Below are positions 1-64,000 of a stretch of 64,000 nucleotides of DNA, piece by piece. The position numbers and the translations under genes were made by a program. Position 1 is the stretch's first letter; each line of letters opens with the position of its first letter. Below the pieces are notes generated by a model. The model searched no databases and had not been told where the DNA came from. It saw only the letters and a list, made by a program, of their open reading frames with translations. Location of the stretch: IMG/VR virus record IMGVR_UViG_3300042879_006196, positions 248,001 through 312,000 of that record, one strand, 5' to 3'.

Positions 1-499
1 ATATGAGCTGATTGATCCAATTGAGAATTTTACATCTCTTGGCACATCAATTGATTCATCAGTGATGTTTTTTAATGCTACAAACACAAATTTTCAAGCT
101 GATCCAAAATTTCAATACTATCAAGGGAATGTTCCTGAATTATATTTAGATGGAGTGTTTCAAGCTACTGCAAAAGCTTTCAAAATTCCGCATCCGACAA
201 AGCCAAAAGTTCATCTTCAACATGGTTGTTTAGAAGGACCTGAATATGGGATTTATCTTCGAGGCACAGCATCAATAAATTACAAAACTTCTATAATTTT
301 GCCCGATTATTTTACAGCACTAACACAATCTGACTCTTACACTGTTAGTGTATCAAGTAATTCCTTTATACCAGTGAAACACAAGAAAGAAAAAAATAAA
401 GTGGTTTTTAGTTTATTATTTCCTACAATCAAGCCAATAGAAATAGATTTCTTAATCATAGATAAAAGAACAGACATTGATTTCAAATTGGAGGTTTAA
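1..499 (+). CDS. C-terminal part of a phage tail-fibre-associated protein (5' end lies outside the window)
   Basis: Frame is open from base 2 (YELIDPIENF...) into the listed ORF; KAFKIPHP..HLQHGCLEGPEYGIYLRG resembles the C-terminal domain of T4-like cyanophage fibre proteins (recall). Confidence 0.55.
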   Translation, partial: YELIDPIENFTSLGTSIDSSVMFFNATNTNFQADPKFQYYQGNVPELYLDGVFQATAKAFKIPHPTKPKVHLQHGCLEGPEYGIYLRGTASINYKTSIILPDYFTALTQSDSYTVSVSSNSFIPVKHKKEKNKVVFSLLFPTIKPIEIDFLIIDKRTDIDFKLEV

Positions 500-780
500 T
501 GTTTGGCGATTTAACTTTTGCAGGTGGCACATTTGCAGATATATTTGTAATATCTGGACAAATTGAATACTCTTATCGCAAAGGTCGCACTGCCGTTATT
601 GCTGTTATTCCTGAAAATGGTAGCGTGGTCACAGGTGTTAGTGCTAAATTCATTCGCTCTAAAGTTGAGGCAATTTTACCTGAAGAAGGAACAATAACAA
701 CTAATGTAATTGTGAGAAAATTAAGAACAAAAGTAGAAAAAACTAAAACTGTAAACACAAACCCTCAACCAGGTTTGTAG
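499..780 (+). CDS. hypothetical protein, probably virion-associated
   Basis: 93-aa ORF, GGAGG 5 nt upstream of ATG, start overlaps previous stop. Confidence 0.6.
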   Translation: MFGDLTFAGGTFADIFVISGQIEYSYRKGRTAVIAVIPENGSVVTGVSAKFIRSKVEAILPEEGTITTNVIVRKLRTKVEKTKTVNTNPQPGL

Positions 781-803
781 CTCCAAAACTTTAATATTAT
801 AAC

Positions 804-1160
804 GTGGCTAATTTATTTTATCGAAACACTAATGCTAAAATTTCTTTTGAAGTTCTTGATGCTAATAATAATTTAGTTGGCTTATCTACTTCAAGAGAGG
901 TATATTGGTATATTTTAACACCTGACAATCAGATTGTGTCAAATGATACAGATATTACCAGTTCTACATTTGCTAATGGCACACCAGTTTACTCTGCCAC
1001 ACCAGTAGTTCAAGAAGAAGAACCAGGCATTTATTACATTAATTATGTGTTGGCAAAGGTAGGTGAGTATAAATATAAATTTCAGGTGATTGACAATCCT
1101 ACATCAACAAATGTAGCTATTTCTGGAAATATAAAAGTAATAACTGACGGAATATTTTAA
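804..1160 (+). CDS. hypothetical beta-rich virion protein
   Basis: 118-aa ORF, GTG start 6 nt after TAATAT; GIYYINY/GEYKYKF strands suggest an Ig-like fold. Confidence 0.5.
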   Translation: MANLFYRNTNAKISFEVLDANNNLVGLSTSREVYWYILTPDNQIVSNDTDITSSTFANGTPVYSATPVVQEEEPGIYYINYVLAKVGEYKYKFQVIDNPTSTNVAISGNIKVITDGIF

Positions 1161-4100
1161 TGGCAAATACTAATAAAAATATATTGATTACTCCTGGTAT
1201 TGGTGGAATTTTATCTTCCTCAATATCACAAATCGATTTTATTTGGTATGAGTCTGGGATAGGCACAAATATTTTTGCTCCGAATATCAATGATCTACGT
1301 TCAACTATATACACTTGGGAACAAAATTCCGAGCCTGTGCTTTTGATTGGTGGTATAGGAACACTAAATAATCAACGAAAATTTGTTGGACCATATCAAG
1401 ATTTTGTTGGCAGTTTCACTGGTATATCAAGTTTTCCTAACATACAATTTTTTCCTTTGTCTGGAAAAATTGTAGGAAACACAATTTCAGTGAGTGGTGT
1501 ATCCACTTTAGCTGGTATATATTTATCAGGTCCTTTATATGATATAAACAACAGAAGTGGATCGTTTGGACAAATATTGTCATCTACCGCATCAGGTGTA
1601 GCCTGGACAAGCATTAGCTATACTGGAATTATTACTGCTATAGGTGGCATCACAAATAGATTAGCGAAATTTTTAGACGAAGATTCTTTAGGAAATAGTT
1701 CAATTATTGATAATGGTACACAAGTTATTTTTGGAGTGGGCGTATCAGTTTTAGGCTTCTCCACTTCTCTTGGGTTTTTTGGACCAGGTACTAATCTTAC
1801 TAATCTGAATGCATCTAATCTTTTCTTTGGCACAGTGCCTAGTTCAGTGGTATCAGGTTCTTATTCAGGCATAACATCTGTCGGAAATCTTTCCAACTTG
1901 TTTGTTACTGGTCTCAGTACATCTCTAGCTTATTTTGGTTTTGGTTCAAATCTTACTAATCTAAATGCATCTAATTTATTCTCTGGAACAGTGCCTAGTT
2001 CAGTGGTATCAGGATCTTATTCAGGTATTACATCTGTTGGTAATTTGTCTAGTTTGTTTGTTACTGGATTAACAACATCCTTCAGCTATTTTGGTTTTGG
2101 TTCAAACCTTACTAATCTAAATGCATCTAATTTATTCTCTGGAACAGTGCCAAGCTCAGTGGTATCAGGATCTTATTCAGGTATTACATCTGTTGGTAAT
2201 TTGTCTAGTTTGTTTGTGACTGGATTAACAACATCCTTCAGCTATTTTGGATTTGGTTCAAACCTTACTAATCTAAATGCATCTAATCTGTTTTCTGGTA
2301 CAGTGCCTTCCGCTCGTATTTCAGGTTCTTACTCAGGTATTACATCTGTTGGTAATTTGTCTAGTTTGTTTGTTACTGGATTAACAACATCCTTCAGCTA
2401 TTTTGGTTTTGGTTCAAACCTAACTAATCTAAATGCATCCAATCTGCTCTCTGGAACAGTGCCTAGTTCAGTGGTATCAGGTTCTTATTCAGGCATTACA
2501 TCTGTTGGTAATTTGTCTAGTTTGTTTGTTACTGGATTAACAACATCCTTCAGCTATTTTGGTTTTGGTTCAAACCTTACTAATCTAAATGCATCTAATT
2601 TATTCTCTGGAACAGTGCCAAGCTCAGTGGTATCAGGATCTTATTCAGGTATTACATCTGTTGGTAATTTGTCTAGTTTGTTTGTGACTGGATTAACAAC
2701 ATCCTTCAGCTATTTTGGATTTGGTTCAAACCTTACTAATCTAAATGCATCTAATCTGTTTTCTGGTACAGTGCCTTCCGCTCGTATTTCAGGTTCTTAC
2801 TCAGGTATTACATCTGTTGGTAATTTGTCTAGTTTGTTTGTTACTGGATTAACAACATCCTTCAGCTATTTTGGTTTTGGTTCAAACCTAACTAATCTAA
2901 ATGCATCCAATCTGCTCTCTGGAACAGTGCCTAGTTCAGTGGTATCAGGTTCTTATTCAGGCATTACATCTGTTGGTAATTTGTCTAGTTTGTTTGTTAC
3001 TGGATTAACAACATCCTTCAGCTATTTTGGATTTGGTTCAAATCTTACTAATCTGAATGCATCTAATCTGTTCTCTGGAACAGTGCCTAGTTCAGTGGTA
3101 TCAGGTTCTTATTCAGGCATTACATCTGTTGGCAATCTATCTAACTTATTTGTGACTGGATTAACAACATCCTTCAGCTATTTTGGATTTGGATCAAACC
3201 TCACTAATCTGAATGCATCCAATCTATTCTCTGGTACGGTGCCTAGCTCAGTGGTATCAGGCTCTTACTCAGGCATAACATCTGTTGGAAATTTGTCTAG
3301 TTTGTTTGTGACTGGATTAACAACATCCTTCAGCTATTTTGGTTTTGGTTCAAACCTAACTAATCTCAATGCATCTAATTTATTCTCTGGAACAGTGCCT
3401 AGTTCAGTGGTATCAGGATCTTACTCAGGTATTACATCTGTTGGAAATTTGTCTAGTTTGTTTGTGACTGGATTAACAACACTTAATAATATAGAAATTG
3501 ATGGTTGGTTAAGAGATTCAAATAACTCAATTGGTTTAAGTGGTCAAATTTTATCTTCTACCTCAAATGGAATTGCGTGGACTTCCATAAGTGCCACTGG
3601 TATTATTACTTCGATAGGAGGATTAACTAATCGTGTTTCAAAATTTGTAGATGAAGATTCTTTAACTAATTCCAATATTACAGACAATGGCTCAGTGGTA
3701 GATGTCAATTCAGTTTTTTCAGTTAGTGGTATTTCTACTTTTGCTAAGGACATAATTGTAAATTTTGTAAATATTGGACTTGGCGAAAATCAAAATATTT
3801 CAAACACTGTTTTTGGAAATCAAGCACTTGTAAATAACACAGGTATCTTTAACGTAGCGATAGGAGCATCTGTTTTAAATGCTAATACCACAGGTTTTTC
3901 AAATGTTGGTCTTGGCTTTAGCGCATTAGCTTTTAACTTATCTGGTTTTGCTAACATTGGTATTGGTGCGAGAGCTTTATCTGGAAATGTATCTGGAAAC
4001 AACAATATTGCAATTGGGCAATTTTCTTTAAGGAGTAATTTAACTGGTGGACAAAACGTAGCAGTAGGAAGGCTTACTTTATTCCAAAACATTTCTGGAA

Positions 4101-7100
4101 ATAACAATTCTGCTTTTGGTGATTTAGCTTTAAGAAACTGGGACGTGTCATCAAATCAAACTGGTATAGGATATCAGGCTTTACAAGGAAATTCTACTGT
4201 TACACTCAATACTGGCGTGTTCAATGTTGCTATTGGCAATATGGCTGGTATGGCTGTCAGTTCTGGATCTTATAATACTTTTGTGGGTTCACAAAGTGGT
4301 GATCAAACAACTACAGGAAGTAACAATACTTTCTTGGGCGGTTTCACAAATGGATTAATTTCTGGTGATTATCAAATTGCTATTGGTCAGTCTGTTGTTG
4401 TTTCTGGCTCCAATCAAGGAGCATGGGGAGGCACAACAAACGTTACTCGGACAAATTTAGGAATTGGAACTTTTAATCCTCTTTCAAGACTTCATGTAGA
4501 AACTCTTGCTGCTGGCAACATGGGGCTTTATATTGCTGGATCTGCATCTCAAACCGCCGATTTAGTAGAAATAAATGCCACAACAAATGGTCAAAATTAT
4601 TTTACAATTACTGGAATTGGCTCTGTTGGTATCTATACATCTTTGCCTTCACAGCAATTTCAAGTGAATGGCAATGCAAGGGTTACAGGTGGAATCTTTG
4701 ACTCAAATAACTTTATAGGTTCAGCTAATCAATTATTGTCATCAACAGGCTCTGGAATTGCGTGGACATCTACAGCAGGAGCAGGAATTGTAACTGGCGC
4801 TGGTGTAGCAACAAGAATTGCTTACTTTAGCGGTCCAAACACTTTAACAAGCAATTCTAATTTTATTATTGATTCCAACGGTAATTTTGGAATTAGCACA
4901 TCAGCTCCAAGAAACAGACTTGAAGTAAGTAGTTCAGCAAGATTCAGCGCAAGTGTTATTTTTTACGGTTCAACCGCAAATGAAGCTTTTGCACTCACAC
5001 AACTATTTGACACCACTTATTTTAACACTAACAACGTATTGAGATTCAGACAAGGAGGGTCCACTGCTGGAGCGATAGCATTCTCTTTTTATGACTTTTT
5101 GCCTAACTTGTTTATGACGTTAGATGGTTCTAATGCACCAAGAGTTGGGATAGGTACGACTGGACCTTTGCAAACGTTGCATGTTGGTGGAAATACATTA
5201 ATATCAGGATTGACAACAGCGTTTAGCTATTTTGGATTTGGTTCAAATCTTACTAATCTGAATGCATCAAATCTATTCTCTGGTACAGTTCCTAGTTCAG
5301 TGGTATCAGGTTCTTACACAGGTATCACTTCTGTTGGCAATTTAACTAATTTAAATGTAATAGGCATTTCAACGGTTACTAATTTTAGAGTATTAAATGG
5401 TTTATATGACTCAAATAATTTAGTTGGATTAGCAAATTCAGTTTTATCTTCAACAGGTTCTGGTGTGCTTTGGGTAGCCCCTGCGAGCGGAGGTCCAGGC
5501 GGTGGTACTATTAATGGCACGATAGAAGCAAATAGAATTGCTTTTGGGGCTGCGAGCAATACTATTACAGGCATTTCTACTTTTGTGTATAGTAACCAAG
5601 GCTTTATTGGCATAAACACTTCAAACCCAAACGCAAACTTAGATGTCCAAGGCACTTTCTTGGCAACAGGAATGTCCACTTTCTTAAATCTTAATGTTTT
5701 AGGTAGACTTTATGACAGAAGCGTTGGGAGTGGTAATACAGGTCAAATTTTAGTATCAACAAATTCTGGAGTAGCTTGGACAACAATTGATGCAATTTTT
5801 TATCAACTTGCAGATTCACAAATAGCATTTGGGCTAGGCAGTGATACCATTTATGGTGTTTCCACTTTTGTTTATAGTGGGGGTAACTTGGGTATTGGCA
5901 CTTCTGCGCCACTGCAGACACTTCATGTTGTCGGCAATGCGTTAATATCAGGTCTCACAACATCTTTAGCTTACTTTGGCTTTGGTTCAAACCTTACTAA
6001 TCTAAATGCATCTAATCTGTTCTCTGGAACAGTGCCAAGTTCAGTGGTGTCAGGTTCTTATGCAGGTATTACATCTGTTGGCAATCTATCTAACTTATTT
6101 GTAACTGGTATTGCTACTCTCGTTAATGCTGAAATAGATGGCTGGCTTAAAGACAGAAGTGGATCTATTGGCACTCTTGGTCAAGTGTTATCATCCACTG
6201 GTTCAGGTGTTGCATGGTCATCTGTTTCATCTATTGGCATTATTACTGGTTCAGGAACCATAAATACTATTGCTAAATTTGGTGCATCTAGCTCTTTAAT
6301 TAATTCAAATATCACTGATAATGGTATTGCTGTTACTGTAAACTCAAGAGTATTTGTCAACGGAATTGGGTCATTCTTGGGTGATATTTTTGTTAATCAA
6401 ATGACTGTTGGTCTAGGAAGTCAACAATCTACTGGTAATGTAGCAATTGGTTTTCAGGCTTTTCAGACAGCTTCTCCTTCTGCTAGTGGCAATGTTGCTG
6501 TTGGCGACAGGGCTATGCAAACTACTTCTAATGCAATTTTTGGAAATGTAGCTATTGGACAATTAGCTCTTGCGGTTAACCAAGCGAACAGAAACATTGC
6601 TATTGGCGCACAGGCTTTAAGCTCAAATACTTCTGGCACTGGAAATATAGCTATTGGTCATCAAGCTTTATCTTTAAGTACTGTTGATTTAGGAAATATT
6701 GCAATCGGCGATAGGGCAATGAGGTTCCTTACTGGAGGAAGTGGAGGAAATAACATTGCAATAGGTGGTGGTGCTAACTTAACTACAGCTGCTGAAACAA
6801 CTTTTGTTGGAGCTACCGCTGGCAATAATTACACCACTCAAGGGCAACACGTTGCAGTTGGGGCGTATGCTTTAGTTGGTGTGTCTACAACTGCTGCAAC
6901 TGGAACTCAAAATACAGCTATCGGATATTCAGTAATGACTGGAATTACAGGTGGCAGTGCAAACGTTGGATTAGGGCACTTTGCGTTAAATGCTCTTACT
7001 TCAGGTAATAGCAACACTGGATTGGGATATTTTGCATTGGTTTCAAATACCACAGGTAGCTTTAATGTGGCAGTGGGCAGAGAAGCGTTAAGATATTACA

Positions 7101-9538
7101 CAACTATAAGCAATCAAACAGCTGTTGGTTATCAAGCTTTGCGTGGTAATTCTGATACTACTTTGAATACTGGCACAAGCAATGTAGCTATTGGTTATCA
7201 GGCTGGTCTTGCTAATTCATCTGGATTTTTAAATACATACTTAGGACACCAAGCTGGTTTAGCCAATGCCAACGGAACTCACAATACTTTTATAGGCGCA
7301 ACTGTTGGATCGGCTTCTACATCTAATCACAACACGATTATTGGGGCGGCTTCATATCAGGCTAACAACTTGGGCGAAGCAAACATTGTTGTTGGTAGCC
7401 TTTCTGCACAACTAAACACTTCTGGCAGCTACAACACAGTTGTAGGATACAATGTGTTTAATAGTAACACTACTGGTGGTAACAATGCGGCGTTTGGCTT
7501 TAATGCATTAGCGTCTAATAATACTGGTGGTCAAAATATTGCGATTGGTAGATTTGCTTTAAGATACTATAATCAATCAAACCAGGTAGCAATAGGTGAC
7601 CAGGCATTACAAGGTAGTAGCACTGTATCCCTCAACACAGGAACACAAAATACTGCAATAGGATATCAAGCAGGTTTTGCAAATACTTCTGGCTCTAACA
7701 ATGTTTTTGTGGGTTATCAGGCAGGCTTAGCAAATACTTCTGGCACAGATAATACTTTTGTTGGAAGTACGTCAGGAAGAGTAAATGATTCTGGGAGCAA
7801 CAATACGGCAGTGGGTTCAGGATCTTTACCAAGTAACACTTCAGGAACTCTAAACTCTGCTTTTGGTGCTACAGCCCTTAACAGTAACTCTACTGGTTCA
7901 CAAAACTCTGCTTTTGGCTATGGAGCTTTAAATGCCACTATATCTGGTTCTAATAATTCCGCTTTTGGATTTAATGCTTTGCAAAATAATATTTTAACAA
8001 GCGGTAATACTGGCATGGGTAGAGATGCATTAAGATATTACGCTAACTCAGACAATCAAACTGCTGTAGGTTTTGGAGCTTTGCGAGGAAATGGTACTGT
8101 AGCCCTCAACACTGGAACCCAAAATACTGCTATGGGCTATCAGGCTGGTATAGCAAATACCTCTGGCTCTAACAACGTATTTGTCGGTTATCAGGCAGGC
8201 TTAGCAAATACTTCTGGGAGCAACAATACAGCCGTCGGCAATCAATCTTTAGCAAATAACTCAGTTGGTATTCAAAATGTAGCTGTTGGAAGTTTTGCAT
8301 TATTCTATAATTTAAATGGTAATTATAACATTGCTATAGGGCAAGATACTTTAAGAAATTATGAAACACAAGGTTTGCAAATAGCTATTGGGTATAGAGC
8401 TTTAAGAGGAAGTGACACAAGATCTTCTAACACAGGGTTTTCTAACGTTGCTGTAGGAAGAGAAACTTTAAGCATAAATACGTCTGGCTCTAACAACACT
8501 GCTCTTGGAACGTTAGCAGGTACTGTTAATAATAATGGTAATCAAAATACTTTTGTTGGAGCACAAAGTGGGGACGGAAATACTTCAGGGTCTTCAAACA
8601 CATATCTCGGTTATCTCACAGATGGAGCCCCTTCAGGCAACTATCAAATTGCAGTGGGTGATAGTGTAACGCTTACTGCATCCAATCTTGGTGCATGGGG
8701 TGGTAATACTAACTCCACTCGCACTGACCTTGGTATTGGTACTTTTACGCCACTAGCTCGTTTACATGTTGAAACATTAGCCGCTGGAAACATGGGCTTG
8801 TATATTGCAGGATCTGTATCACAAACTGGCGACTTAGTAGAGGTAAATGCCACGGCAAATGGTCAAAACTATTTCACGATTACTGGAATTGGCTCTGTTG
8901 GTATTTATACTTCATTACCTGCACAAGCCTTAGATGTAAGAGGCAATCAGATTGTGTCTGGTATATCAACAGCGTTTAGTTTCTTCGGTTTTGGTTCAAA
9001 CCTTACTAATTTAAATGCATCTAGTCTGTTCTCAGGAACAGTGCCAAGTTCAGTGGTATCAGGATCTTACTCAGGAATAACATCTGTTGGAACATTATCA
9101 CAATTGAGTGTTTCAGGATTTTCTACTTTAAAGAATTTTGAATCTAGTGGTCAATTTAATTTTTATGGAACTTCAAACCTTGATAACCAAAGAGTGTTTA
9201 CTGGAGCATCTTCTTCAATTAATCAAACTACATTTGTAGGCATGACTTCTATTGCAGTTCCTGTTGGTTATCAATTAACAATTGAAGGTAAAATCAATGG
9301 ATGGTTCAATGAAAGTTTCAATGAAAGCGGTAGATTCTTCGCTGTATTTAATAACTCAATTGGAATTGTTTCTATAATTGGTCAGCCAGACATTACATCT
9401 AAATTTGTTGGATCAAGTGGTAATTTTGACATACAAGCCCAAGGACCCAATGTTGTTATTGTTACTAAATCTAACGCATCTTCCAATATGTGGCTATGGA
9501 AAACATCTTATGATTACTTACTTACACAAAATGTATAA
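1160..9538 (+). CDS. giant tail fibre / adhesin-like protein (2792 aa) with 52-aa tandem repeats and YadA-head-like N(T/V)A(V/I)G repeats
   Basis: G/S/T/N-rich ORF; many NTAVG/NVAIG beta-roll repeats and GIGTxxP...LHV.G fibre motifs; tail-module context. Confidence 0.75.
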   Translation: MANTNKNILITPGIGGILSSSISQIDFIWYESGIGTNIFAPNINDLRSTIYTWEQNSEPVLLIGGIGTLNNQRKFVGPYQDFVGSFTGISSFPNIQFFPLSGKIVGNTISVSGVSTLAGIYLSGPLYDINNRSGSFGQILSSTASGVAWTSISYTGIITAIGGITNRLAKFLDEDSLGNSSIIDNGTQVIFGVGVSVLGFSTSLGFFGPGTNLTNLNASNLFFGTVPSSVVSGSYSGITSVGNLSNLFVTGLSTSLAYFGFGSNLTNLNASNLFSGTVPSSVVSGSYSGITSVGNLSSLFVTGLTTSFSYFGFGSNLTNLNASNLFSGTVPSSVVSGSYSGITSVGNLSSLFVTGLTTSFSYFGFGSNLTNLNASNLFSGTVPSARISGSYSGITSVGNLSSLFVTGLTTSFSYFGFGSNLTNLNASNLLSGTVPSSVVSGSYSGITSVGNLSSLFVTGLTTSFSYFGFGSNLTNLNASNLFSGTVPSSVVSGSYSGITSVGNLSSLFVTGLTTSFSYFGFGSNLTNLNASNLFSGTVPSARISGSYSGITSVGNLSSLFVTGLTTSFSYFGFGSNLTNLNASNLLSGTVPSSVVSGSYSGITSVGNLSSLFVTGLTTSFSYFGFGSNLTNLNASNLFSGTVPSSVVSGSYSGITSVGNLSNLFVTGLTTSFSYFGFGSNLTNLNASNLFSGTVPSSVVSGSYSGITSVGNLSSLFVTGLTTSFSYFGFGSNLTNLNASNLFSGTVPSSVVSGSYSGITSVGNLSSLFVTGLTTLNNIEIDGWLRDSNNSIGLSGQILSSTSNGIAWTSISATGIITSIGGLTNRVSKFVDEDSLTNSNITDNGSVVDVNSVFSVSGISTFAKDIIVNFVNIGLGENQNISNTVFGNQALVNNTGIFNVAIGASVLNANTTGFSNVGLGFSALAFNLSGFANIGIGARALSGNVSGNNNIAIGQFSLRSNLTGGQNVAVGRLTLFQNISGNNNSAFGDLALRNWDVSSNQTGIGYQALQGNSTVTLNTGVFNVAIGNMAGMAVSSGSYNTFVGSQSGDQTTTGSNNTFLGGFTNGLISGDYQIAIGQSVVVSGSNQGAWGGTTNVTRTNLGIGTFNPLSRLHVETLAAGNMGLYIAGSASQTADLVEINATTNGQNYFTITGIGSVGIYTSLPSQQFQVNGNARVTGGIFDSNNFIGSANQLLSSTGSGIAWTSTAGAGIVTGAGVATRIAYFSGPNTLTSNSNFIIDSNGNFGISTSAPRNRLEVSSSARFSASVIFYGSTANEAFALTQLFDTTYFNTNNVLRFRQGGSTAGAIAFSFYDFLPNLFMTLDGSNAPRVGIGTTGPLQTLHVGGNTLISGLTTAFSYFGFGSNLTNLNASNLFSGTVPSSVVSGSYTGITSVGNLTNLNVIGISTVTNFRVLNGLYDSNNLVGLANSVLSSTGSGVLWVAPASGGPGGGTINGTIEANRIAFGAASNTITGISTFVYSNQGFIGINTSNPNANLDVQGTFLATGMSTFLNLNVLGRLYDRSVGSGNTGQILVSTNSGVAWTTIDAIFYQLADSQIAFGLGSDTIYGVSTFVYSGGNLGIGTSAPLQTLHVVGNALISGLTTSLAYFGFGSNLTNLNASNLFSGTVPSSVVSGSYAGITSVGNLSNLFVTGIATLVNAEIDGWLKDRSGSIGTLGQVLSSTGSGVAWSSVSSIGIITGSGTINTIAKFGASSSLINSNITDNGIAVTVNSRVFVNGIGSFLGDIFVNQMTVGLGSQQSTGNVAIGFQAFQTASPSASGNVAVGDRAMQTTSNAIFGNVAIGQLALAVNQANRNIAIGAQALSSNTSGTGNIAIGHQALSLSTVDLGNIAIGDRAMRFLTGGSGGNNIAIGGGANLTTAAETTFVGATAGNNYTTQGQHVAVGAYALVGVSTTAATGTQNTAIGYSVMTGITGGSANVGLGHFALNALTSGNSNTGLGYFALVSNTTGSFNVAVGREALRYYTTISNQTAVGYQALRGNSDTTLNTGTSNVAIGYQAGLANSSGFLNTYLGHQAGLANANGTHNTFIGATVGSASTSNHNTIIGAASYQANNLGEANIVVGSLSAQLNTSGSYNTVVGYNVFNSNTTGGNNAAFGFNALASNNTGGQNIAIGRFALRYYNQSNQVAIGDQALQGSSTVSLNTGTQNTAIGYQAGFANTSGSNNVFVGYQAGLANTSGTDNTFVGSTSGRVNDSGSNNTAVGSGSLPSNTSGTLNSAFGATALNSNSTGSQNSAFGYGALNATISGSNNSAFGFNALQNNILTSGNTGMGRDALRYYANSDNQTAVGFGALRGNGTVALNTGTQNTAMGYQAGIANTSGSNNVFVGYQAGLANTSGSNNTAVGNQSLANNSVGIQNVAVGSFALFYNLNGNYNIAIGQDTLRNYETQGLQIAIGYRALRGSDTRSSNTGFSNVAVGRETLSINTSGSNNTALGTLAGTVNNNGNQNTFVGAQSGDGNTSGSSNTYLGYLTDGAPSGNYQIAVGDSVTLTASNLGAWGGNTNSTRTDLGIGTFTPLARLHVETLAAGNMGLYIAGSVSQTGDLVEVNATANGQNYFTITGIGSVGIYTSLPAQALDVRGNQIVSGISTAFSFFGFGSNLTNLNASSLFSGTVPSSVVSGSYSGITSVGTLSQLSVSGFSTLKNFESSGQFNFYGTSNLDNQRVFTGASSSINQTTFVGMTSIAVPVGYQLTIEGKINGWFNESFNESGRFFAVFNNSIGIVSIIGQPDITSKFVGSSGNFDIQAQGPNVVIVTKSNASSNMWLWKTSYDYLLTQNV
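1787..3480 (+). repeat. 11 tandem copies of a 156-bp (52-aa) coding repeat
   Basis: Units start at 1787, 1943, 2099, 2255, 2411, 2567, 2723, 2879, 3035, 3191, 3347; consensus GSNLTNLNASNLFSGTVPSSVVSGSYSGITSVGNLSSLFVTGLTTSFSYFGF. Confidence 0.95.
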
Positions 9539-9568
9539 TTTATTTAAAAATATGGAGGCAAATATTTA

Positions 9569-10288
9569 ATGGCATACTTTCTTGGTCCTGTTTCAGTAAC
9601 AAGCAACTTGTTATACTACTACGACGCCGCAAATCAATTTAGCTACCCCCAATCTGGTAGCACATGGAGAGATTTAAGTGGTTTATCTAATAATGCCACT
9701 TTATCAGGAACAGGATTTTCTACAGATTTCCAAGGTGCAATTACAATGCCAGCTGGCTCTGAAACTATTGTACTTAATGACAATACTTCTATATCAGCTG
9801 CATTCCCCTCAAGTAGCTTTACAATAATAATAGCTGTCAGAGCAAAAGATCAAGCAAGCCCAAGAAGTGCTCTGCCTATGTGGATTCAAGCATCAAACCC
9901 AGTTGCTGCGGCAATCAATAAAGGTTGGCAGGTTGGTGAGGGTGCAAGCTTAAGCGCAATAAATGTTGAAGTAAGTGATGGAGTAAATTATTCTACGATT
10001 GCTTTATCTCATGGTGTGGCACAGACAACTACATATCATAGAGCTTTTGTAGTTGATAGGACAAATGGATGTACAACAAACTATTTTGTTAATGGCGTGT
10101 TGGTTGGAATTGCATCAACTTCAGCTGTAACGGGGACTATATATACTTCAGGTGGTTTTACATTTGGAAACACAGCTGGATGGAGATTTGTGGGAGACAT
10201 TTATATGATACAAGTTTATAGCAGAGCTTTATCTACATCTGAAGTACAACAAAATTTTGCAGCTGTAAGGAGCAGGCTTGGTATATGA
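9569..10288 (+). CDS. LamG / concanavalin A-like lectin domain virion protein
   Basis: YYDAAN..SYP.SGSTWRDLSG N-terminus and F.GDI..IQVYSRALS.SEVQQNF C-terminus; GGAGG upstream. Confidence 0.75.
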   Translation: MAYFLGPVSVTSNLLYYYDAANQFSYPQSGSTWRDLSGLSNNATLSGTGFSTDFQGAITMPAGSETIVLNDNTSISAAFPSSSFTIIIAVRAKDQASPRSALPMWIQASNPVAAAINKGWQVGEGASLSAINVEVSDGVNYSTIALSHGVAQTTTYHRAFVVDRTNGCTTNYFVNGVLVGIASTSAVTGTIYTSGGFTFGNTAGWRFVGDIYMIQVYSRALSTSEVQQNFAAVRSRLGI

Positions 10289-11637
10289 GTGCTACTGGTG
10301 GACCTTCTATAAGCACAAGAAATCTTATCTTAAACTATGATCCAAGTAACTTTTTTTCATATAATGGTGTAGGTAACACTATTAACGACTTGTCTAGATC
10401 AAGTTTTTCTGGTGCATTGAATAATATTGTTTTCTCACAACAAAATCAAGGCATATTATCTTTTAATGGGTCTTCTTCTTTCATAACTGGAAATACTGGA
10501 TTTGGAACAATTTTAAATTCAGGTAATTACTCTGTGAATGCCTGGGTTTTTTTAAGCTCTTTAAGCACTGCTTCAATTTTCAATAACTTTTGCGTGGGTA
10601 TAGGTTCCACCTTTCTTGTGCCTTCAGTTTCTCAAAATGCTGGGCAAGCAGGCTCAGTTGCAGGAACTCTTACGCCAGGTTCGATTATTGTGGGCATGTC
10701 TGGCATAATTTCCACTTTACCAAATGTTTCATTATCAACAGTTTTTGATAATAGAAATGGAAATATTTATTCTATTACTGGTGGATTAACACAGCAAATT
10801 GTAGGTATTGATGCCATTAATAGGTTTTGTACTTTTTATCATTGGTATGGGGTTAATACATCTAGCGCCACAGGTTTGACTGTTAACTTTCAATACACTG
10901 GTGGTACTCCAACAATAAATTATAATAACTTTGTGGAAGTAATAAATTGTGATACAAAACCTGGTTTTGTAGAAAGTAGTGTTTCTGTGAATTATTTTGG
11001 GGCAGGTGCCACTAACACTCCGCTTTTTGCTTCAACTCGAATAAGGGATTTTGTTTACACTTCAAATTTTGGTAGATTTAACATCACTCCAACTTCGGGA
11101 ACTTTAAGTGGAAATTTGCAATTCACATCAGCGTTTGGAGGTAATGGTACTTATGGTTTATCTGCTAATTATGCGGTTCAAAACCCTATAGGATTTAACA
11201 GTGTTTATTATGCTGGCGGCTTAGGTGCCACTGGTTTTATTGGCGCAACTATAATAAAATCTTTAAATCCATACCGAGATGGAACACAAAACGCTGGAAT
11301 GGTTATAAATAATGGTGTAATTGCTTCAAGAACTACTACGCAAATTTACAACACCACACAATCTGTTTCAGTATCTAGATGGAATAATGTTTGCATTGTT
11401 TATTCTGGAATAGGTGCATCCACATATTTAAATGGCAATCTTGTGTCTACTCAAGATGCAGCTAAATTAGTTGCTTCAGTAGGGGTTACTAGTTTTGTCA
11501 TTGGTTCTAATGGTGTAACTACAAATTCTGAAGTATTAAATGGTAACATTGGATATATTGGAATTTACAACACAAACCTCACACAATCTGAAGTTACAAA
11601 CAATTTTAATGCTTTAGTGAGCAGGTTCATAGCTTAG
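10285..11637 (+). CDS. LamG-like virion protein with a large central insertion
   Basis: LNYDPSN..SY.G.G.T.NDLS start and WNNVCIVY..YLNG..NG.IG.I.IYN..LT.SEV.NNF end, separated by about 250 aa of unrelated beta-rich sequence. Confidence 0.65.
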   Translation: MSATGGPSISTRNLILNYDPSNFFSYNGVGNTINDLSRSSFSGALNNIVFSQQNQGILSFNGSSSFITGNTGFGTILNSGNYSVNAWVFLSSLSTASIFNNFCVGIGSTFLVPSVSQNAGQAGSVAGTLTPGSIIVGMSGIISTLPNVSLSTVFDNRNGNIYSITGGLTQQIVGIDAINRFCTFYHWYGVNTSSATGLTVNFQYTGGTPTINYNNFVEVINCDTKPGFVESSVSVNYFGAGATNTPLFASTRIRDFVYTSNFGRFNITPTSGTLSGNLQFTSAFGGNGTYGLSANYAVQNPIGFNSVYYAGGLGATGFIGATIIKSLNPYRDGTQNAGMVINNGVIASRTTTQIYNTTQSVSVSRWNNVCIVYSGIGASTYLNGNLVSTQDAAKLVASVGVTSFVIGSNGVTTNSEVLNGNIGYIGIYNTNLTQSEVTNNFNALVSRFIA

Positions 11638-11676
11638 GTAAAAACCCAAAAAAATAAGAATATTAATTTGTAGTGT

Positions 11677-14600
11677 ATGAGAATTTATAACGATTCAATA
11701 GAAAATGCAGTGGGGATAAGCTCATCTCAGTATGGGCTTTATGTTGGGTCTGGATATACATTTTTTACACCTCCTGTAAATGGTTTAATTATTCAAGGCT
11801 CTGTAGGAATTGCAACTTCAAGTCCAACACAAGCACTACACGTTTCTGGGTCTGCAAGAATTACAGGTGCAATTTATGATTCAAATAACGCCACAGGTTC
11901 TTTGAATCAAGTTTTAACATCTACTGGAGTTGGTATAACTTGGGCTACTGTAAGTTCAACAGGTGGGGTGTCTGGCTCTGGAACAACAAACACTGTTGCT
12001 AAATTTAATTCTTCAAGCTCTTTATCTAACTCAAACATCACAGATAATGGAATTGCAGTAACAGTAAATTCTCGCATTTTTGTTAATGGTTTTGGTTCTT
12101 TTTTAGGTGATTTGTTCGTTAATCTCATAACTGTTGGGAGAGGTGGTGGATCAAATACGCTTAATACTGTTGTAGGTTTTCAAGCTGGTCTTGCAAATAC
12201 GTCTGGTTCTAATAATACTTTTATTGGATATCAAGCTGGATTAGCTAATACTTCAGGATCAAACAACACTGCTCTTGGAGCTTCAGCCTTATTCAGTAAT
12301 AACACAGGTGCGTCTAATGTTGCTATAGGCTACAATGCTTTATATGCTACAACGTATGGTGCAAGAAATGTAACTGTAGGTTTTGAAGCTGGATATCAAA
12401 TTGTTAGTGCAAATGACAACACTTATATGGGTTACAGAGTTGGATATGCCAATACAAATGGTTCAGGAAATTCTGCATTTGGAATTAACGCCTTAAATTC
12501 AGCTACCACTCCTTTCTTCAACACAGCTATAGGTAGGCAGTCACTTTATTCTACTACAACTGGGGGCGACAATACAGCTGTTGGGAATAATGCTGGTTTT
12601 ACTAATACAACTGGAACATATAATGTCTACATTGGGGCTGGAGCTGGACAATATCAAACACAATCTTTTCTCACAGCAATTGGTGGAGTGGCGCTTAGAG
12701 GAAATGTTGACACAACTTTAAATACTGGGACTTTAAATGTTGCTGTTGGGTACGCTGCTGGAACTGCAAATACTTCAGGTAGTAGCAACACTTTTATTGG
12801 TCACACTGCAGGGGCAAACAACAGTACAGGAAATACAAATACTTTTGTAGGAAACTATGCTGGTTCAGCTAACACATCGGGTTCAAATAATAATTTTTTT
12901 GGTGCGAATACTGGAGCTAACAATTCCACAGGCACTGGAAACGTTGCTATGGGAATTTCTGCTTTCAATCAAAACAGGCATGGGATAAATAATGTTGCTA
13001 TTGGCAGACAAGCTTTCTATTATAATGTTTCAGGAAGTAGTAATGTTGCAGTGGGCAACAACGCTTTATTTTACTATGAATCTTCTTCAAGCAATACGGC
13101 TGTTGGAGACGCTGCGCTCTTAGGTAATTCTACCACTTCTTTAAACACTGCCTCAGGCAACGTGGCTTTGGGTGCTTCTGCAGGCATAGCTAATTCTTCT
13201 GGATCATTTAACGTATATATTGGCAATTCTGCTGGAAGCACAGTAACTACAGGCAATAATAATGTTTTTGTTGGTAATCAGTCAAATGGAATTGCGGCTG
13301 GCAGTAACCAAATAGCTATTGGTCAAGGCGTAATTATTACAGCATCTAACCAAGGAGCATGGGGTGGAAGCACTAATTCTACTCGAACTAACCTTGGTAT
13401 AGGTACTTTTTCACCTTTAGCGAGATTACACATTGAGACTTTAGCTGCAGCAAATATGGGTTTGTATATTGCTGGTTCTGCATCTCAGACTGGAGACTTG
13501 GTAGAAGTAAATGCCACTGCAAATGGTGCAAATTATTTCACAATAACAGGAATTGGCTCTGTGGGCATTTACACTGCTACCCCGACACAACAATTACATG
13601 TTTCTGGTAATGTCAGAATAAATGGTGGAATCTTTGATTCTAACAACAACATAGGTTTAGCAAACTCTGTTTTAAGCTCTACAGGCACAGGTTTAGCTTG
13701 GATTGCTCAGTCTGCTGCAGCTGCAGGCAGTGGAACAATTGGCGGCTCAATATCTACGAACCAAATTGCTTTTGGCAACACTTTAAATGTAATCACTGGT
13801 ATTTCAACTTTTGTTTATTCAAATAATCGTGTTGGTATTGGCACTGCTGTTCCTTTGTCTATTCTTCACACACGATCTGGTTTTGCTAATTCTTCAGCAT
13901 TGAGGGTAGATGGTATTTCTGGCAATCTTTTTGAAGTCACAGATATTCTAACAGGTAACTTGCAGTCTGTAAACAATATTTCTGGTTTACCTGTTTTTCA
14001 AGTTTTTGATGGTGTAAATAACCCATTGGTTGCAGTAAAAACTCCAGTGGGTCTCGCTTCTGAAGCATTCTCTGTTACATCACCTCTTAATTTTCCTTAT
14101 TTCAGTGTGAGCGGTTTAGGAAGCGTGGGTATTGGAACTTCCACCCCTTCAAGAACTATGCATGTTCAAGGAAATATGCGTGTTACAGGCGTGTTTGCCG
14201 ATACATTCAATGCTGCTGGTGCATCTAACAATTTATTACAATCTACAGGATCTGGAACTGCTTGGTCTTCCTTTGTTCAACTAGGTTTAGTTACAGGTGC
14301 AAGTGCTGGTTCTAGAATTGCTTTTTATGCTACTCCAAACTCTTTGATTGGTGTATCTACCTTCGTTTACACAGGTATAGGCTCTGTTGGAATAGGAACA
14401 GCTAACCCCACGCAACTATTACATGTCACTGGTATTGGTAGATTTGACCAAATTACATTGGGACCAACAGCCACTCCTGTTTCTGGATATCCACTTTCTC
14501 TATTTGGTAATTTTTATTTAAGAGCAAATGATGTTATTTCATGGTCAGCTGGAAATGCAAGTATTGTATCAGCAAGTGGTGTTTTTGATTTAAGATTCAG

Positions 14601-15381
14601 AACATATAACGGCTCTACTGCTGAGTTTGAGCATATGAGAATTTTGTCTAATGGAAATGTTGGCATCGGAACTACTGGACCTTTAGCAAAACTACATGTT
14701 CAAAGCTCTAATGTCGCTAATATACCATTAATTCTTTCAGGTTTTGGAATACAAACTGCTGATTATTTGAGAATTGAATCGCAAGTCAATGGAACAAGAT
14801 TAATTACAATTGATTCAACAGGAGAATTAGGTATTGGAACATCCACTCCTACTCAAACTCTGCATGTGCAAGCAGGATCTAGGTTTAATGGAGCAATTTT
14901 TGACACTAATAATCTTTCTGGTGGTCCGATTGGTATTGTAAGCCAAGTATTGCAATCAACTGGAACAGGTGTGACGTGGGCTCCAGTAAAAAGATCATTA
15001 ATCATACCATTGATGACAGCATTTACACCCACTGCTTCTGGAATTGATGCAGGTGTATTTATTGTACCACAAGATCCTATTAATGGTATTTCATCTGTAA
15101 ACTATAACTTACGAAGGGTTAATGTGCGAGTTGAAACTCCAGCAACAGGAATCACTACAATAAATGTATCTAAATCCACAAGTCCTGGCGTGTTCTCTGG
15201 TGCGAATATTTTATCTTCAGATATTCTTGTTACAGGTGCTTCTAATTATGAATTCGCATCTAGCTCCTTTACTGGATTTGGAGCAACAGCAACAAGTAAC
15301 GATAAATTTGCAGTGAACTTTATAGGGACAGCACCAACATTTGCTAACTTTACAGTGGAATTAATATTGAGAGAAGCATGA
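11677..15381 (+). CDS. second tail fibre / adhesin-like protein (1234 aa)
   Basis: Shares NTAVG repeats and whole modules (SNITDNGIAVTVNSR; WGG.TN.TRT.LGIGTF.PL.RLH.ETLAA.NMGLYIAGS) with the 2792-aa protein. Confidence 0.75.
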   Translation: MRIYNDSIENAVGISSSQYGLYVGSGYTFFTPPVNGLIIQGSVGIATSSPTQALHVSGSARITGAIYDSNNATGSLNQVLTSTGVGITWATVSSTGGVSGSGTTNTVAKFNSSSSLSNSNITDNGIAVTVNSRIFVNGFGSFLGDLFVNLITVGRGGGSNTLNTVVGFQAGLANTSGSNNTFIGYQAGLANTSGSNNTALGASALFSNNTGASNVAIGYNALYATTYGARNVTVGFEAGYQIVSANDNTYMGYRVGYANTNGSGNSAFGINALNSATTPFFNTAIGRQSLYSTTTGGDNTAVGNNAGFTNTTGTYNVYIGAGAGQYQTQSFLTAIGGVALRGNVDTTLNTGTLNVAVGYAAGTANTSGSSNTFIGHTAGANNSTGNTNTFVGNYAGSANTSGSNNNFFGANTGANNSTGTGNVAMGISAFNQNRHGINNVAIGRQAFYYNVSGSSNVAVGNNALFYYESSSSNTAVGDAALLGNSTTSLNTASGNVALGASAGIANSSGSFNVYIGNSAGSTVTTGNNNVFVGNQSNGIAAGSNQIAIGQGVIITASNQGAWGGSTNSTRTNLGIGTFSPLARLHIETLAAANMGLYIAGSASQTGDLVEVNATANGANYFTITGIGSVGIYTATPTQQLHVSGNVRINGGIFDSNNNIGLANSVLSSTGTGLAWIAQSAAAAGSGTIGGSISTNQIAFGNTLNVITGISTFVYSNNRVGIGTAVPLSILHTRSGFANSSALRVDGISGNLFEVTDILTGNLQSVNNISGLPVFQVFDGVNNPLVAVKTPVGLASEAFSVTSPLNFPYFSVSGLGSVGIGTSTPSRTMHVQGNMRVTGVFADTFNAAGASNNLLQSTGSGTAWSSFVQLGLVTGASAGSRIAFYATPNSLIGVSTFVYTGIGSVGIGTANPTQLLHVTGIGRFDQITLGPTATPVSGYPLSLFGNFYLRANDVISWSAGNASIVSASGVFDLRFRTYNGSTAEFEHMRILSNGNVGIGTTGPLAKLHVQSSNVANIPLILSGFGIQTADYLRIESQVNGTRLITIDSTGELGIGTSTPTQTLHVQAGSRFNGAIFDTNNLSGGPIGIVSQVLQSTGTGVTWAPVKRSLIIPLMTAFTPTASGIDAGVFIVPQDPINGISSVNYNLRRVNVRVETPATGITTINVSKSTSPGVFSGANILSSDILVTGASNYEFASSSFTGFGATATSNDKFAVNFIGTAPTFANFTVELILREA

Positions 15382-15872
15382 AATTAGAAAAACAAAAAAG
15401 AAATGATTTTGATATTTGGTTGAATGAAAATGGTGCAATTTATTCAATTATTCCAGTACCTAAAAATCTATGTTATCATTTTTGCTTACCTGAAACATTT
15501 TATCAAACAATCTTACAATTGGGATCATGTGGAAACTCACTGAGATATTTAATTAAACAAAAATACCCCGACACAATTTTAACAGATGTGGATGTAGAAG
15601 ATTACTCAGAATATTCCGATAATTTTATCCAAGACGATGCATATTCATTTATAAAAACCACTGTAATTGAATATGATTATTCAATTGTTGATTTAGCTAC
15701 CACAGATGATGTTTGTGATTTTATTACTGAATTAGATTTTCAATTAAATTTGAAAAGAATCAGCAAGCAAGGAGTGATAAATTGTGGGAGTAATTACAAA
15801 GATTTTTCTTTATTAAAATGTACAAAAAAAATAAAAGCAGAGGGTAATCACCTTTACTTTTGGGAGAGATAA
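15378..15872 (+). CDS. class I SAM-binding / spermidine-synthase-like protein (degenerate)
   Basis: LQLGSCG motif I-like, DVDVE acidic strand and DAYSFIK....YDYSIVDL resemble the spermidine synthase core. Confidence 0.4.
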   Translation: MKLEKQKRNDFDIWLNENGAIYSIIPVPKNLCYHFCLPETFYQTILQLGSCGNSLRYLIKQKYPDTILTDVDVEDYSEYSDNFIQDDAYSFIKTTVIEYDYSIVDLATTDDVCDFITELDFQLNLKRISKQGVINCGSNYKDFSLLKCTKKIKAEGNHLYFWER

Positions 15873-16826
15873 ATGGCAACAGCAGGACCTAATTATTCTG
15901 GAGCGGTGGCAAATGATGCTTCTATTGGCACAGTTGCATGGGTCAACCCTACAAATGCTCAAGGTAATCAAACAACAGTTTATGCTTATGTTGACCTTCT
16001 AAATGCGGGTGTTGTAGAGCTATCGATTAAATTAATTAAAGGTGGTGTTATATCTGGAACAGACAAATCTACTGGCGCAACAATACCTACAACTCTCACC
16101 ACGGTAAATTACGGAAGTGCTTCTGATTTATGGGGTCTGACATTCACTCCCACCGATATTAATTCATCAAATTTTGGCGTGGTATTTGCCTCACAGGAAC
16201 CCTTAGCACCAACAGAATCAAATTATCTTTCTGCAACTAATTTTGGATTTTCTATTCCTGCTGGTTCGACAATAAATGGAATATCATGTTCTATAACGCA
16301 GTTAGCGGCAAATGCAGCTTCTTTTGCTGAAGGCACACAAATTCAAACACAATCTGGAATTAAAAACATAGAAGAAATAACAAAAGATGATTTAGTTTTA
16401 AGTTTTAATAAAAATACAAAAAAATGCTCTTACAAAAAAGTAAAAGACGTAGTTTGCACAACAGTGCATGAATATTTAATCATCAACGAAAAAATAATCA
16501 CAACTTTTAATCACTTATTTTTTACTACAAGAGGCTGGGTTCAGGCGGCAGAACTAAAAAAAGATGATTACTTATGGAAACGAAAAAACAATAAGTGGTG
16601 CAAAGAAAAAATTAAGAAAATACAAACTGAAAAGCAAACTATTAATGTTTATAATTTTGAAGTAGAAGAAAACAACACTTACTTTGCTAATGATTTTGCT
16701 GTGCATAATGTGATTCTTGTGAACAGATATGTAAGAGTGTATAATTTTGGAATATCTGTAGACTATACAGCCTCAGGCGGAGGAGGAGTACAAAGAAGAA
16801 GAGTGATAGCTACTTCCCTTGATTAG
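15873..16826 (+). CDS. virion-type beta-sandwich protein interrupted by a Hint (intein-like) domain
   Basis: N-part with YGSASDLWG and SNYLSATNFGFSIP; Hint domain at residues 150-279; short beta-rich C-terminal part. Confidence 0.7.
   Translation: MATAGPNYSGAVANDASIGTVAWVNPTNAQGNQTTVYAYVDLLNAGVVELSIKLIKGGVISGTDKSTGATIPTTLTTVNYGSASDLWGLTFTPTDINSSNFGVVFASQEPLAPTESNYLSATNFGFSIPAGSTINGISCSITQLAANAASFAEGTQIQTQSGIKNIEEITKDDLVLSFNKNTKKCSYKKVKDVVCTTVHEYLIINEKIITTFNHLFFTTRGWVQAAELKKDDYLWKRKNNKWCKEKIKKIQTEKQTINVYNFEVEENNTYFANDFAVHNVILVNRYVRVYNFGISVDYTASGGGGVQRRRVIATSLD
16320..16709 (+). other. 130-aa Hint / mini-intein-like domain
   Basis: Block A SFAEGTQI, block B TFNHLF (TxxH), block F/G VYNFEVEENNTYFANDFAVHN; the +1 residue is Val. 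Confidence 0.85.
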
Positions 16827-17028
16827 AATTTTTAATTTTATTCTTAGATTGTGTTTTAATGTTTTTACCCATGTCTTCATTTGGAATTGTATCAACTACT
16901 TCAATCCCTTCTATTTTGTCTAAAAAAGCCATAAGCTCTAAACATTCAGAACCAGATGTTCCCTTTGGTGTAACGAGAATTTTACCCTTTTCATCAATCT
17001 CAATAACTAATTCCACTTTCTTGCTCAT
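16810..17028 (-). CDS. DUF2997-like small protein
   Basis: IEIDEKGKILV..KG.SGSECLE matches the recalled I..DG.V..EV.G..G..C pattern; adjacent to a DUF1257-like gene. Confidence 0.6.
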   Translation of the reverse strand: MSKKVELVIEIDEKGKILVTPKGTSGSECLELMAFLDKIEGIEVVDTIPNEDMGKNIKTQSKNKIKNSNQGK

Positions 17029-17423
17029 ATGATTTTACCTGCTGTAATTGTAATTGATTTGTCTGTATTTTTTACTTCAGCGCTGACAGTAAATTTATTC
17101 TTTTTTAATGCTGATTTGATTGCTGTCAAAGCGTAAGATTGTGTAACTTTATCTGCCACACCTTTGTGAGAATCATAATCAGAACAAATCATAATATATT
17201 CTTTAGAACTATCATCAAAAGAAAATCCTAAATCATTTGAAGCTAAAGAAATTTGTTTTCGTGGAACAATGATTTCAGCTTTTTCTTCTCTTGTGTCGTT
17301 CATGTAACCTTGAAGATTATGTTTTTCTTTATAAACTACAGGTTCATAACCTAAACTCTTTAAGCTCTCAATGAGAGTGGAGTGATCTTTGAATGAACAT
17401 TTAATTGTTTTATATGCTGACAT
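17025..17423 (-). CDS. DUF1257 / Ycf35-like protein
   Basis: MS.Y.TIK..FKD...L..SL..LGY..AEI.V..NDLGF......Y.MI.SDYD pattern. Confidence 0.7.
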   Translation of the reverse strand: MSAYKTIKCSFKDHSTLIESLKSLGYEPVVYKEKHNLQGYMNDTREEKAEIIVPRKQISLASNDLGFSFDDSSKEYIMICSDYDSHKGVADKVTQSYALTAIKSALKKNKFTVSAEVKNTDKSITITAGKII

Positions 17424-17742
17424 CTTTTACTTCCATATATTCATAACTAGGCAACAATTCTCTGAACAATCTAGAACAGACAGGACAAAGCCAACAATTA
17501 ATTGCAACTTCACCTGGTACAGAAGAATGTTCTTTATATTTTTCATTGTAATTGATGAGATTTCCTGCTGGAATTGTATATCCAGATTGTGTTGAAGTAG
17601 GTGTTACCATGTAACATGCTTTACAACCTAAAACAACAGGATACTTATCTTCAACAATGAGAACGAAATTATCTGTAAGTACAAATTTTTGTTTTAAAGA
17701 TTTTAATTCTTTAATTTTAAGTTCAAATAGATAATTTTCCAT
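17410..17742 (-). CDS. hypothetical protein with two CxxC motifs
   Basis: 110-aa ORF; GCKAC and CWLCPVC. Confidence 0.45.
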   Translation of the reverse strand: MENYLFELKIKELKSLKQKFVLTDNFVLIVEDKYPVVLGCKACYMVTPTSTQSGYTIPAGNLINYNEKYKEHSSVPGEVAINCWLCPVCSRLFRELLPSYEYMEVKDVSI

Positions 17743-17890
17743 TGTGTTTTGAAAAGATTATTCTTTACGCTTTTTTCCCATTTCGAAACGTGAATAATCT
17801 TTCTTCTTAATTCTACTTCAATTTCATTTAAAAAGTTTCCTTAATTATAATTAATCTAGATTAATATATATGTATATATATTTTCCCTTC

Positions 17891-18205
17891 TTAGTAAAGG
17901 TCATTTTTTTCATACACATAGAGATTAATTTCTTCTGTTAAGATTGTGTGCGTGGGATTTTCTTCGGGAAACAATATTGGCGACACAAATGGTTTTTGTG
18001 TGACGATGTTTGAAAATTTTAACACACAATTCGTATCGTCTCCATTTTTGAATTTTTCATAAACATCCAAGAATTTTTTATCTATTCTTACCTTTGAGCC
18101 AAAAACAAAATGTTTTTTTGCCCCTCCATATAGCTCATTTAAAATGTCGCAACCTTCTTCTAGCGTTAAAATTTGTTTTAATTTCCATTTATCAAAAACA
18201 TTCAT
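17891..18205 (-). CDS. hypothetical protein
   Basis: 104-aa ORF divergent from groEL; ATG 7 nt after TACAAA. Confidence 0.55.
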   Translation of the reverse strand: MNVFDKWKLKQILTLEEGCDILNELYGGAKKHFVFGSKVRIDKKFLDVYEKFKNGDDTNCVLKFSNIVTQKPFVSPILFPEENPTHTILTEEINLYVYEKNDLY

Positions 18206-18211
18206 AAAAAA

Positions 18212-18223
18212 TTTTGTACAAAA
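18212..18223. promoter_or_regulatory. palindromic bidirectional -10-like element TTTTGTACAAAA
   Basis: TACAAA on each strand is 7 nt from ATG 18230 (+) and ATG 18205 (-). Confidence 0.6.
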
Positions 18224-18226
18224 TAA

Positions 18227-19849
<1,623 letters not shown>

Positions 19850-19863
19850 CGTATATTAATGAT

Positions 19864-20400
19864 ATGAAAGTTAAAATGGGCAACAAAATATCTACTCTAA
19901 GCAAAGATGTAGTTGCATGTCACATGGCAAATTTCTTAAGCACAAGAGCGATTGTCTTGGGTAAAGAAAAAATATTTAAAGTTGCCTTCAATAAATACAA
20001 ACAGTTATGTTCATTATTTTTGAGAGAAAATAAAAAGTTTGTTTATGAATTTGGCGATGACAAATGGTTAGAAAAATTTATTGCTTTTCAATCAAAACAG
20101 CATGAATTAGCTTTACAAGAAATTTATTTCAAGTTCAGTGATGGTTCAGAATGGACTATCTTTTTACATGATATAGCTAATTTGAAAATGCTTTATGAGC
20201 CAGAAGAAAAACATGATAAATTTAAGTTATTAGAAAAACCTGTTGAGTTAGCAGATTGGGCGCAAAACAAGCTTACATGGGAACAAGTAAAAGATTTTTC
20301 TGTTTTGAGAAAAATTTCTGGTAACGAATCATCGTATATACACGAGTGGGCAGATGTAAAAAAACAAGTTCTGCAATATAAGTATGAAGCTGAAGACTGA
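19864..20400 (+). CDS. hypothetical protein
   Basis: 178-aa ORF; TATATT 6 nt before ATG. Confidence 0.55.
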   Translation: MKVKMGNKISTLSKDVVACHMANFLSTRAIVLGKEKIFKVAFNKYKQLCSLFLRENKKFVYEFGDDKWLEKFIAFQSKQHELALQEIYFKFSDGSEWTIFLHDIANLKMLYEPEEKHDKFKLLEKPVELADWAQNKLTWEQVKDFSVLRKISGNESSYIHEWADVKKQVLQYKYEAED

Positions 20401-20962
20401 TCTTTTAAATCCAAAAAACTTCAATCGCACACAATCTGAGCTTGAAGAATTTCTTTTATTATGCATATTTGTTGCAGGCAAAAGTAGTAAAACACAATAC
20501 AAAAAATTAGAATTATTTTTAGACGAACTAGATACTACTAATGGAATTTTTGATGCTTTATCTAAACTTTCTATTGATGAAATCAAGCAAAAATTAATTA
20601 AAGTAAAAGCTGGGCAATATAGCAGATTGTGTGGTTGTTTGTTTATTTTGTCTAGAAAAAATTTAGATCTTCAAACATGCACATGTGAAGAATTAGAATC
20701 AATCCCAGGCATAGGAATGAAAACCTCAAGGTTTTTTATCACTTATTCAAGGTTAACAAATAGTTATGCTATTTTAGACACCCACATTCTGGCTTGGTTA
20801 AAAAACATTTACCCAGATGCTCCAAAAGCCACACCTTCAAATAAAAAAGAATATTTGAAGTATGAAAAATTTTTTCTTTCTGAGTGTTTAAAGAGAAATT
20901 TACCTCCGCATGAGTTAGATTTACAAATTTGGAAAGAAAGGCAAAAATCATGGAAAGTTTAG
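20384..20962 (+). CDS. HhH-GPD superfamily DNA glycosylase (Ogg2 / endonuclease III-like)
   Basis: Helix-hairpin-helix LESIPGIGMKTSRFF followed by AILDTHIL (catalytic Lys/Asp positions). Confidence 0.75.
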   Translation: MKLKTDLLNPKNFNRTQSELEEFLLLCIFVAGKSSKTQYKKLELFLDELDTTNGIFDALSKLSIDEIKQKLIKVKAGQYSRLCGCLFILSRKNLDLQTCTCEELESIPGIGMKTSRFFITYSRLTNSYAILDTHILAWLKNIYPDAPKATPSNKKEYLKYEKFFLSECLKRNLPPHELDLQIWKERQKSWKV

Positions 20963-21300
20963 GACAACATATTTTATTAGACCTTTATGGTTGCCAGAAC
21001 ACAAATCAGCCTTGGGTTGAATTAAGAGAAATGTTCATGAATGGGTTAACGAAAGGTAATTTCACGGTATTGAATGACCACCATCATCAATTTGAACCTC
21101 ATGGCATCAGTGGGGTTTTCATTTTAGCAGAAAGCCATTTAAGTTTTCATATTTGGACTGAGCTTCAGTTTGTGTCTTTGGATATTTACTGGTGTGGCAA
21201 TTCATGTGATGAACAAAAACTAGTCAATAGGATTAGTGAATTTTTTGAACCAGAGGCTATAGAATATAAATTTATTGAGCGCGGAATTTTTTCAGAATAG
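20950..21300 (+). CDS. speD: S-adenosylmethionine decarboxylase proenzyme
   Basis: GQHILLDLYGC, HQFEPHGISGV.ILAESHLSFH.W.E, SLDIY.CG; ESH self-cleavage site. Confidence 0.93.
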   Translation: MESLGQHILLDLYGCQNTNQPWVELREMFMNGLTKGNFTVLNDHHHQFEPHGISGVFILAESHLSFHIWTELQFVSLDIYWCGNSCDEQKLVNRISEFFEPEAIEYKFIERGIFSE

Positions 21301-21331
21301 GTTTTTTTAATCTAATCTTGAAAAATAAAGT

Positions 21332-22417
21332 ATGATTCAACAAAATTTGAACGCCAAAATTATAAAACAGGTGTTTTACAATGCTTCATTGCAACCAGCA
21401 CAAGCAAGCACCATTGTTTTAACAGTTGAAAACTGCCATGTAAACGCTTTTGTTGAAGAGATCAACATTACTTTTGTCTCTGCAGACACAACCGCGAGTA
21501 GCATCACTTGCACATTGTTGGATAGAGGAAATGGTTACACTGGGCAAATTAATGGTTTTAACCCAATAACTTATACTCAAATAGGCTTGACAACAGCAGG
21601 CACAAATCAAAATTTAATTATTAATCCCGCAAACACACAAGTTAATGTTATGGTTAATGAGTCTGTACAGGACTCTGAAGGAATTGGAAACATTTATGTT
21701 CGTTTATCTAAACCTGCAGGTTTATTTAATGTAAGTTTTACTTTAGCTGTTACTTACAGACCTGAAATCACTTACAACATGAAACTGAACAATAGAAATC
21801 AGATTTCATCAGATAGACCACAGAGAGTGCTTTCTCAAACAGGAATTTTAACTTATGGTGATTTATCTACTGTAATGGTAGAGCAAACAAATTTCCAAGC
21901 AGATTATTTCAACCCAAGAAATAATGTTGATACCGCCACTTATGGCTTTGATGTCAATTCTACAAATCCAATTTTTTATTTTGGAACTCCATTCAAAACA
22001 AAAAGATGGTTTTTAGGATTTTCAAGTGATTGTACCCCTAATATAGGCGTAGTTACATTTTCTTACTTTAACGGCGCTAATTTTGTTGCTCTAGCTTCGA
22101 CTCAAGCGGCTATTGGATGTCAAGGTCCAGGAACATATAGATTTGCATATGATGGAGTTAATATATTTACACCTCCAGCAAACTGGTCAGCTGTTAAAAT
22201 GGATAATGATCCAAGAACAAAATACAATAATGTTATAATTGGTCTAGGGACTTTAGCCACAAATTCTACAATTAATAATCCTAATATGTATTGGATTCAA
22301 TGTCAAGTTGGGTTTGCCACAAATGATCCAGCAGTAAACCAAACAATAAAAATTTCTTCTATATGTCCTTTGATTGACCCAGACTTACCTTTAACAGTAA
22401 GAAGAAGGTTAATTTAG
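21332..22417 (+). CDS. hypothetical beta-rich protein, probably structural
   Basis: 361-aa N/T-rich ORF co-oriented with the next gene. Confidence 0.5.
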   Translation: MIQQNLNAKIIKQVFYNASLQPAQASTIVLTVENCHVNAFVEEINITFVSADTTASSITCTLLDRGNGYTGQINGFNPITYTQIGLTTAGTNQNLIINPANTQVNVMVNESVQDSEGIGNIYVRLSKPAGLFNVSFTLAVTYRPEITYNMKLNNRNQISSDRPQRVLSQTGILTYGDLSTVMVEQTNFQADYFNPRNNVDTATYGFDVNSTNPIFYFGTPFKTKRWFLGFSSDCTPNIGVVTFSYFNGANFVALASTQAAIGCQGPGTYRFAYDGVNIFTPPANWSAVKMDNDPRTKYNNVIIGLGTLATNSTINNPNMYWIQCQVGFATNDPAVNQTIKISSICPLIDPDLPLTVRRRLI

Positions 22418-22436
22418 GAATGTTTTAGAAATATAT

Positions 22437-22462
22437 AAAGAGCCCAAAAAGGTGGGCTCTTT
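22437..22462 (+). terminator. stem-loop AAAGAGCCCA-N6-TGGGCTCTTT (terminator or 5' stabiliser) abutting SD AAGGAG
   Basis: 10-bp perfect inverted repeat between genes; SD at 22464-22469. Confidence 0.6.
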
Positions 22463-22477
22463 AAAGGAGAAAAACTT

Positions 22478-23542
22478 ATGCCAAAATACCCATCAGGATA
22501 CTATGGAGTCTCTACAGGCTCAACATATAATAACGTTGTTACTCGAAGGCTTGCAATCAAAGACAGAGTTGCTTTTGCACAATCTTCTCGATTCGGTGGT
22601 CAATGGATCGAACCAAAAGGCGCACCAGTGCCTTACAATGGCACTATCATTGACGCTGTTGGAGCTATTCAACAGCTCGTTAACGAACTTAATTTGATTT
22701 CGCCAATTCTTCCAGATTTAGGCGAACCAGTCATTCTTAGCCAAGTTGGTTTGGCAACTAACATTCTTAGGAATAATGTTGGTGTTGCTGTTTCCTTCAT
22801 TGGTGATATGCAAGGCACAATTGGTACTGCTTTGAACATTGATGGTGTTGGTATTGGCACAAACACACGTGTATTGTTCTACGGTCTTACTACAGCAGCA
22901 TTAAATGGTGTTTATAATGTAAACTACAATAACCCTAACGTGTTGGCAACTGGTATCACAACTCTTAACGTGCCACTTTACACATTCTCAAGAGCTCAAG
23001 ATCTTAGATTTTGGTGGCAGTTCTGCAAACCAAAAGCTTTTGTCGTTGCTGGCGGAACAAACAACAGAGGTAGCGTATTCTCACTACAATCAGATGCTTG
23101 GGAATTAGGTAATGCTTTTGCTATTGCAACTGGTACAGCTGTTACACAGATTGCTGGTACATCAATTACATTCACTGCTACTAACTACAGTCCAAATTCG
23201 CCATCTGGTGTGAATGCTGCTATACTTGGTACAGTTGGTGCTGGTAATACTTCGGTTATTTCTCCAGCGTACAACCCATCTCTCAACCAAAACACAGGTG
23301 AGTATGACTTCTTATCACAAGCTTCTATGGCTAAATTTATCCACTTGAAGAACAGAGCACGAAGACTTGCTTATCATGTATTCAAACTCAGAGAAAATTA
23401 TACTCCATTTGTTTCTCAGTACCAAAACAATGTTATTACAGCAATTGGTGCAGGAAACACAGACAACAACATCGGATTCTCGATCGGAAACGACTTGCCA
23501 GCACAAGGACGTTACCCTTCTGGATTCAACCGAGGCTTCTAA
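22478..23542 (+). CDS. probable abundant virion protein
   Basis: Clear SD, higher GC than neighbours, flanking hairpins, and an IDGV.IG...RVL......NGVY.V motif seen in phage structural proteins (recall). Confidence 0.55.
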   Translation: MPKYPSGYYGVSTGSTYNNVVTRRLAIKDRVAFAQSSRFGGQWIEPKGAPVPYNGTIIDAVGAIQQLVNELNLISPILPDLGEPVILSQVGLATNILRNNVGVAVSFIGDMQGTIGTALNIDGVGIGTNTRVLFYGLTTAALNGVYNVNYNNPNVLATGITTLNVPLYTFSRAQDLRFWWQFCKPKAFVVAGGTNNRGSVFSLQSDAWELGNAFAIATGTAVTQIAGTSITFTATNYSPNSPSGVNAAILGTVGAGNTSVISPAYNPSLNQNTGEYDFLSQASMAKFIHLKNRARRLAYHVFKLRENYTPFVSQYQNNVITAIGAGNTDNNIGFSIGNDLPAQGRYPSGFNRGF

Positions 23543-23560
23543 ACCACCTCATATCACACA

Positions 23561-23588
23561 AAAAAGACCAGCTATGCTGGTCTTTTTT
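23561..23588. terminator. bidirectional rho-independent terminator
   Basis: AAAAAGACCAGC-TAT-GCTGGTCTTTTT with A/T tails on both sides, between convergent genes. Confidence 0.9.
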
Positions 23589-23603
23589 TTATATTTTATT
23601 AAT

Positions 23604-24482
23604 TTATTTTACTTCAAAAGAACTAATATCAATTGGAGGAAGGACAAATTCTCCATACTCTTCTGTTATAGCTGCCACTACCCATGCATCCTCAGATTTT
23701 GAAAATCCACGCACATCCATTCCAGATTGTAAACAAATTCTTTGTGCTAAATAAATTGGTGCAGCATAATAATTTTCGGTTTGTGCAAAATATACTAATC
23801 TGTCAAATAATTTATTTGTAGCTTTTTCATCTAAATAGTCATTTATTTCTTCATCAAAATCAGGCAAATCATCAATTGATTCAAATACTGCCCAGGCTTG
23901 CGGAAGTAAAAGTGCTTTTGAAAAATCCCGTTGTGCATCTTTTGCTAAAGCGTAAACAGAATTAGAAACAATTGCAATTCTTTCATCTTGCGAAATATAG
24001 TCTTTTACTTCTATTAAATTTGTTTCAGTGAGTTTTTTGTAATTTTCAAGCATCTCATTCAATTTTAAATTACAAAAACTAGTTTGTTTTTCTTCAGCTG
24101 CGCTTGAGAGTTCATAAAATGTATTCATTTCTTGATCAAGCGTGTCTAACCAATAATGACAATCTTCAACGCTTGTCACATAATATGATGAGTGCCATGT
24201 ATTTGGACAAGTAACACCTAATAGATCATCTTCTGAAATCTCAATAGTGAAGAAGCCATATATAGGATTTTCTAAATTTACAAACAGTTTACAAATCAAA
24301 TCACCATTAGAGTCAGAAATATCAGTGGGCAAAATTTGAAAAGGCAGTGTTTTTGATGGATCAATAAATCCATATTCTAATATTTTCTTGGCTAAATCTT
24401 GTGCAACTAGCACTTTATTTAAATTATTTGAGATCCAACTTTCAATTACTTTTTGTAAAATTAATGTTTCTTTAGCTTCCAT
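23604..24482 (-). CDS. hypothetical acidic protein
   Basis: Long ORF; start reassigned to ATG 24482 (MEAKE), 7 nt after TATAAT. Confidence 0.6.
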   Translation of the reverse strand: MEAKETLILQKVIESWISNNLNKVLVAQDLAKKILEYGFIDPSKTLPFQILPTDISDSNGDLICKLFVNLENPIYGFFTIEISEDDLLGVTCPNTWHSSYYVTSVEDCHYWLDTLDQEMNTFYELSSAAEEKQTSFCNLKLNEMLENYKKLTETNLIEVKDYISQDERIAIVSNSVYALAKDAQRDFSKALLLPQAWAVFESIDDLPDFDEEINDYLDEKATNKLFDRLVYFAQTENYYAAPIYLAQRICLQSGMDVRGFSKSEDAWVVAAITEEYGEFVLPPIDISSFEVK

Positions 24483-24498
24483 CTTACTAATTATACAA

Positions 24499-24798
24499 TT
24501 AATTTTCAATTATATAAGTTACATTGATTTTTGAGAGAGCATCACCTATCTTATGACAATGTGTTTTTGCACCTCTATAAACTACAGCACTGCCTTTTGT
24601 ATGTATTTCAAAAGCTTTATCATATGCTTCTTGATCAGACATTGGAACTACATTTTTGAATACATAAAAAACTAATTGGAAGGGAGTGGTATCATTATTA
24701 TAAACAATAATTTGATAACCGTCATCTAATGAAAAAATATCATCAATTAATGATTTTGAAACTTGTATTTCTTCAGCAATATTAGAATTAACACTCAC
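24499..24798 (-). CDS. clpS: ClpS-like Clp protease adaptor
   Basis: YQIIVYNNDTTPFQLV....A...A.EIH.KGSAVV matches the ClpS core; GTG 6 nt after TAGAAT. Confidence 0.8.
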   Translation of the reverse strand: MSVNSNIAEEIQVSKSLIDDIFSLDDGYQIIVYNNDTTPFQLVFYVFKNVVPMSDQEAYDKAFEIHTKGSAVVYRGAKTHCHKIGDALSKINVTYIIEN

Positions 24799-24826
24799 AA
24801 TATAATTCTACGATTCAAAATTAATT

Positions 24827-25465
24827 TTATTCAGCTCTTCTGACCATTTCGCCAGCATTATCATTAATTTCTTCCGTTAATTCTTCTTCAAAATCTTTAT
24901 CTGTAAGAATTCCTTCAGTCTGTCCCATCATCAAATCATAATTTTCTAATTCTTTTTCATATTCTTCTCTATTTTTAAAATAATAAGATATTAGATTTTC
25001 TGGGTTCAAAGGCTCTTTTTTTTCTTTTTTAAAATCGTCTACAACATGATCAACTAAAAAATTTATAAAAGTTTCTCTCAAGTCAGTGAAGAATTTTTCT
25101 TTGTCTTCATTATCTTCAGAATTTTCTTCATCTGATTCTTTGTTCATCCACAACACATACTCATGGAAGTCAGTGTCTTGTTTATCAATTTTTTTATCAG
25201 GGCAATTATCTTCAAGTTTCTGATTTATTTCTTCTAAATCAGATTGTGTAACATTATTTTTTTTGAATTTTTCAAAATACTCTTTAGTGTCAACACCAGC
25301 TTTTTCAAGCATAAGAAGTTTGGTTGGGATTTCTGAGTCTATCGTGGAAGATTTCAATGCTTTTGATTTTGAAAATTCAATCAAATAATTAGCTATTGAA
25401 TCTGCTTGATTAAATTTTTTCTCATCATCTAATTTATTAGCTAATTTAATTAATTCTGTTACCAC
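24827..25465 (-). CDS. hypothetical acidic protein with N-terminal IKLANKLD...ADSI motif
   Basis: 212-aa ORF. Confidence 0.6.
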   Translation of the reverse strand: MVTELIKLANKLDDEKKFNQADSIANYLIEFSKSKALKSSTIDSEIPTKLLMLEKAGVDTKEYFEKFKKNNVTQSDLEEINQKLEDNCPDKKIDKQDTDFHEYVLWMNKESDEENSEDNEDKEKFFTDLRETFINFLVDHVVDDFKKEKKEPLNPENLISYYFKNREEYEKELENYDLMMGQTEGILTDKDFEEELTEEINDNAGEMVRRAE

Positions 25466-25499
25466 ATTTAATATTTCATTGCCACTGTATAATATTCCT

Positions 25500-25931
25500 A
25501 TGAAACTGATTTCGCATAGAGGTAACTTAATAGGAGCAAAGACATGTTTGGAAAATCACCCAGATTCCATAAAACATGCATTAGAAAAAGGATTTGATTG
25601 TGAAATAGACGTATGGAAAAAACAAAACAAATTTTACTTAGGTCATGATTTTGCCCAATATCAAATTGATAGAGAATTCTTATTACAAGATAAACTATGG
25701 ATACATTGTAAAAATTTACAAGCATTAGTGGATTTGAAATCTGAAGCGAATGTTTTTTTCCACAATATAGACAGTTATACGCTTACATCTAAAGGCTATG
25801 TGTGGGCGTATCCAGGCTCAGAAGTTATAGAAGATTGTGTAAGAGTGCAGTTTGGTGTAGAAGATATTCCAGAAAATATTTATGGTATATGCTCAGATTG
25901 TGTTGAAGAGTATGCAAAATTAATCAACTAA
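25500..25931 (+). CDS. glycerophosphodiester phosphodiesterase-like (PLC-like) protein
   Basis: ISHRGN, DCEIDVW, LGHD, WIHCKN, GICSD; start reassigned to ATG 6 nt after TATAAT. Confidence 0.75.
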   Translation: MKLISHRGNLIGAKTCLENHPDSIKHALEKGFDCEIDVWKKQNKFYLGHDFAQYQIDREFLLQDKLWIHCKNLQALVDLKSEANVFFHNIDSYTLTSKGYVWAYPGSEVIEDCVRVQFGVEDIPENIYGICSDCVEEYAKLIN

Positions 25932-26243
25932 ATATTTATCGTTTTTAGATGAAGGTATTTTAACAACACAAGTGACACAATCTTCTAATGCTTCAAAATC
26001 AGTGGATTCACCTTTATTTATTTGAATAATGTCATTTGCTTGATAAATTGTGTCGTTCATTCTAGCTGAACCTGAAACAATTACTGTAATTTCATCTGAT
26101 AGCAAATGATAATGCTTATGGTCATAATCACCTTTTGTGTATCTTTTAATGCACACTTCAAAATTTTGTGATTTTTCAATTGAAGGATTGAAGTCACCAA
26201 CAAACCAACCACCAACAAAATCTTGCAAATTGTATTTTATCAT
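25920..26243 (-). CDS. cupin-domain protein
   Basis: GGWFVGDF.P, KHYH...DEIT, CV.VK.PS. Confidence 0.7.
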   Translation of the reverse strand: MIKYNLQDFVGGWFVGDFNPSIEKSQNFEVCIKRYTKGDYDHKHYHLLSDEITVIVSGSARMNDTIYQANDIIQINKGESTDFEALEDCVTCVVKIPSSKNDKYLVD

Positions 26244-27604
26244 TTTTTTGTAGACAAGAAATAATTTAAATCTTCAGGAGTACCAATTCCCCACATTTCA
26301 TCAACATTAAAAATTCCAATCTTTTTATCTTCTGCAATTGCTTCATTAAAAACAGGACAAATGTAAAATTCATTGTTTACTCTAATATCTTTTTCAATCA
26401 TTTTTTCTGCATACTTAACAAAATCAGATCCTTTTAACCACCAATAAATTCCTACTGTTGCAATATTGCTTATTGGTTTCTTTTCAGCCACTTCTGTGAC
26501 AAAACCTTCATTATCTATTTTGACAAAACTCCATTTTGGATGAGTTGCTTCAAAAGTTAAAATTGAGCCATCGAAATTATTATTTATGTTGTTCTTCATG
26601 AACTCAAACGCATCCCATTCAATATATTGGTCAGAATTTGCCATTAGAATAGGATTATCGTTATCAATAAATTCTTTTGCAAGTAACACTGTACATGCCG
26701 ATCCTTCTGTTAAGCCGTCAGTGGTTATTACTTCACATCCAGGAGCAATTTGATTCAAAAATTCTTTTAAAGAGTACTTTGCTATGTGTTCTTTTCTCAC
26801 GATAAAGATATATTTAGCTTCAATATTTAGTGTTTCTAAAACTAATTGTATCATTGGCTTCCCTTTTACTTCAATCAAAGGCTTAGGGAAGGTGTAGCCT
26901 GCCACTTCAAATCTTGATCCAGCTCCAGCCATAGGAATTACTACTGTAAGCTTAGAATTTTTATATTTTTGTTTTAATGATTTTATCACCAAGTTATCTA
27001 AATGATCCTTGATTTTTTCAAGCGTCACTTCTTTTGCATTTACCACTCTTAGCACTTCTGCATTTGTTGAAATGGCAGATTCATATCCAACCTTTGAATC
27101 TTCAATTATCAATGTGTTTGATGGATTACAATTGAGATCAATCATTGTTTTCAAATATATTTCAGCAGAAGGCTTAGGGTTATTTACATTTTCATTTGAT
27201 AAAATTAAATCAAAATATTCCAAAATCTGCATTTTTTCAAGAATGCTTTCAACGGTGCGGTGAATTGCATTTGAGGCACATGCTATTTTGTAACCTTCGT
27301 TTTTTAAAAATCTCAAAAGCTCAATCTTAGTTTCATCCACGCATATTTTTTCTCTGATAAAGTCAAATGTATAATCTTGTTTTTTATTCCAGATATTTTG
27401 TTTTGTCGTAGATTCTAAGTTATCTCTTTCACCAAGAATTTTTAATTTTGTCTTAGTGCTTCTTCCATTGAAGTCCAAATCATGTTCTTTTTTAGTTATT
27501 GAAATATTTGTAAAGTCATAATAAGCTTGTGCAAAAGTTTCAAAATGCATATCAGGCGTATCTACTAAAACACCATCCAAATCAAAAATCACAAGTTTTA
27601 TCAT
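26240..27604 (-). CDS. HAD phosphatase fused to a sugar nucleotidyltransferase
   Basis: N-terminal IFDLDGVLVD, KPSAE, EDS; C-terminal IPMAGAGSRF....PKPLI, NSDQ, EKKPIS, GTPEDL. Confidence 0.85.
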   Translation of the reverse strand: MIKLVIFDLDGVLVDTPDMHFETFAQAYYDFTNISITKKEHDLDFNGRSTKTKLKILGERDNLESTTKQNIWNKKQDYTFDFIREKICVDETKIELLRFLKNEGYKIACASNAIHRTVESILEKMQILEYFDLILSNENVNNPKPSAEIYLKTMIDLNCNPSNTLIIEDSKVGYESAISTNAEVLRVVNAKEVTLEKIKDHLDNLVIKSLKQKYKNSKLTVVIPMAGAGSRFEVAGYTFPKPLIEVKGKPMIQLVLETLNIEAKYIFIVRKEHIAKYSLKEFLNQIAPGCEVITTDGLTEGSACTVLLAKEFIDNDNPILMANSDQYIEWDAFEFMKNNINNNFDGSILTFEATHPKWSFVKIDNEGFVTEVAEKKPISNIATVGIYWWLKGSDFVKYAEKMIEKDIRVNNEFYICPVFNEAIAEDKKIGIFNVDEMWGIGTPEDLNYFLSTKK

Positions 27605-28566
27605 ATTGCATTTACTCTCCATTCAATCATTTCATCAATCATGCTTTCAAAACTGTATTCTGGTTGCCATCCTAATTCAGCTCTGATAGGGAAAGAATCA
27701 CCTTTTAAGACATTTAATTCTTCTGGTCTTAAAAATCTTTCATCTTGAGTAACATAATCTAAATAATTCATGTCTAGTTTGTTAAAAACATATTGTGTTA
27801 AATCTTTAACTGTTCTGCTTTCGCCAGTTGCAACAACGTAATCCTTAGGGGATGTATTCTGCATCATTAAATGCATAGCTTTTATATAATCTTTGGAATG
27901 TCCCCAGTCTCTAGCGGCGTCTAAATTACCTAACTTTAATTCTGATTTGATTCCTTTTTTAATTGTCACAGCCCCTTCCACAACTTTTGCTGTTACAAAA
28001 TTAGTTGCTCTTTGTGGGCTTTCATGATTGAATAAAACGCCTGAAACTATAAACATATCATAAGAATGTTTGTAATTCATTGCCAGATTGTGTGCTACTA
28101 ATTTTGAACAACCATATGGGCTAACTGGGTGCATTGGTGTGGTTATTCTTTGGAATCCATCTTCATCAATTGAATTACCGAACATTTCACTTGATGAAGC
28201 TTGATAAATTTTTATGTCTTTATCTATTACCCTCACTGCTTCTAAAATATTTAAAAAACCTTGAGCATTGACTTGGTTAGTGTATCCAGGCATGTCAAAA
28301 CTAATTCGTACATGCGATTGCGCTGCAAGGTTATAAATTTCATCTGGTCGGATTCTATTTATGAGGTTAAAAATACACATAGGGTCAGTTAAATCACCAT
28401 AATGCAATTTTAATTCTTCAAAATAACTATTCAATCTATAGCTTTGATTTTGTGGCACAGAATGTCTCCTTACAACTCCATGAACATCATATCCAAGGTC
28501 TAAGAGATGTCGCGCTAAATACGAACCATCTTGTCCAGAAATTCCTGTGATTAAAGCTTTTTTCAT
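27601..28566 (-). CDS. gmd: GDP-mannose 4,6-dehydratase
   Basis: ITGISGQDGSYLA, NLAAQSHV, YQASSSEMFG, SPYGCSK, FNHESP, LGNLDA.RDWGH. Confidence 0.96.
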   Translation of the reverse strand: MKKALITGISGQDGSYLARHLLDLGYDVHGVVRRHSVPQNQSYRLNSYFEELKLHYGDLTDPMCIFNLINRIRPDEIYNLAAQSHVRISFDMPGYTNQVNAQGFLNILEAVRVIDKDIKIYQASSSEMFGNSIDEDGFQRITTPMHPVSPYGCSKLVAHNLAMNYKHSYDMFIVSGVLFNHESPQRATNFVTAKVVEGAVTIKKGIKSELKLGNLDAARDWGHSKDYIKAMHLMMQNTSPKDYVVATGESRTVKDLTQYVFNKLDMNYLDYVTQDERFLRPEELNVLKGDSFPIRAELGWQPEYSFESMIDEMIEWRVNAI

Positions 28567-29465
28567 TTTCTTATTTGTTCATAATTTGTAACAAACCATT
28601 CAATTGATTCATTTATTGCATCTTCAAATGGTGTAAAAGTCAAATCTGGGATTAATTCTTTTAACCTTGAAATGTCTGTTGGTTTCCTGAATTGTCCATC
28701 GGGCTTAGATGAATCGTAAACAATGTTACCTTTAAACCCAAAAGCCTTTGCAATTGTATAAGCGCATTCCTCAATAGATATTTCATTTCCGTTAGAAACA
28801 ATTACAGAATCATAATCATGATCAATATTAGTTAGTTGTTTTGTGATTCTTGCTAAATCCTTGGAATAAATAAATTCTCTCAAGGGTTTGCCAGATCCCC
28901 AAATGACAAATTCAGTATTATTCTGTTTAGCCAAAAAACATTTGTGAATCATTCCAGGTAAAACATGAGAATTTTGAAGATTATAATAATCATTTAATCC
29001 AAAAACATTTGTTGGCACAATTGTGAAGTAATTATGTCCTAACTTTTTAGCCTCTATACAAAGATGTTGCATCATTCTTTTAGCATAAGCATAAGAATCA
29101 TTCGTGTAGTGAGGAGGACCCTCAAAAATATACTCTTCCTTTAATGGGTACTCTACTTTGTCTGGAAATACACAAGTAGAAGAAAAATTAATAAGTTTTT
29201 TTACATTTGTCTTAAGAGCAGCCTCAAAAACAATGTTATTCAAGTTACTATTTAACAAATAAAAGTCAATTTTATTGTTGTAATTACTTACAACTCCACC
29301 AACTTTAGCAGCTGTGTGTATTATTGTATCAATTTGATTTTCTGTTAAAAAATTTGAATAATCTTCTAAATTATTAATTCTTTTAGTGTAATCAATAGTT
29401 GAAATTTCTGCTTTGATTGCTGATCCTACCAATCCTTTATGTCCAGTGAGATTTATTTTAGGCAT
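28563..29465 (-). CDS. fcl: GDP-L-fucose synthase-like reductase/epimerase
   Basis: AAKVGG, SSTCVFP, YAYAKR, PTNVFG, SHVLPG, WGSG.PLREF, KPDGQ.RK. Confidence 0.9.
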   Translation of the reverse strand: MPKINLTGHKGLVGSAIKAEISTIDYTKRINNLEDYSNFLTENQIDTIIHTAAKVGGVVSNYNNKIDFYLLNSNLNNIVFEAALKTNVKKLINFSSTCVFPDKVEYPLKEEYIFEGPPHYTNDSYAYAKRMMQHLCIEAKKLGHNYFTIVPTNVFGLNDYYNLQNSHVLPGMIHKCFLAKQNNTEFVIWGSGKPLREFIYSKDLARITKQLTNIDHDYDSVIVSNGNEISIEECAYTIAKAFGFKGNIVYDSSKPDGQFRKPTDISRLKELIPDLTFTPFEDAINESIEWFVTNYEQIRK

Positions 29466-29473
29466 ATTAAAAA

Positions 29474-30172
29474 TTATACAATTTTTTTAACGTATGCAGT
29501 TGGACAAATGTAGTTTAGAGAAATAATTTCAATATTTTTGTCTTTGAAGAATCTGTCTACCCCTTCAGATTCAGACCATTTAGCGTAGCCATATTCATCA
29601 AAAATAACTAAGCCGCCAACTGAAACTCTATCCCATAGTGCGCACAATGTATCATAAGTTGGCTCACCTAGATCTAAATCTAAATATAAAAGAGAAATTT
29701 TAAAACCTGGGTTTTCCTCTACATATTTTAAAGCAGTTTTAGATATGTCTCCTTGAATTAATTCAAATTCATGTGGCAAAAAGCCATTTGATAAAATATT
29801 TGCCTCTAAATAGTTTTTGTAATTTTGCTCGTGTTTAAAGTTGCGCCCATTGAAAAGCTCGGACATTGCTTCTTTATCTACACTTTTTAAACTATTTATT
29901 AATTCTTCAGAATTGAACATGTCAAAACCAATAACTTTTTTACTGGTGTTCGGACATAAATATCTTTTTAATTTCAGAAAACTATATATACCAGATCCTT
30001 TGAAAACACCACATTCTACAATATCACCTGGGATATTTTTAACACTTTCGAACAATAAAGTACGTGCTAAAAGTTTACCAAATACTTTGACATCATCACT
30101 CATTATAAAGCTATTAAATCCATCATAAAGTGATTGTTCTGAAACAATAATTTCTATATTTTCTCTTTTCAT
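29474..30172 (-). CDS. TylF/MycF-family sugar O-methyltransferase
   Basis: GDIVECGVFKG, GFDMF, LLYLD.D..EPT, G.VIFDEY. Confidence 0.8.
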   Translation of the reverse strand: MKRENIEIIVSEQSLYDGFNSFIMSDDVKVFGKLLARTLLFESVKNIPGDIVECGVFKGSGIYSFLKLKRYLCPNTSKKVIGFDMFNSEELINSLKSVDKEAMSELFNGRNFKHEQNYKNYLEANILSNGFLPHEFELIQGDISKTALKYVEENPGFKISLLYLDLDLGEPTYDTLCALWDRVSVGGLVIFDEYGYAKWSESEGVDRFFKDKNIEIISLNYICPTAYVKKIV

Positions 30173-30173
30173 C

Positions 30174-30962
30174 TTATCCTTGATCCCTATCGGTGTGAAA
30201 ATACATTAAAGGTTTATTATTTGCAAAACACGATAAATTTCTTGCGCCAAATCTGATCCAATCAATGGAAATGTTTTTAAATATATTTCTTTCACTTTCT
30301 TTCATGTCTTCAGGGTATTCAAGCCTATATTGAATATCGCTTATTTTATACAAATTTTTAGAAATTAACCATGCTTGATAGCTTAATTGGTCGAACACCT
30401 CCCAATCACACTTAAAGAAAAAACCTTCATCATATTTTATGTCTTTAAAATATGATCCCAAATGCTGATCTACAAACCAAGGTATTGTATTCCAAACAGA
30501 ATACATTTTTTTGAATTTTTTCAGCTCTTCATTTTCTTTAAAAAACTTTGAACTTTGGTGTTGAATATTTATCAAGAAATCCACATCTGTAGGATAGCAA
30601 TATAAAACTTTGTCATTATAGAATCTCATGAATGATTCCTCAAACCCCGTATTTATAAATAAACTTTCAGAATCTACACACGCATATCCATAGTATTTTT
30701 GCATTTTATAAACTTCATGTAACCCATACATTTTTTTATATGTTACAGGGCTTCTGCTTGAATTTACATTTGGGCAAATTATAATTTGATGTGGGTTTAC
30801 TATTTCCTGGTAAAAATTTAATTTATTTTGCTCTTCTTCACTTACAACTATATATAAATCAATATCTGGCTTAATCAAATTGTAGCTCTCACATAGTTTT
30901 TTTAACCATTCAATTTTTGGAAAATGTATTGGAACAATAATTGCAAGGTTATTTCCATTCAT
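30174..30962 (-). CDS. hypothetical, possible GT-A glycosyltransferase
   Basis: AIIVPIH, ACVDSE; start reassigned to ATG 30962. Confidence 0.45.
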   Translation of the reverse strand: MNGNNLAIIVPIHFPKIEWLKKLCESYNLIKPDIDLYIVVSEEEQNKLNFYQEIVNPHQIIICPNVNSSRSPVTYKKMYGLHEVYKMQKYYGYACVDSESLFINTGFEESFMRFYNDKVLYCYPTDVDFLINIQHQSSKFFKENEELKKFKKMYSVWNTIPWFVDQHLGSYFKDIKYDEGFFFKCDWEVFDQLSYQAWLISKNLYKISDIQYRLEYPEDMKESERNIFKNISIDWIRFGARNLSCFANNKPLMYFHTDRDQG

Positions 30963-30968
30963 TTCTAA

Positions 30969-30978
30969 ATTGTACAAT
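30969..30978. promoter_or_regulatory. palindromic bidirectional -10 element ATTGTACAAT
   Basis: TACAAT is 6 nt from ATG 30985 (+) and 6 nt from ATG 30962 (-). Confidence 0.7.
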
Positions 30979-30984
30979 TAATGA

Positions 30985-31671
30985 ATGGAATTTACTTTTG
31001 GGATTTGTGCCTCTCGCTCAAATAAAGACTTACATCAAACTTTAGCCAGAAGCATTCATCTTTTAAATATACCTAATTATGAAATACTTTTTATCGGTGA
31101 CATAGAAGATGTAGACAGTAAATCAAAAGTAATTTATTTTGATGAAACACAAAAAGAAGGATGGATTACAAAGAAAAAAAATATACTATGCCAAAATGCA
31201 AATTTTGAAAATATTGTGCTTTTACACGATTATATAGAATTTGAAGCAAATTGGTATAAAGGTTTTTTAAATTTTGGCAATGATTTTGATATTGCAATGA
31301 ATGTAATTTTGAATAGTAACAATACTAGATTCAGAGATTGGTGTCTGAATCCATTTGATATTATACCTCCTAAAGGACCTGTTGTAACAAGAGAATTCTT
31401 TTTACCATACAATATCACGCATTTAACAAATTTGATGTATATATCTGGAACTTACTGGGTTGCTAAGACTAAATTTATGTTGGATAATCCTTTGGATGAA
31501 AATTTGATATGGGGACAAAGTGAAGATTTAAAATGGTCTGAGCAGGTAAGATCAAAAACACAATTTAAAATGAACACTAATTCAATAGTCAGATGTATGA
31601 AGTTAAAATATTGTGATTTTACTGAAATATCTCCTGAAAATCTTATGAAGATAGAAGCTCTTTCATCTTAG
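30985..31671 (+). CDS. GT2-like glycosyltransferase
   Basis: FTFGIC, GWITKKKN, VLLHDY, WGQSED.KWS; paralog of 43846-44556. Confidence 0.7.
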   Translation: MEFTFGICASRSNKDLHQTLARSIHLLNIPNYEILFIGDIEDVDSKSKVIYFDETQKEGWITKKKNILCQNANFENIVLLHDYIEFEANWYKGFLNFGNDFDIAMNVILNSNNTRFRDWCLNPFDIIPPKGPVVTREFFLPYNITHLTNLMYISGTYWVAKTKFMLDNPLDENLIWGQSEDLKWSEQVRSKTQFKMNTNSIVRCMKLKYCDFTEISPENLMKIEALSS

Positions 31672-32341
31672 TTAAATCCATAGATGTGTCTTTTGGCACG
31701 TTATTAGGCGAACACACTTTCTTAACATTTTTATTTGATTGCACAGCTAATTCATAAATTGATTTTTTTTCAGTTCCTATATTAAATAAACCTTGAGCAT
31801 TTTTTTCTATCATTTTTATTATTATATCTGCAATTACATTAGTATAATCAAAATTGCCAATTCTGTCCACAAAAGCTTCATTATAGGGAAAAGGGAAATT
31901 TTTGTGTGTGCATCTTAGTATTAAATAATTATCACAAACTAATTCAATTACACAATCTGCAAGAAGTTTTGTCACGGAATACCAATTTTCACTAGGAATT
32001 GGAGGCTGTAATTCCGACGGCTCAACTATTGAATTGTTCGCATAAACAAAATCGCTACTTATATGAACTAATTTTATATTATTATCTTTGCAAAACAAAC
32101 ACAAATCATACACTGCTTTATAATTTACGTTCCAATGTTCTTCCTTCGATTCAGAGTAAGTGTTGGTATTAGCAATACAATTAACAATTGTATCATAGTT
32201 CAACATAGTTTTTTTAAAATTTTCAAAATTACAAATATCAAATTTATGATCTTTTCTAGACAAGTAGTTCCAATTTGTTTGTTTAGTTATTTCAGTGCCT
32301 AATAAACCTTGACCCAAAACTAATATTTTTTTACTGTGCAT
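31643..32341 (-). CDS. RmlD-like NAD(P)-dependent sugar reductase
   Basis: LVLGQGLLG, HISSDFVY, YSVTK. Confidence 0.75.
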   Translation of the reverse strand: MHSKKILVLGQGLLGTEITKQTNWNYLSRKDHKFDICNFENFKKTMLNYDTIVNCIANTNTYSESKEEHWNVNYKAVYDLCLFCKDNNIKLVHISSDFVYANNSIVEPSELQPPIPSENWYSVTKLLADCVIELVCDNYLILRCTHKNFPFPYNEAFVDRIGNFDYTNVIADIIIKMIEKNAQGLFNIGTEKKSIYELAVQSNKNVKKVCSPNNVPKDTSMDLTKMKELLSS

Positions 32342-33626
32342 TTGAAAAACCTTTAACTACTTTTTCTATGTAATTGAAAACAGAATCACTATAATGCGGC
32401 GCAGCTCCAACAAAAAAAACTTTATCTAACACTTGATTCGCTTCTGGATATTTATTGAAATCATCTAGGAAACTATATCCAGGATGTAACAGAATATTTC
32501 CAGCAAAATAATTTCTTGTTTGTATTTTGTTTTTTTCTAAATAAGAAACAAGTGATTGTTTAATATCAAAGTTTTCACAAATAAATGGAGTGCCAAACCA
32601 ACAAGGGTCAGATTTTTCTAAAGTTTTTACCCCTCTTATTCCTTTAATATTATCAATAAAAATCTTTTCAATTGTTTGTTTTGATTTTTTTCTTCTTAAA
32701 TCAATTTCATCAAATTTCTTTAATTGCTCTAAACCTATTGCGCCTTGTAAATCTAATGGTTTCAAATTATATCCCATGTTTGCAAAAACGTATTTGTGAT
32801 CAATTATCCCATGATAATTAGGTAACCAATTATCAAATCTTCTCTGACATGTACCACAAGCAGATAAATTTGCAGAACCAACACAATAACAATCTCGACC
32901 CCACCATGATAAACTTACAAACAGAGATTTTAATTCGTTGTCGTTGCTACAAACCATGCCACCTTCACCAGTAGATATGTGATGCGCAGGGTAGAAAGAG
33001 TTTGAAAAAGCAGAGTAGTAATCTGATATATTTTTTCCATCATATTTGCTACCCAAACTGTCACAATTGTCTCCAATTAAAATGAGATTGTGTTTGTTTG
33101 CTATTTCCTGTAATTTATCCATATCAGGCGGATTACCAAGAACAGGTGAAACAAAAATACCTTTTGTTCTAGACGTAATTTTGTTTTCAATTTGTGAAAT
33201 ATCAAAGTTGAGTGTGTCCCACTCAATATCCACAAAAACTGGTTTAAGTCTATTTTGATATATCACTGAAATTGTAGTGGCAAATCCCACTGGCGACACA
33301 ATGATTTCATCTTCATCACGCCAATCGTATCTTTTCTTTAAAGCTGCAATCAATACTAAATTAGCTGAACTACCAGAATTGACCATATGTGAATGCTTCA
33401 CTCCAAATTTTTTACTGAATTCATATTCAAATTTGTGTACTTTTTCACCAGCAGTAATCCATTTACCATTCAAAAAAGAATTTATTGCTGCTTCAATTTC
33501 TTTGTTGTCCCAATATGGTCCAGAGTAATAAATAGATGTTTTTCCTTCTTCAAAAACATCTGAATTGTATATATATGGTGCAACGTGATTGCCCACCAAA
33601 TTTTGTATGTTTTGTAATTCAACCAC
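32331..33626 (-). CDS. RfbH/E1-like PLP/PMP-dependent NDP-4-keto-6-deoxyhexose 3-dehydratase (DegT family)
   Basis: VNSGSSANL, GDNCDSLGS, SFYPAHHISTGEGG (His at the Schiff-base Lys position), WGRDCYC.....CG.C..RF; GTG start 33626. Confidence 0.85.
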   Translation of the reverse strand: MVELQNIQNLVGNHVAPYIYNSDVFEEGKTSIYYSGPYWDNKEIEAAINSFLNGKWITAGEKVHKFEYEFSKKFGVKHSHMVNSGSSANLVLIAALKKRYDWRDEDEIIVSPVGFATTISVIYQNRLKPVFVDIEWDTLNFDISQIENKITSRTKGIFVSPVLGNPPDMDKLQEIANKHNLILIGDNCDSLGSKYDGKNISDYYSAFSNSFYPAHHISTGEGGMVCSNDNELKSLFVSLSWWGRDCYCVGSANLSACGTCQRRFDNWLPNYHGIIDHKYVFANMGYNLKPLDLQGAIGLEQLKKFDEIDLRRKKSKQTIEKIFIDNIKGIRGVKTLEKSDPCWFGTPFICENFDIKQSLVSYLEKNKIQTRNYFAGNILLHPGYSFLDDFNKYPEANQVLDKVFFVGAAPHYSDSVFNYIEKVVKGFSNAQ

Positions 33627-33632
33627 TTTATA

Positions 33633-33642
33633 ATTGTACAAT
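33633..33642. promoter_or_regulatory. palindromic bidirectional -10 element ATTGTACAAT
   Basis: 6 nt to ATG 33649 (+) and 6 nt to GTG 33626 (-). Confidence 0.7.
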
Positions 33643-33648
33643 TTGATT

Positions 33649-34314
33649 ATGCAAGACAAGTTTAATATTTATTTTCATATTGCAGTGGCACAAAATTGGA
33701 AGCAAAGTTTTGACAGAGTGAACGGTCATTTAGTTGATTCTGGAATACTTGAAGACTGTAATGCTATTGTGTATTCAATTAATGGCAATATTAAAGAAGT
33801 GGCAGATTATGTAAAGGGTAAAATTGCAAATAACGTTTTGTTTTATGCAAAAAACACCTATCATGAAGAATTTGAATTTCCAACTATAAACCTTTTAAAA
33901 TCAGATTGTGAACATGATAATATAAAAGCTCTATACGTTATGTCAAAAAGTGCAACCACTCCATTTACACAACAACAAAAAGATCATATTGATGTAATGT
34001 CGTATTTTAACATTACACAATATAAAAAATGTTTAGAGCTTTTAAATAGTTATGATGCAGTGGGGGTAGATTATCATGACCATCCATATAAACACTTTAG
34101 TGGGAACTTTTTTTGGACAAAATCCTCACATGCTAAAAAACTACAATATTTGTATTGGGAGCCTTGGCGTGAAAATGCTCCTTTGGGAGAAGAAAGACAC
34201 GCCGCTGAAGCATGGGTTTGCAAACCAGATGGAAAATATTATTCTTTACACAATACTGGTATTCCAGTATTTGAAAGACATATTCATGAATATCCATCAT
34301 CCAAATATAGATAA
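33649..34314 (+). CDS. hypothetical, glycosyltransferase-like
   Basis: HEEFEFPT, DAVGVD, HFSGNFFW, RH.AE.W motifs recurrent in viral glycan clusters (recall). Confidence 0.5.
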   Translation: MQDKFNIYFHIAVAQNWKQSFDRVNGHLVDSGILEDCNAIVYSINGNIKEVADYVKGKIANNVLFYAKNTYHEEFEFPTINLLKSDCEHDNIKALYVMSKSATTPFTQQQKDHIDVMSYFNITQYKKCLELLNSYDAVGVDYHDHPYKHFSGNFFWTKSSHAKKLQYLYWEPWRENAPLGEERHAAEAWVCKPDGKYYSLHNTGIPVFERHIHEYPSSKYR

Positions 34315-35109
34315 TATTCTTGTTTCAGGAAGCCAATACTCTTTGCTTATTTCAAAGTTTTCTTTAATTGCATTTTGATCAATTTCAAACTTTTCATAAT
34401 TATCAAGCACGTGCACTAATTCATCATAGTCATCCACTTCTATGATTCCTTTGGTGTTGAAATAATTTGAGATATTTTTGCATCCCCAATAAATTGGAAT
34501 TGTTCCTGTCGCAAAACAATCTACTATCTTTTCTGTGAAATATGAATTGTTGCTAACATTTTCAATACAAACATGGAATTGAAAATCTTTCATAGCATCA
34601 AGCTTGTAATCTAAAGGTCTAAATTGCGGTCCAAAATTAGTAATGGCTTTGTGAGTTGAAATTCTATGTCTAAGCACTTGCCCTGCCGTGAATACCTTTG
34701 TAGATGTAACCATAGAAACAGAGTTTTTATTCTTTTCATAAACATTACAATCTTGCTCTCTAACCCAACATCCACCAACTGGGAAGTTGATTACATTAGG
34801 TAAATGTAATAGTCTGTCATCGTGTGTTAAAATTGTTTTAAAATCGGTGTAGTTTTGAAGTAAATCTTCAACTATGCTATCACCAACCATAAAAGGGCTT
34901 TCTAGCACCCATAAAATTTTATTCGGTGCAGAAATATTTTTGGACATTTCATAACATGATTCCGTGAAAAAGATTGGTCTTTCGTCAATGATTATTTCTT
35001 TTCTTTTCCAATCAAATGGAATAGAAATATCATTGTAAGGACTCCCTGCTGAAATAGCATGAGAAAATTGAGTGTCAAATATTTGAAAAGAATTTTTTAC
35101 TGATGTCAT
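34297..35109 (-). CDS. GT10-like glycosyltransferase
   Basis: ESP, K..A...F.FH.CIEN....YFTEKIVDCF..GTIPIYWG. Confidence 0.75.
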   Translation of the reverse strand: MTSVKNSFQIFDTQFSHAISAGSPYNDISIPFDWKRKEIIIDERPIFFTESCYEMSKNISAPNKILWVLESPFMVGDSIVEDLLQNYTDFKTILTHDDRLLHLPNVINFPVGGCWVREQDCNVYEKNKNSVSMVTSTKVFTAGQVLRHRISTHKAITNFGPQFRPLDYKLDAMKDFQFHVCIENVSNNSYFTEKIVDCFATGTIPIYWGCKNISNYFNTKGIIEVDDYDELVHVLDNYEKFEIDQNAIKENFEISKEYWLPETRILSIFG

Positions 35110-35998
35110 TATATATTATTCCTATTGTGTTATAGCTTGGATGAACTGCCACTGAGTTCAAATTAAAAACGAAATTTTTATTTTTATCCGAAACATATTG
35201 ATTCAAGCCCACTTCATCGAATCCATCCATCACGTATTTTTCAGACATCATGCCTTGATAAGCTTCTTTATAAAAACTTGTAGGCATCATATATGCACTA
35301 TTACAAAAATAAGCTGGATTTGATTGAAGAAGATTGTCTTTAATTTTTGGATTTTTCCATGCACTGTTACTTAAAACATAATCCACTAAAAGATTTTGTA
35401 TTTCACTTGAAACCCTTAATGGGTGTATGCCTTTGTAATAGTGAGTTAATTTATTTACTTGATCAAAAAAATCATATGGATTTTCTTTTGAGTAATTTAG
35501 AGATTCAAAATTCGCACCCCACATGTTTTCAATTTTAATTTGTTCAAAAAGCATTCTAAAGTAACTTCTAGTGTCCACGTCACAGAAATAATCTAAAAAC
35601 GTTTCTATGCTAGGAATTCCTGTGTTAATCAATGGCGCATAGCAAGCAGTTTTGTTCCAATCAATTTTATCTGCATCAGACAAAAAATTATTCCAAGCTT
35701 CAGTGGTTAGAAAAATGTCTTCGTCATACTTGATTATATAATCAGTTTTAGATTCAGACATTATTCTACATTTATCAATGTAACAAGGTTGCAACTGTAT
35801 GTAGTTATTGAAAACTATTCCAGATTGTCGAAATTTATTTTCTAATTCGTCAATGACATTTTTTTTACAAAATATATCATTCAACACATTGATTTGTATT
35901 TGAGATTTCAAATCATCATCAATTTTATAAATTTCCTCACAAATTCTTGTTAAATTTTCTTGTCTTGTATGTGCAATAAAATTAATCTGAAATTTCAT
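35075..35998 (-). CDS. hypothetical, GT-A-like
   Basis: IIKYDED DxD-like motif; cluster context. Confidence 0.45.
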   Translation of the reverse strand: MKFQINFIAHTRQENLTRICEEIYKIDDDLKSQIQINVLNDIFCKKNVIDELENKFRQSGIVFNNYIQLQPCYIDKCRIMSESKTDYIIKYDEDIFLTTEAWNNFLSDADKIDWNKTACYAPLINTGIPSIETFLDYFCDVDTRSYFRMLFEQIKIENMWGANFESLNYSKENPYDFFDQVNKLTHYYKGIHPLRVSSEIQNLLVDYVLSNSAWKNPKIKDNLLQSNPAYFCNSAYMMPTSFYKEAYQGMMSEKYVMDGFDEVGLNQYVSDKNKNFVFNLNSVAVHPSYNTIGIIYNDISKKFFSNI

Positions 35999-36813
35999 TA
36001 ATAATTCTTATACGTTTTTTCTTTGATATATTGCTTTAAATGACAGTCTTTCTTATAACCAACTCGCTTCACTGAACAATAATTTTCAATTAACTTTTGA
36101 TCAATTTGTGATTCTGTAATGACTGAATTGTGATTATTTATTCTATTTGAAGGATCAAATGTGCCGAAAAATGGCGGAAACATCCAAGGTTGACCTGTTT
36201 TTAATGCCATGTAGCCTGGAAACAATTGTATTAAGTCTCTATTAGGGTATATATCGAATGCATTATCTAAATACATCTGGCACAATCTTACAGCTTCATC
36301 AGTGAGAAATGCATACTCCCAGTTACTCACCATTGCATTTTCAACCTCTAAAAATAAGTTCATTCCTTTTTCATCCCAATTATGTGTTTCATATTGTATT
36401 AAAGGATTACCAATTGTAATGTTTGTAAAATCTTTTCCTGTATATGTAAAGTCCCAATTTGGGCAATTATAAAATTGCAAATAATTGACATTTCTTTCAG
36501 GATTAAAAGAATTGATCAAATATTGATTGGCTGAAAATAAACAAAGATGATCAAAATCTATAGGATTAGATCGTAAAAAATAAAGTAAATCAACAAAAAC
36601 TCCAAAAATAAATCTTGATTGATTTACAGGTTGCACCACATGTTTTAATTTTACATTTGGATGATCAACATATGGATGATTGATTATAATTTCGCAATTC
36701 TTGTCAAAATAATTAATATTTTCACACATGTCTTGCAAATCATCATAATCTTGATTTCTTGCATCTCCAAAAATCAAATACAGTGTTTTTGTTTTTTTTA
36801 CACAATCTGACAT
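35998..36813 (-). CDS. hypothetical protein in glycan cluster
   Basis: 271-aa ORF overlapping its neighbours. Confidence 0.5.
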   Translation of the reverse strand: MSDCVKKTKTLYLIFGDARNQDYDDLQDMCENINYFDKNCEIIINHPYVDHPNVKLKHVVQPVNQSRFIFGVFVDLLYFLRSNPIDFDHLCLFSANQYLINSFNPERNVNYLQFYNCPNWDFTYTGKDFTNITIGNPLIQYETHNWDEKGMNLFLEVENAMVSNWEYAFLTDEAVRLCQMYLDNAFDIYPNRDLIQLFPGYMALKTGQPWMFPPFFGTFDPSNRINNHNSVITESQIDQKLIENYCSVKRVGYKKDCHLKQYIKEKTYKNY

Positions 36814-37688
36814 ATTTGTTCTAATCTTTCTCCCACAAGTGAAATTATGTCTTGCTCATATTTTACTACATATTCTTTCATTTTGTCATCTGAATCTAAA
36901 TAATGCAAACAGCTTTTGATTGTTTTTTCTTCATTTTCTAGATTGTGTAACCATCTTCGCCAAGGAGCATTTTTTTCAATTTGTTCTAAGAAATATGTTT
37001 TATCTTCAAGCTTTAAATTGTCAAAAATCACACTATTACTTATGTAAGTAAATTCAGGGGCGTAATTGTAAGCTGATATACCTAGATCGCACAAGATTTT
37101 CAATTCTTCATCAGAATGAAAATCACAATTGTGTCTTTTCACTTTCACTTTATACTTTTCAGCTTTAGCCACGTAACATTTTGTTTTTTCAATATCAATT
37201 GGCGAAATATTTTTACAATCAAAAACCACTGATCCTCCTTGGCACACAATATATTCAACTTTATCCAAAAAAGGTGTAATGTCGTTCAAAGCAATGTCAA
37301 ACAACAATGTTGAAAATTTAGCAATAAAATCTTCTGTTCCAAATTCAAATTTTATATTTTTGTTAGCTTCAGTGAATTCATGCATCCATTTTATACATTC
37401 TGAACTATAACGTCCAGAAAAGTACCAGGGATCTATATGAATCATATCAAATTTTTCAGCATCGAAGGCAATAATTTTTTTATCAAATTTTTCCATACAA
37501 AAATGATCTCTTTCAACTATTAGCTCAGATTTTAAGACTTGATCAATAATTGTTTTGCTTACATAACCATTTTCATGATTGAATTGCCGTTGTGAAAGAA
37601 TAAAACCAATTGGTAATCCACTTTTTAAAATAGATTTAAGAATTGGTTCATTTACTGGAGATATAAATAGTTTAGGAAGTTTTTTCAT
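36798..37688 (-). CDS. tagatose-bisphosphate-aldolase-like TIM-barrel protein
   Basis: SQRQ....GY, ERDH, IHIDPW, FEFGTE, K.HN.D, N.APE pattern. Confidence 0.6.
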   Translation of the reverse strand: MKKLPKLFISPVNEPILKSILKSGLPIGFILSQRQFNHENGYVSKTIIDQVLKSELIVERDHFCMEKFDKKIIAFDAEKFDMIHIDPWYFSGRYSSECIKWMHEFTEANKNIKFEFGTEDFIAKFSTLLFDIALNDITPFLDKVEYIVCQGGSVVFDCKNISPIDIEKTKCYVAKAEKYKVKVKRHNCDFHSDEELKILCDLGISAYNYAPEFTYISNSVIFDNLKLEDKTYFLEQIEKNAPWRRWLHNLENEEKTIKSCLHYLDSDDKMKEYVVKYEQDIISLVGERLEQICQIV

Positions 37689-37695
37689 TTGATTT

Positions 37696-39234
37696 CTACT
37701 CGTTCATTGTCATAAGTTTATTTAAGTTGTACCAACCCATACAATAAAGCAATGTAGCTTCTTCACCTGTGTGTACTCCAGATGAAGATAATTGTATTAG
37801 CGCCACTATAGTGTCAATAACATTCATGTTTATGTTTCTTTGTAAACAAAACGCCTCTAACGTTTTCATTAGTTCAAGATTTTTTTCTGGAGTTCCAGCA
37901 TCAAAAAAACATTGATTGTTTTCAAGCTTCACATAAAATTTATTGTTTTTAATCGCTTCATGATCAAATATCAGATTGTGTTTCATTTTAGCAATATCAT
38001 AATACCAATCACCTTTACTATTGCCAAAACCTTCTCTCCAATCAATTAAAATAAACCCTTCATTTGTTTTAATAACATTTTCAAAAACCAAATCTCCATG
38101 AGCAATGCACTGTTGTGTTGGAAACTTTTCAAATAGTTCGCTTGCGATGTTTATAAGTTCCGATAAAGGTTTTACTTTTCTAAAGTTTATGTTTTGAATT
38201 TCAGAAAAATTGTTTTTTTTGTTTTTATGAAAGTTTTCTATTCTTTTGGAAGCTTTGTCAATGTAAAAATTTTTGAAAAAATTCAAACTAGTGTGTTTAT
38301 ATTTTTGCCATAAATTGTTTTCACACCAAATTAAAAAATTTTCAAGCAAATCTTGTGTTAATATTTTTGATAAAGTAATTCCCTTTACAAAATTGTAGTA
38401 AATGAAATTATTTTTTGAATAACATTCAGGAGCACATGAAGATAACACCTTGCTTCTTTCATAAAGTTTTTTTACTTTTTCTTTATCACTGAAAAATTTA
38501 ACAATTTTTTCATTAACATAATATGTTTCTTCATTCATTTTTGGCAACACGCAAATCTCTTGTTTGAATTGTTTTTGCGCACTTCTTAAAGCAATAAAAT
38601 TACCAATATCTATCCAGTTTTTTGTTTCAACAAAGTCAATGTTCATTTGTTGAAGAATGTGTGCGTCAGATAAATTTTGTGTTTTATTTTTATTCAATTC
38701 TTTTATTGTTAATTCTTTAAATAAATCTATATTTTCAATATAAGCCACACCTGTATAGCAAAATTCTCCCTCTTTGGCAGGCGTATCTTCGATTTTTTTT
38801 GATTCATCATTCAATTCGCTTATTTTTCTATATTGGTTGCTTACAAATGTTTTTGAAAAAACGGCAAAATCATTACTTTTATGAGGCACATTTGAAATAT
38901 AAGTATCACAAGCATTGTAATAAAAAGGTTTATCAATCACGTCGAATGTGCATGATAAAGAGTAAAGCAATGAAGATTGTGTGCTTTCATAGTCATCTAC
39001 TTCAACAAATTCTATATTTAAATCAGAGTGGTTAATCTCAATATAATCTTTAACTTGCTCTTTTAAATACCCTAAAGTTATAATAAATTTTGAAGCTCCT
39101 GGATAACTATCAAATATGTGCGAAATTATAGCTTTATCGCCAAGTTTGATCAAAGCTTTGTTTAGGAAATCAGTAATTGGCTTCAATCTTGAACCAGTTC
39201 CTGAGCAAGTAATTACCACGTCAAAATTTTTCAT
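37696..39234 (-). CDS. nucleotidyltransferase fused to an APH/choline-kinase-like phosphotransferase
   Basis: N-terminal VITCSGTGSRL......NKAL, ACD; C-terminal HGDL.FENV, LIDWR, D..YD.AK. Confidence 0.75.
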   Translation of the reverse strand: MKNFDVVITCSGTGSRLKPITDFLNKALIKLGDKAIISHIFDSYPGASKFIITLGYLKEQVKDYIEINHSDLNIEFVEVDDYESTQSSLLYSLSCTFDVIDKPFYYNACDTYISNVPHKSNDFAVFSKTFVSNQYRKISELNDESKKIEDTPAKEGEFCYTGVAYIENIDLFKELTIKELNKNKTQNLSDAHILQQMNIDFVETKNWIDIGNFIALRSAQKQFKQEICVLPKMNEETYYVNEKIVKFFSDKEKVKKLYERSKVLSSCAPECYSKNNFIYYNFVKGITLSKILTQDLLENFLIWCENNLWQKYKHTSLNFFKNFYIDKASKRIENFHKNKKNNFSEIQNINFRKVKPLSELINIASELFEKFPTQQCIAHGDLVFENVIKTNEGFILIDWREGFGNSKGDWYYDIAKMKHNLIFDHEAIKNNKFYVKLENNQCFFDAGTPEKNLELMKTLEAFCLQRNINMNVIDTIVALIQLSSSGVHTGEEATLLYCMGWYNLNKLMTMNE

Positions 39235-39274
39235 TCATGCATATTATACATAAACTTCGATGTACAATAAAATA

Positions 39275-39949
39275 ATGATTGTAATTTGCACTCATAAAAG
39301 TCCAGATATTTTAGAAAGATTTTTATCTTCAATCAAAAACCATCAAACTGAAAATCATAAAATTTTGATTGTAGAAACATCTGATAGCCAAGATTCTAAA
39401 GTTTTATCTGAAAAGTATCAATGCTTATTTTCAAATACAAATTTGAAATATGAAATTGGCGCTTATGTGCATGCAATTAATTTATATCCTGATGAAGATG
39501 AATATTTTTTATTTCAAGACTCATTAGAAATAGTCAATGATAATTGGGAAGATAATTTCAGGAAATTGTCTCAAGGAGAAAAGCTTGTCACATTGTGTGG
39601 ATATTTTTTAAAAGATGATCCATGCCCTGGGTGCGGAGTTGAAGAATTTGAGTCGTTATTTAATTGTAAGTTTCCAACCGAAGAAGGCTATGCAGTGATG
39701 ACGAATAGCTTTTATATTACACAATCTGCAAAACAAAAACTTAAAAATTTTGGTATTGATAGGTTATTTGCTCATGAAAAAAACGACACTTATAAAACAG
39801 AAAGAATTTTAGGAGCAATGGCACACTATACTTGTGGTATAGCAGATTTATCAGAACTTTTAGGAAATTATATTTGGCAAGTAGATCAGTTTTTGCCTGG
39901 TTTTGGTTTTACAAAATTTATTTTAAAACATATCAGAAAAAGACAATGA
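39275..39949 (+). CDS. hypothetical, GT2-like
   Basis: IVICTH, YEIGA, FQDS; ATG 6 nt after TACAAT. Confidence 0.5.
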   Translation: MIVICTHKSPDILERFLSSIKNHQTENHKILIVETSDSQDSKVLSEKYQCLFSNTNLKYEIGAYVHAINLYPDEDEYFLFQDSLEIVNDNWEDNFRKLSQGEKLVTLCGYFLKDDPCPGCGVEEFESLFNCKFPTEEGYAVMTNSFYITQSAKQKLKNFGIDRLFAHEKNDTYKTERILGAMAHYTCGIADLSELLGNYIWQVDQFLPGFGFTKFILKHIRKRQ

Positions 39950-41085
39950 AAAATATAATCACAAGAAAAAATTGTTTAATTGATCAAAATGAAAATTTAG
40001 AAAATCTTCATGTATTTAAGAATGTTCCTGTCTTCATGGGTTGCGTAGACACTTGTCCAGAAGATGACCTTAAACATGACATGATTTGGCAAATTGACAA
40101 AACTACAGGCTTTATACAATTGAAAGAATTAATTCCACTTGACATTCTGTATCCAGAAGCTCACAATGCAGGAGCTATAGGCAAAATATGGTCTGAACAT
40201 CATCGCGCTTTTGCTAATTTTATCAGAAAAACAAATCCAAACCAAGTTTTGGAAATTGGTGGATCTCATGGAATTTTATATGAGAAATATTGTTCTGAAA
40301 AAACAATACCTTGGACAATTATAGATTTGAACCCTATTCCGATAGATAATTGTAAAGCTGTTTTCAAAAAAGATATTTTTGATGAAAATTTCGAATATGA
40401 TGAAGATTTTGATTGTTTAATTCATAGTCATTTTTATGAACACATTTATGAACCAATGGCAATCATGAAAAAAATGGCATCTTTGATTAAAAAAGATAAA
40501 AAAATGATTTTTTCAGTACCAAACATGCAAAAAATGCTAGAAAAAAAATATAGTAATTGTTTAAATTTTGAACACACTTTCTTTTTGTCAGAACCTTACA
40601 CCGAATATTTATTATCATTATTTAATTTGAAAATATTAGAAAAAGAATATTTTTTAGAAGATCATAGCATTTTTTATTGCGTACAGCATGATGAAAACTA
40701 TGATATAATAGAATTGCCTAATGATTTGTATACTCACAATAAGAATGTTTTTGAAAGTTATGTTAACTATTACCAATCACTCATAATTGATATAAATGAA
40801 AAAATTAAAAATTGTGGTCCAGAAAGCATATTTTTATTCGGTGCACATATTTTTTCACAAAACTTAATAATGTTTGGTCTCGATGTTTCAAAGATTCGCT
40901 GTATTATAGATAACGATGTAGCAAAGCAAGGCAAGAGGTTATATGGCACTCCTTTTGAAGTTTGCTCTCCAAATATTTTAAAAGATATTGAGAAACCTAT
41001 AATAGTTTTGAAGGCTGGAGTATATAACGAAGAAATTAAAAACCAAATAAATGATCTTAACTCTGAAACACTTTTTTATGAATGA
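39946..41085 (+). CDS. NDP-hexose C-methyltransferase-like class I SAM methyltransferase
   Basis: LEIGGSHG, SHFYEH, SVPN, NFEH, FLFGA, DND..KQG.RLYG. Confidence 0.75.
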   Translation: MKNIITRKNCLIDQNENLENLHVFKNVPVFMGCVDTCPEDDLKHDMIWQIDKTTGFIQLKELIPLDILYPEAHNAGAIGKIWSEHHRAFANFIRKTNPNQVLEIGGSHGILYEKYCSEKTIPWTIIDLNPIPIDNCKAVFKKDIFDENFEYDEDFDCLIHSHFYEHIYEPMAIMKKMASLIKKDKKMIFSVPNMQKMLEKKYSNCLNFEHTFFLSEPYTEYLLSLFNLKILEKEYFLEDHSIFYCVQHDENYDIIELPNDLYTHNKNVFESYVNYYQSLIIDINEKIKNCGPESIFLFGAHIFSQNLIMFGLDVSKIRCIIDNDVAKQGKRLYGTPFEVCSPNILKDIEKPIIVLKAGVYNEEIKNQINDLNSETLFYE

Positions 41086-41787
41086 TTAGACTCTACCAAA
41101 TTGATCTTCATATCTTGTTATGTCATCTTCAGAGAATTTCTCTCCAGTTTGAATTTCAATAAAAATCAAATCTGTGTCTCCAGTGTTAACTACTCTATGT
41201 TTTTCATTTTTTTTGACCTGACACACAGATCCTTTTTCAATTGGATGTTGATTATCTTCAAGAACAAAGATGCCATTCCCCTCAATAATTAACCATAACT
41301 CATCACGATGCTGATGAGATTGTAAACTTGATGCTTTTCCTGGCAACACTTTTATTTCTTTCACGTGATATTTTTTATTATAAGCTAGAGTGGAAAAATT
41401 ACCCCAAGGTCTTTCTTCACAAGGCTTGATTATTTTTTCAATTTCATCTTCAGTGATTCCATTTCTATTGGGAGTAAAACTGAAGGCTGTTTTCATGTTT
41501 GAGTTGGGCTTAAGATCATTAACAACAATTCTTTCACCTCTTCCGCAACCCATTACTAATTCATCATAAAATATATTTAACTTTCTTAATTGATCTTCGG
41601 TTTGTTTTCTTGTTGAATTTCTTCTACCTGTCGTTAATACAATTTTAGCCCCGTTTTTTTCAATAGTATCTAAAAACTGCCTTGTCATCGTAATCATTGA
41701 TAAATTCTGGTCTGAAAGCTGTGCTCTAAGAGAACCATAATGCACCAATAGCACCCCATCTATGTCAAGAAAGTAAGTTTGTGTCAT
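41086..41787 (-). CDS. HAD-like domain fused to a type II mannose-6-phosphate isomerase cupin
   Basis: FLDIDGVL, TTGR, NDLKP; RPWG, SLQ.H.HR.E.W, EIQTG....EDDI.R..D.FGR. Confidence 0.8.
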   Translation of the reverse strand: MTQTYFLDIDGVLLVHYGSLRAQLSDQNLSMITMTRQFLDTIEKNGAKIVLTTGRRNSTRKQTEDQLRKLNIFYDELVMGCGRGERIVVNDLKPNSNMKTAFSFTPNRNGITEDEIEKIIKPCEERPWGNFSTLAYNKKYHVKEIKVLPGKASSLQSHQHRDELWLIIEGNGIFVLEDNQHPIEKGSVCQVKKNEKHRVVNTGDTDLIFIEIQTGEKFSEDDITRYEDQFGRV

Positions 41788-41793
41788 ATAATT

Positions 41794-41803
41794 GTTGTAC
41801 AAC
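41794..41803. promoter_or_regulatory. palindromic bidirectional element GTTGTACAAC
   Basis: TACAAC is 6 nt from ATG 41810 (+) and 6 nt from ATG 41787 (-). Confidence 0.7.
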
Positions 41804-41809
41804 TAATAG

Positions 41810-42352
41810 ATGCTTTGGGATTTAGCAATTAAAAACATTTGTAAAGAATCAAATTTAGTTTTAGAATTTGGCGTACACACAGGGAGCACAATCACGTATT
41901 TTAGAAATAGACTACCTGCTTTTTATAATTTTTATGGATTTGATAGTTTTGAGGGTTTACCAGAAGATTGGACTGGAACAGATTTAGAAAAGGGATTTTT
42001 CAGTTTGAACGGAGAAGTGCCTGATATTGAAGGAGTTAATTTAGTAAAAGGTTGGTTCTCTGAAAGTTTACCTAAATGGCTTGAAGGACGTGAGCCTGAA
42101 AAAATTGCATTGCTACATATTGATTGTGATTTATATTCTAGCACAAAAACAGTTTTAGATAACCTCACTCATATGATTCAACCTGGCACTCTTATTTTAT
42201 TTGACGAGTGGTTTTACCCAGCACCAGAAAAGTTGAATCAACATGAGCAAAAAGCATTTTTTGAATGGGTTTTAGCCAATCAAATCGATTTTACTTTTAT
42301 TGAAAGTAATTATCATGGCGATCAACCCAGAAAGCTAGTGAAGATTAAATAA
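41810..42352 (+). CDS. TylF/MycF-like class I methyltransferase
   Basis: LEFGV..G, GFDSFEGLPEDW, LHIDCDLYSST, LFDEW. Confidence 0.85.
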   Translation: MLWDLAIKNICKESNLVLEFGVHTGSTITYFRNRLPAFYNFYGFDSFEGLPEDWTGTDLEKGFFSLNGEVPDIEGVNLVKGWFSESLPKWLEGREPEKIALLHIDCDLYSSTKTVLDNLTHMIQPGTLILFDEWFYPAPEKLNQHEQKAFFEWVLANQIDFTFIESNYHGDQPRKLVKIK

Positions 42353-43217
42353 TCTTGCCGAATAATTCAACAAGATAATCTATATCAAAATATTTATTAT
42401 ATGTGACATAAGGTTGCATCAAATAATAAATATATAGGTCTTTGTCGTTGTTAATTTCAATTACTTTATCTGCAAGTTCATCAAAATCTTTGAATGCTTT
42501 AACGTTAAGAAAACTTTCGCTATTAAAGTCATCATTAATCAAATCACTGCCCCAATAAATAGGAATACAATTTGCTATCATTGGTTCAAAAATCTTTTCT
42601 GTAGTGTACCCTTTGTAGCCATTGAATTCATCATTGTTTTCAATAGCAAAGCAAAACTTGTATTGTCTAAGAAAATCAATTTTAGCTTGTGATCCTGTAA
42701 TGGCACCAGGCTCTCCTGGTATGACTGGGTGGTTGTTCATGTGTCTACCTGCACAGTCAACATGCATCCTGGTCAAAAAATGATTAACAATTGCTTCTCT
42801 GGGACATTTGCCACCCGCACCTTGTGAAATGTATGTAATCAGTTTAGATTTTTCATTTAAAATTTCTTTTGTGTAATCTCTTGTTAAAATTGATTTATAA
42901 GATTTTGTTATTCCGAATTTCCATAAATCATAGGCATATAGCGGATACAAAGGTAGCCTTAAATGTGTCTCACTGTCCACATAAAATGAAGTAAGTGCAT
43001 AATCACATGCGCCTGAGTTGAAAAAAGGCTCTCCGCTAAAATAGACAGCCTTAGCATTGCCATTTTTTTGGAAATTAGGTGAATCAGTGAAAATAATATC
43101 AGGATTTTCACTTGTCACTTCTACGTCATGTGTTTGGCTTAAAACCCAAACAAAAAAGTTATCCTTCTTATCGAAGGTGCCCCAGAAACTATCGAACCAT
43201 ACTTTTAATTTTTTCAT
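42345..43217 (-). CDS. GT10 alpha-1,3-fucosyltransferase-like
   Basis: FSGEP, YKF.FAIEN, YTTEKI..PM.A.CIPIYWG, FNS.SFLN. Confidence 0.85.
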   Translation of the reverse strand: MKKLKVWFDSFWGTFDKKDNFFVWVLSQTHDVEVTSENPDIIFTDSPNFQKNGNAKAVYFSGEPFFNSGACDYALTSFYVDSETHLRLPLYPLYAYDLWKFGITKSYKSILTRDYTKEILNEKSKLITYISQGAGGKCPREAIVNHFLTRMHVDCAGRHMNNHPVIPGEPGAITGSQAKIDFLRQYKFCFAIENNDEFNGYKGYTTEKIFEPMIANCIPIYWGSDLINDDFNSESFLNVKAFKDFDELADKVIEINNDKDLYIYYLMQPYVTYNKYFDIDYLVELFGKII

Positions 43218-43219
43218 AT

Positions 43220-43849
43220 TTAATAAAACCCATTAACTATAATTGAAGGTGAGTCATCACAAGAACACACTGGAGGATAAACAGCATAAATCTTTTTATC
43301 ACTCCTCATGATTACACCATCCGCTGTATTCATTTTTTTAACTTGCGATTCATAAAGATCACAAGCTATATTAGACGTTCTGATAACATAAGCTGAAGTT
43401 CCAGCTCTTGTATATTTATCAGTGTACGGACTTGCTAAATGCGGAGTAGTGTACAAATCACAATCAGCTGTGAACAATGCCAAAATATCATAATCAGAAT
43501 TTAAAGCAATTTCTAAATTTGATAATGTATTAAAAACAGAGTCGTCCTCTAAAATCAAACAATTACTTAAATTTTCATTAGCAATTATTTGATAAATCAA
43601 CATGTGTGCCAAAGCACAAGCAACTTGACCATCACTTAATGGATCAAGCAAAGGAATATCATTAGGTATACTTGGTAGATTATGTACGGCTAAGCCATCT
43701 TTAGAAACACAATTCAAACCTTGCATTACAAATTGACACAATCTATAATTTAAACCTTCCCATCTTTCATTAAATGCTTGAAATCTTTGAGACTCAGGGT
43801 GAGCAATTACAAATACGTTTTCAAAATAATTATTGATTATATGATTCAT
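43220..43849 (-). CDS. GT25-like glycosyltransferase
   Basis: GQVACALAH, LILEDD, GT.AYVI. Confidence 0.7.
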   Translation of the reverse strand: MNHIINNYFENVFVIAHPESQRFQAFNERWEGLNYRLCQFVMQGLNCVSKDGLAVHNLPSIPNDIPLLDPLSDGQVACALAHMLIYQIIANENLSNCLILEDDSVFNTLSNLEIALNSDYDILALFTADCDLYTTPHLASPYTDKYTRAGTSAYVIRTSNIACDLYESQVKKMNTADGVIMRSDKKIYAVYPPVCSCDDSPSIIVNGFY

Positions 43850-44556
43850 TGTTCACCGAAGTAATTATTATAAAAGTTTTTTACCAAATTTAACGATTCT
43901 TTGCTCATTTCATTTAAAACATATTCTTTTTGTTTAAGAAATTTAACAGCAGAATGGGAATTCATAGTAAATTTATATTTACTCCTCACTCTTTTTGACC
44001 ATTCAACATCTTCTGCCTCACCCCATATCAAATTTTCATTAAGCGGAAATTCTTGCATTACATTTTTTTTTGCCACCCAATAAAACCCAGGAATGTACAT
44101 AATTTTTGAAAACTCTTGATCATAAGGTAAGAGTTGTTCGGCATTTGGCAACTGATAATCTTGATAATAAACCAACCAATCTATATTTCTTTTTCCATCG
44201 AGATTGTGTACACGGTTCATGCACACTTGAAAGTCATTACCAAACTTTAAAAATCCTTCATACCAGCCATTTTCTAAAACAATATAATCATGCATTAAAA
44301 CTATATTTTCATATTTTGCGTTTTCTACAATCAAATTTTTTTTCTTTGTGATCCATCCAGTTTTTTGTGTTTCGTCAAAATGAATATAATCATCATAGAG
44401 GTTTTCACATAACCAATCTTTGTTCAAATTATCATAGATATCTCCAATGAATATTATTTGTTTATTTGGTATTTTCTGATTTTTAATTTGATTATAAATA
44501 ATTGGATGTAAGTGTTTATTTTCTTTAGTCACACAAATTCCAAAAGTAAAATCCAT
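43846..44556 (-). CDS. GT2-like glycosyltransferase (paralog of 30985-31671)
   Basis: FTFGIC, FDETQK.GWITKKKN, VLMHDY, WGEAEDVEWS. Confidence 0.7.
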   Translation of the reverse strand: MDFTFGICVTKENKHLHPIIYNQIKNQKIPNKQIIFIGDIYDNLNKDWLCENLYDDYIHFDETQKTGWITKKKNLIVENAKYENIVLMHDYIVLENGWYEGFLKFGNDFQVCMNRVHNLDGKRNIDWLVYYQDYQLPNAEQLLPYDQEFSKIMYIPGFYWVAKKNVMQEFPLNENLIWGEAEDVEWSKRVRSKYKFTMNSHSAVKFLKQKEYVLNEMSKESLNLVKNFYNNYFGEQ

Positions 44557-44562
44557 TTACAT

Positions 44563-44572
44563 ATTGTACAAT
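44563..44572. promoter_or_regulatory. palindromic bidirectional -10 element ATTGTACAAT
   Basis: 6 nt to ATG 44556 (-); 4 or 7 nt to ATG 44577/44580 (+). Confidence 0.65.
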
Positions 44573-44576
44573 TTAC

Positions 44577-45206
44577 ATGATGAGCGAATTCTACAGTCAA
44601 TACGGTCAAGACCAATATATTTACGAAACTTTCTTCAAAAACAAAACGGACGGAGTATTTGTAGATATAGGAGCTTATGATGGAATAAAACTTTCTAATA
44701 GTTACTTTTTTGAAAAACTAGGTTGGACAGGTTTTTGTTTTGAGCCAGTAGATGACGCTTTTCAAAAATTAATATCGAATAGATCTCACTCTAAATGCTT
44801 TAACTGTGCAATTGGACATGAAAATAAAAAAGTACAATTCTTGAAAGTAGTTGGAAACGCAGATATGCTCAGTGGCGTATTAGATTATTATGATGCAAAT
44901 CATATGTTTAGAATAAACAAAGAAACTTATGAATCAAATGGAGAACAAATTGGAATTGAAGTTGAAATGTTCACGCTTGATCATTTCCTTCCTATAAATT
45001 CTCCAATTGATTATTTGTCAATTGATACTGAAGGTGGTGAATCTAAAATATTAAAAAATATTTTAGAAAATTTCAATCCAAAAATCATTTCTGTAGAAGT
45101 GAATTATGAAGCAGATTCAAAGAAACTTTTTGAAGTTCTTGACAAACAATATGAGGTAGTTAAAAATTTAGGATGCGATCTTATTTTAAAGGATAAAAAA
45201 TGGTAG
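44577..45206 (+). CDS. FkbM-family methyltransferase
   Basis: FYSQYGQD, FVDIGAYDG...SN, FEP, LSIDTEG.E. Confidence 0.9.
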   Translation: MMSEFYSQYGQDQYIYETFFKNKTDGVFVDIGAYDGIKLSNSYFFEKLGWTGFCFEPVDDAFQKLISNRSHSKCFNCAIGHENKKVQFLKVVGNADMLSGVLDYYDANHMFRINKETYESNGEQIGIEVEMFTLDHFLPINSPIDYLSIDTEGGESKILKNILENFNPKIISVEVNYEADSKKLFEVLDKQYEVVKNLGCDLILKDKKW

Positions 45207-46006
45207 TTACATATATAGAAGGCGGATTAGGCAACATGTTATTTCAACTTTGCTTCAGCTATGCTAAGGCAAAAGAAAATAACACGACATTTCATACATT
45301 GAATTATAGAGAAAATCTTGATATTATCAAGGATAAACATAAAGCTGATATTGAATCTTATGAAAAAACGATTCTCAGAAATTTCAGTATTTCTCCTCCT
45401 CCACTGCTGTATCAAGCACAAATTCAACATTTTTGCCCTTTTAATTTTGAAGAAATTCCTTATGAGCCAGATTGTTACAATTTGTATAAAGGGTATTTTC
45501 AATCAGAAAAGTATTTTGAAAAAAGCCAAGAAGATTTAGCACAAATTTTTCAACCAACCGAAGAAATCATTGACCACATGAAAGAAAAATACCCTTTTCT
45601 TTTTACTTTAGATTGTGTGGCTTTGCACATTAGACGAGGAGATTATTTGCAATTACCAAATCATCATCCAATTGTTCCCACCGATCATTATCATAAAGCA
45701 TTAAAGAAACTTGGTGATTTTGAAAAAATCTTAGTGTTTACAAATGATATGGATTGGTGCTACAAGAATTTTGTAGAATCGCGAGCTATTTTCATTGAAG
45801 AGTCAGATTGGATGAGTTTATATCTTATGAGCTTTTGCACTAAGCATGTTATTGCTAATTCATCTTTTTCTTGGTGGGGTGCAAAATTAGCTGAGATGTT
45901 TTTCCCAGAAAAAAACATCGAAGTAGTTGCTCCTCCAGTGTGGTTTGGACCTGCTGTTGATGGCGATGAAAAAGATTTAGTTCCATCAAGATGGATGAAA
46001 GTGTAA
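45200..46006 (+). CDS. GT11 alpha-1,2-fucosyltransferase-like
   Basis: GGLGNMLFQ, GYFQSEKYF, HIRRGDY, IANSSFSWWGA, P..WF. Confidence 0.9.
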   Translation: MVVTYIEGGLGNMLFQLCFSYAKAKENNTTFHTLNYRENLDIIKDKHKADIESYEKTILRNFSISPPPLLYQAQIQHFCPFNFEEIPYEPDCYNLYKGYFQSEKYFEKSQEDLAQIFQPTEEIIDHMKEKYPFLFTLDCVALHIRRGDYLQLPNHHPIVPTDHYHKALKKLGDFEKILVFTNDMDWCYKNFVESRAIFIEESDWMSLYLMSFCTKHVIANSSFSWWGAKLAEMFFPEKNIEVVAPPVWFGPAVDGDEKDLVPSRWMKV

Positions 46007-46650
46007 TGACTAAATTAGATTTGTTTAATAACACACATGTAATATCTTTAGCACATAGATTGGATAGAAGAAGTGTCATAGCTAAGCAATTTGAGTTATA
46101 TCAAATTCCTTATTCTTTTTTTGATGCTATCAATGGACATGAATTAGATTATAATGGTCCGTTGTTAAAAGGCGAGGAGGGTGTAAGATTATCACATATT
46201 GAGTTATTAAACAAATCAATCAAAAACAATGAAAAATCACTTTTTATTTTTGAAGATGATGTTGAGTTTTCAGAAAGCTTTAACGAAGATTTACACAGAG
46301 CTTTAAATGTAGTTCCTGATAATTTTGATATGTTATATTTGGGGGCTTCACATCATCTAAAGCCAGAATTAGTAAAAGATAACTTATATAAAATTTCACA
46401 TTCTTACACCGCACATGCACTTTGTATAAAAAACAACCTTTTTGCACCACTCAGAGACACAATCTCAAACAATAAAAATTTACCAGTGGATGTAATTTAT
46501 GCATTAGTTCAACCGCAAGTAAATGCATTTGCTATTTATCCACATCTTGCATGGCAATTCAACAGTTATTCAGACATACAAAACAAATTTGTTGATTATG
46601 AATTCCTTAAAAAAGAATTTGTTAGATTTGAAAATCAAACTATTCTTTGA
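46006..46650 (+). CDS. GT25-family glycosyltransferase
   Basis: ISL.HR.DRR, FFDA..G, G...SH, IFEDD, MLYLG, Q....SDI. Confidence 0.85.
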   Translation: MTKLDLFNNTHVISLAHRLDRRSVIAKQFELYQIPYSFFDAINGHELDYNGPLLKGEEGVRLSHIELLNKSIKNNEKSLFIFEDDVEFSESFNEDLHRALNVVPDNFDMLYLGASHHLKPELVKDNLYKISHSYTAHALCIKNNLFAPLRDTISNNKNLPVDVIYALVQPQVNAFAIYPHLAWQFNSYSDIQNKFVDYEFLKKEFVRFENQTIL

Positions 46651-47270
46651 GCTTCCCAATTATGTTCTCTTGGCGCTAAATTCACAATATATGTTGGAGA
46701 GTTCTGCATGAATTGGTATTGACACCCAGCATTTACGGCGTTCACAATAAATTCCCAATCATGACCATAATTTCTTGTGTGAGCTGGTAATTTTTTAACC
46801 ATATCATTACTCACACATAATTCTGAATGCCCTATTTTGCTTGGGGCAAGCTCTGGAACTCTTAACTCAAGAATTCCATTACCTCTATCTATACTCGTGT
46901 TAAAAAGCCCAAAATCTTTTCCGCTTTTAGCAGACATCTCATAGTAAAGCTCAAAATGATTGTTGAAAATATTATCATCATTACTCAGAAACATAAAAAA
47001 ATCACCAGTGCAATTTTTCATAGCGTAGTTAATTGCTTGACAAGAAGTGCCATCATGTGTGTCAAAGTTTTTAACAATCATTCTATCACCAATAATTTTT
47101 TTAAAAAACGCAAAATCTTCACTTGCCACAATTTTATCAAAAACAGGGCATTTATCTCCTAAGAAAAAAAATTCATAGTCGTCTAAAGTTTGCAAACTTA
47201 TAGAATTCAATAATCTAAGAGTAAGCATTTCTCTACCCCAACTTGGAAGAACTACACTTAATTTTGCCAT
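46635..47270 (-). CDS. GT2-family glycosyltransferase
   Basis: LSVVLPSW, GD.C, FLSNDD, DW.F. Confidence 0.75.
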   Translation of the reverse strand: MAKLSVVLPSWGREMLTLRLLNSISLQTLDDYEFFFLGDKCPVFDKIVASEDFAFFKKIIGDRMIVKNFDTHDGTSCQAINYAMKNCTGDFFMFLSNDDNIFNNHFELYYEMSAKSGKDFGLFNTSIDRGNGILELRVPELAPSKIGHSELCVSNDMVKKLPAHTRNYGHDWEFIVNAVNAGCQYQFMQNSPTYIVNLAPREHNWEAQRIV

Positions 47271-47276
47271 TAAATT

Positions 47277-47291
47277 ATTATACTGTAAAAT
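47277..47291. promoter_or_regulatory. back-to-back -10 elements
   Basis: TATAAT(-) 6 nt before ATG 47270; TAAAAT(+) 6 nt before ATG 47298. Confidence 0.6.
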
Positions 47292-47297
47292 ACATTC

Positions 47298-48233
47298 ATG
47301 ATAAAACGAGAGTTCAAAAAAATTTTAGTTACAGGAGGGGCAGGATTTATTGGAAGTTATTTTGTTGATTTGTGCTTAGAAAAAAATATTTTTGTAATTA
47401 ATTATGACGCATTAAAAACAGGAAGCATGCTTGAACATGGACCTCTTAAAAAACATCAAAATTATCATTTCATGCCATTTGATGTTTCAAACCCACAATT
47501 AATTATTCCAGAAGACATTGAGGCAATTGTTCATTTTGCGGCTGAAACACATGTAGATAGAAGTGTAACAAACCCATTTTCATTTGTTCAATCAAATGTT
47601 GTGGGGACATATAATCTTTTGGAAAAATGCAAAGACAAAAACATTTGGTTTCATTTAGTTTCTACTGATGAAGTGTATGGAGATATATGGGGAACAAAAA
47701 GGTCTACAGAAACTGATCCTATTAATTGCTCTTCTCCTTATTCTGCTACTAAGTCGGCCTCTGAGCAATTAGTTATTGCATATGGGCGCACCTATGGCTT
47801 AAAGTACACAATCACAAGAGGTTGCAACACTGTGGGTGGAAGACAGAACAACGAGAAATTAATTCCTAAATTTGTGTACAATGCTAAAAACAATTTACCT
47901 TTGCCAGTTTATGGCAACGGAGAAGCAATTAGGCAGTACATTCATGTCACTGATCATGCAGAAGCAATTTACGCTGTTCTTACTAAAGGAATGCTTAATA
48001 ACATTTTTAATGTGGGCACAGATGCTAAGTTTTCAATTAATGAAATTGTTAATATCATAAAAGAATTTTATCCTAATTTAACTATCACAGATAAAGAAAA
48101 CAGACCTGGGCATGATCTGCGATATTGTATGAATTGTGGGCTCATTCAAGCCTGGGTAACATGGCAACCAAAAATAAAAGGCAAAGATATTATTCTTAAA
48201 TCTATTTCAGAATTGTGTAATTCTTACGTATAA
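47298..48233 (+). CDS. rmlB: dTDP-glucose 4,6-dehydratase
   Basis: VTGGAGFIGS, HFAAETHVDRS, VSTDEVYG, SPYSATK, EKLIP, RPGHD.RY. Confidence 0.93.
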   Translation: MIKREFKKILVTGGAGFIGSYFVDLCLEKNIFVINYDALKTGSMLEHGPLKKHQNYHFMPFDVSNPQLIIPEDIEAIVHFAAETHVDRSVTNPFSFVQSNVVGTYNLLEKCKDKNIWFHLVSTDEVYGDIWGTKRSTETDPINCSSPYSATKSASEQLVIAYGRTYGLKYTITRGCNTVGGRQNNEKLIPKFVYNAKNNLPLPVYGNGEAIRQYIHVTDHAEAIYAVLTKGMLNNIFNVGTDAKFSINEIVNIIKEFYPNLTITDKENRPGHDLRYCMNCGLIQAWVTWQPKIKGKDIILKSISELCNSYV

Positions 48234-48263
48234 TAAATATATCAATGAAAAAGGAGAAAAAAG

Positions 48264-48470
48264 ATGCAGACACAATTTTCAGGCTTAAGAGTTGGCTTAA
48301 TGGTCAAAAACAAAAAAACATCCAAGAATTGGATGATAACAGATCTAATTACATCTTTTTCCTCTGTGAAAAAACAAATTCCTGACGAATTTAAGGTGCG
48401 TTTATCTAATGGTTCTGGAAAAACTTTAATCGTAACTGTTGATAATTTAAATAAAAACTACACCTGGTAA
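48264..48470 (+). CDS. hypothetical protein
   Basis: 68-aa ORF with AAGGAG SD. Confidence 0.55.
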   Translation: MQTQFSGLRVGLMVKNKKTSKNWMITDLITSFSSVKKQIPDEFKVRLSNGSGKTLIVTVDNLNKNYTW

Positions 48471-48476
48471 CCGCTT

Positions 48477-48875
48477 ATGCATTTAATAGACAAATCACAT
48501 ACAGAACATTTTAATTATTATGGTCCTTATCCCGCAAAACAAAAAACAAAAGATGGATATATATGGTATATGAATCGTGGGAATACTTATTTTTTAACTC
48601 ATGATGGTTTAACTCGCAACATAGCTGATTTTTACTACAGAGAAGGTGGCTGGATACGTGAACCTATATCTGTCCAAGATTTAAGTGAAGCAAAATTTCC
48701 AGAAGGGTTTATATGCAAAGGCATTCCACCAGATTGTGCTAAAGGCACTCATACACAAGAATGGAATATTTTAGATTATCTTAACCATGAATCAAGTACA
48801 GAGCTAATTGTTGATTTAATTATTACAGCACAAAAGATGATTAAAAATCAAGACAAAGAAACATCAAACATTTAA
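48477..48875 (+). CDS. hypothetical protein
   Basis: 132-aa ORF. Confidence 0.5.
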   Translation: MHLIDKSHTEHFNYYGPYPAKQKTKDGYIWYMNRGNTYFLTHDGLTRNIADFYYREGGWIREPISVQDLSEAKFPEGFICKGIPPDCAKGTHTQEWNILDYLNHESSTELIVDLIITAQKMIKNQDKETSNI

Positions 48876-48949
48876 GTTTTCTCGTATAATAATTATGTCA
48901 AAAAATTTTTCTTGTATTTGTTAAAATTTATTGATAATCGGTAAACATC

Positions 48950-50182
48950 ATGTCATTAATTGAAAAAGGAAAACTTAGAATTGAATGGGCAGCAAGAGAA
49001 ATGCCTGTTCTTGAATCAATCTATCAAAAATTTCTCCAAGAACAACCTTTCACTGGGAAAAGTGTTGCTGCTTGTATGCATATCACCACTGAAACAGCAA
49101 ATCTAATTAAAACTTTAGCTGCGGGAGGGGCTACAATTTATCTTTGTGCTTCCAATCCACTTTCTACACAAGATGACGTAGTTGAGGCTCTCAATTCTGA
49201 AGATAATATTCATGTATTTGCCAAACATGGTGATGACACTGAATCCTACTATTCTCATATCAAAAAAGTTTTGAGTTACAAGCCACATCTTGTTATGGAT
49301 GATGGCTGCGATTTGGTCAATTATTTGTATACTCAAGAGCCACTTCTTTTAGAAAACGTAATTGGTGGAACCGAAGAAACTACTACAGGAGTTCAAAGAC
49401 TCACTGCTATGGAAAAAGATGGCATTTTGAAATATCCAATTATTTGTGTTAATGATGCCCTCACAAAACATATGTTCGATAATCAGTATGGCACAGGACA
49501 ATCAACAATAGATGGTATTATACGTGCGACAAATATTCTTCTTGCTGGAAAAGTAGTGGTAGTGGCTGGGTATGGTTGGTGTGGAAAAGGTTTAGCTGCT
49601 AAAGCCAAAGGTATGGGCGCTAGAGTGGTTATTACTGAAGTGGATCCAATTAAAGCATTGCAAGCTCACATGGATGGATTTGATGTTTTAACAATGGATG
49701 TAGCTTCTGCTTGTGGTGAAATATTCATTACTGTGACTGGTAACAAAAATGTTATTGACGTTAAACATTTCAAACAAATGAAAGATGGAGCAATTTTATG
49801 CAATTCTGGTCATTTTGATTCTGAAATAAACATTAAAGGTTTAGAAGAATTTTCATTAAGCTTTAGACCTGTAAAAGATAATATAGAAGAATATACCTTA
49901 GAAGAAGGTAGAAAAATTTATGTACTTGGTGAAGGAAGGCTTGTAAATCTTGCGTGTGCAGAAGGACATCCGTCGTGCGTTATGGATATGTCTTTCGCTA
50001 ACCAAGCTTTATGTGCACAATTTTTATGTGCAGATTCAAATTTGCAACCAGGCTTGTATACAGTGCCAGCGGATATTGATCAACTTGTTGCTGAACTTAA
50101 ACTGCAATCCTTAGATTTGCAAATTGATGAACTTACTGAAGAGCAATTCAACTACATTAATAGCTGGCAAGAAGGCACTTAA
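48950..50182 (+). CDS. ahcY: adenosylhomocysteinase (SAH hydrolase), short type
   Basis: CMHIT.ETA, SNPLSTQD, EETTTG, K..FDN.YGTGQS, GYGWCGKG, N.GHFD.EI, GRLVNL.CA.GHP. Confidence 0.97.
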   Translation: MSLIEKGKLRIEWAAREMPVLESIYQKFLQEQPFTGKSVAACMHITTETANLIKTLAAGGATIYLCASNPLSTQDDVVEALNSEDNIHVFAKHGDDTESYYSHIKKVLSYKPHLVMDDGCDLVNYLYTQEPLLLENVIGGTEETTTGVQRLTAMEKDGILKYPIICVNDALTKHMFDNQYGTGQSTIDGIIRATNILLAGKVVVVAGYGWCGKGLAAKAKGMGARVVITEVDPIKALQAHMDGFDVLTMDVASACGEIFITVTGNKNVIDVKHFKQMKDGAILCNSGHFDSEINIKGLEEFSLSFRPVKDNIEEYTLEEGRKIYVLGEGRLVNLACAEGHPSCVMDMSFANQALCAQFLCADSNLQPGLYTVPADIDQLVAELKLQSLDLQIDELTEEQFNYINSWQEGT

Positions 50183-50206
50183 TACAATACTAAAGAATAA
50201 AATATT

Positions 50207-50470
50207 ATGTCAGAATATCCGATTGTCACCTTACAAAATGAAGTAGAAGTACAAGCTGCTATTACCACAAACACTTTCAAGATTTTACAAGTCTTAGAAA
50301 ATCCTGATGAAATGTGGGTAAATGCCTTTGTTTCTGGAGCTCCACAAAATTCATGGGTGTCTGTTTTAAATCCAGAAAATTACACTCATGAATGGACAGA
50401 TCAAACGGTAGTAGATGCTGTTACCTTATGGGCTGAAACTAATTTCCCTCCTGCTATAAAAAGATCATGA
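50207..50470 (+). CDS. hypothetical protein
   Basis: 87-aa ORF. Confidence 0.5.
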   Translation: MSEYPIVTLQNEVEVQAAITTNTFKILQVLENPDEMWVNAFVSGAPQNSWVSVLNPENYTHEWTDQTVVDAVTLWAETNFPPAIKRS

Positions 50471-50805
50471 CAAACCTTTACCATTTAAATACAAAAAATT
50501 TTAGTACTCATTGTTTTGCTCATACTCCTGAGGAAGCTTTAGAGCACATTAAAGAAAATTGTAATTTTAGACCATGTTATTCATATGTAATCAAATTGGT
50601 AGAAGACGATACACTAAATGAAGATGGTGTTAGTTTTTTGAGAGAAAAGAATTTTATTGGTATACCAAAAGTAAAATTCTTTCTACTTAATGGCTCGGAA
50701 GCACATTGGTATGATCATTTTCACAATCAGAAAAAAACTCACTCTTTGTGGTGGTCTGAAAAAGTTCCTGGTTCAGAAAATCTTTGGAAGAAAGAAACCG
50801 TATAA
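50467..50805 (+). CDS. hypothetical protein
   Basis: 112-aa ORF, ATGA overlap with the previous gene. Confidence 0.5.
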   Translation: MTNLYHLNTKNFSTHCFAHTPEEALEHIKENCNFRPCYSYVIKLVEDDTLNEDGVSFLREKNFIGIPKVKFFLLNGSEAHWYDHFHNQKKTHSLWWSEKVPGSENLWKKETV

Positions 50806-50811
50806 TTATTC

Positions 50812-51195
50812 ATGAATGTTAAAAAAGTGAAGTGGTTTACTGAAGAATTAGTAAAATCTAATCCAGATTGTGTATTTATTTTTGGTGACAATCTTTTAAA
50901 AGTGGGTAAAGGTGGTCAAGCTATAATACGTGACCATTTCAACGCTTATGGAATTCCAACAAAAAAGCACCCTTCAATGTCACAAAATTCATTTTTTTAT
51001 GATAGTGAGTATGATGATAATTGCCAAATTATTTTATCTGCAATAGATAATATCCCAAAGAATTTTTCACAGATTGTGTTCCCTATAGATGGACTGGGGA
51101 CTGGACTTGCAAAACTTAATGTTACAGCTCCAAAAACATATAAATTTCTGATTGATACAATAAATAATAGATTCGGAGATATATATGAATACTGA
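50812..51195 (+). CDS. conserved phage protein (FGDN...G.GGQA...R...N..GIPTK family, macro-like)
   Basis: Motif recall; TATAAT 5 nt before ATG. Confidence 0.65.
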   Translation: MNVKKVKWFTEELVKSNPDCVFIFGDNLLKVGKGGQAIIRDHFNAYGIPTKKHPSMSQNSFFYDSEYDDNCQIILSAIDNIPKNFSQIVFPIDGLGTGLAKLNVTAPKTYKFLIDTINNRFGDIYEY

Positions 51196-51637
51196 TATGC
51201 GAGATAAACTGTGGGAATCATTCCCTGATTTAATTTTTTTTGATGGTCCAGTAAACGACACATCAATTGTTGGCTTAGCAATGATAGAAGATGATGGGTA
51301 CCACATTGTCACTGTTTATGACAAAGAAATGGTTTTAAGAGACCTAGTTAATTCTAGTGCTGCCGAATCAATAGAAGAAGCAGAGTTAGATGCAATTGAA
51401 TGGTTTGATTTCAATATTATTGGCGCATATGTTGGGACATTCACTCCTCTTTTCATTTGTGAAGATTTAGATGAAGATTGTGCAGCTATGAGGTTTTCTG
51501 AAAGCTATAGTGATTATTTTAGCCTTAAAGATGTAAATACTTTACTTGAATGCTATGATTTAATTAATTCAACAAATAAATTTTTATTTGTTCCTTTGAA
51601 TGATGCAAATAATTTAGCTGAATTTATAAAAATATGA
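51185..51637 (+). CDS. conserved phage hypothetical protein
   Basis: VYD..........EA.EWFDFNI.GAY.G..TP.F pattern. Confidence 0.6.
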   Translation: MNTDMRDKLWESFPDLIFFDGPVNDTSIVGLAMIEDDGYHIVTVYDKEMVLRDLVNSSAAESIEEAELDAIEWFDFNIIGAYVGTFTPLFICEDLDEDCAAMRFSESYSDYFSLKDVNTLLECYDLINSTNKFLFVPLNDANNLAEFIKI

Positions 51638-51984
51638 AAGAAAGGTGGATTTTATATTTTGATGGTGCATGCCCTCTGTGTATCAAATCCCAAAATTCTT
51701 TGAAAAAGTATTTACCTGAACACATCAAACTCACTGCTGTAGATTTGAATAGTCAAATAGCTAAAAATAAAGGATATGATTTAAAACAGGTTGTGCTTGA
51801 GACTACAGAAGGTGTTTTCTTTGGGTACAATGCTTGGTTAAAGATTTTAGCCCAAACAAAATTTGCGTGGGCTACTTCTTTATTTTTCAGACCGTGTTTT
51901 ATTGTGTGTTATTTTTTAATATCAAAAAACAGAAAAATAATTTCAAAGTTTTTCATTAACTTTATCAAAAATTATACTTTTTAA
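51634..51984 (+). CDS. DCC1-like (DUF393) thiol-disulfide oxidoreductase family protein
   Basis: LYFDGACPLC (DxxCxxC). Confidence 0.8.
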   Translation: MKERWILYFDGACPLCIKSQNSLKKYLPEHIKLTAVDLNSQIAKNKGYDLKQVVLETTEGVFFGYNAWLKILAQTKFAWATSLFFRPCFIVCYFLISKNRKIISKFFINFIKNYTF

Positions 51985-54447
51985 CTCGTCATATTTTTTA
52001 CCTTGTTCAAGTTCTGGCAAAATATCTGAAAATTCACTTGAATTAATTACATCATACATCGCTTGTTCTTCTATTCCTCTAAGTTCTTGAGGCATATCAC
52101 CTTGTGTTTTTAAATTATCATCTGTAGTTGGAGTGGGCACTCTTGGAAACAAATTTTCCGTATCTTCTGAATCAATAATTGTATCTGAAACTGGCATGTC
52201 ATTTGCTAAGTTTCCTATTTCATCATCAATTAATTTTGTTGCTTCTGCTGATTCACTATCAGTATTTTCATCAAGTATATCTGCAATTCTTGAAAGTCGC
52301 ACGATGTTTTTTAGAATATTTGCTTTTGTGATGTTGTACATTAATGTTTTATTCTCCAATAAATCAAAAGAACCTGTTTTTAAATTTTTACTCAAGTTAA
52401 AAGAAACCACTGTGTTTTCACAAAAAGTGAGTAGTTCTAATTCTTTATCATCTTTATTTTTGATATCATTGCACCACTGAATTATTTTTTCTAAATCATT
52501 ATCTGATAATCTTAGTTGCTTGATACAATTTTTTAATTCGTTAATCTTTTGAAATTTAACTTTGAATGAAGGAGTACTTTGTCTCATTTTGTTTATTTCT
52601 TCTTTGAGAGAGCTTAGTTCTTGTTCATTTTCATTCAATGAATTGAGTTTAAATCTTATGTTTTTTTCTTGTTCAATTATAATTCTTTGCAGTTCTTGAT
52701 TATAAATTGCATAATTTGATTCTCCAAGTACTGTTCTAATCAAATTAAGATATTTTGATTTCATTTCCTTTGGAGATAAATCAAAATAAAAATTTCTCAA
52801 CATAGATTTTATTTGATTTTTTTGATCTTTTATTGCTGGAAATGTTTTAGAAATTTTATCAATTACACTATCGTCAATCATCCAAGGTTTAGTTATTTTA
52901 ATTGATTCTTCTAATATTTTTCTAGAAATTGCTGCATCCAGTTCTTTTTCTGTCGCAAGTATGAATGAAAGTGCACTAGATTTTATTTTTATTTCAGCAT
53001 TGTTAGGATTATTGATGTTTAAAAAATTGGATAAAAATTGTTTTTGTTCATCAGTTTGATTACATGATTTATACCAAGTGATTAATCTTCCCAAAGGGGT
53101 ATCACGTTGTGGCGCTCTGTTTACCGTAAAAAGGATATTCTTTTTTGTTAATTCCTTTTGAATCATTTTTATAATTTCTTCTGGATTGTCGGTTTTTGGC
53201 TCAGTAAAATGTATTATGTTACAATTAATTGTTTTTGCGAAATTATCTTCTGCATTTACTTTGACTTTGTGTTTAAAATCATATTGAGCAACTTTAAATT
53301 CATTTTTACTTAATGATTTATATTCATCAATGTTTGGGTTTTCAGATCTTTGTTGCAAAAAAGAATCAAATTTTCTTCGATCACTTTCACTTAAGGTGTA
53401 TCCGAAATATTCACCAACAAGCATTATTTCCGTTTCAATTTCAGGAATTTCATTTTGTTTTATTTCATTCAAATCGCTTTTTAACACATCGCAAACCACA
53501 ATGAAGTCAATTAAAAAGTATTCATAAATTGATTCTTCTGGTGATGGAATTTTCATTTTTGAGGGAATATATCTTATATTAAAAACTTCTTTTAAAGTAG
53601 ATAAAACTTTTTTTTCTTTGAGTGATGAATATGTAAATTTAAATTTTTCTGGAAATTCTTCTACAAATAATTTATTTTCTTTTAATGGTTGAATTCTTTC
53701 TTTCAAAAGTTTCAAATCTTCACCATATAAATCACACAAATATGCATAAAATTTTTCTTCATTTCTATCTGATTTATTATAGGCTGTATTTAGTTTTTGG
53801 AGTATTTTTGTATTATCATCTACCATAGAGCGATAGATTTGTTCAGGTGCTTCTTCAGACCAAAAATCAAAACCCAAGTCATTTAATTGTCTTTTAAAAG
53901 TTTCTTTTCCAAATTCAGTGTCAATTGTTTTTATTCGAGACATGTTTGTTTCTGAACTTCTTCCCAGCATCTCATTTAATTTATTTAGAACTTCAGATTT
54001 TTCCACTGACTTCATGTCTAATTTTTTTTCAAGATCTTCTCTGTTATATTTCACTGATAATTTTGCTAAAATTTCTTCAGGTAATTGACCATTAATCAAA
54101 AATTTGTTCCACCATTGATCAGATTTATATTTAAAAACATTTTTTGACATTGTGCCAGCTAAATCTTTAATCTCGTCATCAGTGTAATTTTCTATGCCAG
54201 GTGTTTTATTTATTTTTTCTTTGACTTTTTCTTCTATTATTTTATTTCTTTCGAATCTTAAAAAATTTTGAATTATACTTAAATCAATATTGTTAATCAA
54301 ATCATAAATAAAATTTTGTGTTATTGTAACTTTGTGTTCAATTATTTCTTTAAAAATTTCTTCTGTGATTACAGTAGCCCAATATTGTTTTTGAGCTTCG
54401 GTTAATTTTGTAGCTGCAAACAAAAGTTTATTTTTTATATCTAACAC
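51943..54447 (-). CDS. large hypothetical protein (834 aa)
   Basis: GTG 6 nt after TAAAAT; helical and coiled-coil rich; LSRIADILD motif near the C-terminus. Confidence 0.65.
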   Translation of the reverse strand: MLDIKNKLLFAATKLTEAQKQYWATVITEEIFKEIIEHKVTITQNFIYDLINNIDLSIIQNFLRFERNKIIEEKVKEKINKTPGIENYTDDEIKDLAGTMSKNVFKYKSDQWWNKFLINGQLPEEILAKLSVKYNREDLEKKLDMKSVEKSEVLNKLNEMLGRSSETNMSRIKTIDTEFGKETFKRQLNDLGFDFWSEEAPEQIYRSMVDDNTKILQKLNTAYNKSDRNEEKFYAYLCDLYGEDLKLLKERIQPLKENKLFVEEFPEKFKFTYSSLKEKKVLSTLKEVFNIRYIPSKMKIPSPEESIYEYFLIDFIVVCDVLKSDLNEIKQNEIPEIETEIMLVGEYFGYTLSESDRRKFDSFLQQRSENPNIDEYKSLSKNEFKVAQYDFKHKVKVNAEDNFAKTINCNIIHFTEPKTDNPEEIIKMIQKELTKKNILFTVNRAPQRDTPLGRLITWYKSCNQTDEQKQFLSNFLNINNPNNAEIKIKSSALSFILATEKELDAAISRKILEESIKITKPWMIDDSVIDKISKTFPAIKDQKNQIKSMLRNFYFDLSPKEMKSKYLNLIRTVLGESNYAIYNQELQRIIIEQEKNIRFKLNSLNENEQELSSLKEEINKMRQSTPSFKVKFQKINELKNCIKQLRLSDNDLEKIIQWCNDIKNKDDKELELLTFCENTVVSFNLSKNLKTGSFDLLENKTLMYNITKANILKNIVRLSRIADILDENTDSESAEATKLIDDEIGNLANDMPVSDTIIDSEDTENLFPRVPTPTTDDNLKTQGDMPQELRGIEEQAMYDVINSSEFSDILPELEQGKKYDELKSIIFDKVNEKL

Positions 54448-54496
54448 AATCTTATTTTAAAAGAAATTTAATCAAAAACCTACCGTATATATAATA

Positions 54497-55171
54497 ATGA
54501 TTATAAGCTGTTCGTACAAAAAAAGAGTGGGCAAAGATACATTTTGCCGAATTGTTAAAGAACTTTATCCTGATAAGAAGGTGGAAAGAGTAGCTTTCGC
54601 TGATGAGCTCAAAAAAGAATTAGACACAATCTTACTTATACCTAATGGCTTATCAAGAAATATGTTTGAGGATGACAATGTAAAAGAAATTGCCAGACCT
54701 TTACTACAAGGATGGGGCACAATTCGTAGAGAGTTTTGTGATAAGAATTATTGGGTAAAACTGGCTTTTTGGAGAATGCAAGACCCAGACACAATCTACA
54801 TTATCACTGACGCAAGATATTTAAATGAAATCGAATTTATCAACTCTCAAGGTGGGCACACTGTTCATATTAAAAGGGATTTACACGGATATAAGGCGTG
54901 GCTCAAAAGTCTTTCACATACTAAGTATTCTTGGGCTTCACACATTCTGCTCAGACCGTTTTTGATTGTGTTTTATCAGATTGTGTCTAGAAATAAAAAG
55001 TTTTTGAGCAAATCTGCAGACCCATCATCTTCTCATTCTTCAGAAACTGAATTAGACAATTATCATCATTTGTTTAAATACACAATCGAGAATAATGGAA
55101 CAGAAGCTGAGTTCAAAGAAAAAATTAAAATAGTTGTAGAAGATATATTTAAGCAGGAAAAAAAAATTTAA
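54497..55171 (+). CDS. deoxynucleoside monophosphate kinase (T4 gp1-like) with a 43-aa insertion
   Basis: KRVGKDT, FAD.LK, R.LLQ.WGT..R, WV, ITDARY.NE, H.SETELD. Confidence 0.8.
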   Translation: MIISCSYKKRVGKDTFCRIVKELYPDKKVERVAFADELKKELDTILLIPNGLSRNMFEDDNVKEIARPLLQGWGTIRREFCDKNYWVKLAFWRMQDPDTIYIITDARYLNEIEFINSQGGHTVHIKRDLHGYKAWLKSLSHTKYSWASHILLRPFLIVFYQIVSRNKKFLSKSADPSSSHSSETELDNYHHLFKYTIENNGTEAEFKEKIKIVVEDIFKQEKKI

Positions 55172-55188
55172 ATACCTAAAAACAGATT

Positions 55189-58014
55189 GTGTGGTATCGG
55201 TATTGCAGATTAATTATAGCGAAAAAAGAACATATAATTGCCAAAATTTACAATCATTTTAGGGAAGAATATGAAAATTCTCCAAATGATTTATATATTC
55301 TTGATGATATAAAAGAAAAATTATTAAAATTAGATGAAATAAATTTTTTTGATCAAAACATAATTGAATTAAACACTGATAAAAACACTAATAAAAAAAC
55401 TGTTAATTTTTTAGGAAAAGTTTGTGAAAGTTTAACTGATTTAGCAGAAGCTGTTGATCCCGTGTACGATGAAGTAATGTACAAAAAAGAATATAAACAA
55501 GAAAAGAAAAAACAACAAAGTTTACAAGCTTTAGAGTTTATTGCTGGAGAAGTTCAAGTATATCCCTGCAATGATGTCAATGATACAATAAGATTTGGAA
55601 GGGGTACCACTTGGTGCATTTCTCAACCTGGTACAGGTATTAAAGCTTATAACTCATACAGACTTAATCACCAATCTACTTTTTACTATGTGCAAGATGG
55701 AACAAGAACAGACAATTTGAAAAGAGTGATGGTAGATATGCAAGCAAACGGTGTTGTCAAACTCACTGATTTTGGTAACACCACTGGTACAATAGCTGAA
55801 TTTGGTACAGATTGGCAAGCATATTTTGACTATTTGAAAGAAGAAAAAGAAGTAGATATTTCTCAATTTGTTAATAAACCATTAACAGAAGAAGAAAAAA
55901 AAGAAATCAATACACTTAGTGAAAGAAACACCGATTACGAATGGTTTAAAAAATTATCATCAGATTATAAATCTAAATATATTGGCATGGGTCATCTTTT
56001 GTCTGATGATCAACTAAGATATATTTTGAAAAGTTCTTTGAAAGACATTTTAATTCGGGAGTACTTGAATACAGGTACCTGTATTACAGAAAGCCAAAAA
56101 AATATGTTATTTACAAATAATCAATACAAAAATACTTATGAGTTTAGAAGAACAAATTATATTAATGAAATAAAAGCACAAGTTACTGAAGATTACAAAC
56201 TTAAAAATTTAGCACTGGGTTCAAATGATTTCGATTTAATCACAGAACTTATAAATGAAGGAAAAATTACAAAAGACCAATTCATGAAAGTTCAGTCTCC
56301 TGAAATGTTCTTTTTTTTGATGGATCAAGATTTTGATAAAAAGCGTTTAGTTGAATCTAATGCAGAACATAATTTTACAATTGACTATTTAAGTTCATTG
56401 CCTGCAAACGAGAGCAAAAATCTTTTATCTGGGGTTCTTTTAAGTAATCTGGCTGCAATTAGAAAACTTTATGCTAATGGTATGATAACTAGCAATAATA
56501 TAAATTGGTATGCCGTATTTATATGGAATTATGGATTTGAATTTTCAGATATCGAATTGTTTAGTAACTTGTATAAACAAAGTGTTTTTCAGGAAGATAT
56601 CGATCAAAAATTGAAACAAACTGAAGTTAAAACTCAATATAAAGCAGCTTTTTACCTTTCCAATAATATTAAAACAGATAAACCAATTGATTTCGCAACT
56701 ATATTATCTATAGGTATTGATGAAAAGCTTAAAGCTTTTTATTATCAATATTTTGATACCTTAACGCCAGATCAAAAAAAATATATTCTTGATAGAGTAT
56801 CTTTTGGTTATGGAAATAATAATTTCTTAATATCATTGGGTAAAAAAATAGATTCTCTTGATGAAAAAGATCTATTTAGAGTCATAAACTCAGCTGACGC
56901 ACAAGCAATGTTTGCTTTATCAAAACAACTTGCAAAAAATGATTTGCAAATTTTGATCAACGATGATAAAGCAAGATTCAGTAATCAACTTACCATACAA
57001 TGGCTTTTAAGTAATAATTTTGATGTGCAAGCCAAGAATATGGATTTTGCAGCACTTTTTTCTTCTGATCATGAAATAGCAGATTTTGTTTTTGAAAAAT
57101 TTGAAAACTTAAGTAGTGAGGAACAAAAAAAACTGTTTGGTAGCTTTTACGTCCAACCAAAATCTATTAAAGTAGCAAAATATTTATTTGAAAAAGGCGC
57201 ATCTTATTTCTTAAGGTTTGTTACATTCGACATCATTGATGCAATAATTAGTTCTATGACTAATCTGCCTTATGAAGCATGGGATAATATTTCAGGTAAT
57301 GAAAAAATTTATAACAACAACGAATTTATTATGAAGTATATACCAAATTTAATTGGTAAATTTAGTTTTGCATATAGTGCTCCGTTAAGATTTTTTGACC
57401 TTATCTTTGAGAAATTTAACAATTTTGAACGTAATCAAGATTGGATAGTAAGACAATTTTGTTCTCATAATAAATCTTGCAATGAACAAGTGGCAGAAAA
57501 ATATATAAAAAAATATCCTAGCTTAAAAGAAGTTATTATTCAAGCTTTTGTGGATAATTATAGCGGTAAAATTCCTTCAGAAGATTTTATAAATAAATAT
57601 TACGATGAAATTTCAGAATTTATTGGTTATCTTTATCGCTATAAAAATTTTACTGAAGATTACATAAGAAAATTTGCTGACAAAATAAAATTTGATAGAG
57701 TTCTTATGTCAACAAAAAATTTATCAAATGAATTTTTTGTTGATTTTGAAGAAAAAATTGCTGAGATTCCTGATCGTGAAATGAATGATATACTAGAAAA
57801 TACAACGTTACCTGAATATTTTTTGAGTAAATTTGCACATAAATTTAATGATTATAATTGGCGCCAAATATCAAGAAAATTTCAATTATCTGAAAATTTT
57901 ATTATAAAATTTGCAGATAAATTAGATTTTCAATATATTAAATATAATGAAAATATTCCAGACGTAGTGAAACAAAATTTAAAAGTAAAAGGATATGCAG
58001 TTGATATATTATGA
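55189..58014 (+). CDS. large mosaic protein (941 aa) with C-terminal (L/F)SE.FI..F.DK helical repeats
   Basis: GTTWCIS..YNSY..FYYV.D N-terminal domain; repeats such as LPEYFLSKFAHK, LSENFIIKFADK. Confidence 0.6.
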   Translation: MWYRYCRLIIAKKEHIIAKIYNHFREEYENSPNDLYILDDIKEKLLKLDEINFFDQNIIELNTDKNTNKKTVNFLGKVCESLTDLAEAVDPVYDEVMYKKEYKQEKKKQQSLQALEFIAGEVQVYPCNDVNDTIRFGRGTTWCISQPGTGIKAYNSYRLNHQSTFYYVQDGTRTDNLKRVMVDMQANGVVKLTDFGNTTGTIAEFGTDWQAYFDYLKEEKEVDISQFVNKPLTEEEKKEINTLSERNTDYEWFKKLSSDYKSKYIGMGHLLSDDQLRYILKSSLKDILIREYLNTGTCITESQKNMLFTNNQYKNTYEFRRTNYINEIKAQVTEDYKLKNLALGSNDFDLITELINEGKITKDQFMKVQSPEMFFFLMDQDFDKKRLVESNAEHNFTIDYLSSLPANESKNLLSGVLLSNLAAIRKLYANGMITSNNINWYAVFIWNYGFEFSDIELFSNLYKQSVFQEDIDQKLKQTEVKTQYKAAFYLSNNIKTDKPIDFATILSIGIDEKLKAFYYQYFDTLTPDQKKYILDRVSFGYGNNNFLISLGKKIDSLDEKDLFRVINSADAQAMFALSKQLAKNDLQILINDDKARFSNQLTIQWLLSNNFDVQAKNMDFAALFSSDHEIADFVFEKFENLSSEEQKKLFGSFYVQPKSIKVAKYLFEKGASYFLRFVTFDIIDAIISSMTNLPYEAWDNISGNEKIYNNNEFIMKYIPNLIGKFSFAYSAPLRFFDLIFEKFNNFERNQDWIVRQFCSHNKSCNEQVAEKYIKKYPSLKEVIIQAFVDNYSGKIPSEDFINKYYDEISEFIGYLYRYKNFTEDYIRKFADKIKFDRVLMSTKNLSNEFFVDFEEKIAEIPDREMNDILENTTLPEYFLSKFAHKFNDYNWRQISRKFQLSENFIIKFADKLDFQYIKYNENIPDVVKQNLKVKGYAVDIL

Positions 58015-58524
58015 GCTCAAAATATGCTTTTTAAATTTATCTAAATCATCTTTGAAATATAAATTAAATATGGGGATTTTTTTATTCTTAGCTATTCTTA
58101 AAGCTTGCCCTGTTCCCCCTTGCCAATTTTCTTCATCATCTACTTCACAATAGCAGATAATAAAATCAGATTTTGTTCGGCAATTTTTACCAAGCACTTG
58201 ATATGTGTTTCTCGCCATTAGTTTTTGTACGCCTTCACTTGTGCCAAATAAGTTTGGATGAAATTGAAAAGCAATTTCATAAGCTTTTTCACATTGTGCG
58301 TAGAGGTCAGAATTATTTCCATTGAAACCTTTCCAGGGGAGATAAATTTCTTTGAGCCCACAGGCTTTATCACAGCCTTTTTCAAATGCTTTATCAGCTC
58401 CATCAGCCCCTCCTGATCTTAAAACATAACCTTTTTTAGCTAAAACAGCGCCAAGTTTTTCCATTATAACAAGAACGTTTTCTGGTGTTGATCTTGACCC
58501 TATTCCTGCATAATATTTTTCCAT
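58009..58524 (-). CDS. SLOG / DprA-like superfamily protein
   Basis: YAGIGSR.TP, LRSGGADGAD.AFE.G, RN..QVLG, GGTGQA.RIA. Confidence 0.8.
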   Translation of the reverse strand: MEKYYAGIGSRSTPENVLVIMEKLGAVLAKKGYVLRSGGADGADKAFEKGCDKACGLKEIYLPWKGFNGNNSDLYAQCEKAYEIAFQFHPNLFGTSEGVQKLMARNTYQVLGKNCRTKSDFIICYCEVDDEENWQGGTGQALRIAKNKKIPIFNLYFKDDLDKFKKHILSS

Positions 58525-58611
58525 TAATTTATATACGAAAAAAGAATTGTCATTTTTTATTAGAAATAGAAACTATACGATAAATTTATCGTCTAAAAAA
58601 TAAGGTCAAAA

Positions 58612-59181
58612 ATGAAAAAAAAAATTTTTAAAATAATCTTTACTGTTGTAACCGTTTTTATGCTGGCATCAATTTCTTTTGCACAATTCGATGGAGCTGA
58701 TAAAAAACTCACTGTGGAATACAAAAATTCAGATGTGAGAGAAGTGGTGATTTCAATTCTGAAATCCGTAAATTTGAGCTACACTCTTTTTCCAGAAGTA
58801 CAAGGACAAGTGACTGTATCAGTAAAGGACGTGCCTCTTTTAACAGTATTAGAGAACATTCTTCAGCAAGTGGACTGTACATGGTCTTATGCAGGTGGAG
58901 TTGTTGTTATCAAAAAAAGAGAATTACCTCCTACCGAACCACAATCTCAAGAAATTACTTCAACACAATCTGGAAAACCTGCAAAAGTAATCAGAAAACT
59001 TATCATTCGCAGTAGTGACCCTTTGCTTATTGCTATGCTGTTAAGTGGAAGCCAAAATTATTTTGGTTCACCTGAGCCAACACAATCTTCATATTCTTTT
59101 GGTGGCTTTGGAAACAATATGATGGGTGGTTTTGGTGGATTTAGTGGGCAGGGCGGTTTTGGAGGAAATAACCTTAGATAA
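58612..59181 (+). CDS. secreted secretin N-terminal (STN/N0-like) domain protein lacking the secretin barrel
   Basis: Signal peptide (..ASISFA/Q), LTVEYKNSDVREVV....QGQVTVSVKDVP....LENILQQ, RKLIIRSSDP.LIAMLL, Gly/Phe-rich tail. Confidence 0.7.
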   Translation: MKKKIFKIIFTVVTVFMLASISFAQFDGADKKLTVEYKNSDVREVVISILKSVNLSYTLFPEVQGQVTVSVKDVPLLTVLENILQQVDCTWSYAGGVVVIKKRELPPTEPQSQEITSTQSGKPAKVIRKLIIRSSDPLLIAMLLSGSQNYFGSPEPTQSSYSFGGFGNNMMGGFGGFSGQGGFGGNNLR

Positions 59182-59182
59182 A

Positions 59183-59207
59183 AAAGGCTTCCATTATGGA
59201 AGCCTTT
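59183..59207. terminator. hairpin terminator between convergent genes
   Basis: AAAGGCTTCCA-TTA-TGGAAGCCTTT. Confidence 0.8.
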
Positions 59208-59211
59208 CAAA

Positions 59212-59535
59212 TTAGTTGTTTAGATTAGCTATCTCTTCAGCTTGCTCTAATGTATAAGAATCAACTAAGCCAAGTGCTGGTTGTTCCAGAGCTTCTGTCG
59301 CAGCTTTAACTTTTTCAAGTTCTGACAATATATTACTTAAGTGTTTTTCCACTTCTGTAAGTTTTGTCTCAGACCATGTGCCAGCTCTTCCCATTAAAAA
59401 GTTCAAATTCATGAATTGTACTTTGTTGTGGAATTTGTTGACAATAATATCTATCTTGTAAACGTGCAAAAGCACTTCTTTTAATTTTTCGACTTTTAAT
59501 TTTTCGTCCATGTTTATTTTATACATTTTTTTCAA
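59212..59535 (-). CDS. hypothetical coiled-coil protein
   Basis: 107-aa ORF. Confidence 0.5.
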   Translation of the reverse strand: MKKMYKINMDEKLKVEKLKEVLLHVYKIDIIVNKFHNKVQFMNLNFLMGRAGTWSETKLTEVEKHLSNILSELEKVKAATEALEQPALGLVDSYTLEQAEEIANLNN

Positions 59536-59602
59536 AAGCTTAATTGTTTCTTAACATAATTAAGAAGATTATAGTAACCAAAAAATGTAAATAAATAATG
59601 TT

Positions 59603-60634
59603 ATGCTAAAATCTAAAGCTTTCACTTTAATAGAGCTTTTGGTGGTAATTGCCATCATAGCCATTCTCGCCGCAATTCTGTTCCCTGTTTTCGCTCAAGC
59701 AAAATTAGCCGCTAAAAAAGCGTCTGATTTAAGCAATGTTAAACAAATGGGTCTTGGTATTACTTTATATACAGGTGACAATGATGATATGTATCCTTCT
59801 GCTTACTATCACAGAGCTTTTAATCCTGCTCTTGGTGGAACCAACGCTGGATATATTCACTGGTCAGGCATGGTGATGCCTTATGTTAAAAACGTACAAA
59901 TGTTTGTATCACCTGGTGATACCATTCGTGGTCATGCTCCAACATGTTTCTCTTCAGCTGATAACAATAGTGGCGCAGGTGCTCCAGGCGGACAGGCAGC
60001 AAACGTATGTACAGCTAACCCTGCAATTGTTCCACCTCAATTTGTACGAGGTGGTGCGATTGTGGATGAGCAAGTTCCCCGCATTTCTTACACTGTTAAT
60101 TCTTTGGTAATTCCTAGATACCGAAATATTGGTGATGTCAATAGAGGCATTTCTTTGGTGAGCCAAACTCAGTTGGATAATGTTTCAAACATCATCTTGC
60201 TTGCTGGATTTACAAGAAATCTTCCCTGTCTTTCATCAGCTTCTATCACTTCAACGACTAGAAGTGCATCGCACCGATCAACCAATGCAGTCACAAGAGA
60301 CTCAGCAAATACTCAGGTTTATTTTGGTAGTCAAGAAGACGGGGCTTCACGACCTTCTAGTTTGTTTGCTCTGAATTGGAACAATCTTGCTTCTAGTAAT
60401 ATTTTCAATTTATGTGCAACAAATCCACGAACAGATTACCCTCTCATTGTGTATCATGGTTATAACAATTGGAATAACTCTGGTGATAATTATGGCATGG
60501 CAGATGGTTCTGCTAAATATCGACCATTCAGACAAACAATTGCTCCAACAAACTATCTTTGGGGGACAAGAGCGTATACTGATGGCAATCTTCCTATCTT
60601 AGATCCAGTGTCTGGCTTGCCAGTGCAAGGTTAA
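59603..60634 (+). CDS. prepilin-type N-terminal cleavage/methylation protein with a C-terminal H...DG-like motif
   Basis: KA/FTLIELLVVIAIIAILAAILFPVFAQAK..AKK.SDLSNVKQMGL....Y..D.DD.YP; C-terminal H...NYGMADGSAK. Confidence 0.92.
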   Translation: MLKSKAFTLIELLVVIAIIAILAAILFPVFAQAKLAAKKASDLSNVKQMGLGITLYTGDNDDMYPSAYYHRAFNPALGGTNAGYIHWSGMVMPYVKNVQMFVSPGDTIRGHAPTCFSSADNNSGAGAPGGQAANVCTANPAIVPPQFVRGGAIVDEQVPRISYTVNSLVIPRYRNIGDVNRGISLVSQTQLDNVSNIILLAGFTRNLPCLSSASITSTTRSASHRSTNAVTRDSANTQVYFGSQEDGASRPSSLFALNWNNLASSNIFNLCATNPRTDYPLIVYHGYNNWNNSGDNYGMADGSAKYRPFRQTIAPTNYLWGTRAYTDGNLPILDPVSGLPVQG

Positions 60635-60637
60635 TAA

Positions 60638-60659
60638 AAAGCCCTCAATTGAGGGCTTT
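60638..60659. terminator. palindromic bidirectional terminator
   Basis: Perfect 22-bp palindrome AAAGCCCTCAATTGAGGGCTTT between convergent stops. Confidence 0.8.
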
Positions 60660-61113
60660 AAGCATCTTGAAAAACTAATTTTTGAATTCCATCTTCCTTA
60701 ACTGTTCCAACCTGAACAGCACCTGCAGAATTTATAAGTTGGTCTGCTCCTCCAGAAGATCGATTAATTTTTGAGCCATTACATGAAATATATGGCAAAT
60801 CTGGATAACCATTTGATCTCAGCCAATCTTTGAAAGCATTTGCATCTCCTGCGATAAGGTTTCCTCTTTCTCCAAAAACTAATTTTCCATCTTCAGTGCC
60901 GTGTAGCAACCAAATACTCCTTTGTGTTCCATCGCTTGTTTTGATTTGCACTTGTTTAGGTGGGTCATCAGGTCCCATAAAAAACTGACCTCCTACCAAT
61001 TCTACTTCAAGCCTTCCTTCACTTCCTGAGGGAATCATTTGCCTATAAGAATTGGGATCTAATTCTTGAACATTAGGATTTTGTGAACTGAGTTTGCTGA
61101 ATTTGTACCACAC
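60658..61113 (-). CDS. hypothetical protein (MWYK N-terminus)
   Basis: 151-aa ORF, GTG start. Confidence 0.55.
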   Translation of the reverse strand: MWYKFSKLSSQNPNVQELDPNSYRQMIPSGSEGRLEVELVGGQFFMGPDDPPKQVQIKTSDGTQRSIWLLHGTEDGKLVFGERGNLIAGDANAFKDWLRSNGYPDLPYISCNGSKINRSSGGADQLINSAGAVQVGTVKEDGIQKLVFQDA

Positions 61114-61124
61114 AATTTATATTT

Positions 61125-61661
61125 TCAGCTAAAAAAAGTAAAATCCTTGTCGGTAAATTTTTCACATTCTTCAAAAGGTTTACCAAGTTTGTCTTTATCT
61201 GACACAATCTGAGGAAAATCTTTCCAAGGAATGTCAAGACTGTTGTAAAGTAAAGATCTGTCATTTTCTTGACAATAATAATTAGAGCATTTGTAATAAA
61301 CCACGCTATTATCTTCTAGCGATTGAAATCCATGTGCAAAGCCTTCTGGAATAAATATAGCCAAATGATTTTCGCTTGATAATTCGATGTCAAACCATTT
61401 ACCAAAATAGGGCGATTGCTCTCTTAAATCTACAGCAACATCATATATTTTTCCTGCCAAACAATACACTAATTTTGCTTGTGGAATTTGAACTTGATAA
61501 TGCATGCCTCTAATCACTCCTTGTTTAGAAATTGAACAATTATCTTGAACAAATTTAACAGGAAAAATTTTATCTTTATGCAAAAAAGTTTCAGTGAATT
61601 GTCCTCTATAATCTTGGAAACATTTTAAATTAACTATTTTAATTCCACCAAAAGGCTCCAT
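61125..61661 (-). CDS. rmlC: dTDP-4-dehydrorhamnose 3,5-epimerase
   Basis: D.RG.F.E, VQDN.S.S..GVIRGMHYQ, QAKLV, DVAVDLR.QSP.FG.W, IPEGFAHGF. Confidence 0.95.
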   Translation of the reverse strand: MEPFGGIKIVNLKCFQDYRGQFTETFLHKDKIFPVKFVQDNCSISKQGVIRGMHYQVQIPQAKLVYCLAGKIYDVAVDLREQSPYFGKWFDIELSSENHLAIFIPEGFAHGFQSLEDNSVVYYKCSNYYCQENDRSLLYNSLDIPWKDFPQIVSDKDKLGKPFEECEKFTDKDFTFFS

Positions 61662-61711
61662 ACACTATTTATACACCAGGAAAATATTGATGATAAGTTT
61701 AAATTAATAAA

Positions 61712-62506
61712 ATGGATAGAATTTCAATGATCAAATGCTGCAATGATCTTGATAAAAATGGTTTTTTTAAAGAATCTGAGTTGATAGAAAATTTCATAAA
61801 ACTATCCGCTATGCCTTTAGGAAATGATTTAAAAGATACAATCAGGAATTTATTACCTCCCTCTGCAAAAGCAATCTTTGATAAATACTTACCTCCTAAA
61901 AAAACACAAGCCCCTGCACCAAAACAAAACCAAAAATCACTAAGAGAGAAAATATTACAACAAAGAAACAATCCTCAAATACCTTGGGGTAATTATGGCA
62001 AATTTAAAACAAAGCTTGAAAAGTATGAGGGCGGTTTATCTAATAGACCACTTAAAGATGACCCTGGTGGATTAACTAACAAAGGCGTGACAGATGTAAC
62101 ATATAACAGATGGAGAAAAAGTAAAGGGCTAGGATATAAATCTGTTAGATATATCACTGACGAAGAAGTTAATCTTATCACTAAAAACTTATATTGGGAT
62201 CAAATTAAAGGCGATTTTATTCCTCATCCAATTGCAATAGTTTTAGCAGATTGGAAATTCCTTGGTGGTAGTCCTGTACAAGAATTACAAAAATTGATTG
62301 GAGTAAGCCCTGATGGTTTAATGGGCACAGCAACTGTGAAAGCTTTGTGGAGATACACTGGTCGTGATAATGAAAAAGCTAAACAGCTTGCTTTGAAATT
62401 ATTAGATTCAAGAGAAAAATATATGAGAAAACTTCCAAATGCAGCCACTAATGGAGGTTGGTGGATAAGATTGGATGACATGAGAAAAACAATTAGGGCT
62501 TTGTAG
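61712..62506 (+). CDS. GH108 lysozyme (glycosyl hydrolase 108 plus peptidoglycan-binding region) with an N-terminal extension
   Basis: YEGG......DDPGGLTNKGVT, Y...YWD, LQ..IGV.PDG..G..T, GWW.RL. Confidence 0.85.
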   Translation: MDRISMIKCCNDLDKNGFFKESELIENFIKLSAMPLGNDLKDTIRNLLPPSAKAIFDKYLPPKKTQAPAPKQNQKSLREKILQQRNNPQIPWGNYGKFKTKLEKYEGGLSNRPLKDDPGGLTNKGVTDVTYNRWRKSKGLGYKSVRYITDEEVNLITKNLYWDQIKGDFIPHPIAIVLADWKFLGGSPVQELQKLIGVSPDGLMGTATVKALWRYTGRDNEKAKQLALKLLDSREKYMRKLPNAATNGGWWIRLDDMRKTIRAL

Positions 62507-62654
62507 AAGTTTTTTTGAGTGCTTCGCTAATTTGTTTAAAAATCTCATCTATATCTTCTGGCTCAACATCCTCAAAAGTGTTGTCATTTAAGGTTATTGA
62601 AATTTTAACATTCTTGTCTTTTTTTCTAAATATATTTTTAATTTTTTCCCACAT
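62493..62654 (-). CDS. 53-aa hypothetical protein absent from the ORF track
   Basis: MWEKIKNIFRKKDKNVKISITLNDNTFEDVEPEDIDEIFKQISEALKKTSTKP; ATG exactly 6 nt after the minus-strand TACAAT. Confidence 0.6.
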   Translation of the reverse strand: MWEKIKNIFRKKDKNVKISITLNDNTFEDVEPEDIDEIFKQISEALKKTSTKP

Positions 62655-62660
62655 GATGTA

Positions 62661-62670
62661 ATTGTACAAT
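62661..62670. promoter_or_regulatory. palindromic bidirectional -10 element ATTGTACAAT
   Basis: 6 nt to ATG 62677 (+) and 6 nt to ATG 62654 (-). Confidence 0.7.
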
Positions 62671-62676
62671 CATAAC

Positions 62677-62970
62677 ATGGAAAGTTTTCAGAAAGATAGA
62701 AATATTACTGAAATTCCCATTCACCCCACTTATGAAAAAAAAACTGATGGTCATCTTGAGTGGTATAATCATTTAGATTCTATTTACTTTTTTAAAAACC
62801 AAAATGAACTTTTTGATTGTTTTTTTATTATCTTGAACAAAAAAATTTATATATCCTATAATGTTAGAAATAATCTTTCAATAGATTTCATGAAATTTGT
62901 GAAAATCACCGCCCCCACTAATATCAAAGATAAAAAAAGAAGAATATATAAACCCACAAAATTAATGTAA
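62677..62970 (+). CDS. hypothetical protein
   Basis: Start reassigned from TTG 62662 to ATG 62677. Confidence 0.45.
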   Translation: MESFQKDRNITEIPIHPTYEKKTDGHLEWYNHLDSIYFFKNQNELFDCFFIILNKKIYISYNVRNNLSIDFMKFVKITAPTNIKDKKRRIYKPTKLM

Positions 62971-62989
62971 AAAAATTGTATAAAAGATA

Positions 62990-63493
62990 GTGATGAATCA
63001 AATCTGTATCGCTAAAAAACTTTCATATAACAACGTCGAGTTTTTAGATTTTGCAATCAATTCGCAAGATCAAGACAAGCTAATGACTTTTGCCACTTAC
63101 AAAGAGGCTCATGAATACTTAAAAAGTGAGGTTGAAAAACCTGAGGAATTGCTTGATTTCATAATTACAACTATTGACGCTCAAAAAGACAATCCTCGAA
63201 TGAAAGAGCTGTTGGCATTGGGTACTTCAAACCAAGCTCCAACTACTGCCACTCCTCCATCAGCACCAGTAGCTGATGTATCAAGCACCACTGAGGAAGT
63301 GGAATGTTATTTTCTTTTAGATTGTTCAAATTTTGAAATTCTTAATAATGATTCAATTATCGAAAGAGCGACCAATCGTCAGCTTATTCCTGTATTAGCT
63401 TTTGTTGACGCCACTAATCCAGAATCTTTAGTACAAGCTCCAAATTTCAAGCTCAAACAAGCATACATTGGTGTTGCTAAAGACCCTCAATAA
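62990..63493 (+). CDS. hypothetical protein
   Basis: 167-aa ORF; TATAAA 5 nt before GTG. Confidence 0.6.
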   Translation: MMNQICIAKKLSYNNVEFLDFAINSQDQDKLMTFATYKEAHEYLKSEVEKPEELLDFIITTIDAQKDNPRMKELLALGTSNQAPTTATPPSAPVADVSSTTEEVECYFLLDCSNFEILNNDSIIERATNRQLIPVLAFVDATNPESLVQAPNFKLKQAYIGVAKDPQ

Positions 63494-63496
63494 TAA

Positions 63497-64000
63497 ATGA
63501 TTGAAGCCGTTGATGTAATTTTTGGTGCTTCTTGGGGAGACGAAGGTAAAGGGAAAATCTCCTCAAGAATTGCCAAAAACTATGATTATGTTTGTAGGTT
63601 TAATGGTGGCTCAAATGCTGGTCATACATTTTATGTCAATGACAAAAAAGTAATCACTCATGTCATCCCATCAGGAATTGCATTTAATATACCATCAATC
63701 ATTGGACCAAATTGTGTAGTTTGCATTGAAGAATTCTTTGCAGAGCTATCATATTTAGAGCATTTAGGCTTTAATCCTAAGCTAGTGAAGATAAGTCCAA
63801 AAGCACATATTGTCACGCCTCATCATAAAGAACAAGATGCTAATTATTATTCAAAATTAATAGGTACCACTTCTAAAGGCATTGGTTTGTGTTATGCTGA
63901 CAAGGCGCTTAGAACAGGTGTAAGAGCAGATACTGTTATGCCAAAGGAGTATCTCTGGGATGAAAAACTTGATGGTCATGTTCTTTGTGAGGGCGCACAA
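63497..64000 (+). CDS. purA: adenylosuccinate synthetase, truncated at the window end and absent from the ORF track
   Basis: Own translation: MIEAVDVIFGASWGDEGKGK...RFNGGSNAGHT...H.IPSG...IGTTSKGIG.CYADK...LCEGAQ. Confidence 0.92.
   Translation, partial: MIEAVDVIFGASWGDEGKGKISSRIAKNYDYVCRFNGGSNAGHTFYVNDKKVITHVIPSGIAFNIPSIIGPNCVVCIEEFFAELSYLEHLGFNPKLVKISPKAHIVTPHHKEQDANYYSKLIGTTSKGIGLCYADKALRTGVRADTVMPKEYLWDEKLDGHVLCEGAQ

Follow-up and report, generated by a model that had tools for sequence, protein, structure and literature searches.

A short dispersed word in a lake jumbo phage genome as the putative site of a sequence-specific DNA-binding protein

On both strands of a 64,000-nt window (the whole stretch of DNA analysed here) of the 347-kb lake phage contig IMGVR_UViG_3300042879_006196, the nine-base word AGATTGTGT/ACACAATCT occurs 30-45 times more often than expected. 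We hold with moderate confidence that this word, with G favored after ACACAATCT, is the putative site of a sequence-specific double-strand DNA-binding protein, a regulator or initiator, in one clade of uncultivated freshwater jumbo phages. The genome-wide extra sites are best read as being under selection.

Abundance, sharpness and placement of the word

An exact DNA search of the window returned 39 copies of AGATTGTGT (21 plus, 18 minus) where about one is expected. The initial annotation had listed 36; all of its coordinates were correct, but the minus-strand copies at 25975, 58963 and 59080 had been overlooked, the last two inside an STN-domain gene that had been said to hold none. The over-representation it described is real and stronger than first stated. 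A zero-order model predicts 0.81 copies, dinucleotide shuffles give a mean of 1.08 (maximum 3) and codon permutation within coding sequence gives 0.69 and 0.33, one figure per orientation. The codon-preserving shuffle, which had been named earlier as a possible refutation, left the signal standing: with every protein kept, synonymous-codon shuffling predicts 7.4 copies and never exceeded 14. Each single-mismatch variant occurs 0-7 times, near expectation, and all nine positions therefore matter. The longer form CAGATTGTGT is found in 22 of the 39 copies; the flanks are otherwise unconserved except for a weak G, then A, after ACACAATCT, and the base preceding ACACAATCT shows no conservation. 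In composition the motif is G/T-rich, asymmetric and devoid of C; one copy occurs about every 1.6 kb.

Nearly all window copies (36/39) lie fully inside called coding sequence, where they use all six codon phases; every one of the 13 TQS and 7 DCV tripeptides of the window is motif-encoded. Relative to transcription, 22 and 15 copies were observed against 0.69 and 0.33 expected, an enrichment of ~32-fold and ~45-fold, and this equal enrichment in both orientations points to a function of double-strand DNA. The 22:15 split fits the 0.69:0.33 ratio given by codon composition, with no transcription-locked orientation; across all phage loci the split is 75 vs 46. Strand order along the window is random (19 runs vs 20.4 expected, P=0.38, runs test). 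The earlier proposal of a signal acting in DNA rather than in peptide is borne out, in that the word is far above codon-preserving nulls, present in relatives and under purifying selection.

The copies are not evenly placed. Eleven gaps are shorter than 230 bp vs 5.0 expected (P=0.004), the median distance to a gene boundary is 131 nt vs 232 nt for random positions (P=0.01), and the five largest genes are depleted, with 2 copies vs ~11.6 expected. Three window copies sit at gene starts; the others are internal, occur at every relative position and run in either orientation, with no placement near the 3' ends of upstream genes. No TAnnnT element follows the dispersed copies, which leaves the idea of internal promoters without support, and no partner motif within 150 nt of dispersed sites survives multiple testing. 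A reading as recombination breakpoints was rejected, as homology blocks generally do not end at motif copies.

Copies along the window

Single copies occur at 323..331 (minus strand, read TQS in ORF 62-499) and 931..939 (plus strand, read QIV in ORF 804-1160), and a lone plus-strand copy (8949..8957) lies in a 2792-aa repeat protein (1160-9538), where 5.1 are expected at the window's mean density. Two tail-fibre-like genes carry three minus-strand copies, all in the TQS phase (11356, 11581 and 12658; 11356..12666). The minus-strand copy in a PT-HINT gene (16347..16355) is kept as an exact match in the relative L008. Four plus-strand copies (16846, 17136, 17584 and 17941; 16846..17949) fall in four small minus-strand genes just beyond a convergent junction. 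ORF 20384-20962 holds an opposed pair (20429..20632), of which 20624 (plus) is conserved in L008 and 20429 (minus) differs there by one base. Round a further convergent junction are four copies (25241, 25832 and 25895, plus; 25975, minus; 25241..25983), three of them read DCV.

Sugar-pathway genes contain three copies (28085..33093): 28085 (plus) in a GDP-mannose-dehydratase-like gene, kept in L008, 31950 (minus), and 33085 (plus) in a DegT-type aminotransferase gene. Five more lie at 36800..39727 (36940, 37973 and 38974, plus; 36800 and 39719, minus); 36800 is 5 nt past the ATG of ORF 35998-36813 (MSDCV), and 39719 is outside the chosen gene set, yet covered by a listed 229-aa ORF (39260-39949). 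Glycosyltransferase and methyltransferase genes carry four copies (44201 and 45610, plus; 43736 and 46457, minus; 43736..46465), and two plus-strand copies 206 nt apart (50865..51079) share ORF 50812-51195.

A cluster of five occupies both strands at 54444..55192. The copy at 54444 overlaps the GTG start of an 834-aa gene at a divergent junction, those at 54624 and 54789 lie in a dNMP-kinase gene, and these three are exactly conserved in the relative L140; 54978 sits in a 45-aa insert, and the copy at 55184 contains the GTG start of a 941-aa gene of the WYRYCRL family. The last three copies (58963..61210) are on the minus strand: 58963 and 59080 in the STN-domain gene (58612-59181) and 61202 in a dTDP-sugar epimerase gene, with 59080 and 61202 conserved in L140.

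Promoters, arrays and conservation in relatives

The contexts of the word that weigh most come from the same contig, 175-230 kb from the window and thus beyond the DNA on which the initial annotation was based. There we found 47 near-identical cassettes, TTCCAGGTTTA-N10-ATTATAAT, which are sigma-70-like, leaderless early promoters. The cassettes read AACACAATCTG. The spacer is ACACAATCTG in 23/47, so that about half of them carry the motif; the alternative spacer alleles are not dispersed. The 10-mer lies between -35 and -10, 3 nt upstream of the -10 hexamer, and an inverted second copy often lies 12 nt upstream, the pair flanking the -35-like hexamer at a spacing of 22 bp centre to centre. 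Each of the 22 cassettes listed for locus L071 (exact pattern) scores TTTCCA-18-TATAAT, with the ATG 4 nt after the -10. The 10-mer is also found at the 5' end of ~48 tandem small genes and, in a family of paralogous genes, lies across the start codon. The cassette and small-gene counts could be partly inflated, the motif having been "parked" in a weakly constrained spacer and then amplified among paralogous copies.

Two iteron-like arrays lie in non-coding DNA, their units phased and the first bases degenerate. The array at L125 367-540 consists of four 46-bp units with two sites 10 bp apart in each, and that at L071 9340-9460 of about nine 14-bp core units, after which AT-rich non-coding DNA extends to 9860. 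A search of the array regions against Rfam gave three tRNAs only. As for the copies with a ~170-bp period, a tRNA array was discarded as their cause, since ARAGORN finds none there; small ORFs are present instead.

The initial annotation had proposed conservation in related phages as a check, and among phages at ~77% DNA identity 8/12 sites are kept vs 1.29 expected from neighbouring 9-mers; some sites turn over at this same distance. In relatives down to 55% protein identity the core CACAATCT is found just upstream of the -10, despite differing -35 regions. One lineage without the core in 15 promoters has only 4 copies in 20.8 kb, lineages with TCACAATCT in their promoters still disperse the full ACACAATCT, and relatives at <=43% identity have no copies.

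Possible readers of the word

Given its promoter and array contexts, the likeliest role of the 9-mer is to dock a phage DNA-binding protein of a not-yet-described kind. The putative binder would be an operator-binding regulator of the early promoters and, because the site lies between -35 and -10, a shut-off repressor would be the simplest type. At the arrays the same protein may also act in initiation or partition, and the dispersed sites may be additional binding positions by which it is loaded, concentrated or titrated along the phage chromosome, possibly for global control or organisation. To our knowledge, neither operators nor iterons are spread through coding DNA in both orientations at ~1 per 1.6 kb, and the purpose of the dispersed copies is therefore one that we infer. 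Nine fully specified base pairs are also many for one small domain, which counts against this explanation. The initial annotation had suggested a binding site for a phage DNA-organising protein; the binding site agrees closely with what the promoters and arrays suggest, and the organising role stays conditional. A broader version, which we consider possible and put well below the regulator, is that the 9-mer is a genome-wide "address" of this lake jumbo phage clade: a dedicated protein would read double-strand DNA in either orientation and so mark, organise or protect the phage chromosome vs host DNA, with promoter control and arrays as specialised uses of one reader and selection for the word strong enough to rewrite protein sequences.

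There is partial precedent for such a site. The stoperators of cluster A mycobacteriophages (bound by the L5 gp71-type repressor) are asymmetric, monomer-bound sites, with one copy over the early lytic promoter and >20 further copies genome-wide at ~1 per 2 kb, and their consensus is lineage-specific (PMC9283540). The word studied here is likewise asymmetric and present in an early promoter, between -35 and -10 in the 23 motif-bearing cassettes. However, stoperators are 13-mers in short intergenic gaps with orientation locked to transcription, whereas the present site is 9-10 bp long, mostly within coding sequence and equally frequent in both orientations; moreover, the genome is that of a jumbo phage, 347 kb long, and the DNA seen revealed neither signs of lysogeny nor a repressor homologue. 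DnaA boxes and iterons resemble it in being asymmetric 9-mers with phased tandem copies beside an AT-rich non-coding stretch, promoter copies (transcription-factor use) and further copies that could titrate the protein. Yet DnaA boxes are not known to be enriched tens of times inside genes. No initiator gene was recognised here, and a replication role is putative. The PeSL cassettes of T4-type phages (promoter-early plus stem-loop; PMC2839356, PMC4122927) are similar in that near-identical intergenic cassettes, in which a sigma-70-type early promoter comes after a GC hairpin, precede many small early genes. This likeness covers the cassette only, as the 9-mer is an optional spacer insert that is also dispersed alone.

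Searches for the protein itself gave few leads. Among 47 early-region proteins, Pfam and PHROGs revealed no DNA-binding domain and no recognisable HTH; the same scan identified an ArdC-like anti-restriction protein and nucleotidyltransferases. No immunity-repressor domain (HTH plus stoperator) was found among these 47 and the scanned window proteins, the DNA covered being about one third of the genome. One array is adjoined by a gene (L071 9868-11421) whose start lies within a motif copy. The candidate family beside the array, WYRYCRL, has 33 homologues, all in related phages, no PDB sequence match and no Pfam domain, and its structural model (mean pLDDT 77) has no PDB fold match at E <=0.001. 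A literature search on both 9-mers returned primers and unrelated uses only.

We weighed other readings against the same evidence. It is unlikely, in our view, that the word serves a phage-encoded RNA polymerase as promoter or start-site element, with motif cassettes being dual early-plus-late promoters and intragenic copies internal sense and antisense promoters. Late promoters of phage AR9, AACA-(6N)-TA/G, are short words that in some cases lie inside genes or run antisense, and AR9 genes with continuous expression have both promoter types (PMC5312081). Short conserved words and genes with two promoter types are a likeness, and the sequence of the cassettes, only half of which carry the motif, and the three window copies at gene starts also favor this reading. 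However, AR9/phiKZ-type promoters lie upstream in sense orientation; a set distance upstream of genes and sense orientation hold here for the cassettes and those three copies only, while the internal majority lies in both orientations, antisense being as strongly enriched as sense, and has no placement near the 3' ends of upstream genes. The lack of conservation in the base before ACACAATCT also counts against this reading, and tandem arrays with 10- and 14-bp phasing are unlike promoters. About equally improbable is that a host or phage nuclease reads the word as a Chi-like or "self" mark, by which phage DNA ends would be spared from resection. The exactness of the C-free, G/T-rich word, its spacing and the strong selection inside genes would suit such a mark, and a circularly permuted linear genome would benefit from having both orientations. 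A mark of this kind, however, predicts neither a fixed promoter-spacer position across lineages nor helically phased arrays whose first bases are degenerate; Chi has a polarity linked to replication, whereas the window shows none, and uniform cover would be expected where the largest genes are depleted. Less probable again is a target of sequence-specific DNA modification (methylation or hypermodification), the density of the word and its clusters at promoters and at an origin-like region then serving a process that depends on the modification, like GATC in E. coli. Exact recognition and the mixture of clusters and dispersed copies resemble GATC, and the phage has SAM-cycle genes (ahcY, 48950-50182, and an AdoMet-decarboxylase-like gene), but the 118 kb examined revealed no DNA methyltransferase, only methyltransferases of sugar or small-molecule type, and nine contiguous specified bases are unusual for such an enzyme.

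It appears very doubtful that the dispersed copies arose passively, whether from an RNA-level seed or by short-patch conversion with the >100 repeated copies at small-gene starts and in cassettes as donors. Many identical donors do exist on the same genome; against this, dispersed copies share only 9-11 nt with them, the TCACAATCT-promoter lineages disperse the full ACACAATCT nonetheless, sites are positionally conserved, and an RNA role is hard to reconcile with equal enrichment on both strands. We give least credence of all to the idea that the phage mirrors the DNA uptake sequence of a host with natural competence. DUS (Neisseria), USS (Pasteurellaceae) and Chi are, like this word, short, exact and asymmetric, occur in coding DNA at ~1 per 1-2 kb and bias protein sequence; strand symmetry and inverted pairs between genes also recall uptake sequences, and the window encodes pilin-like (59603-60634) and STN-domain proteins, with nothing linking either gene to recognition of the motif. 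These words are nevertheless properties of bacterial chromosomes tied to uptake or RecBCD/AddAB, a lytic-type jumbo phage has no evident route to uptake drive, the motif tracks phage lineages and promoter architecture, and a -10 element, not a T-run, follows the inverted pair. The Chi and uptake parallels drawn in the initial annotation thus lack support and are improbable: neither predicts the fixed promoter place and phased arrays, nor do the missing polarity, the sparse large genes and the proximity to gene boundaries fit them. A motif-pair scan of 185,579 species genomes, which bears on both, gave no bacterial genome with dispersed copies among the at least 120 loci listed. The matches listed were local tandem arrays and chance pairs only; multi-copy ones include CRISPR arrays with the 10-mer in the repeat, and none of the spacers in those arrays matches the 118 kb of phage DNA. 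For groEL and ahcY, the nearest cellular sequences have 51-63% identity and come from scattered taxa, with no clear donor.

Short words selected throughout genomes are few (uptake sequences, Chi, KOPS, HIP1 and stoperators), and each has revealed machinery. The word described here shapes the coding sequence of a 347-kb phage widespread in lakes and is wired into early promoters and arrays. It is a metagenome signature for members of the clade and their early promoters, and a 10-base oligonucleotide would be a handle for fishing out the putative regulator or chromosome-organising protein from this uncultivated phage clade.

The motif and its genomic setting

The window holds 39 exact copies of the 9-mer AGATTGTGT (reverse complement ACACAATCT), of which 21 are plus-strand and 18 minus-strand. 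The dispersed word described in the initial annotation is therefore real, but its list of 36 copies was three short on the minus strand. Base composition predicts 0.81 copies, dinucleotide shuffles give 1.08 and permuting the codons of coding sequences gives about 1.0. The claimed over-representation also held when synonymous codons were shuffled with every protein kept, as the same annotation had proposed; this gave 7.4 copies (maximum 14) versus the 39 observed. The motif is very sharp: its single-base variants occur 0-7 times each, close to expectation, and the flanks of the 39 copies are unrelated save for a preferred G (22/39), then A, 3′ of ACACAATCT.

The motif is a DNA-level, orientation-free signal. 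Copies use all six codon phases and their strand order along the window is random. The dispersed copies are not followed by a -10-like hexamer, and a search of the surrounding 150 nt showed no partner motif. On the sense strand of coding sequences we found ACACAATCT 22 times and AGATTGTGT 15 times, where codon permutation predicts 0.69 and 0.33 (~32-fold and ~45-fold enrichment, respectively); the mild sense-strand bias is an effect of codon composition alone. Selection for the motif has altered proteins, because two tripeptides that it encodes in different reading phases are both in excess and exclusively motif-spelled: TQS occurs 13 times versus 3.7 expected, always as ACACAATCT (expected fraction 0.15), and all seven DCV are motif-encoded, with 0.9 DCV expected. 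Copies are clustered (11 gaps of <230 bp versus 5.0 expected, P=0.004) and lie closer to gene boundaries than random positions do (median 131 versus 232 nt, P=0.01); the five largest window genes hold 2 copies versus about 11.6 expected. Many repeated 12-14-mers were also seen in the window k-mer counts.

The window belongs to the genome of a jumbo phage. Its groEL is 100% identical to that of IMGVR_UViG_3300042879_006196 (347,392 bp), where the window occupies contig 248,001-312,000; several lake metagenomes hold contigs with an identical groEL protein. Its G+C content is 32.5%, and ~97% is covered by an ORF-based gene set that includes tail-fibre-like giant proteins, groEL, a large sugar-biosynthesis cluster, ahcY, a dNMP kinase, a pilin-like protein and a GH108 lysozyme. 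The genes for the giant proteins, which are tail-fibre-like or belong to the virion (2792 and 1234 aa; window:1160-9538 and 11677-15381), are strongly motif-poor, and a PT-HINT/intein-like domain protein (window:15873-16826) is encoded beside them. The ~22-kb sugar cluster (window:26240-48233), devoted to nucleotide-sugar synthesis and glycosyl and methyl transfer, encodes GDP-mannose dehydratase, DegT aminotransferase, fucosyltransferase-like GT10/GT11, GT25 and FkbM members, and its gene content varies among relatives. An STN-domain protein (window:58612-59181) and another that carries a type IV pilin N-terminal methylation motif (window:59603-60634) are kept in the related loci L140 and L262.

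Conservation in related phages

The motif is multi-copy in several relatives. A relative with 80% identical groEL carries 15 copies in 21.6 kb and, on a second piece, 17 in 21.2 kb; a further relative has 18 in 21.8 kb, and one with 72% identical groEL has 7 in 21.6 kb. The relative at 61% has none. Of 12 window sites alignable to the 80% relative, 8 are exact, versus 1.29 expected from adjacent 9-mers (flank identity ~0.77), and most of the others are 1-2 bases off the motif, so the sites are under purifying selection, although some are gained or lost.

Several differences in gene content accompany these comparisons. A 45-aa in-frame insert in the dNMP-kinase gene (window:54885-55008), which carries the motif copy at 54978, is missing from the dNMP kinase of L140, whose DCC1-like protein has a homologous C-terminal end. 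GroEL in several relatives (P0013, P0016 and others; 867 aa) is ~330 residues longer, with LAGLIDADG-type domains (PF14528, some also PF05204) that the window groEL lacks; this suggests an intein. IS605 OrfB/TnpB-type genes (L140:11909-13096, L261:16748-18070) interrupt the genomes of related phages where the window phage has none.

Early promoters, arrays and genes with the motif at their start

Pattern scans of the viral collection yielded eight adjoining loci of the same contig (19,547-73,207), bringing the phage DNA covered to 118 of 347 kb. This region holds 136 motif copies and 47 near-identical intergenic promoter cassettes with the layout TTCCAGGTTTA-10 nt-ATTATAAT, located ahead of small early genes from L125:1419 to L071:8789 (contig 34.2-67.8 kb), with one at L138:896 (contig 20.4 kb). 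A promoter scan scored the L071 cassettes as TTTCCA-18-TATAAT. In the cassettes generally, a GC-rich hairpin usually lies 5′ of the promoter. The transcripts look leaderless, because most cassettes have an ATG 4 nt 3′ of the -10 and no Shine-Dalgarno sequence. The 10-nt word is ACACAATCTG in 23 cassettes, ACATAATCTG in 7 and ACATTTCCTG in 6, with other words in the remainder; only ACACAATCTG is dispersed in the window. About ten cassettes have a second, inverted copy 12 nt upstream, the pair flanking a -35-like hexamer. Among the early gene products behind the cassettes are an ArdC-like anti-restriction protein and nucleotidyltransferases; tRNA genes are interspersed.

Using the ArdC-like early protein to scan metagenomes, we gathered early regions of relatives (100% to 35% identity). 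The same promoter type (TTYCC..., spacer, TATAAT, then ATG) is common to every lineage at ≥55% identity; sequence around the -35 varies by lineage and the core CACAATCT stays directly upstream of the -10, in 20/22 and 18/22 promoters at 55-58% identity and in 26/31 at 77% (as TCACAATCT). Outside promoters, these early regions carry 0.1-1.1 full 9-mers per kb. The 60%-identity lineage has the core in 0/15 promoters and just 4 copies in 20.8 kb, and loci at ≤43% identity have neither this promoter type nor the motif. From this comparison of core and copy density, promoter use and dispersal go together. Promoters are nevertheless not the source of the dispersed copies.

Two arrays lie in non-coding DNA. 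That at L125 367-540 is built of four 46-bp units that each hold two sites, spaced 10 bp apart, and a DnaA-box-like word; at L071 9340-9460 the core recurs in about nine 14-bp units, followed by AT-rich, G-tract-bearing non-coding DNA. The motif also lies at gene starts. Some 48 small ORFs of 47-62 aa, arranged in tandem and translationally coupled through ATGA stop/start overlaps (L138:2619-13266 and L125:5-366, contig 22.2-33.2 kb), all begin with a motif-spelled MINTDCV; they consist of W/Q/V-rich 'QVWDQV'-like repeats with a strand GC skew of ~+0.6, and a Pfam scan of five members gave no match above family cut-off. Three paralogous genes (window:55189-58014, L071:9868-11421 and L071:13549-14163) have their GTG start inside the motif, as in a relative. 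Their products share the N-terminus (V/M)WYRYCRLIIA and C-terminal 'LSEDFIREFxDKVxW' repeats and are confined to related phages; modelling of the first 251 residues (mean pLDDT 77) gave no PDB fold match.

Among the matches listed by a scan of species genomes for the motif, CRISPR arrays with a 47-nt repeat containing CAGATTGTGT occur in L148, L209 (Cyclobacteriaceae MAG, Lake Mendota), L159 (Ohtaekwangia) and L230. Their spacers did not match the 118 kb of phage DNA, and the motif in the repeat is probably a coincidence. The MAG labelled Lake Mendota has an IMG sample number near those of the phage contigs.

A candidate protein-binding site

Five features fit a candidate site for a double-strand DNA-binding protein: (i) an exact asymmetric word; (ii) a constant position between -35 and -10; (iii) an inverted second copy at a distance of two helical turns; (iv) phased tandem arrays and (v) orientation-free, conserved extra copies. 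The closest precedent is the stoperators of cluster A mycobacteriophages (PMC9283540), although two of their defining features, orientation lock and intergenic placement, fail here. It is the cassettes, not the 9-mer, that resemble T4-type PeSLs (PMC2839356).

Several rival explanations are less likely. The word could belong to promoters of a phage polymerase, for which AR9 (PMC5312081) offers a comparison. It could also mark self DNA in a Chi-like way, be the target of a modification, serve in DNA uptake or be a passive by-product.

No motif-binding protein was recognised among 47 early-region proteins or the window proteins scanned, which come from the 118 of 347 kb covered. The putative motif-binding protein is most likely an early-promoter regulator, which perhaps also acts at an origin-like or partition-like region, and the dispersed sites may load or titrate it along the chromosome.

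Follow-up and report, generated by a model that had tools for sequence, protein, structure and literature searches.

How are the genes of a jumbo phage expressed when a promoter-like hexamer, rather than a Shine-Dalgarno (SD) sequence, stands a few bases before many of their start codons? The question was raised by a window of 64,000 nucleotides, the whole stretch analysed here, which is part of one 347,392-bp phage contig (33.6% GC) from lake-water metagenomes. A preliminary description had listed 16 starts behind a TAnnAT-like hexamer in this window and proposed that such accessory genes have their own promoters and leaderless translation, as opposed to SD-led structural genes. Among the genes of the phage are at least two for sigma-70-family factors and one for a NusG homologue, and the catalytic-domain families of the two largest RNA polymerase subunits were not matched anywhere in its genome. 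We called genes and chose starts by our own procedure, refining the starts with the motif in mind; the only two candidate RNA runs holding phage DNA resembled low-coverage DNA contigs and revealed no transcript 5' ends.

A G-preceded hexamer before start codons

We compared the regions upstream of the start codons with AT-matched controls, and a -10-like hexamer at a distance of 6 nt (range 5-8) was far commoner there than in the controls. TAnnAT stood exactly 6 nt upstream of 10 of the 65 window starts, against a mean of 0.7 at offsets shifted by 12-31 nt, and at the same distance it preceded only about 0.5% of internal ATGs (Fisher p = 1.6e-11 versus the starts). Likewise, exact TATAAT was present at 5-8 nt in 6 of the 65 window starts, compared with 0.7 +/- 0.8 when the 30 nt upstream were shuffled with their composition kept. 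The hexamer of the preliminary description is indeed real and more pronounced than had been claimed, and its enrichment was retained against shifted offsets, internal ATGs and shuffles. The loosest pattern, TAnnnT at 5-8 nt, was weakly enriched in the window (17 versus 12.0 +/- 3.1); the signal resides in a specific motif and its 6-7 nt spacing. Genome-wide, hexamers matching TATAAT in at least five of six positions peaked 6 nt before the first start codon, with a flat profile past 10 nt. Among the 56 genes with such a hexamer, the early region being left out, the commonest spacing was 6 nt (32 genes), followed by 7 nt (14), 8 nt (6) and 5 nt (4), and in the early gene class TATAAT lies just 4 nt before the ATG.

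The base immediately 5' of the hexamer, which had not been selected for, was G in 43 of the 56 genes against a background of 17% (binomial p = 9e-23), and the base ahead of this G is T or C. The motif reads (T/C)G-TA(T/C)AAT, which is sharper than the TAnnAT word originally proposed. GTATAAT or GTACAAT was followed by a gene start 5-8 nt downstream in 27 of 130 occurrences, whereas [A/C/T]TATAAT or [A/T]TACAAT was so in only 7 of 893 (odds ratio 33, p = 1e-19), and the G before the hexamer is the decisive base. When a G-TA[T/C]AAT word lies within 100 nt upstream of a start (n = 39), it is mostly found at 5-9 nt (28 words), and genes starting 6-7 bases after it make up about one third of the window genes. 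Genes of the strict set begin with ATG or GTG and never with TTG, in keeping with a purine as the first transcribed base and an AUG or GUG at the very 5' end of the mRNA. No strict case (spacing 5-9) contains an SD word, nor does the 5-8 nt spacer hold one. Furthermore, the 89 leaderless-type genes belong to 86 distinct families, so that the motif is not caused by gene duplication.

The start codons themselves are, judging by Pfam boundaries in most tested cases and by aligned N-termini, correct. Pfam domains begin at residues 2-10 of the proteins starting at 39234-, 39275, 47270-, 47298 and 61661-, and RmlD_sub_bind matches the 29465- protein from residue 3, at an E value (0.007) below the curated cut-off, which fits its start. 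Outside the window, domain starts likewise support the starts of Pol III alpha, DnaJ, DnaK and an NTP transferase, and a pilin-like N-terminal methylation motif supports a further one. In addition, the N-termini of eight homologues of the 512-aa NTP-transferase-like protein (39234-) align at M-x-x-FDVIITCSG.

With this 512-aa protein as an anchor, we found the relatives L006-L010, which share 46-66% identity in it; the genes of L007-L010 had been called by others, and L006 was read with our own ORF listing. Of the 105 independently called starts in L007-L010, 13 had a 5-of-6 hexamer at 6 nt; at offsets 9-34 the mean was 1.15 (Poisson p = 4e-10). All five relatives contain 22-23 nt divergent pairs around TTGTACAA. 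The spacer sequence changes, but the motif and its distance stay the same. L008 has a matching 824-aa gene with the same TAAAAT-6-GTG layout as 54447-, and both L007 and L008 keep the 68-aa gene with its SD, the counterpart of 48264.

Transcription-unit heads, divergent pairs and leadered genes

We then related the motif, under a relaxed definition with a background of about 12% among internal genes, to gene arrangement. Of 61 head-to-head starts, 34 had it, as compared with 12 of 103 internal genes, meaning genes that overlap their upstream neighbour or lie at most 10 nt from it (odds ratio 9.5, p = 2e-9); within the window it preceded 19 of the 24 head-to-head starts. The motif marks the heads of transcription units. 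At six places in the window, divergent start codons are only 22-27 nt apart, which leaves no room for leaders, and five pairs at 22-24 nt surround a GTAC-centred palindrome that serves both strands. TACAAT is the hexamer at divergent pairs and mostly TATAAT at putative single promoters.

The individual sites are collected in Table 1, where a site counts as strong if a TAnnnT hexamer 5-8 nt before ATG or GTG agrees with TATAAT at five or more of its six positions and has a G directly 5' of it. By this measure, 10 of the 16 starts listed previously are strong and 3 are moderate, two (804 and 61712) are weak, and 55189 fails. At least 11 sites had been missed, namely those of the five bidirectional rows and 59511-.

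Table 1. Putative promoter words and SD-led genes in the window (hexamer coordinates in brackets)
Class	Positions	Strand	Layout	Gene and remarks
Strong	19851..19866	+	cG-TATATT (19852-19857), 6 nt, ATG 19864	178 aa; word overlaps GroEL end
Strong	24480..24496	-	tG-TATAAT (24490-24495), 7 nt, ATG 24482	292 aa
Strong	24796..24811	-	cG-TAGAAT (24805-24810), 6 nt, GTG 24798	ClpS homologue, 99 aa
Strong	25487..25502	+	tG-TATAAT (25488-25493), 6 nt, ATG 25500	143 aa
Strong	29463..29479	-	tG-TATAAT (29473-29478), 7 nt, ATG 29465	NAD-dependent epimerase, 300 aa
Strong	50800..50814	+	cG-TATAAT (50801-50806), 5 nt, ATG 50812	DUF7831, 127 aa; word within 3' end of preceding gene
Strong divergent pair	39234..39275	-/+	40 nt apart; tG-TATAAT-8-ATG 39234-, tG-TACAAT-6-ATG 39275+	39234-, 512-aa NTP-transferase-like; 39275+, family-2 glycosyltransferase
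Strong divergent pair	47270..47298	-/+	27 nt apart; aG-TATAAT-6-ATG 47270-, tG-TAAAAT-6-ATG 47298+	47270-, family-2 glycosyltransferase, domain from residue 5; 47298+, GDP-mannose-dehydratase-like, domain from residue 9-10
Bidirectional	18205..18230	-/+	ATGs 24 nt apart around TTTGTACAAA; G-TACAAA 7 nt before each ATG (18213-18218 -, 18217-18222 +)	18205-, 104 aa; 18230+, GroEL, 539 aa
Bidirectional	30962..30985	-/+	ATGs 22 nt apart: 6 nt + palindrome ATTGTACAAT + 6 nt	
Bidirectional	33626..33649	-/+	GTG 33626- and ATG 33649+, 22 nt apart: 6 nt + ATTGTACAAT + 6 nt	
Bidirectional	41787..41810	-/+	ATGs 22 nt apart around GTTGTACAAC; hexamer TACAAC, no final T	
Bidirectional	44556..44580	-/+	ATG 44556-, ATG 44577 or 44580+, around ATTGTACAAT; 6 nt on - side, 4 or 7 nt on + side	+ gene, FkbM methyltransferase
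Moderate	54445..54460	-	tT-TAAAAT (54454-54459), 6 nt, GTG 54447; no G	834 aa; GTG within a copy of AGATTGTGT
Moderate	61659..61674	-	tG-TATAAA (61668-61673), 6 nt, ATG 61661	dTDP-4-dehydrorhamnose 3,5-epimerase, domain from residue 5
Moderate	62978..62995	+	tG-TATAAA (62979-62984), 5 nt to GTG 62990 or 8 nt to ATG 62993	167 aa
Relaxed variant	59509..59524	-	tG-TATAAA (59518-59523), 6 nt, ATG 59511	99 aa
Weak	792..806	+	tT-TAATAT (792-797), 6 nt, GTG 804; no G	inside co-directional structural gene run
Weak	61712		TAAATT, no G before hexamer	
Unsupported	55177..55191	+	TAAAAA without final T, GTG 55189	GTG inside repeated 9-mer AGATTGTGT
Leadered use	9533..9571	+	tG-TATAAT (9534-9539), 29 nt including SD GGAGG, ATG 9569	virion-protein-like, 239 aa
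Leadered use	48228..48266	+	cG-TATAAT (48229-48234), 29 nt including SD AAGGAG, ATG 48264	68 aa
SD-led	22430..22480	+	TATATAAA, hairpin 22436-22463, SD AAGGAG, ATG 22478	354 aa

Under the relaxed definition, about 89 genes of the genome are of the leaderless type; about 60 have an SD-like word and about 146 have neither, and most window genes likewise have neither signal. Genes carrying the motif at the start codon have no SD. The four SD sites reported initially, GGAGGT before 499 and those before 9569, 22478 and 48264, are genuine, and SD-like sites also occur at 10285, 30172 and 45200. The suggested contrast of SD-led structural with leaderless accessory genes is only a rough one, since core replication and chaperone genes are among the leaderless-type set (Pol III alpha, beta clamp, DnaK, DnaJ and GroEL, along with a sigma factor and NusG), while ribonucleotide reductase is SD-led. 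Moreover, the SD-led genes at 9569 and 48264 share the same G-TATAAT word 29 nt upstream, so that promoter type and leader type are separable. The 354-aa gene (ATG 22478) is followed by a strong terminator at 23560-23588 and had no PHROGs match; its strong SD and flanking hairpins invite the guess that it is the capsid gene.

Promoter class and alternative explanations

We also asked which promoter class the motif resembles. No position upstream of -15 had information content for a -35 box in the 56 genes, a TTGACA-like box 16-18 nt upstream of the -10, as in the canonical sigma-70 layout, was not found, and full -35/-10 sites were not enriched in the window (103 versus 104 +/- 10 in shuffles). 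The classical extended -10 carries TG at -15/-14, one base from the hexamer. This class was rejected, because the conserved G adjoins the hexamer at position -13, and a G two bases before it occurred in only 2 of the 56 genes. The T4-type late promoter TATAAATA was rejected on its 29 and 27 copies per strand versus 51.5 expected per strand, and the Bacteroidota primary-sigma promoter (-7 TAnnTTTG) on the lack of a positional peak upstream of genes; only 54 of the 650 TAnnTTTG copies are intergenic, though intergenic DNA accounts for 17% of the genome. In contrast to these classes, a TANNNT-type hexamer 6-7 bp upstream of the start, as in leaderless genes, was present above chance, and so were opposite-strand -10 elements overlapping at a preferred spacing, as in symmetric bidirectional promoters, when the start codons are taken as start sites. 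Recognition of a -10 by a primary sigma normally cannot do without the final T of the hexamer. Some accepted-looking sites have another base there, namely those with TACAAC (41787/41810), TACAAA (the GroEL pair, and also relatives) and TATAAA (61661 and 62990), and the recogniser may thus not be a standard group-1 sigma, or the sites without the final T may be weak.

The best reading, to which we assign a probability of roughly 0.7 from the sequence patterns, is that these are -35-less promoters giving leaderless mRNAs. (T/C)G-TA(T/C)AAT would be the -10 element of a promoter class without a -35 box, which the phage sets 6-7 bp ahead of the leading gene's start codon in many short transcription units. 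Bacterial RNA polymerase normally starts about 7 nt past the -10 hexamer, so that the first transcribed base would be the A of an ATG or the G of a GTG, and the mRNA, having neither 5' leader nor SD, would be translated as a leaderless mRNA. Where units diverge, two -10 elements would overlap on opposite strands; in the self-complementary core G-T-A-C, the essential G of one promoter would pair with hexamer position 3, a C, of its partner, which fits the choice of TACAAT at divergent pairs and mostly TATAAT at single sites. The product would be a 22-bp intergenic region (6 + ATTGTACAAT + 6) with presumed 5' ends 23 bp apart. With the promoter word moved 29 nt upstream, as at 9569 and 48264, a normal SD-containing leader would result. 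The sequences themselves establish the motif and its spacing, the need for the G, the link with unit heads, the start-codon positions and the persistence in relatives. We infer promoter function for the word, a 5' end at the start codon, and a reading holoenzyme that contains the host primary sigma or a phage sigma factor. Of the original proposal of own promoters and leaderless translation, what stands is a promoter-like element that is too near the start for an SD leader, occurs at unit heads and is kept in relatives.

Chance, by which the hexamers would be a by-product of AT-rich intergenic DNA (about 30% GC) and the starts picked to fit, is very improbable. The low GC content of the genome, the barely enriched TAnnnT and the motif-guided refinement of starts speak for it, but the enrichment persisted with blindly chosen starts (longest ORF or first ATG) as well as in all the control comparisons; the G was never selected for, gene calls by others in the relatives gave the same peak, and domain boundaries support the starts. 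An RNA-level role is unlikely on other grounds. GUAUAAU or GUACAAU 6-7 nt before AUG could substitute for the SD, as a ribosome or S1 landing site on leadered mRNAs with promoters elsewhere, and the word does occupy the SD place (5-9 nt before the start) in genes without SD, in a genome with low SD use where genes lacking both signals are A-rich upstream. An SD-type signal would, however, serve internal overlapping genes as well as unit heads, whereas the word clusters at the latter and is rare before the former. No alternative conserved promoter element was found within 40 nt upstream, and for divergent ATGs 22 nt apart another promoter would have to sit inside the opposite gene. Furthermore, the word cannot be a ribosome site 29 nt upstream of two SD-bearing genes, and both its near-consensus sequence and its canonical distance to the presumed first base are those of a bacterial -10.

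Slightly less improbable, yet still doubtful, is that TTGTACAA is an operator bound by a dimeric phage regulator that co-regulates divergent units, the proximity to starts being a by-product of compact intergenic regions. Perfect 8-10 bp palindromes at the five divergent pairs of the window and at several in relatives agree with this, as do the whole 22-nt spacer of L007, which is palindromic, and the TACAAA and TACAAC variants, which lack the final T but retain the palindromic core. Nevertheless, most copies are single, one-directional and non-palindromic (G-TATAAT, G-TAAAAT, G-TATATT) at the same 6-7 nt distance, an operator needs no fixed register with the start codon, and two overlapping opposite-strand G-TANAAT elements necessarily yield a palindrome. 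Operator and promoter roles are compatible.

The preliminary description also saw in the layout a hint at a host lineage with many leaderless mRNAs; this idea gained no support, and the phage sigma-70-family factors and NusG homologue could run the leaderless programme themselves. A more far-reaching and tentative picture is a freshwater jumbo phage lineage whose own sigma reads G-TA(T/C)AAT, and which expresses many of its non-structural genes (those for replication, chaperones, nucleotides and glycan synthesis) through leaderless mRNAs, with 22-bp two-way promoters as well. If this is true, self-complementary 22-bp promoters would launch two leaderless mRNAs 23 bp apart, and, with the early class, expression throughout the phage would bypass host-type promoters and ribosome-binding sites.

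Comparison with known systems

Phage-specific promoter classes in very large phage genomes are also known from phiKZ (PMC8244752) and AR9 (PMC5312081). These phages have their own multisubunit polymerases and leaders of at least 26 nt, and no leaderless transcript was found in phiKZ (PMC8244752), whereas the present phage gave no match to the catalytic domains of the two largest RNA polymerase subunits and has putative promoters that abut the start codons. The divergent pairs resemble symmetric bidirectional promoters (Warman et al., bioRxiv 10.1101/2020.01.31.928960; PMC12825309) in their opposite-strand -10 overlap and preferred short start-site distance. In E. coli, 23 bp is one enriched symmetric spacing (bioRxiv 10.1101/2020.01.31.928960), but the common arrangement is 18 bp, in contrast to 23 bp in the phage, where the presumed 5' ends are the start codons, the whole intergenic region is 22 bp, and the extra G requirement puts GTAC at the centre of the symmetry.

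A similar layout is that of Deinococcus-Thermus and Actinobacteria, with a TANNNT-type -10 lying 6-7 bp before the start and no SD (PMC12340547, PMC3160421, PMC4633059); in Deinococcus-Thermus, leaderless genes are marked by TANNNT at 6-7 bp upstream of the ORF (PMC12340547). As in the phage window, about one third of the genes have this layout in D. radiodurans, and a second class with GGAG-type ribosome sites stands beside the leaderless class in Deinococcus-Thermus. The differences lie in a GC-rich bacterium versus an AT-rich lake-water jumbo phage lineage known here from sequence alone, and in TACACT versus the near-consensus TATAAT/TACAAT; the required adjacent G, the tie to operon heads and the GTAC-centred bidirectional pairs are specific to the phage.

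Finally, the Thermus phages phiYS40 and P23-45 produce leaderless middle and late mRNAs, which are most of these mRNAs in phiYS40, from -35-independent extended -10 promoters with the host RNA polymerase (PMC3594737, PMC4124052). They share with our phage a large genome relying on the host core polymerase and a promoter class with no need for a -35, but differ in host type, GC content and temperature range, and in using the classical TGn extended -10 instead of a G adjoining the hexamer. In our phage, moreover, the structural genes are not the leaderless class, and it has sigma-family and NusG genes of its own. By analogy with phiYS40 (PMC3594737), leaderless translation might resist host shut-off, and as in the Thermus phages it may be a means of favouring phage over host expression.

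Hexamers before the start codons

We analyzed 321 genes called by self-trained coding potential; for the first test, starts were set blindly, taking either the longest ORF or the first ATG. Near-TATAAT hexamers before start codons formed two peaks across the genome, at 4 nt and 6 nt, with a flat profile past 10 nt. The 4-nt peak belongs to a separate early-gene cassette outside the window, and the 6-nt peak is the signal of the preliminary description, which had claimed a TAnnAT-like hexamer 5-8 nt before 16 window starts. This enrichment persisted against an AT-matched background, as TAnnAT lay exactly 6 nt before 10 of the 65 window starts versus a mean of 0.7 at offsets shifted by 12-31 nt, and internal ATGs showed the same arrangement at a rate of about 0.5% (Fisher p = 1.6e-11 versus the window starts). 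In the window, the exact TATAAT was observed 6 times at 5-8 nt, where composition-matched shuffles gave 0.7 +/- 0.8; TAnnnT, the loose pattern, was barely raised at this distance (17 against a background of 12). Ten of the 16 originally listed sites proved strong and three moderate; those at 804 and 61712 were weak, the one at 55189 was unsupported, and at least 11 further sites of the same kind, including that of the GroEL gene, were absent from the list.

The true motif is sharper than TAnnAT. When 56 genes, chosen solely by hexamer and spacing with the early region excluded, were aligned on the hexamer, its 5'-adjacent base was G in 43 of them, compared with a 17% background frequency (binomial p = 9e-23), and the base preceding this G was T or C. 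No position further upstream carried information in these genes, and the -35 box is therefore absent. A consensus scan for complete -35/-10 promoters likewise returned no excess (103 versus 104 +/- 10 in shuffles). The adjacent G is the deciding base for the link between motif and start, since a gene start stood 5-8 nt behind 27 of the 130 copies of GTATAAT and GTACAAT, whereas for ATATAAT, CTATAAT, TTATAAT, ATACAAT and TTACAAT this held for 7 of 893 copies (odds ratio 33, p = 1e-19). A start lay within 100 nt downstream of 39 G-TA[T/C]AAT words, for 28 of them at 5-9 nt; the few more distant words include those of the starts 9569 and 48264, where the word stands 29 nt upstream and the leader bears a good Shine-Dalgarno (SD) sequence. 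The strict set used ATG or GTG as start codons, and never TTG. Genome-wide, the G-preceded 7-mers were rarer than expected, as in the case of GTATAAT (81 versus 157 expected), and the [A/C]TATAAT words were similarly depleted.

Two-way units, relatives and the promoter reading

The motif marks the heads of transcription units, as it preceded 34 of 61 head-to-head starts, whereas among internal genes overlapping or almost abutting the gene upstream, 12 of 103 carried it (odds ratio 9.5, p = 2e-9); for the window alone, the figure was 19 of 24 head-to-head starts. The start codons of six divergent window pairs were separated by 22, 22, 22, 23, 24 and 27 nt. The typical two-way unit consists of 6 nt, the palindrome ATTGTACAAT and another 6 nt, a shape that follows from two overlapping G-TANAAT elements on opposite strands. 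Since G-T-A-C is self-complementary, the G required by one promoter would pair with the C at hexamer position 3 of the other. The hexamers indeed fit this G-C pairing in the GTAC core, as TACAAT occurs in the divergent pairs and mostly TATAAT, TAAAAT or TATATT in the single promoters.

We then investigated relatives, found through the anchor protein, the 512-aa NTP-transferase-like product of 39234-. Phage-like metagenome contigs, the longest of 240 kb, yielded about 20 homologues (46-66% identity), and five loci of 29.5-34% GC were taken, of which L007-L010 were read with the collections' own gene calls (105 starts) and L006 with our own ORF listing. In L007-L010, a hexamer matching at five of six positions lay 6 nt before 13 of the 105 starts, where offsets 9-34 gave 1.15 on average (Poisson p = 4e-10), with the consensus tTG-TACAA(T/A); L006 showed the same layout. 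Divergent pairs of 22-23 nt recurred in L006, L007, L009 and L010, four of the five loci, and the entire 22-nt spacer of the L007 pair 7987/8010 is a perfect palindrome. The orthologous promoter of the anchor gene was kept in L006-L009, the four loci with a well-placed start, although the spacer sequence differs, so that a MAFFT alignment of the orthologous promoter regions was poor; a start-anchored listing served as the usable conservation evidence. The N-termini of the anchor proteins align at M-x-x-FDVIITCSG, indicating that one deposited start call is overlong and another too short: the deposited start in L006 (676-711) is 8 codons too long, with an ATG at 700 behind tG-TATAAT-7, and the deposited gene in L010 (about 9,970-10,001) is truncated within the conserved DVIITCSG.

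Chance is ruled out as the origin of the pattern by the shifted-offset, internal-ATG and shuffle controls together with the G statistics, and paralogy by the distribution of the 89 leaderless-type genes, those with the motif, in a relaxed form, next to the start codon, over 86 families. A T4-type late promoter was rejected, and so was the classical extended -10, as the G conserved in the 56-gene alignment stands at -13 and does not form TGn. As to whether the motif is a promoter or a ribosome site, its concentration at the heads of transcription units favours the former, and so do the closely spaced divergent starts, where a leader would have to originate within the opposite gene, in which nothing else is conserved. 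The promoter reading is also favoured because G-TA(T/C)AAT recurs at a normal promoter distance from genes with their own SD, and because its sequence and distance fit a bacterial -10 element and the 7-nt step to the first base. In bacteria, the first transcribed base usually lies 7 nt on from the -10 element. The start codons themselves are anchored by Pfam domains opening at residue 2-10 in 39234-, 39275, 47270-, 47298 and 61661-, and that of 29465- agrees with a below-cut-off RmlD_sub_bind match from residue 3; outside the window, those of Pol III alpha, DnaJ, DnaK, an NTP transferase and a protein with a pilin-type N-terminal methylation motif are likewise anchored. The leaderless-promoter reading is thus the best explanation, with a probability of about 0.7, and the geometry suggests that the transcript 5' end would coincide with the start codon.

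Some accepted-looking sites have no final T in the hexamer (TACAAC, TACAAA and TATAAA). The primary sigma factor normally requires this T. This, together with the non-TGn G at -13, suggests that a sigma factor encoded by the phage itself may recognise the motif, or that the palindrome may additionally be an operator.

Genome, gene classes and the early cassette

The phage is an uncultured freshwater jumbo phage, represented by a single contig of 347,392 bp (33.6% GC; IMG/VR virus record, rated 99% complete) that carries 23 tRNA genes and one tmRNA, with nearly identical DNA in at least 18 lake-water metagenome DNA runs. It encodes GroEL, two DnaK, DnaJ, Pol III alpha, the beta clamp, ThyX and ribonucleotide reductase, as well as two clear sigma-70-family ORFs with both regions 2 and 4, a third weak one, and a NusG homologue. 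Nothing on the contig matched Rpb1 domain 1 or Rpb2 domain 6, the catalytic-domain families that represent the two largest subunits of RNA polymerase, and the phage would thus be obliged to use the host core polymerase. Standard reading sufficed, with no alternative genetic code needed or applied. A DNA search gave no near relative among the reference phages. In the host search, the S-adenosylhomocysteinase homologue matched many phyla at 55-61% identity, the atlas neighbours of NusG and the ECF-like sigma factor were scattered over phyla, with Bacteroidota marginally first for NusG, and the Bacteroidota promoter word TAnnTTTG was not enriched in the genome. The 'moraphages', aquatic jumbo phages with predicted Bacteroidota hosts that carry DnaK/DnaJ and glycosyltransferases and have no RNA polymerase (PMC12619734), resemble the phage in the chaperones, the many glycosyltransferases and the missing RNA polymerase, a likeness of gene content alone that we take as a lead.

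According to our own calls with a relaxed motif, leaderless-type genes number about 89 in the genome and early-cassette genes about 26-40; an SD-like word precedes about 60 genes (a strong SD in 26), and about 146 have neither signal, their upstream regions being simply A-rich and C-poor. The leaderless-type genes form a non-virion programme of replication, chaperones, transcription factors, and nucleotide and glycan enzymes. The proposed division, with structural genes SD-led and accessory genes leaderless, is no more than approximate, as the 354-aa gene and virion-like proteins are SD-led, but so is ribonucleotide reductase. From its strong SD and flanking hairpins, we guess that the 354-aa gene is the major capsid gene; it matched no PHROGs family and had no IMG/VR relative.

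The glycan cluster of the window includes several NAD-dependent epimerases/dehydratases, family-2 glycosyltransferases, an FkbM methyltransferase, nucleotidyl transferases and a HAD hydrolase, arranged in many short divergent units. The cluster is syntenic in the relatives, where GT10, GT11, GT25 and an aminotransferase also appear among the precomputed annotations. Related strains at 90-99% identity to window 43,000-48,900 occur in other aquatic metagenomes, and one lake contig joins 45064 to 46308, with 1,243 nt missing and 15 other letters instead, which suggests a strain variant without, or with replaced, intervening gene(s). Two runs labelled 'RNA-Seq' contained about 22% of the sampled words; over window 43000-48900 (5,901 letters), they yielded patchy, low-coverage, DNA-like contigs of related strains, in which intergenic DNA was spanned and nothing pointed to transcript starts.

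Features of the window and of the whole phage contig (G000:C1); a trailing sign gives the strand
Feature	Location	Remarks
Five divergent pairs	window 18205/18230, 30962/30985, 33626/33649, 41787/41810, 44556/44577-80	22-24 nt, palindrome-centred
Large virion-type genes	window 1-16.8 kb	include proteins of 2,792 and 1,234 aa
354-aa SD-led gene	window, start 22478	hairpin right before SD (22436-22463); strong terminator behind gene (23560-23588)
Sugar-nucleotide and glycan synthesis/modification cluster	window 23,600-48,250	about 25 genes, dense
RmlC homologue	window 61125-61661	outside the glycan cluster
9-mer AGATTGTGT in the window	e.g. 931+, 8949+, 20624+, 25832+, 54444-, 55184+	39 copies
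Chaperones GroEL, ClpS, DnaJ, two DnaK	window 18230-19849, 24499-24798; G000:C1 227,842-228,798, 231,062-232,687, 333,717-335,582	leaderless-type starts throughout
Early start-codon-abutting cassette	G000:C1 ~3,400-66,000, + strand	~26-40 small early-type genes; outside the window
Array of degenerate ~165-nt repeats	G000:C1 ~14,400-33,500	long; ..ATGATTAATACAGATTGTGTGGA.., CAGGTG-rich; outside the window
Second sigma-family protein; ECF-like sigma factor	G000:C1 119,943-120,662; ~320,400-320,987, in L001-L003, stretches of the same contig (~317,700-322,200)	239 aa; 195 aa
NusG homologue		176 aa; own start G-TATAAT-6-ATG
TnpB/Cas12f-like ORF and radical-SAM protein	phage contig	

In the early cassette, a GC-rich hairpin (ccctccaaagggg...) is followed by a T-run, TTCCAGGTTTAACA, 9 nt, TATAAT, agat and ATG; the arrangement is far more uniform than the window motif, its spacing being 4 nt almost throughout, with a few copies at 5-7 nt. 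With this 4-nt spacing and the standard -10 distance, transcription would start within or past the ATG; either initiation takes place unusually near the hexamer (5 nt), or translation from these ATGs relies on a different transcript. The pattern had no exact IMG/VR match beyond this genome. Its spacer contains, in either orientation, the 9-mer AGATTGTGT (extended tCAGATTGTGT), as in TTTA-ACACAATCT-GAT-TATAAT. The 9-mer has 336 copies in the genome versus about 4 expected, on both strands and within genes in both senses, with roughly threefold intergenic enrichment, and might, as a guess, be the binding site of a phage protein. The array of degenerate repeats, where our own caller found almost no genes, holds 82 copies; the closest relative, L007, has 11 in 21.5 kb, and the more distant relatives 0-2. 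The GTGs at 54447 and 55189 fall within copies of this 9-mer.

Significance and comparison with known systems

If confirmed, the two-way units and their one-way counterparts would represent a very compact natural promoter design, with no untranslated region and 22 bp per two genes. They would also provide a start-calling rule for such metagenomic phages, at least two relatives' starts having been mis-set by gene callers, and a handle on how a polymerase-less phage separates its gene classes, for which the candidates are G-TATAAT beside the ATG, G-TATAAT combined with an SD leader, and the distinct early cassette. An advantage of leaderless translation after host takeover would then become testable.

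Well-documented cases of leaderless expression come from Deinococcus-Thermus, Actinobacteria and archaea, and from a few phages that infect such hosts; the word 'leaderless' was not found in the top-ranked jumbo/huge-phage literature. The closest match to the phage layout is the ORF-adjacent -10 motif of Deinococcus-Thermus, where TANNNT lies 6-7 bp before about one third of the ORFs and is a proven promoter for leaderless mRNA (PMC12340547), followed by the leaderless middle and late genes of Thermus phages with their -35-independent promoters (PMC3594737, PMC4124052). The Thermus phage phiYS40 is also a precedent for the idea that leaderless translation resists shut-off (PMC3594737); such resistance and a host lineage rich in leaderless mRNAs, both raised in the preliminary description, are conjectures for this phage. 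In contrast to the present layout, leaders are long in the two jumbo phages whose start sites have been mapped: phiKZ yielded no leaderless transcript, and the leaders of AR9 measure 26-491 nt (PMC8244752, PMC5312081). If transcription begins at the start codons, the two 5' ends of a two-way unit would lie 23 bp apart, a spacing shared with the symmetric bidirectional promoters of E. coli, in which 23 bp is among the enriched symmetric spacings of divergent start sites and 18 bp is the commonest (bioRxiv 10.1101/2020.01.31.928960). The principle is thus already known, and what is new is its appearance in an AT-rich freshwater jumbo lineage, the G directly adjoining the hexamer in the word G-TA(T/C)AAT, and two-way units of 22 bp centred on GTAC.

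Follow-up and report, generated by a model that had tools for sequence, protein, structure and literature searches.

A mini-Hint domain lacking the +1 nucleophile is predicted to interrupt the last β-hairpin of a putative phage virion protein

In a lineage of freshwater jumbo phages, a gene situated within the tail-fibre block encodes a 317-residue precursor (P0001), whose 130-residue insert we assign, on the basis of profile, sequence and modelled-fold matches, to the mini-Hint domains of the A-type bacterial intein-like (BIL) / PT-HINT kind. The insert is predicted to form the tip of the last β-hairpin of the host fold, with the C-extein supplying the conserved final strand, and it is followed by Val instead of the Cys, Ser or Thr needed at position +1 by canonical inteins; the missing +1 nucleophile is a feature of the whole clade and not of P0001 alone. 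Judged from the sequences, the most likely function is self-excision (estimated probability ca. 0.55), upon which the two halves of the host domain would either be rejoined by an amine attack or be held together as a nicked domain.

The window, i.e. the whole stretch of 64,000 nucleotides that was analysed, is AT-rich (GC ~31%) and corresponds to positions 248,001 to 312,000 of the virus record IMGVR_UViG_3300042879_006196, which comprises 347,392 bp and is estimated to be 99% complete. No further Hint or intein was found elsewhere in the 347-kb genome, residues 150–279 of P0001 being the only one. The relevant features are:

11677..15381, + strand: gene of a 1234-aa repeat protein, which defines the structural context by its PHROG matches to virion structural, tail spike and tail fibre proteins
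15378..15872, + strand: upstream gene of a 164-aa protein, abutting the start codon of the Hint gene
15873..16826, + strand: gene of the 317-aa precursor P0001, including its stop codon
15873..16319, + strand: N-extein, aa 1–149, most of the ~190-aa β-sandwich host domain according to homologues and AF2 strands
16320..16709, + strand: mini-Hint domain of 130 aa, aa 150–279, assigned to the A-type BIL / PT-HINT kind, without endonuclease
16320..16322, + strand: Ser150 (TCT), position 1 of the Hint domain, read from the codon
16503..16514, + strand: block B, TFNH, Thr211 to His214, read from the codons
16647..16664, + strand: start of block F, VYNFEV, aa 259–264, Asn being the third residue of VYNF
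16704..16709, + strand: His278-Asn279, the C-terminal dipeptide of block G, invariant in all relatives
16710..16712, + strand: Val280 (GTG), the non-nucleophilic +1 residue, read from the codon
16710..16823, + strand: C-extein, aa 280–317, delimited by alignment and AF2
16728..16769, + strand: predicted final host β-strand, aa 286–299, pLDDT ~97 in the AF2 model, coming after strand 133–146

A 130-residue Hint domain at 16320–16709, beginning with Ser, containing TxxH, ending in HN and followed by Val, had been claimed in the original prediction, and a codon check found all of these coordinates to be exact. The second Asn (VILVN) was considered as an alternative C-terminal boundary and rejected, as this motif is not conserved in the relatives. 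In the C-extein, a short loop leads into the last β-strand of the host, behind which come a linker rich in Gly and a basic tail (VQRRRV...); its residues 280–317 include neither Lys nor Cys. The overall GC content is 27% in the Hint domain versus 40% in the exteins, while GC3 is equal in both (0.21–0.24); the low overall value is thus due to the first and second codon positions, i.e. to a Lys/Asn/Ile-rich composition.

Class of the Hint domain and its place in the host fold

The highest-scoring Pfam model for the insert is PT-HINT (PF07591; E=2.2e-15, 57.6 bits at a cut-off of 27.7), which locates the domain at residues ~150–283 and is also matched by 19/20 relatives. Intein_splicing matches the 317-aa protein with E=2.2e-9 and the NCBIfam model intein_Cterm exceeds its own cut-off at residues 259–279, while the Hint_2 and Hint models stay below theirs. 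The assignment as a Hint domain is far beyond chance. The claimed absence of an endonuclease is borne out, the 130 residues showing neither a match to a Pfam endonuclease family nor a remnant of one. Among structurally characterized proteins, the best sequence match is the BIL of Clostridium thermocellum (pdb-code: 2LWY; E=4.4e-13), the best intein following at 5e-8; the alignment with 2LWY reveals that both share SF/AF-x-GT at their start, the block B motif TTF-H and the block F motif VYNF. The region also folds as a Hint domain in the AF2 model of the precursor (mean pLDDT 89.8). Foldseek ranks the Tetrahymena BUBL BIL2 (pdb-code: 6Y75) first with 8.9e-10 and 2LWY second with 1.4e-9, followed by mini-inteins and, later, Hedgehog; these two are the only solved BILs, and their margins over the inteins are modest. 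The TM-scores normalized by target amount to 0.80–0.85 for the two BILs (0.80 for 6Y75), and 2LWY superimposes onto the precursor model with an rmsd of 1.9 Å over 139 columns. The nearest Hints among phage database entries reside in toxin-like proteins of Ruminococcus phages, one of which (H1) reads in translation HN, then Ala, then a C-terminal domain; inteins in ribonucleotide reductase genes of Campylobacter phages are returned as well.

A-type BILs typically reside in variable parts of bacterial proteins that are non-essential and often secreted. As in these BILs, the insert contains blocks A, B, F and G, a residue of the Cys/Ser type at position 1, His-Asn at the end and no nucleophile at +1, and it is closer to BILs than to inteins both in sequence and in predicted fold. 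The insertion site is a variable hairpin loop, but it lies inside one folded domain of a phage protein. Of the hallmarks of class 1 inteins, the +1 Cys/Ser/Thr is replaced by Val280, and neither a sporadic presence/absence among close alleles nor a homing endonuclease was found. The toxin domain which follows the Hint in PT-HINT proteins is missing; the 38 residues present correspond to the host family's final strand plus its tail. B-type BILs are devoid of the block G His-Asn, and Hog domains possess a sterol-recognition region but undergo no reaction at the C-terminus; both are at variance with the presence and invariance of His-Asn.

The position of the insert in the host fold was deduced from homologues without Hint. 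In these proteins, ...INGIxVxIEx leads via a short variable loop into the conserved last strand (V/I)D(H/Y)IxITVxYT, and they align across the junction of P0001 (aa 149/280) such that FGISVDYT, downstream of the Hint, becomes the counterpart of the family's last strand (V/I)D.I.ITV.YT. In the AF2 model of the precursor, the host strands comprise residues 2–146 and the Hint residues 150–279 with adjacent termini; after a low-confidence linker (280–285), strand 286–299 returns to the host sandwich. The model of a natural Hint-less homologue (P0005, mean pLDDT 91.4) contains the same hairpin, formed by strands 135–147 and 154–167 and a loop of six residues. Since the two models agree, the Hint domain is best placed on the tip of the last β-hairpin, from which its removal would leave a nine-residue loop (NAA + VILVNR). 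The suggestion that the joined flanks represent the final strands of the host fold is hence corroborated by alignment, motif and model.

Relatives, host family and gene neighbourhood

A word search with the full-length protein yielded 19 more proteins carrying the Hint at the same site, with identities between 99% and 28%. Nine further metagenome loci (L015–L023) carry it as well, although these may in part encode members of the same protein clusters. Across the alignment of all 20 proteins with Hint, position 1 is occupied by Ser (16/20) or Cys (4/20), VHN is invariant (20/20), and TxxH is kept in all except P0149, from which the block-B His has disappeared (19/20). The +1 residue is Val in ten proteins, Ala in five, Gly, Leu, Phe and Pro in one each, Pro being that of P0137, and Thr in a single one (P0134), which also has Cys1. 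The nine loci uniformly show Ser1, TxxH and HN followed by Ala or Val. The block F His varies across the relatives and is Asn in P0001, which speaks against self-excision. The likeness to A-type BILs, originally predicted from one sequence, is therefore found again on a broader basis: the closest solved relatives are BILs, and 19/20 proteins as well as the nine loci are devoid of a +1 nucleophile.

Within the close clade (n=11), the Hint has a mean identity of 59%, compared with 77% in the N-extein and 76% in the C-extein, and frame breaks are absent. The divergences of Hint and exteins are correlated (r=0.88 for all pairs, 0.55 for distant pairs), and no pair was found in which the Hint is much more alike than the exteins. 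Above an extein identity of ~60% every relative carries the Hint. Intein-less alleles, the search for which had been recommended with the original prediction, exist as distant Hint-less homologues; none was found within the close clade. Likewise, the gene is covered throughout by the contigs of three lake-water metagenome runs, from which rare variants drop out, and neither a difference nor a Hint-skipping joint occurs in them; in a fourth run, a more distant strain also bridges the N-junction. In a quick maximum-likelihood tree of the host domain minus Hint, the Hint-bearing rows are clustered (0/500 shuffles were as low), with P0149 and P0150 standing apart; eight changes are needed, of which the well-supported branches of this poorly resolved tree force at least two. 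Owing to the poor resolution, we claim neither a single nor a multiple origin of the Hint. Conservation of the catalytic residues, co-divergence of Hint and exteins, equal GC3 and the absence of frame breaks together argue that the Hint is an old resident, vertically inherited and maintained by purifying selection, and neither mobile, decaying nor recently arrived.

One relative, P0002, comprises only 193 residues and was considered as a split intein. This idea was rejected, as a 239.5-kb contig with the identical first 193 residues contains an intact gene for 314 residues. On the 46.9-kb contig of P0002, the gene is called as two pieces of 193 and 101 aa in the same frame, and the break is a nonsense variant or an assembly error. 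A search of viral contigs for related loci retrieved none with P0001 and only distant Hint-less loci with P0002.

The host family is abundant (>250 matches). With the N-extein alone as query, the word search returned 149 homologues, mostly of 165–260 aa, none of which contains a Pfam domain, and the host domain has no counterpart in Pfam or PHROGs. Its model yielded no match at E<=0.001 in a Foldseek search against the PDB and only uncharacterised phage proteins in BFVD. VIA-align gave Z-scores of 5.0–6.0 for many jelly-roll chains of the CBM32, F5/8 type C and fucolectin kinds, aligned over ~100 residues; Z-scores below 8 may reflect a common arrangement only, and the modest matches are at most suggestive of a CBM32/discoidin-like domain. 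In the ESM Atlas, the related clusters of ~200 aa stem mostly from tailed phages, and domains belonging to secreted proteins of Bacteroidota and to SPP1 Dit-like tail proteins are returned as well. The host domain also stands at the C-terminus of a 1001-aa ORF (L002/L028), occurs within an ORF of >2134 aa (L026) and appears in two phage records under the annotation "tail tubular protein A".

Two segment orders exist in this family. A two-strand cassette of ~35 residues, SHYLKATNFGFSIPxGATINGIxV, is found either directly behind the first ~40 residues or right ahead of the last strand. By motif count in 166 retrieved proteins, NFGFSIP...INGI precedes KLVKGG...DLWG in ~106 and follows it in ~46, including P0001. 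A reversed order of the DLWG and ATNFGFSIP segments had been noted beforehand with low confidence and turns out to be one of the two arrangements of the family. In P0150, which is Hint-bearing and has the cassette first, the Hint is still inserted immediately ahead of the last strand. As the N-terminus and the last strand keep their places, the difference corresponds to the transposition of an internal segment and not to a circular permutation; such a non-circular cassette swap, as deduced from the alignments, is unusual.

The Hint gene closes a + strand block which further consists of a 2792-aa ORF, two Laminin_G_3 (concanavalin-like) proteins, the 1234-aa repeat protein and the 164-aa protein. 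In all close relatives examined, the synteny comprises the 164-aa gene, always directly upstream, the Hint gene, an opposite-strand DUF2997/DUF1257 pair and a Cpn60 chaperonin gene. An equivalence of the 164-aa protein with the methyltransferase preceding the gene in distant relatives was rejected, there being no similarity. The Cpn60 gene of one close relative contains a true LAGLIDADG intein. Based on the gene context and the occurrence of the domain at the end of long fibre-like proteins, we consider the host protein as a putative virion protein and its domain as a probable glycan- or receptor-binding accessory module of the tail/fibre apparatus.

Possible self-excision and rival readings

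In the proposed scenario, Ser150, aided by Thr211 and His214, would after folding undergo an N-O acyl shift which converts the Ala149-Ser150 peptide bond into an ester. As the +1 Cys/Ser/Thr is absent, a branched intermediate would not be possible. Instead, Asn279, aided by His278, would cyclise and thereby cut the Asn279-Val280 bond, and the hairpin would keep the freed α-amine of Val280 near the Ala149-Ser150 ester. This amine is the only internal nucleophile expected, because the C-extein lacks Lys and Cys. Its attack onto the ester would result in splicing by aminolysis with a product of 187 aa; attack by water would produce pieces of 149 and 38 aa, which might stay together as a nicked sandwich. 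By either route the 130-aa Hint would leave and the host domain would be completed by its own last strand. Oxyesters are attacked by amines far less readily than thioesters. The oxyester of Ser1 and the β-branched +1 residue should thus disfavour ligation relative to Cys1 BILs, such that cleavage may dominate. That the chemistry runs at all, and with which ratio of splicing to cleavage, we infer from the sequences.

This scenario corresponds to the route put forward for A-type BILs, where the absence of the +1 nucleophile prevents a branched intermediate and a position-1 thioester is formed, Asn cyclises and the freed amine attacks the thioester (PMC4031507, PMC7664689). Cleavage products usually dominate in A-type BILs (PMC4031507), and one mutation can be enough to convert a BIL to efficient splicing (PMC4031507, PMC7664689). 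In BUBL BIL2, the N-extein is passed to the ε-amine of Lys, whereby isopeptide bonds to other proteins are formed (PMC8616854). A more far-reaching variant, doubtful at present, would be an efficient Cys-free and nucleophile-free splicing templated by the hairpin, with a Ser1 oxyester and the α-amine of Val+1, or else an assembly-triggered capture of the ester by a further virion component, which would covalently fix the receptor-binding module to the fibre; either one, if true, would be a Hint chemistry undescribed for phage particles.

The domain might also be an unprocessed structural insert, namely an inactive former intein or BIL that perhaps serves as a binding or spacer module, so that the mature protein would have 317 residues. 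AF2 folds the host sandwich completely with the Hint attached as a loop excursion; excision is hence not structurally required, and the adjacent Hint termini make an insertion into this variable loop sterically harmless. P0149, moreover, retains its Hint despite the loss of the block-B His, from which it follows that an unprocessed insert may be tolerated. However, Ser/Cys1 and His-Asn are invariant over the whole range from 28 to 99% identity and TxxH is kept in 19/20 proteins, while the rest of the Hint drops to 23–58%. As exactly the catalytic residues are held constant, a purely structural role is disfavoured and we regard it as unlikely. The invariant His-Asn pair would also agree with cleavage solely or mainly at the C-terminus in the manner of pretoxin Hints, in which the cyclisation of Asn279 frees a 38-aa peptide for maturation or activation. 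This reading agrees with PT-HINT as top Pfam model and with the nearest Hint of the phage database, the toxin-like Ruminococcus phage protein with HN-Ala and a C-terminal domain. It would, however, render the conserved position-1 nucleophile and TxxH superfluous. In addition, the C-extein carries no cargo and represents the family's conserved final strand plus tail, which is part of one chain in Hint-less members and as conserved as the N-extein in the close clade (76% identity). The conservation of this strand argues against a simple disposal of the peptide, and we consider the reading improbable.

An intermolecular ligation, by which the Ser150 ester is resolved by an amine or hydroxyl of another virion protein, of the 164-aa neighbour or of a glycan and the N-extein becomes covalently attached, is suggested by the formation of isopeptide bonds to Lys of other proteins by the top fold match BUBL BIL2 (PMC8616854), by the lack of an available Lys in the C-extein and by the position of the gene among fibre genes beside a strictly co-conserved 164-aa partner. 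The transferred N-extein would, however, be deprived of the last strand of its own fold, and a transfer to a third party needs neither an invariant His-Asn nor a conserved C-extein; we thus rate this process as very improbable. Finally, a canonical class 1 intein which recently lost its +1 nucleophile, i.e. a dying selfish element, is compatible with the matches to the Intein_splicing and intein_Cterm models, with the intein-like position within a folded domain and with the true LAGLIDADG intein that one close relative has in its Cpn60 gene. Yet the +1 nucleophile is absent in 19/20 proteins and 9/9 extra loci down to 28% identity, no endonuclease or remnant is present, Hint-less alleles are found neither in the close clade nor in the contigs of three lake runs, and Hint and exteins co-diverge, all of which makes a recent loss hardly credible. 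In the original prediction, a released C-terminal peptide, splicing by a non-canonical route and ligation of the N-part onto a different virion protein had been listed as outcomes. Self-excision with rejoining or nicking of the host domain is the reading we prefer. As the flanks are the two halves of one fold, the outcome (spliced, nicked or unprocessed) would be easily readable and have a direct structural consequence.

Comparison with known Hint systems

BIL domains have been described in proteins secreted by bacteria, in polymorphic toxins and at a ubiquitin-like locus of a ciliate. In the open-access literature text searched, we found no account of a BIL fixed in a phage virion-module protein. 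The relatives described here constitute a natural panel of at least 20 variants, which differ in the residue at position 1 (Ser or Cys), in the +1 residue (Val, Ala, Gly, Leu, Phe, Pro or Thr) and in the presence or loss of block B, and they provide a natural test case for nucleophile-free splicing or cleavage. If splicing proves true, it would amount to a traceless ligation without junction Cys/Ser/Thr, as wanted by protein engineers; if there is cleavage only, self-nicking would join the known maturation steps of phage fibre proteins.

The A-type BILs, exemplified by C. thermocellum BIL4 (pdb-code: 2LWY; Amitai 2003, Dassa 2004, Aranko 2013, as cited in PMC4031507), share with the phage domain the mini-Hint architecture with a position-1 nucleophile, TxxH and His-Asn, the lack of a +1 Cys/Ser/Thr and of an endonuclease, the non-mobile character and VYNF in block F. 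They differ in residing in bacterial secreted or variable proteins and not in a phage virion module; the phage Hint appears to lie, in the manner of an intein, inside a single folded domain which is completed by the C-extein, its members have mostly Ser1 instead of Cys1, and one site is kept over a wide clade. The PT-HINT domains of polymorphic toxins provide the top Pfam model and, with such a protein, the nearest Hint of the phage database, whereas the phage protein contains no toxin or other cargo and the 38 residues after its Hint belong to the host fold. The Tetrahymena BUBL BIL2 (pdb-codes: 6Y75/6TMM) resembles the phage domain in its fold and likewise is a BIL without +1 nucleophile, whose acyl intermediate is resolved by an amine. 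It operates, however, with Cys1 and the Lys ε-amine of a ubiquitin-like domain at a polyubiquitin-like locus, in contrast to Ser1 and a C-extein free of Lys in a phage protein. With class 1 mini-inteins (Spl DnaX, gp41-1, Ssp DnaB), the domain has in common the fold, blocks A, B, F and G, the location within a folded host and the existence of Hint-less host homologues. Unlike in those, a +1 nucleophile is present in one relative only, the defining transesterification being impossible for the rest; signs of mobility and empty/occupied alleles among close relatives are lacking, and the insertion site is a variable loop instead of a conserved functional site.

Segment order and domain context of the host family

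Alignments of the N-extein (window:15873-16319) with the family proteins P0006, P0009, P0012, P0020 and the Hint-bearing P0150 revealed two segment orders within the host family, the β-sandwich fold of ca. 190 residues that is split by Hint in the window protein. A two-strand cassette of ca. 35 residues (NFGFSIP...INGI) is located early in about 106 proteins and late in about 46, including the window protein, while the N-terminus and the last strand occupy the same place in both orders. The shift of the cassette is an internal transposition and not a circular permutation. The same domain also forms the C-terminal ca. 190 residues of a 1001-aa ORF at the related loci L002 and L028 and, at L026, is embedded in an ORF of great length (more than 2134 aa); both positions fit the expectation for a distal fibre module.

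Genes surrounding the Hint gene

The following features accompany the Hint gene (window:15873-16826, plus strand):

window:1160-9538, 2792-aa ORF, no Pfam match
window:9569-11637, after the 2792-aa ORF, two Laminin_G_3 (concanavalin-like) proteins, matching long PHROG virion structural proteins
window:16810-17423, minus strand, DUF2997-like 72-aa gene and DUF1257 132-aa gene, converging on the Hint gene

The products of the first two entries probably belong to a large apparatus of the fibre or baseplate. The 72-aa DUF2997-like ORF overlaps the 3' end of the Hint gene by 17 nt, and the synteny of this gene pair is kept in all close relatives examined. At two distant Hint-bearing loci (L011:5416-5991 and L012:5411-5995), the directly upstream gene encodes a SAM-dependent methyltransferase of ca. 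190 aa (41% identity between the two), to which the 164-aa protein encoded upstream of the window Hint gene (window:15378-15872) showed no similarity upon comparison. Methyltransferases, glycosyltransferases and a collagen-like protein are found in the vicinity of the Hint-less locus L014, too. The Hint-less family member P0004 shares its contig with a distinct gene (L013:5203-5799), whose 198-aa product gives a PT-HINT match.

Allelic integrity, occurrence and an apparent intein in a neighbouring gene

On the P0002 contig, a 46.9-kb assembly, the Hint gene is called in two pieces of 193 aa and 101 aa that share one reading frame, so that a stop codon in this frame is implied within Hint. The gene is intact (314 aa) on a 239.5-kb contig (L015:3001-3945), its first 193 residues being identical to P0002; the interruption thus stems either from a nonsense mutation or from an error in the assembly. 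In 18 metagenome runs of lake water from 2020–2024, 99–100% of the words sampled from the segment window:15300-17100 were present, indicating persistence of the phage in a freshwater lake; none of the RNA runs contained the segment.

In the close relative L007, the neighbouring Cpn60 chaperonin gene (L007:7357-9960) encodes 867 aa, compared to 539 aa without this insert in the window (window:18230-19849). Since LAGLIDADG_3 and Hom_end matches lie between the two Cpn60 halves, the insert is apparently a mobile intein of the canonical type, in contrast to the fixed Hint domain of window:15873-16826.
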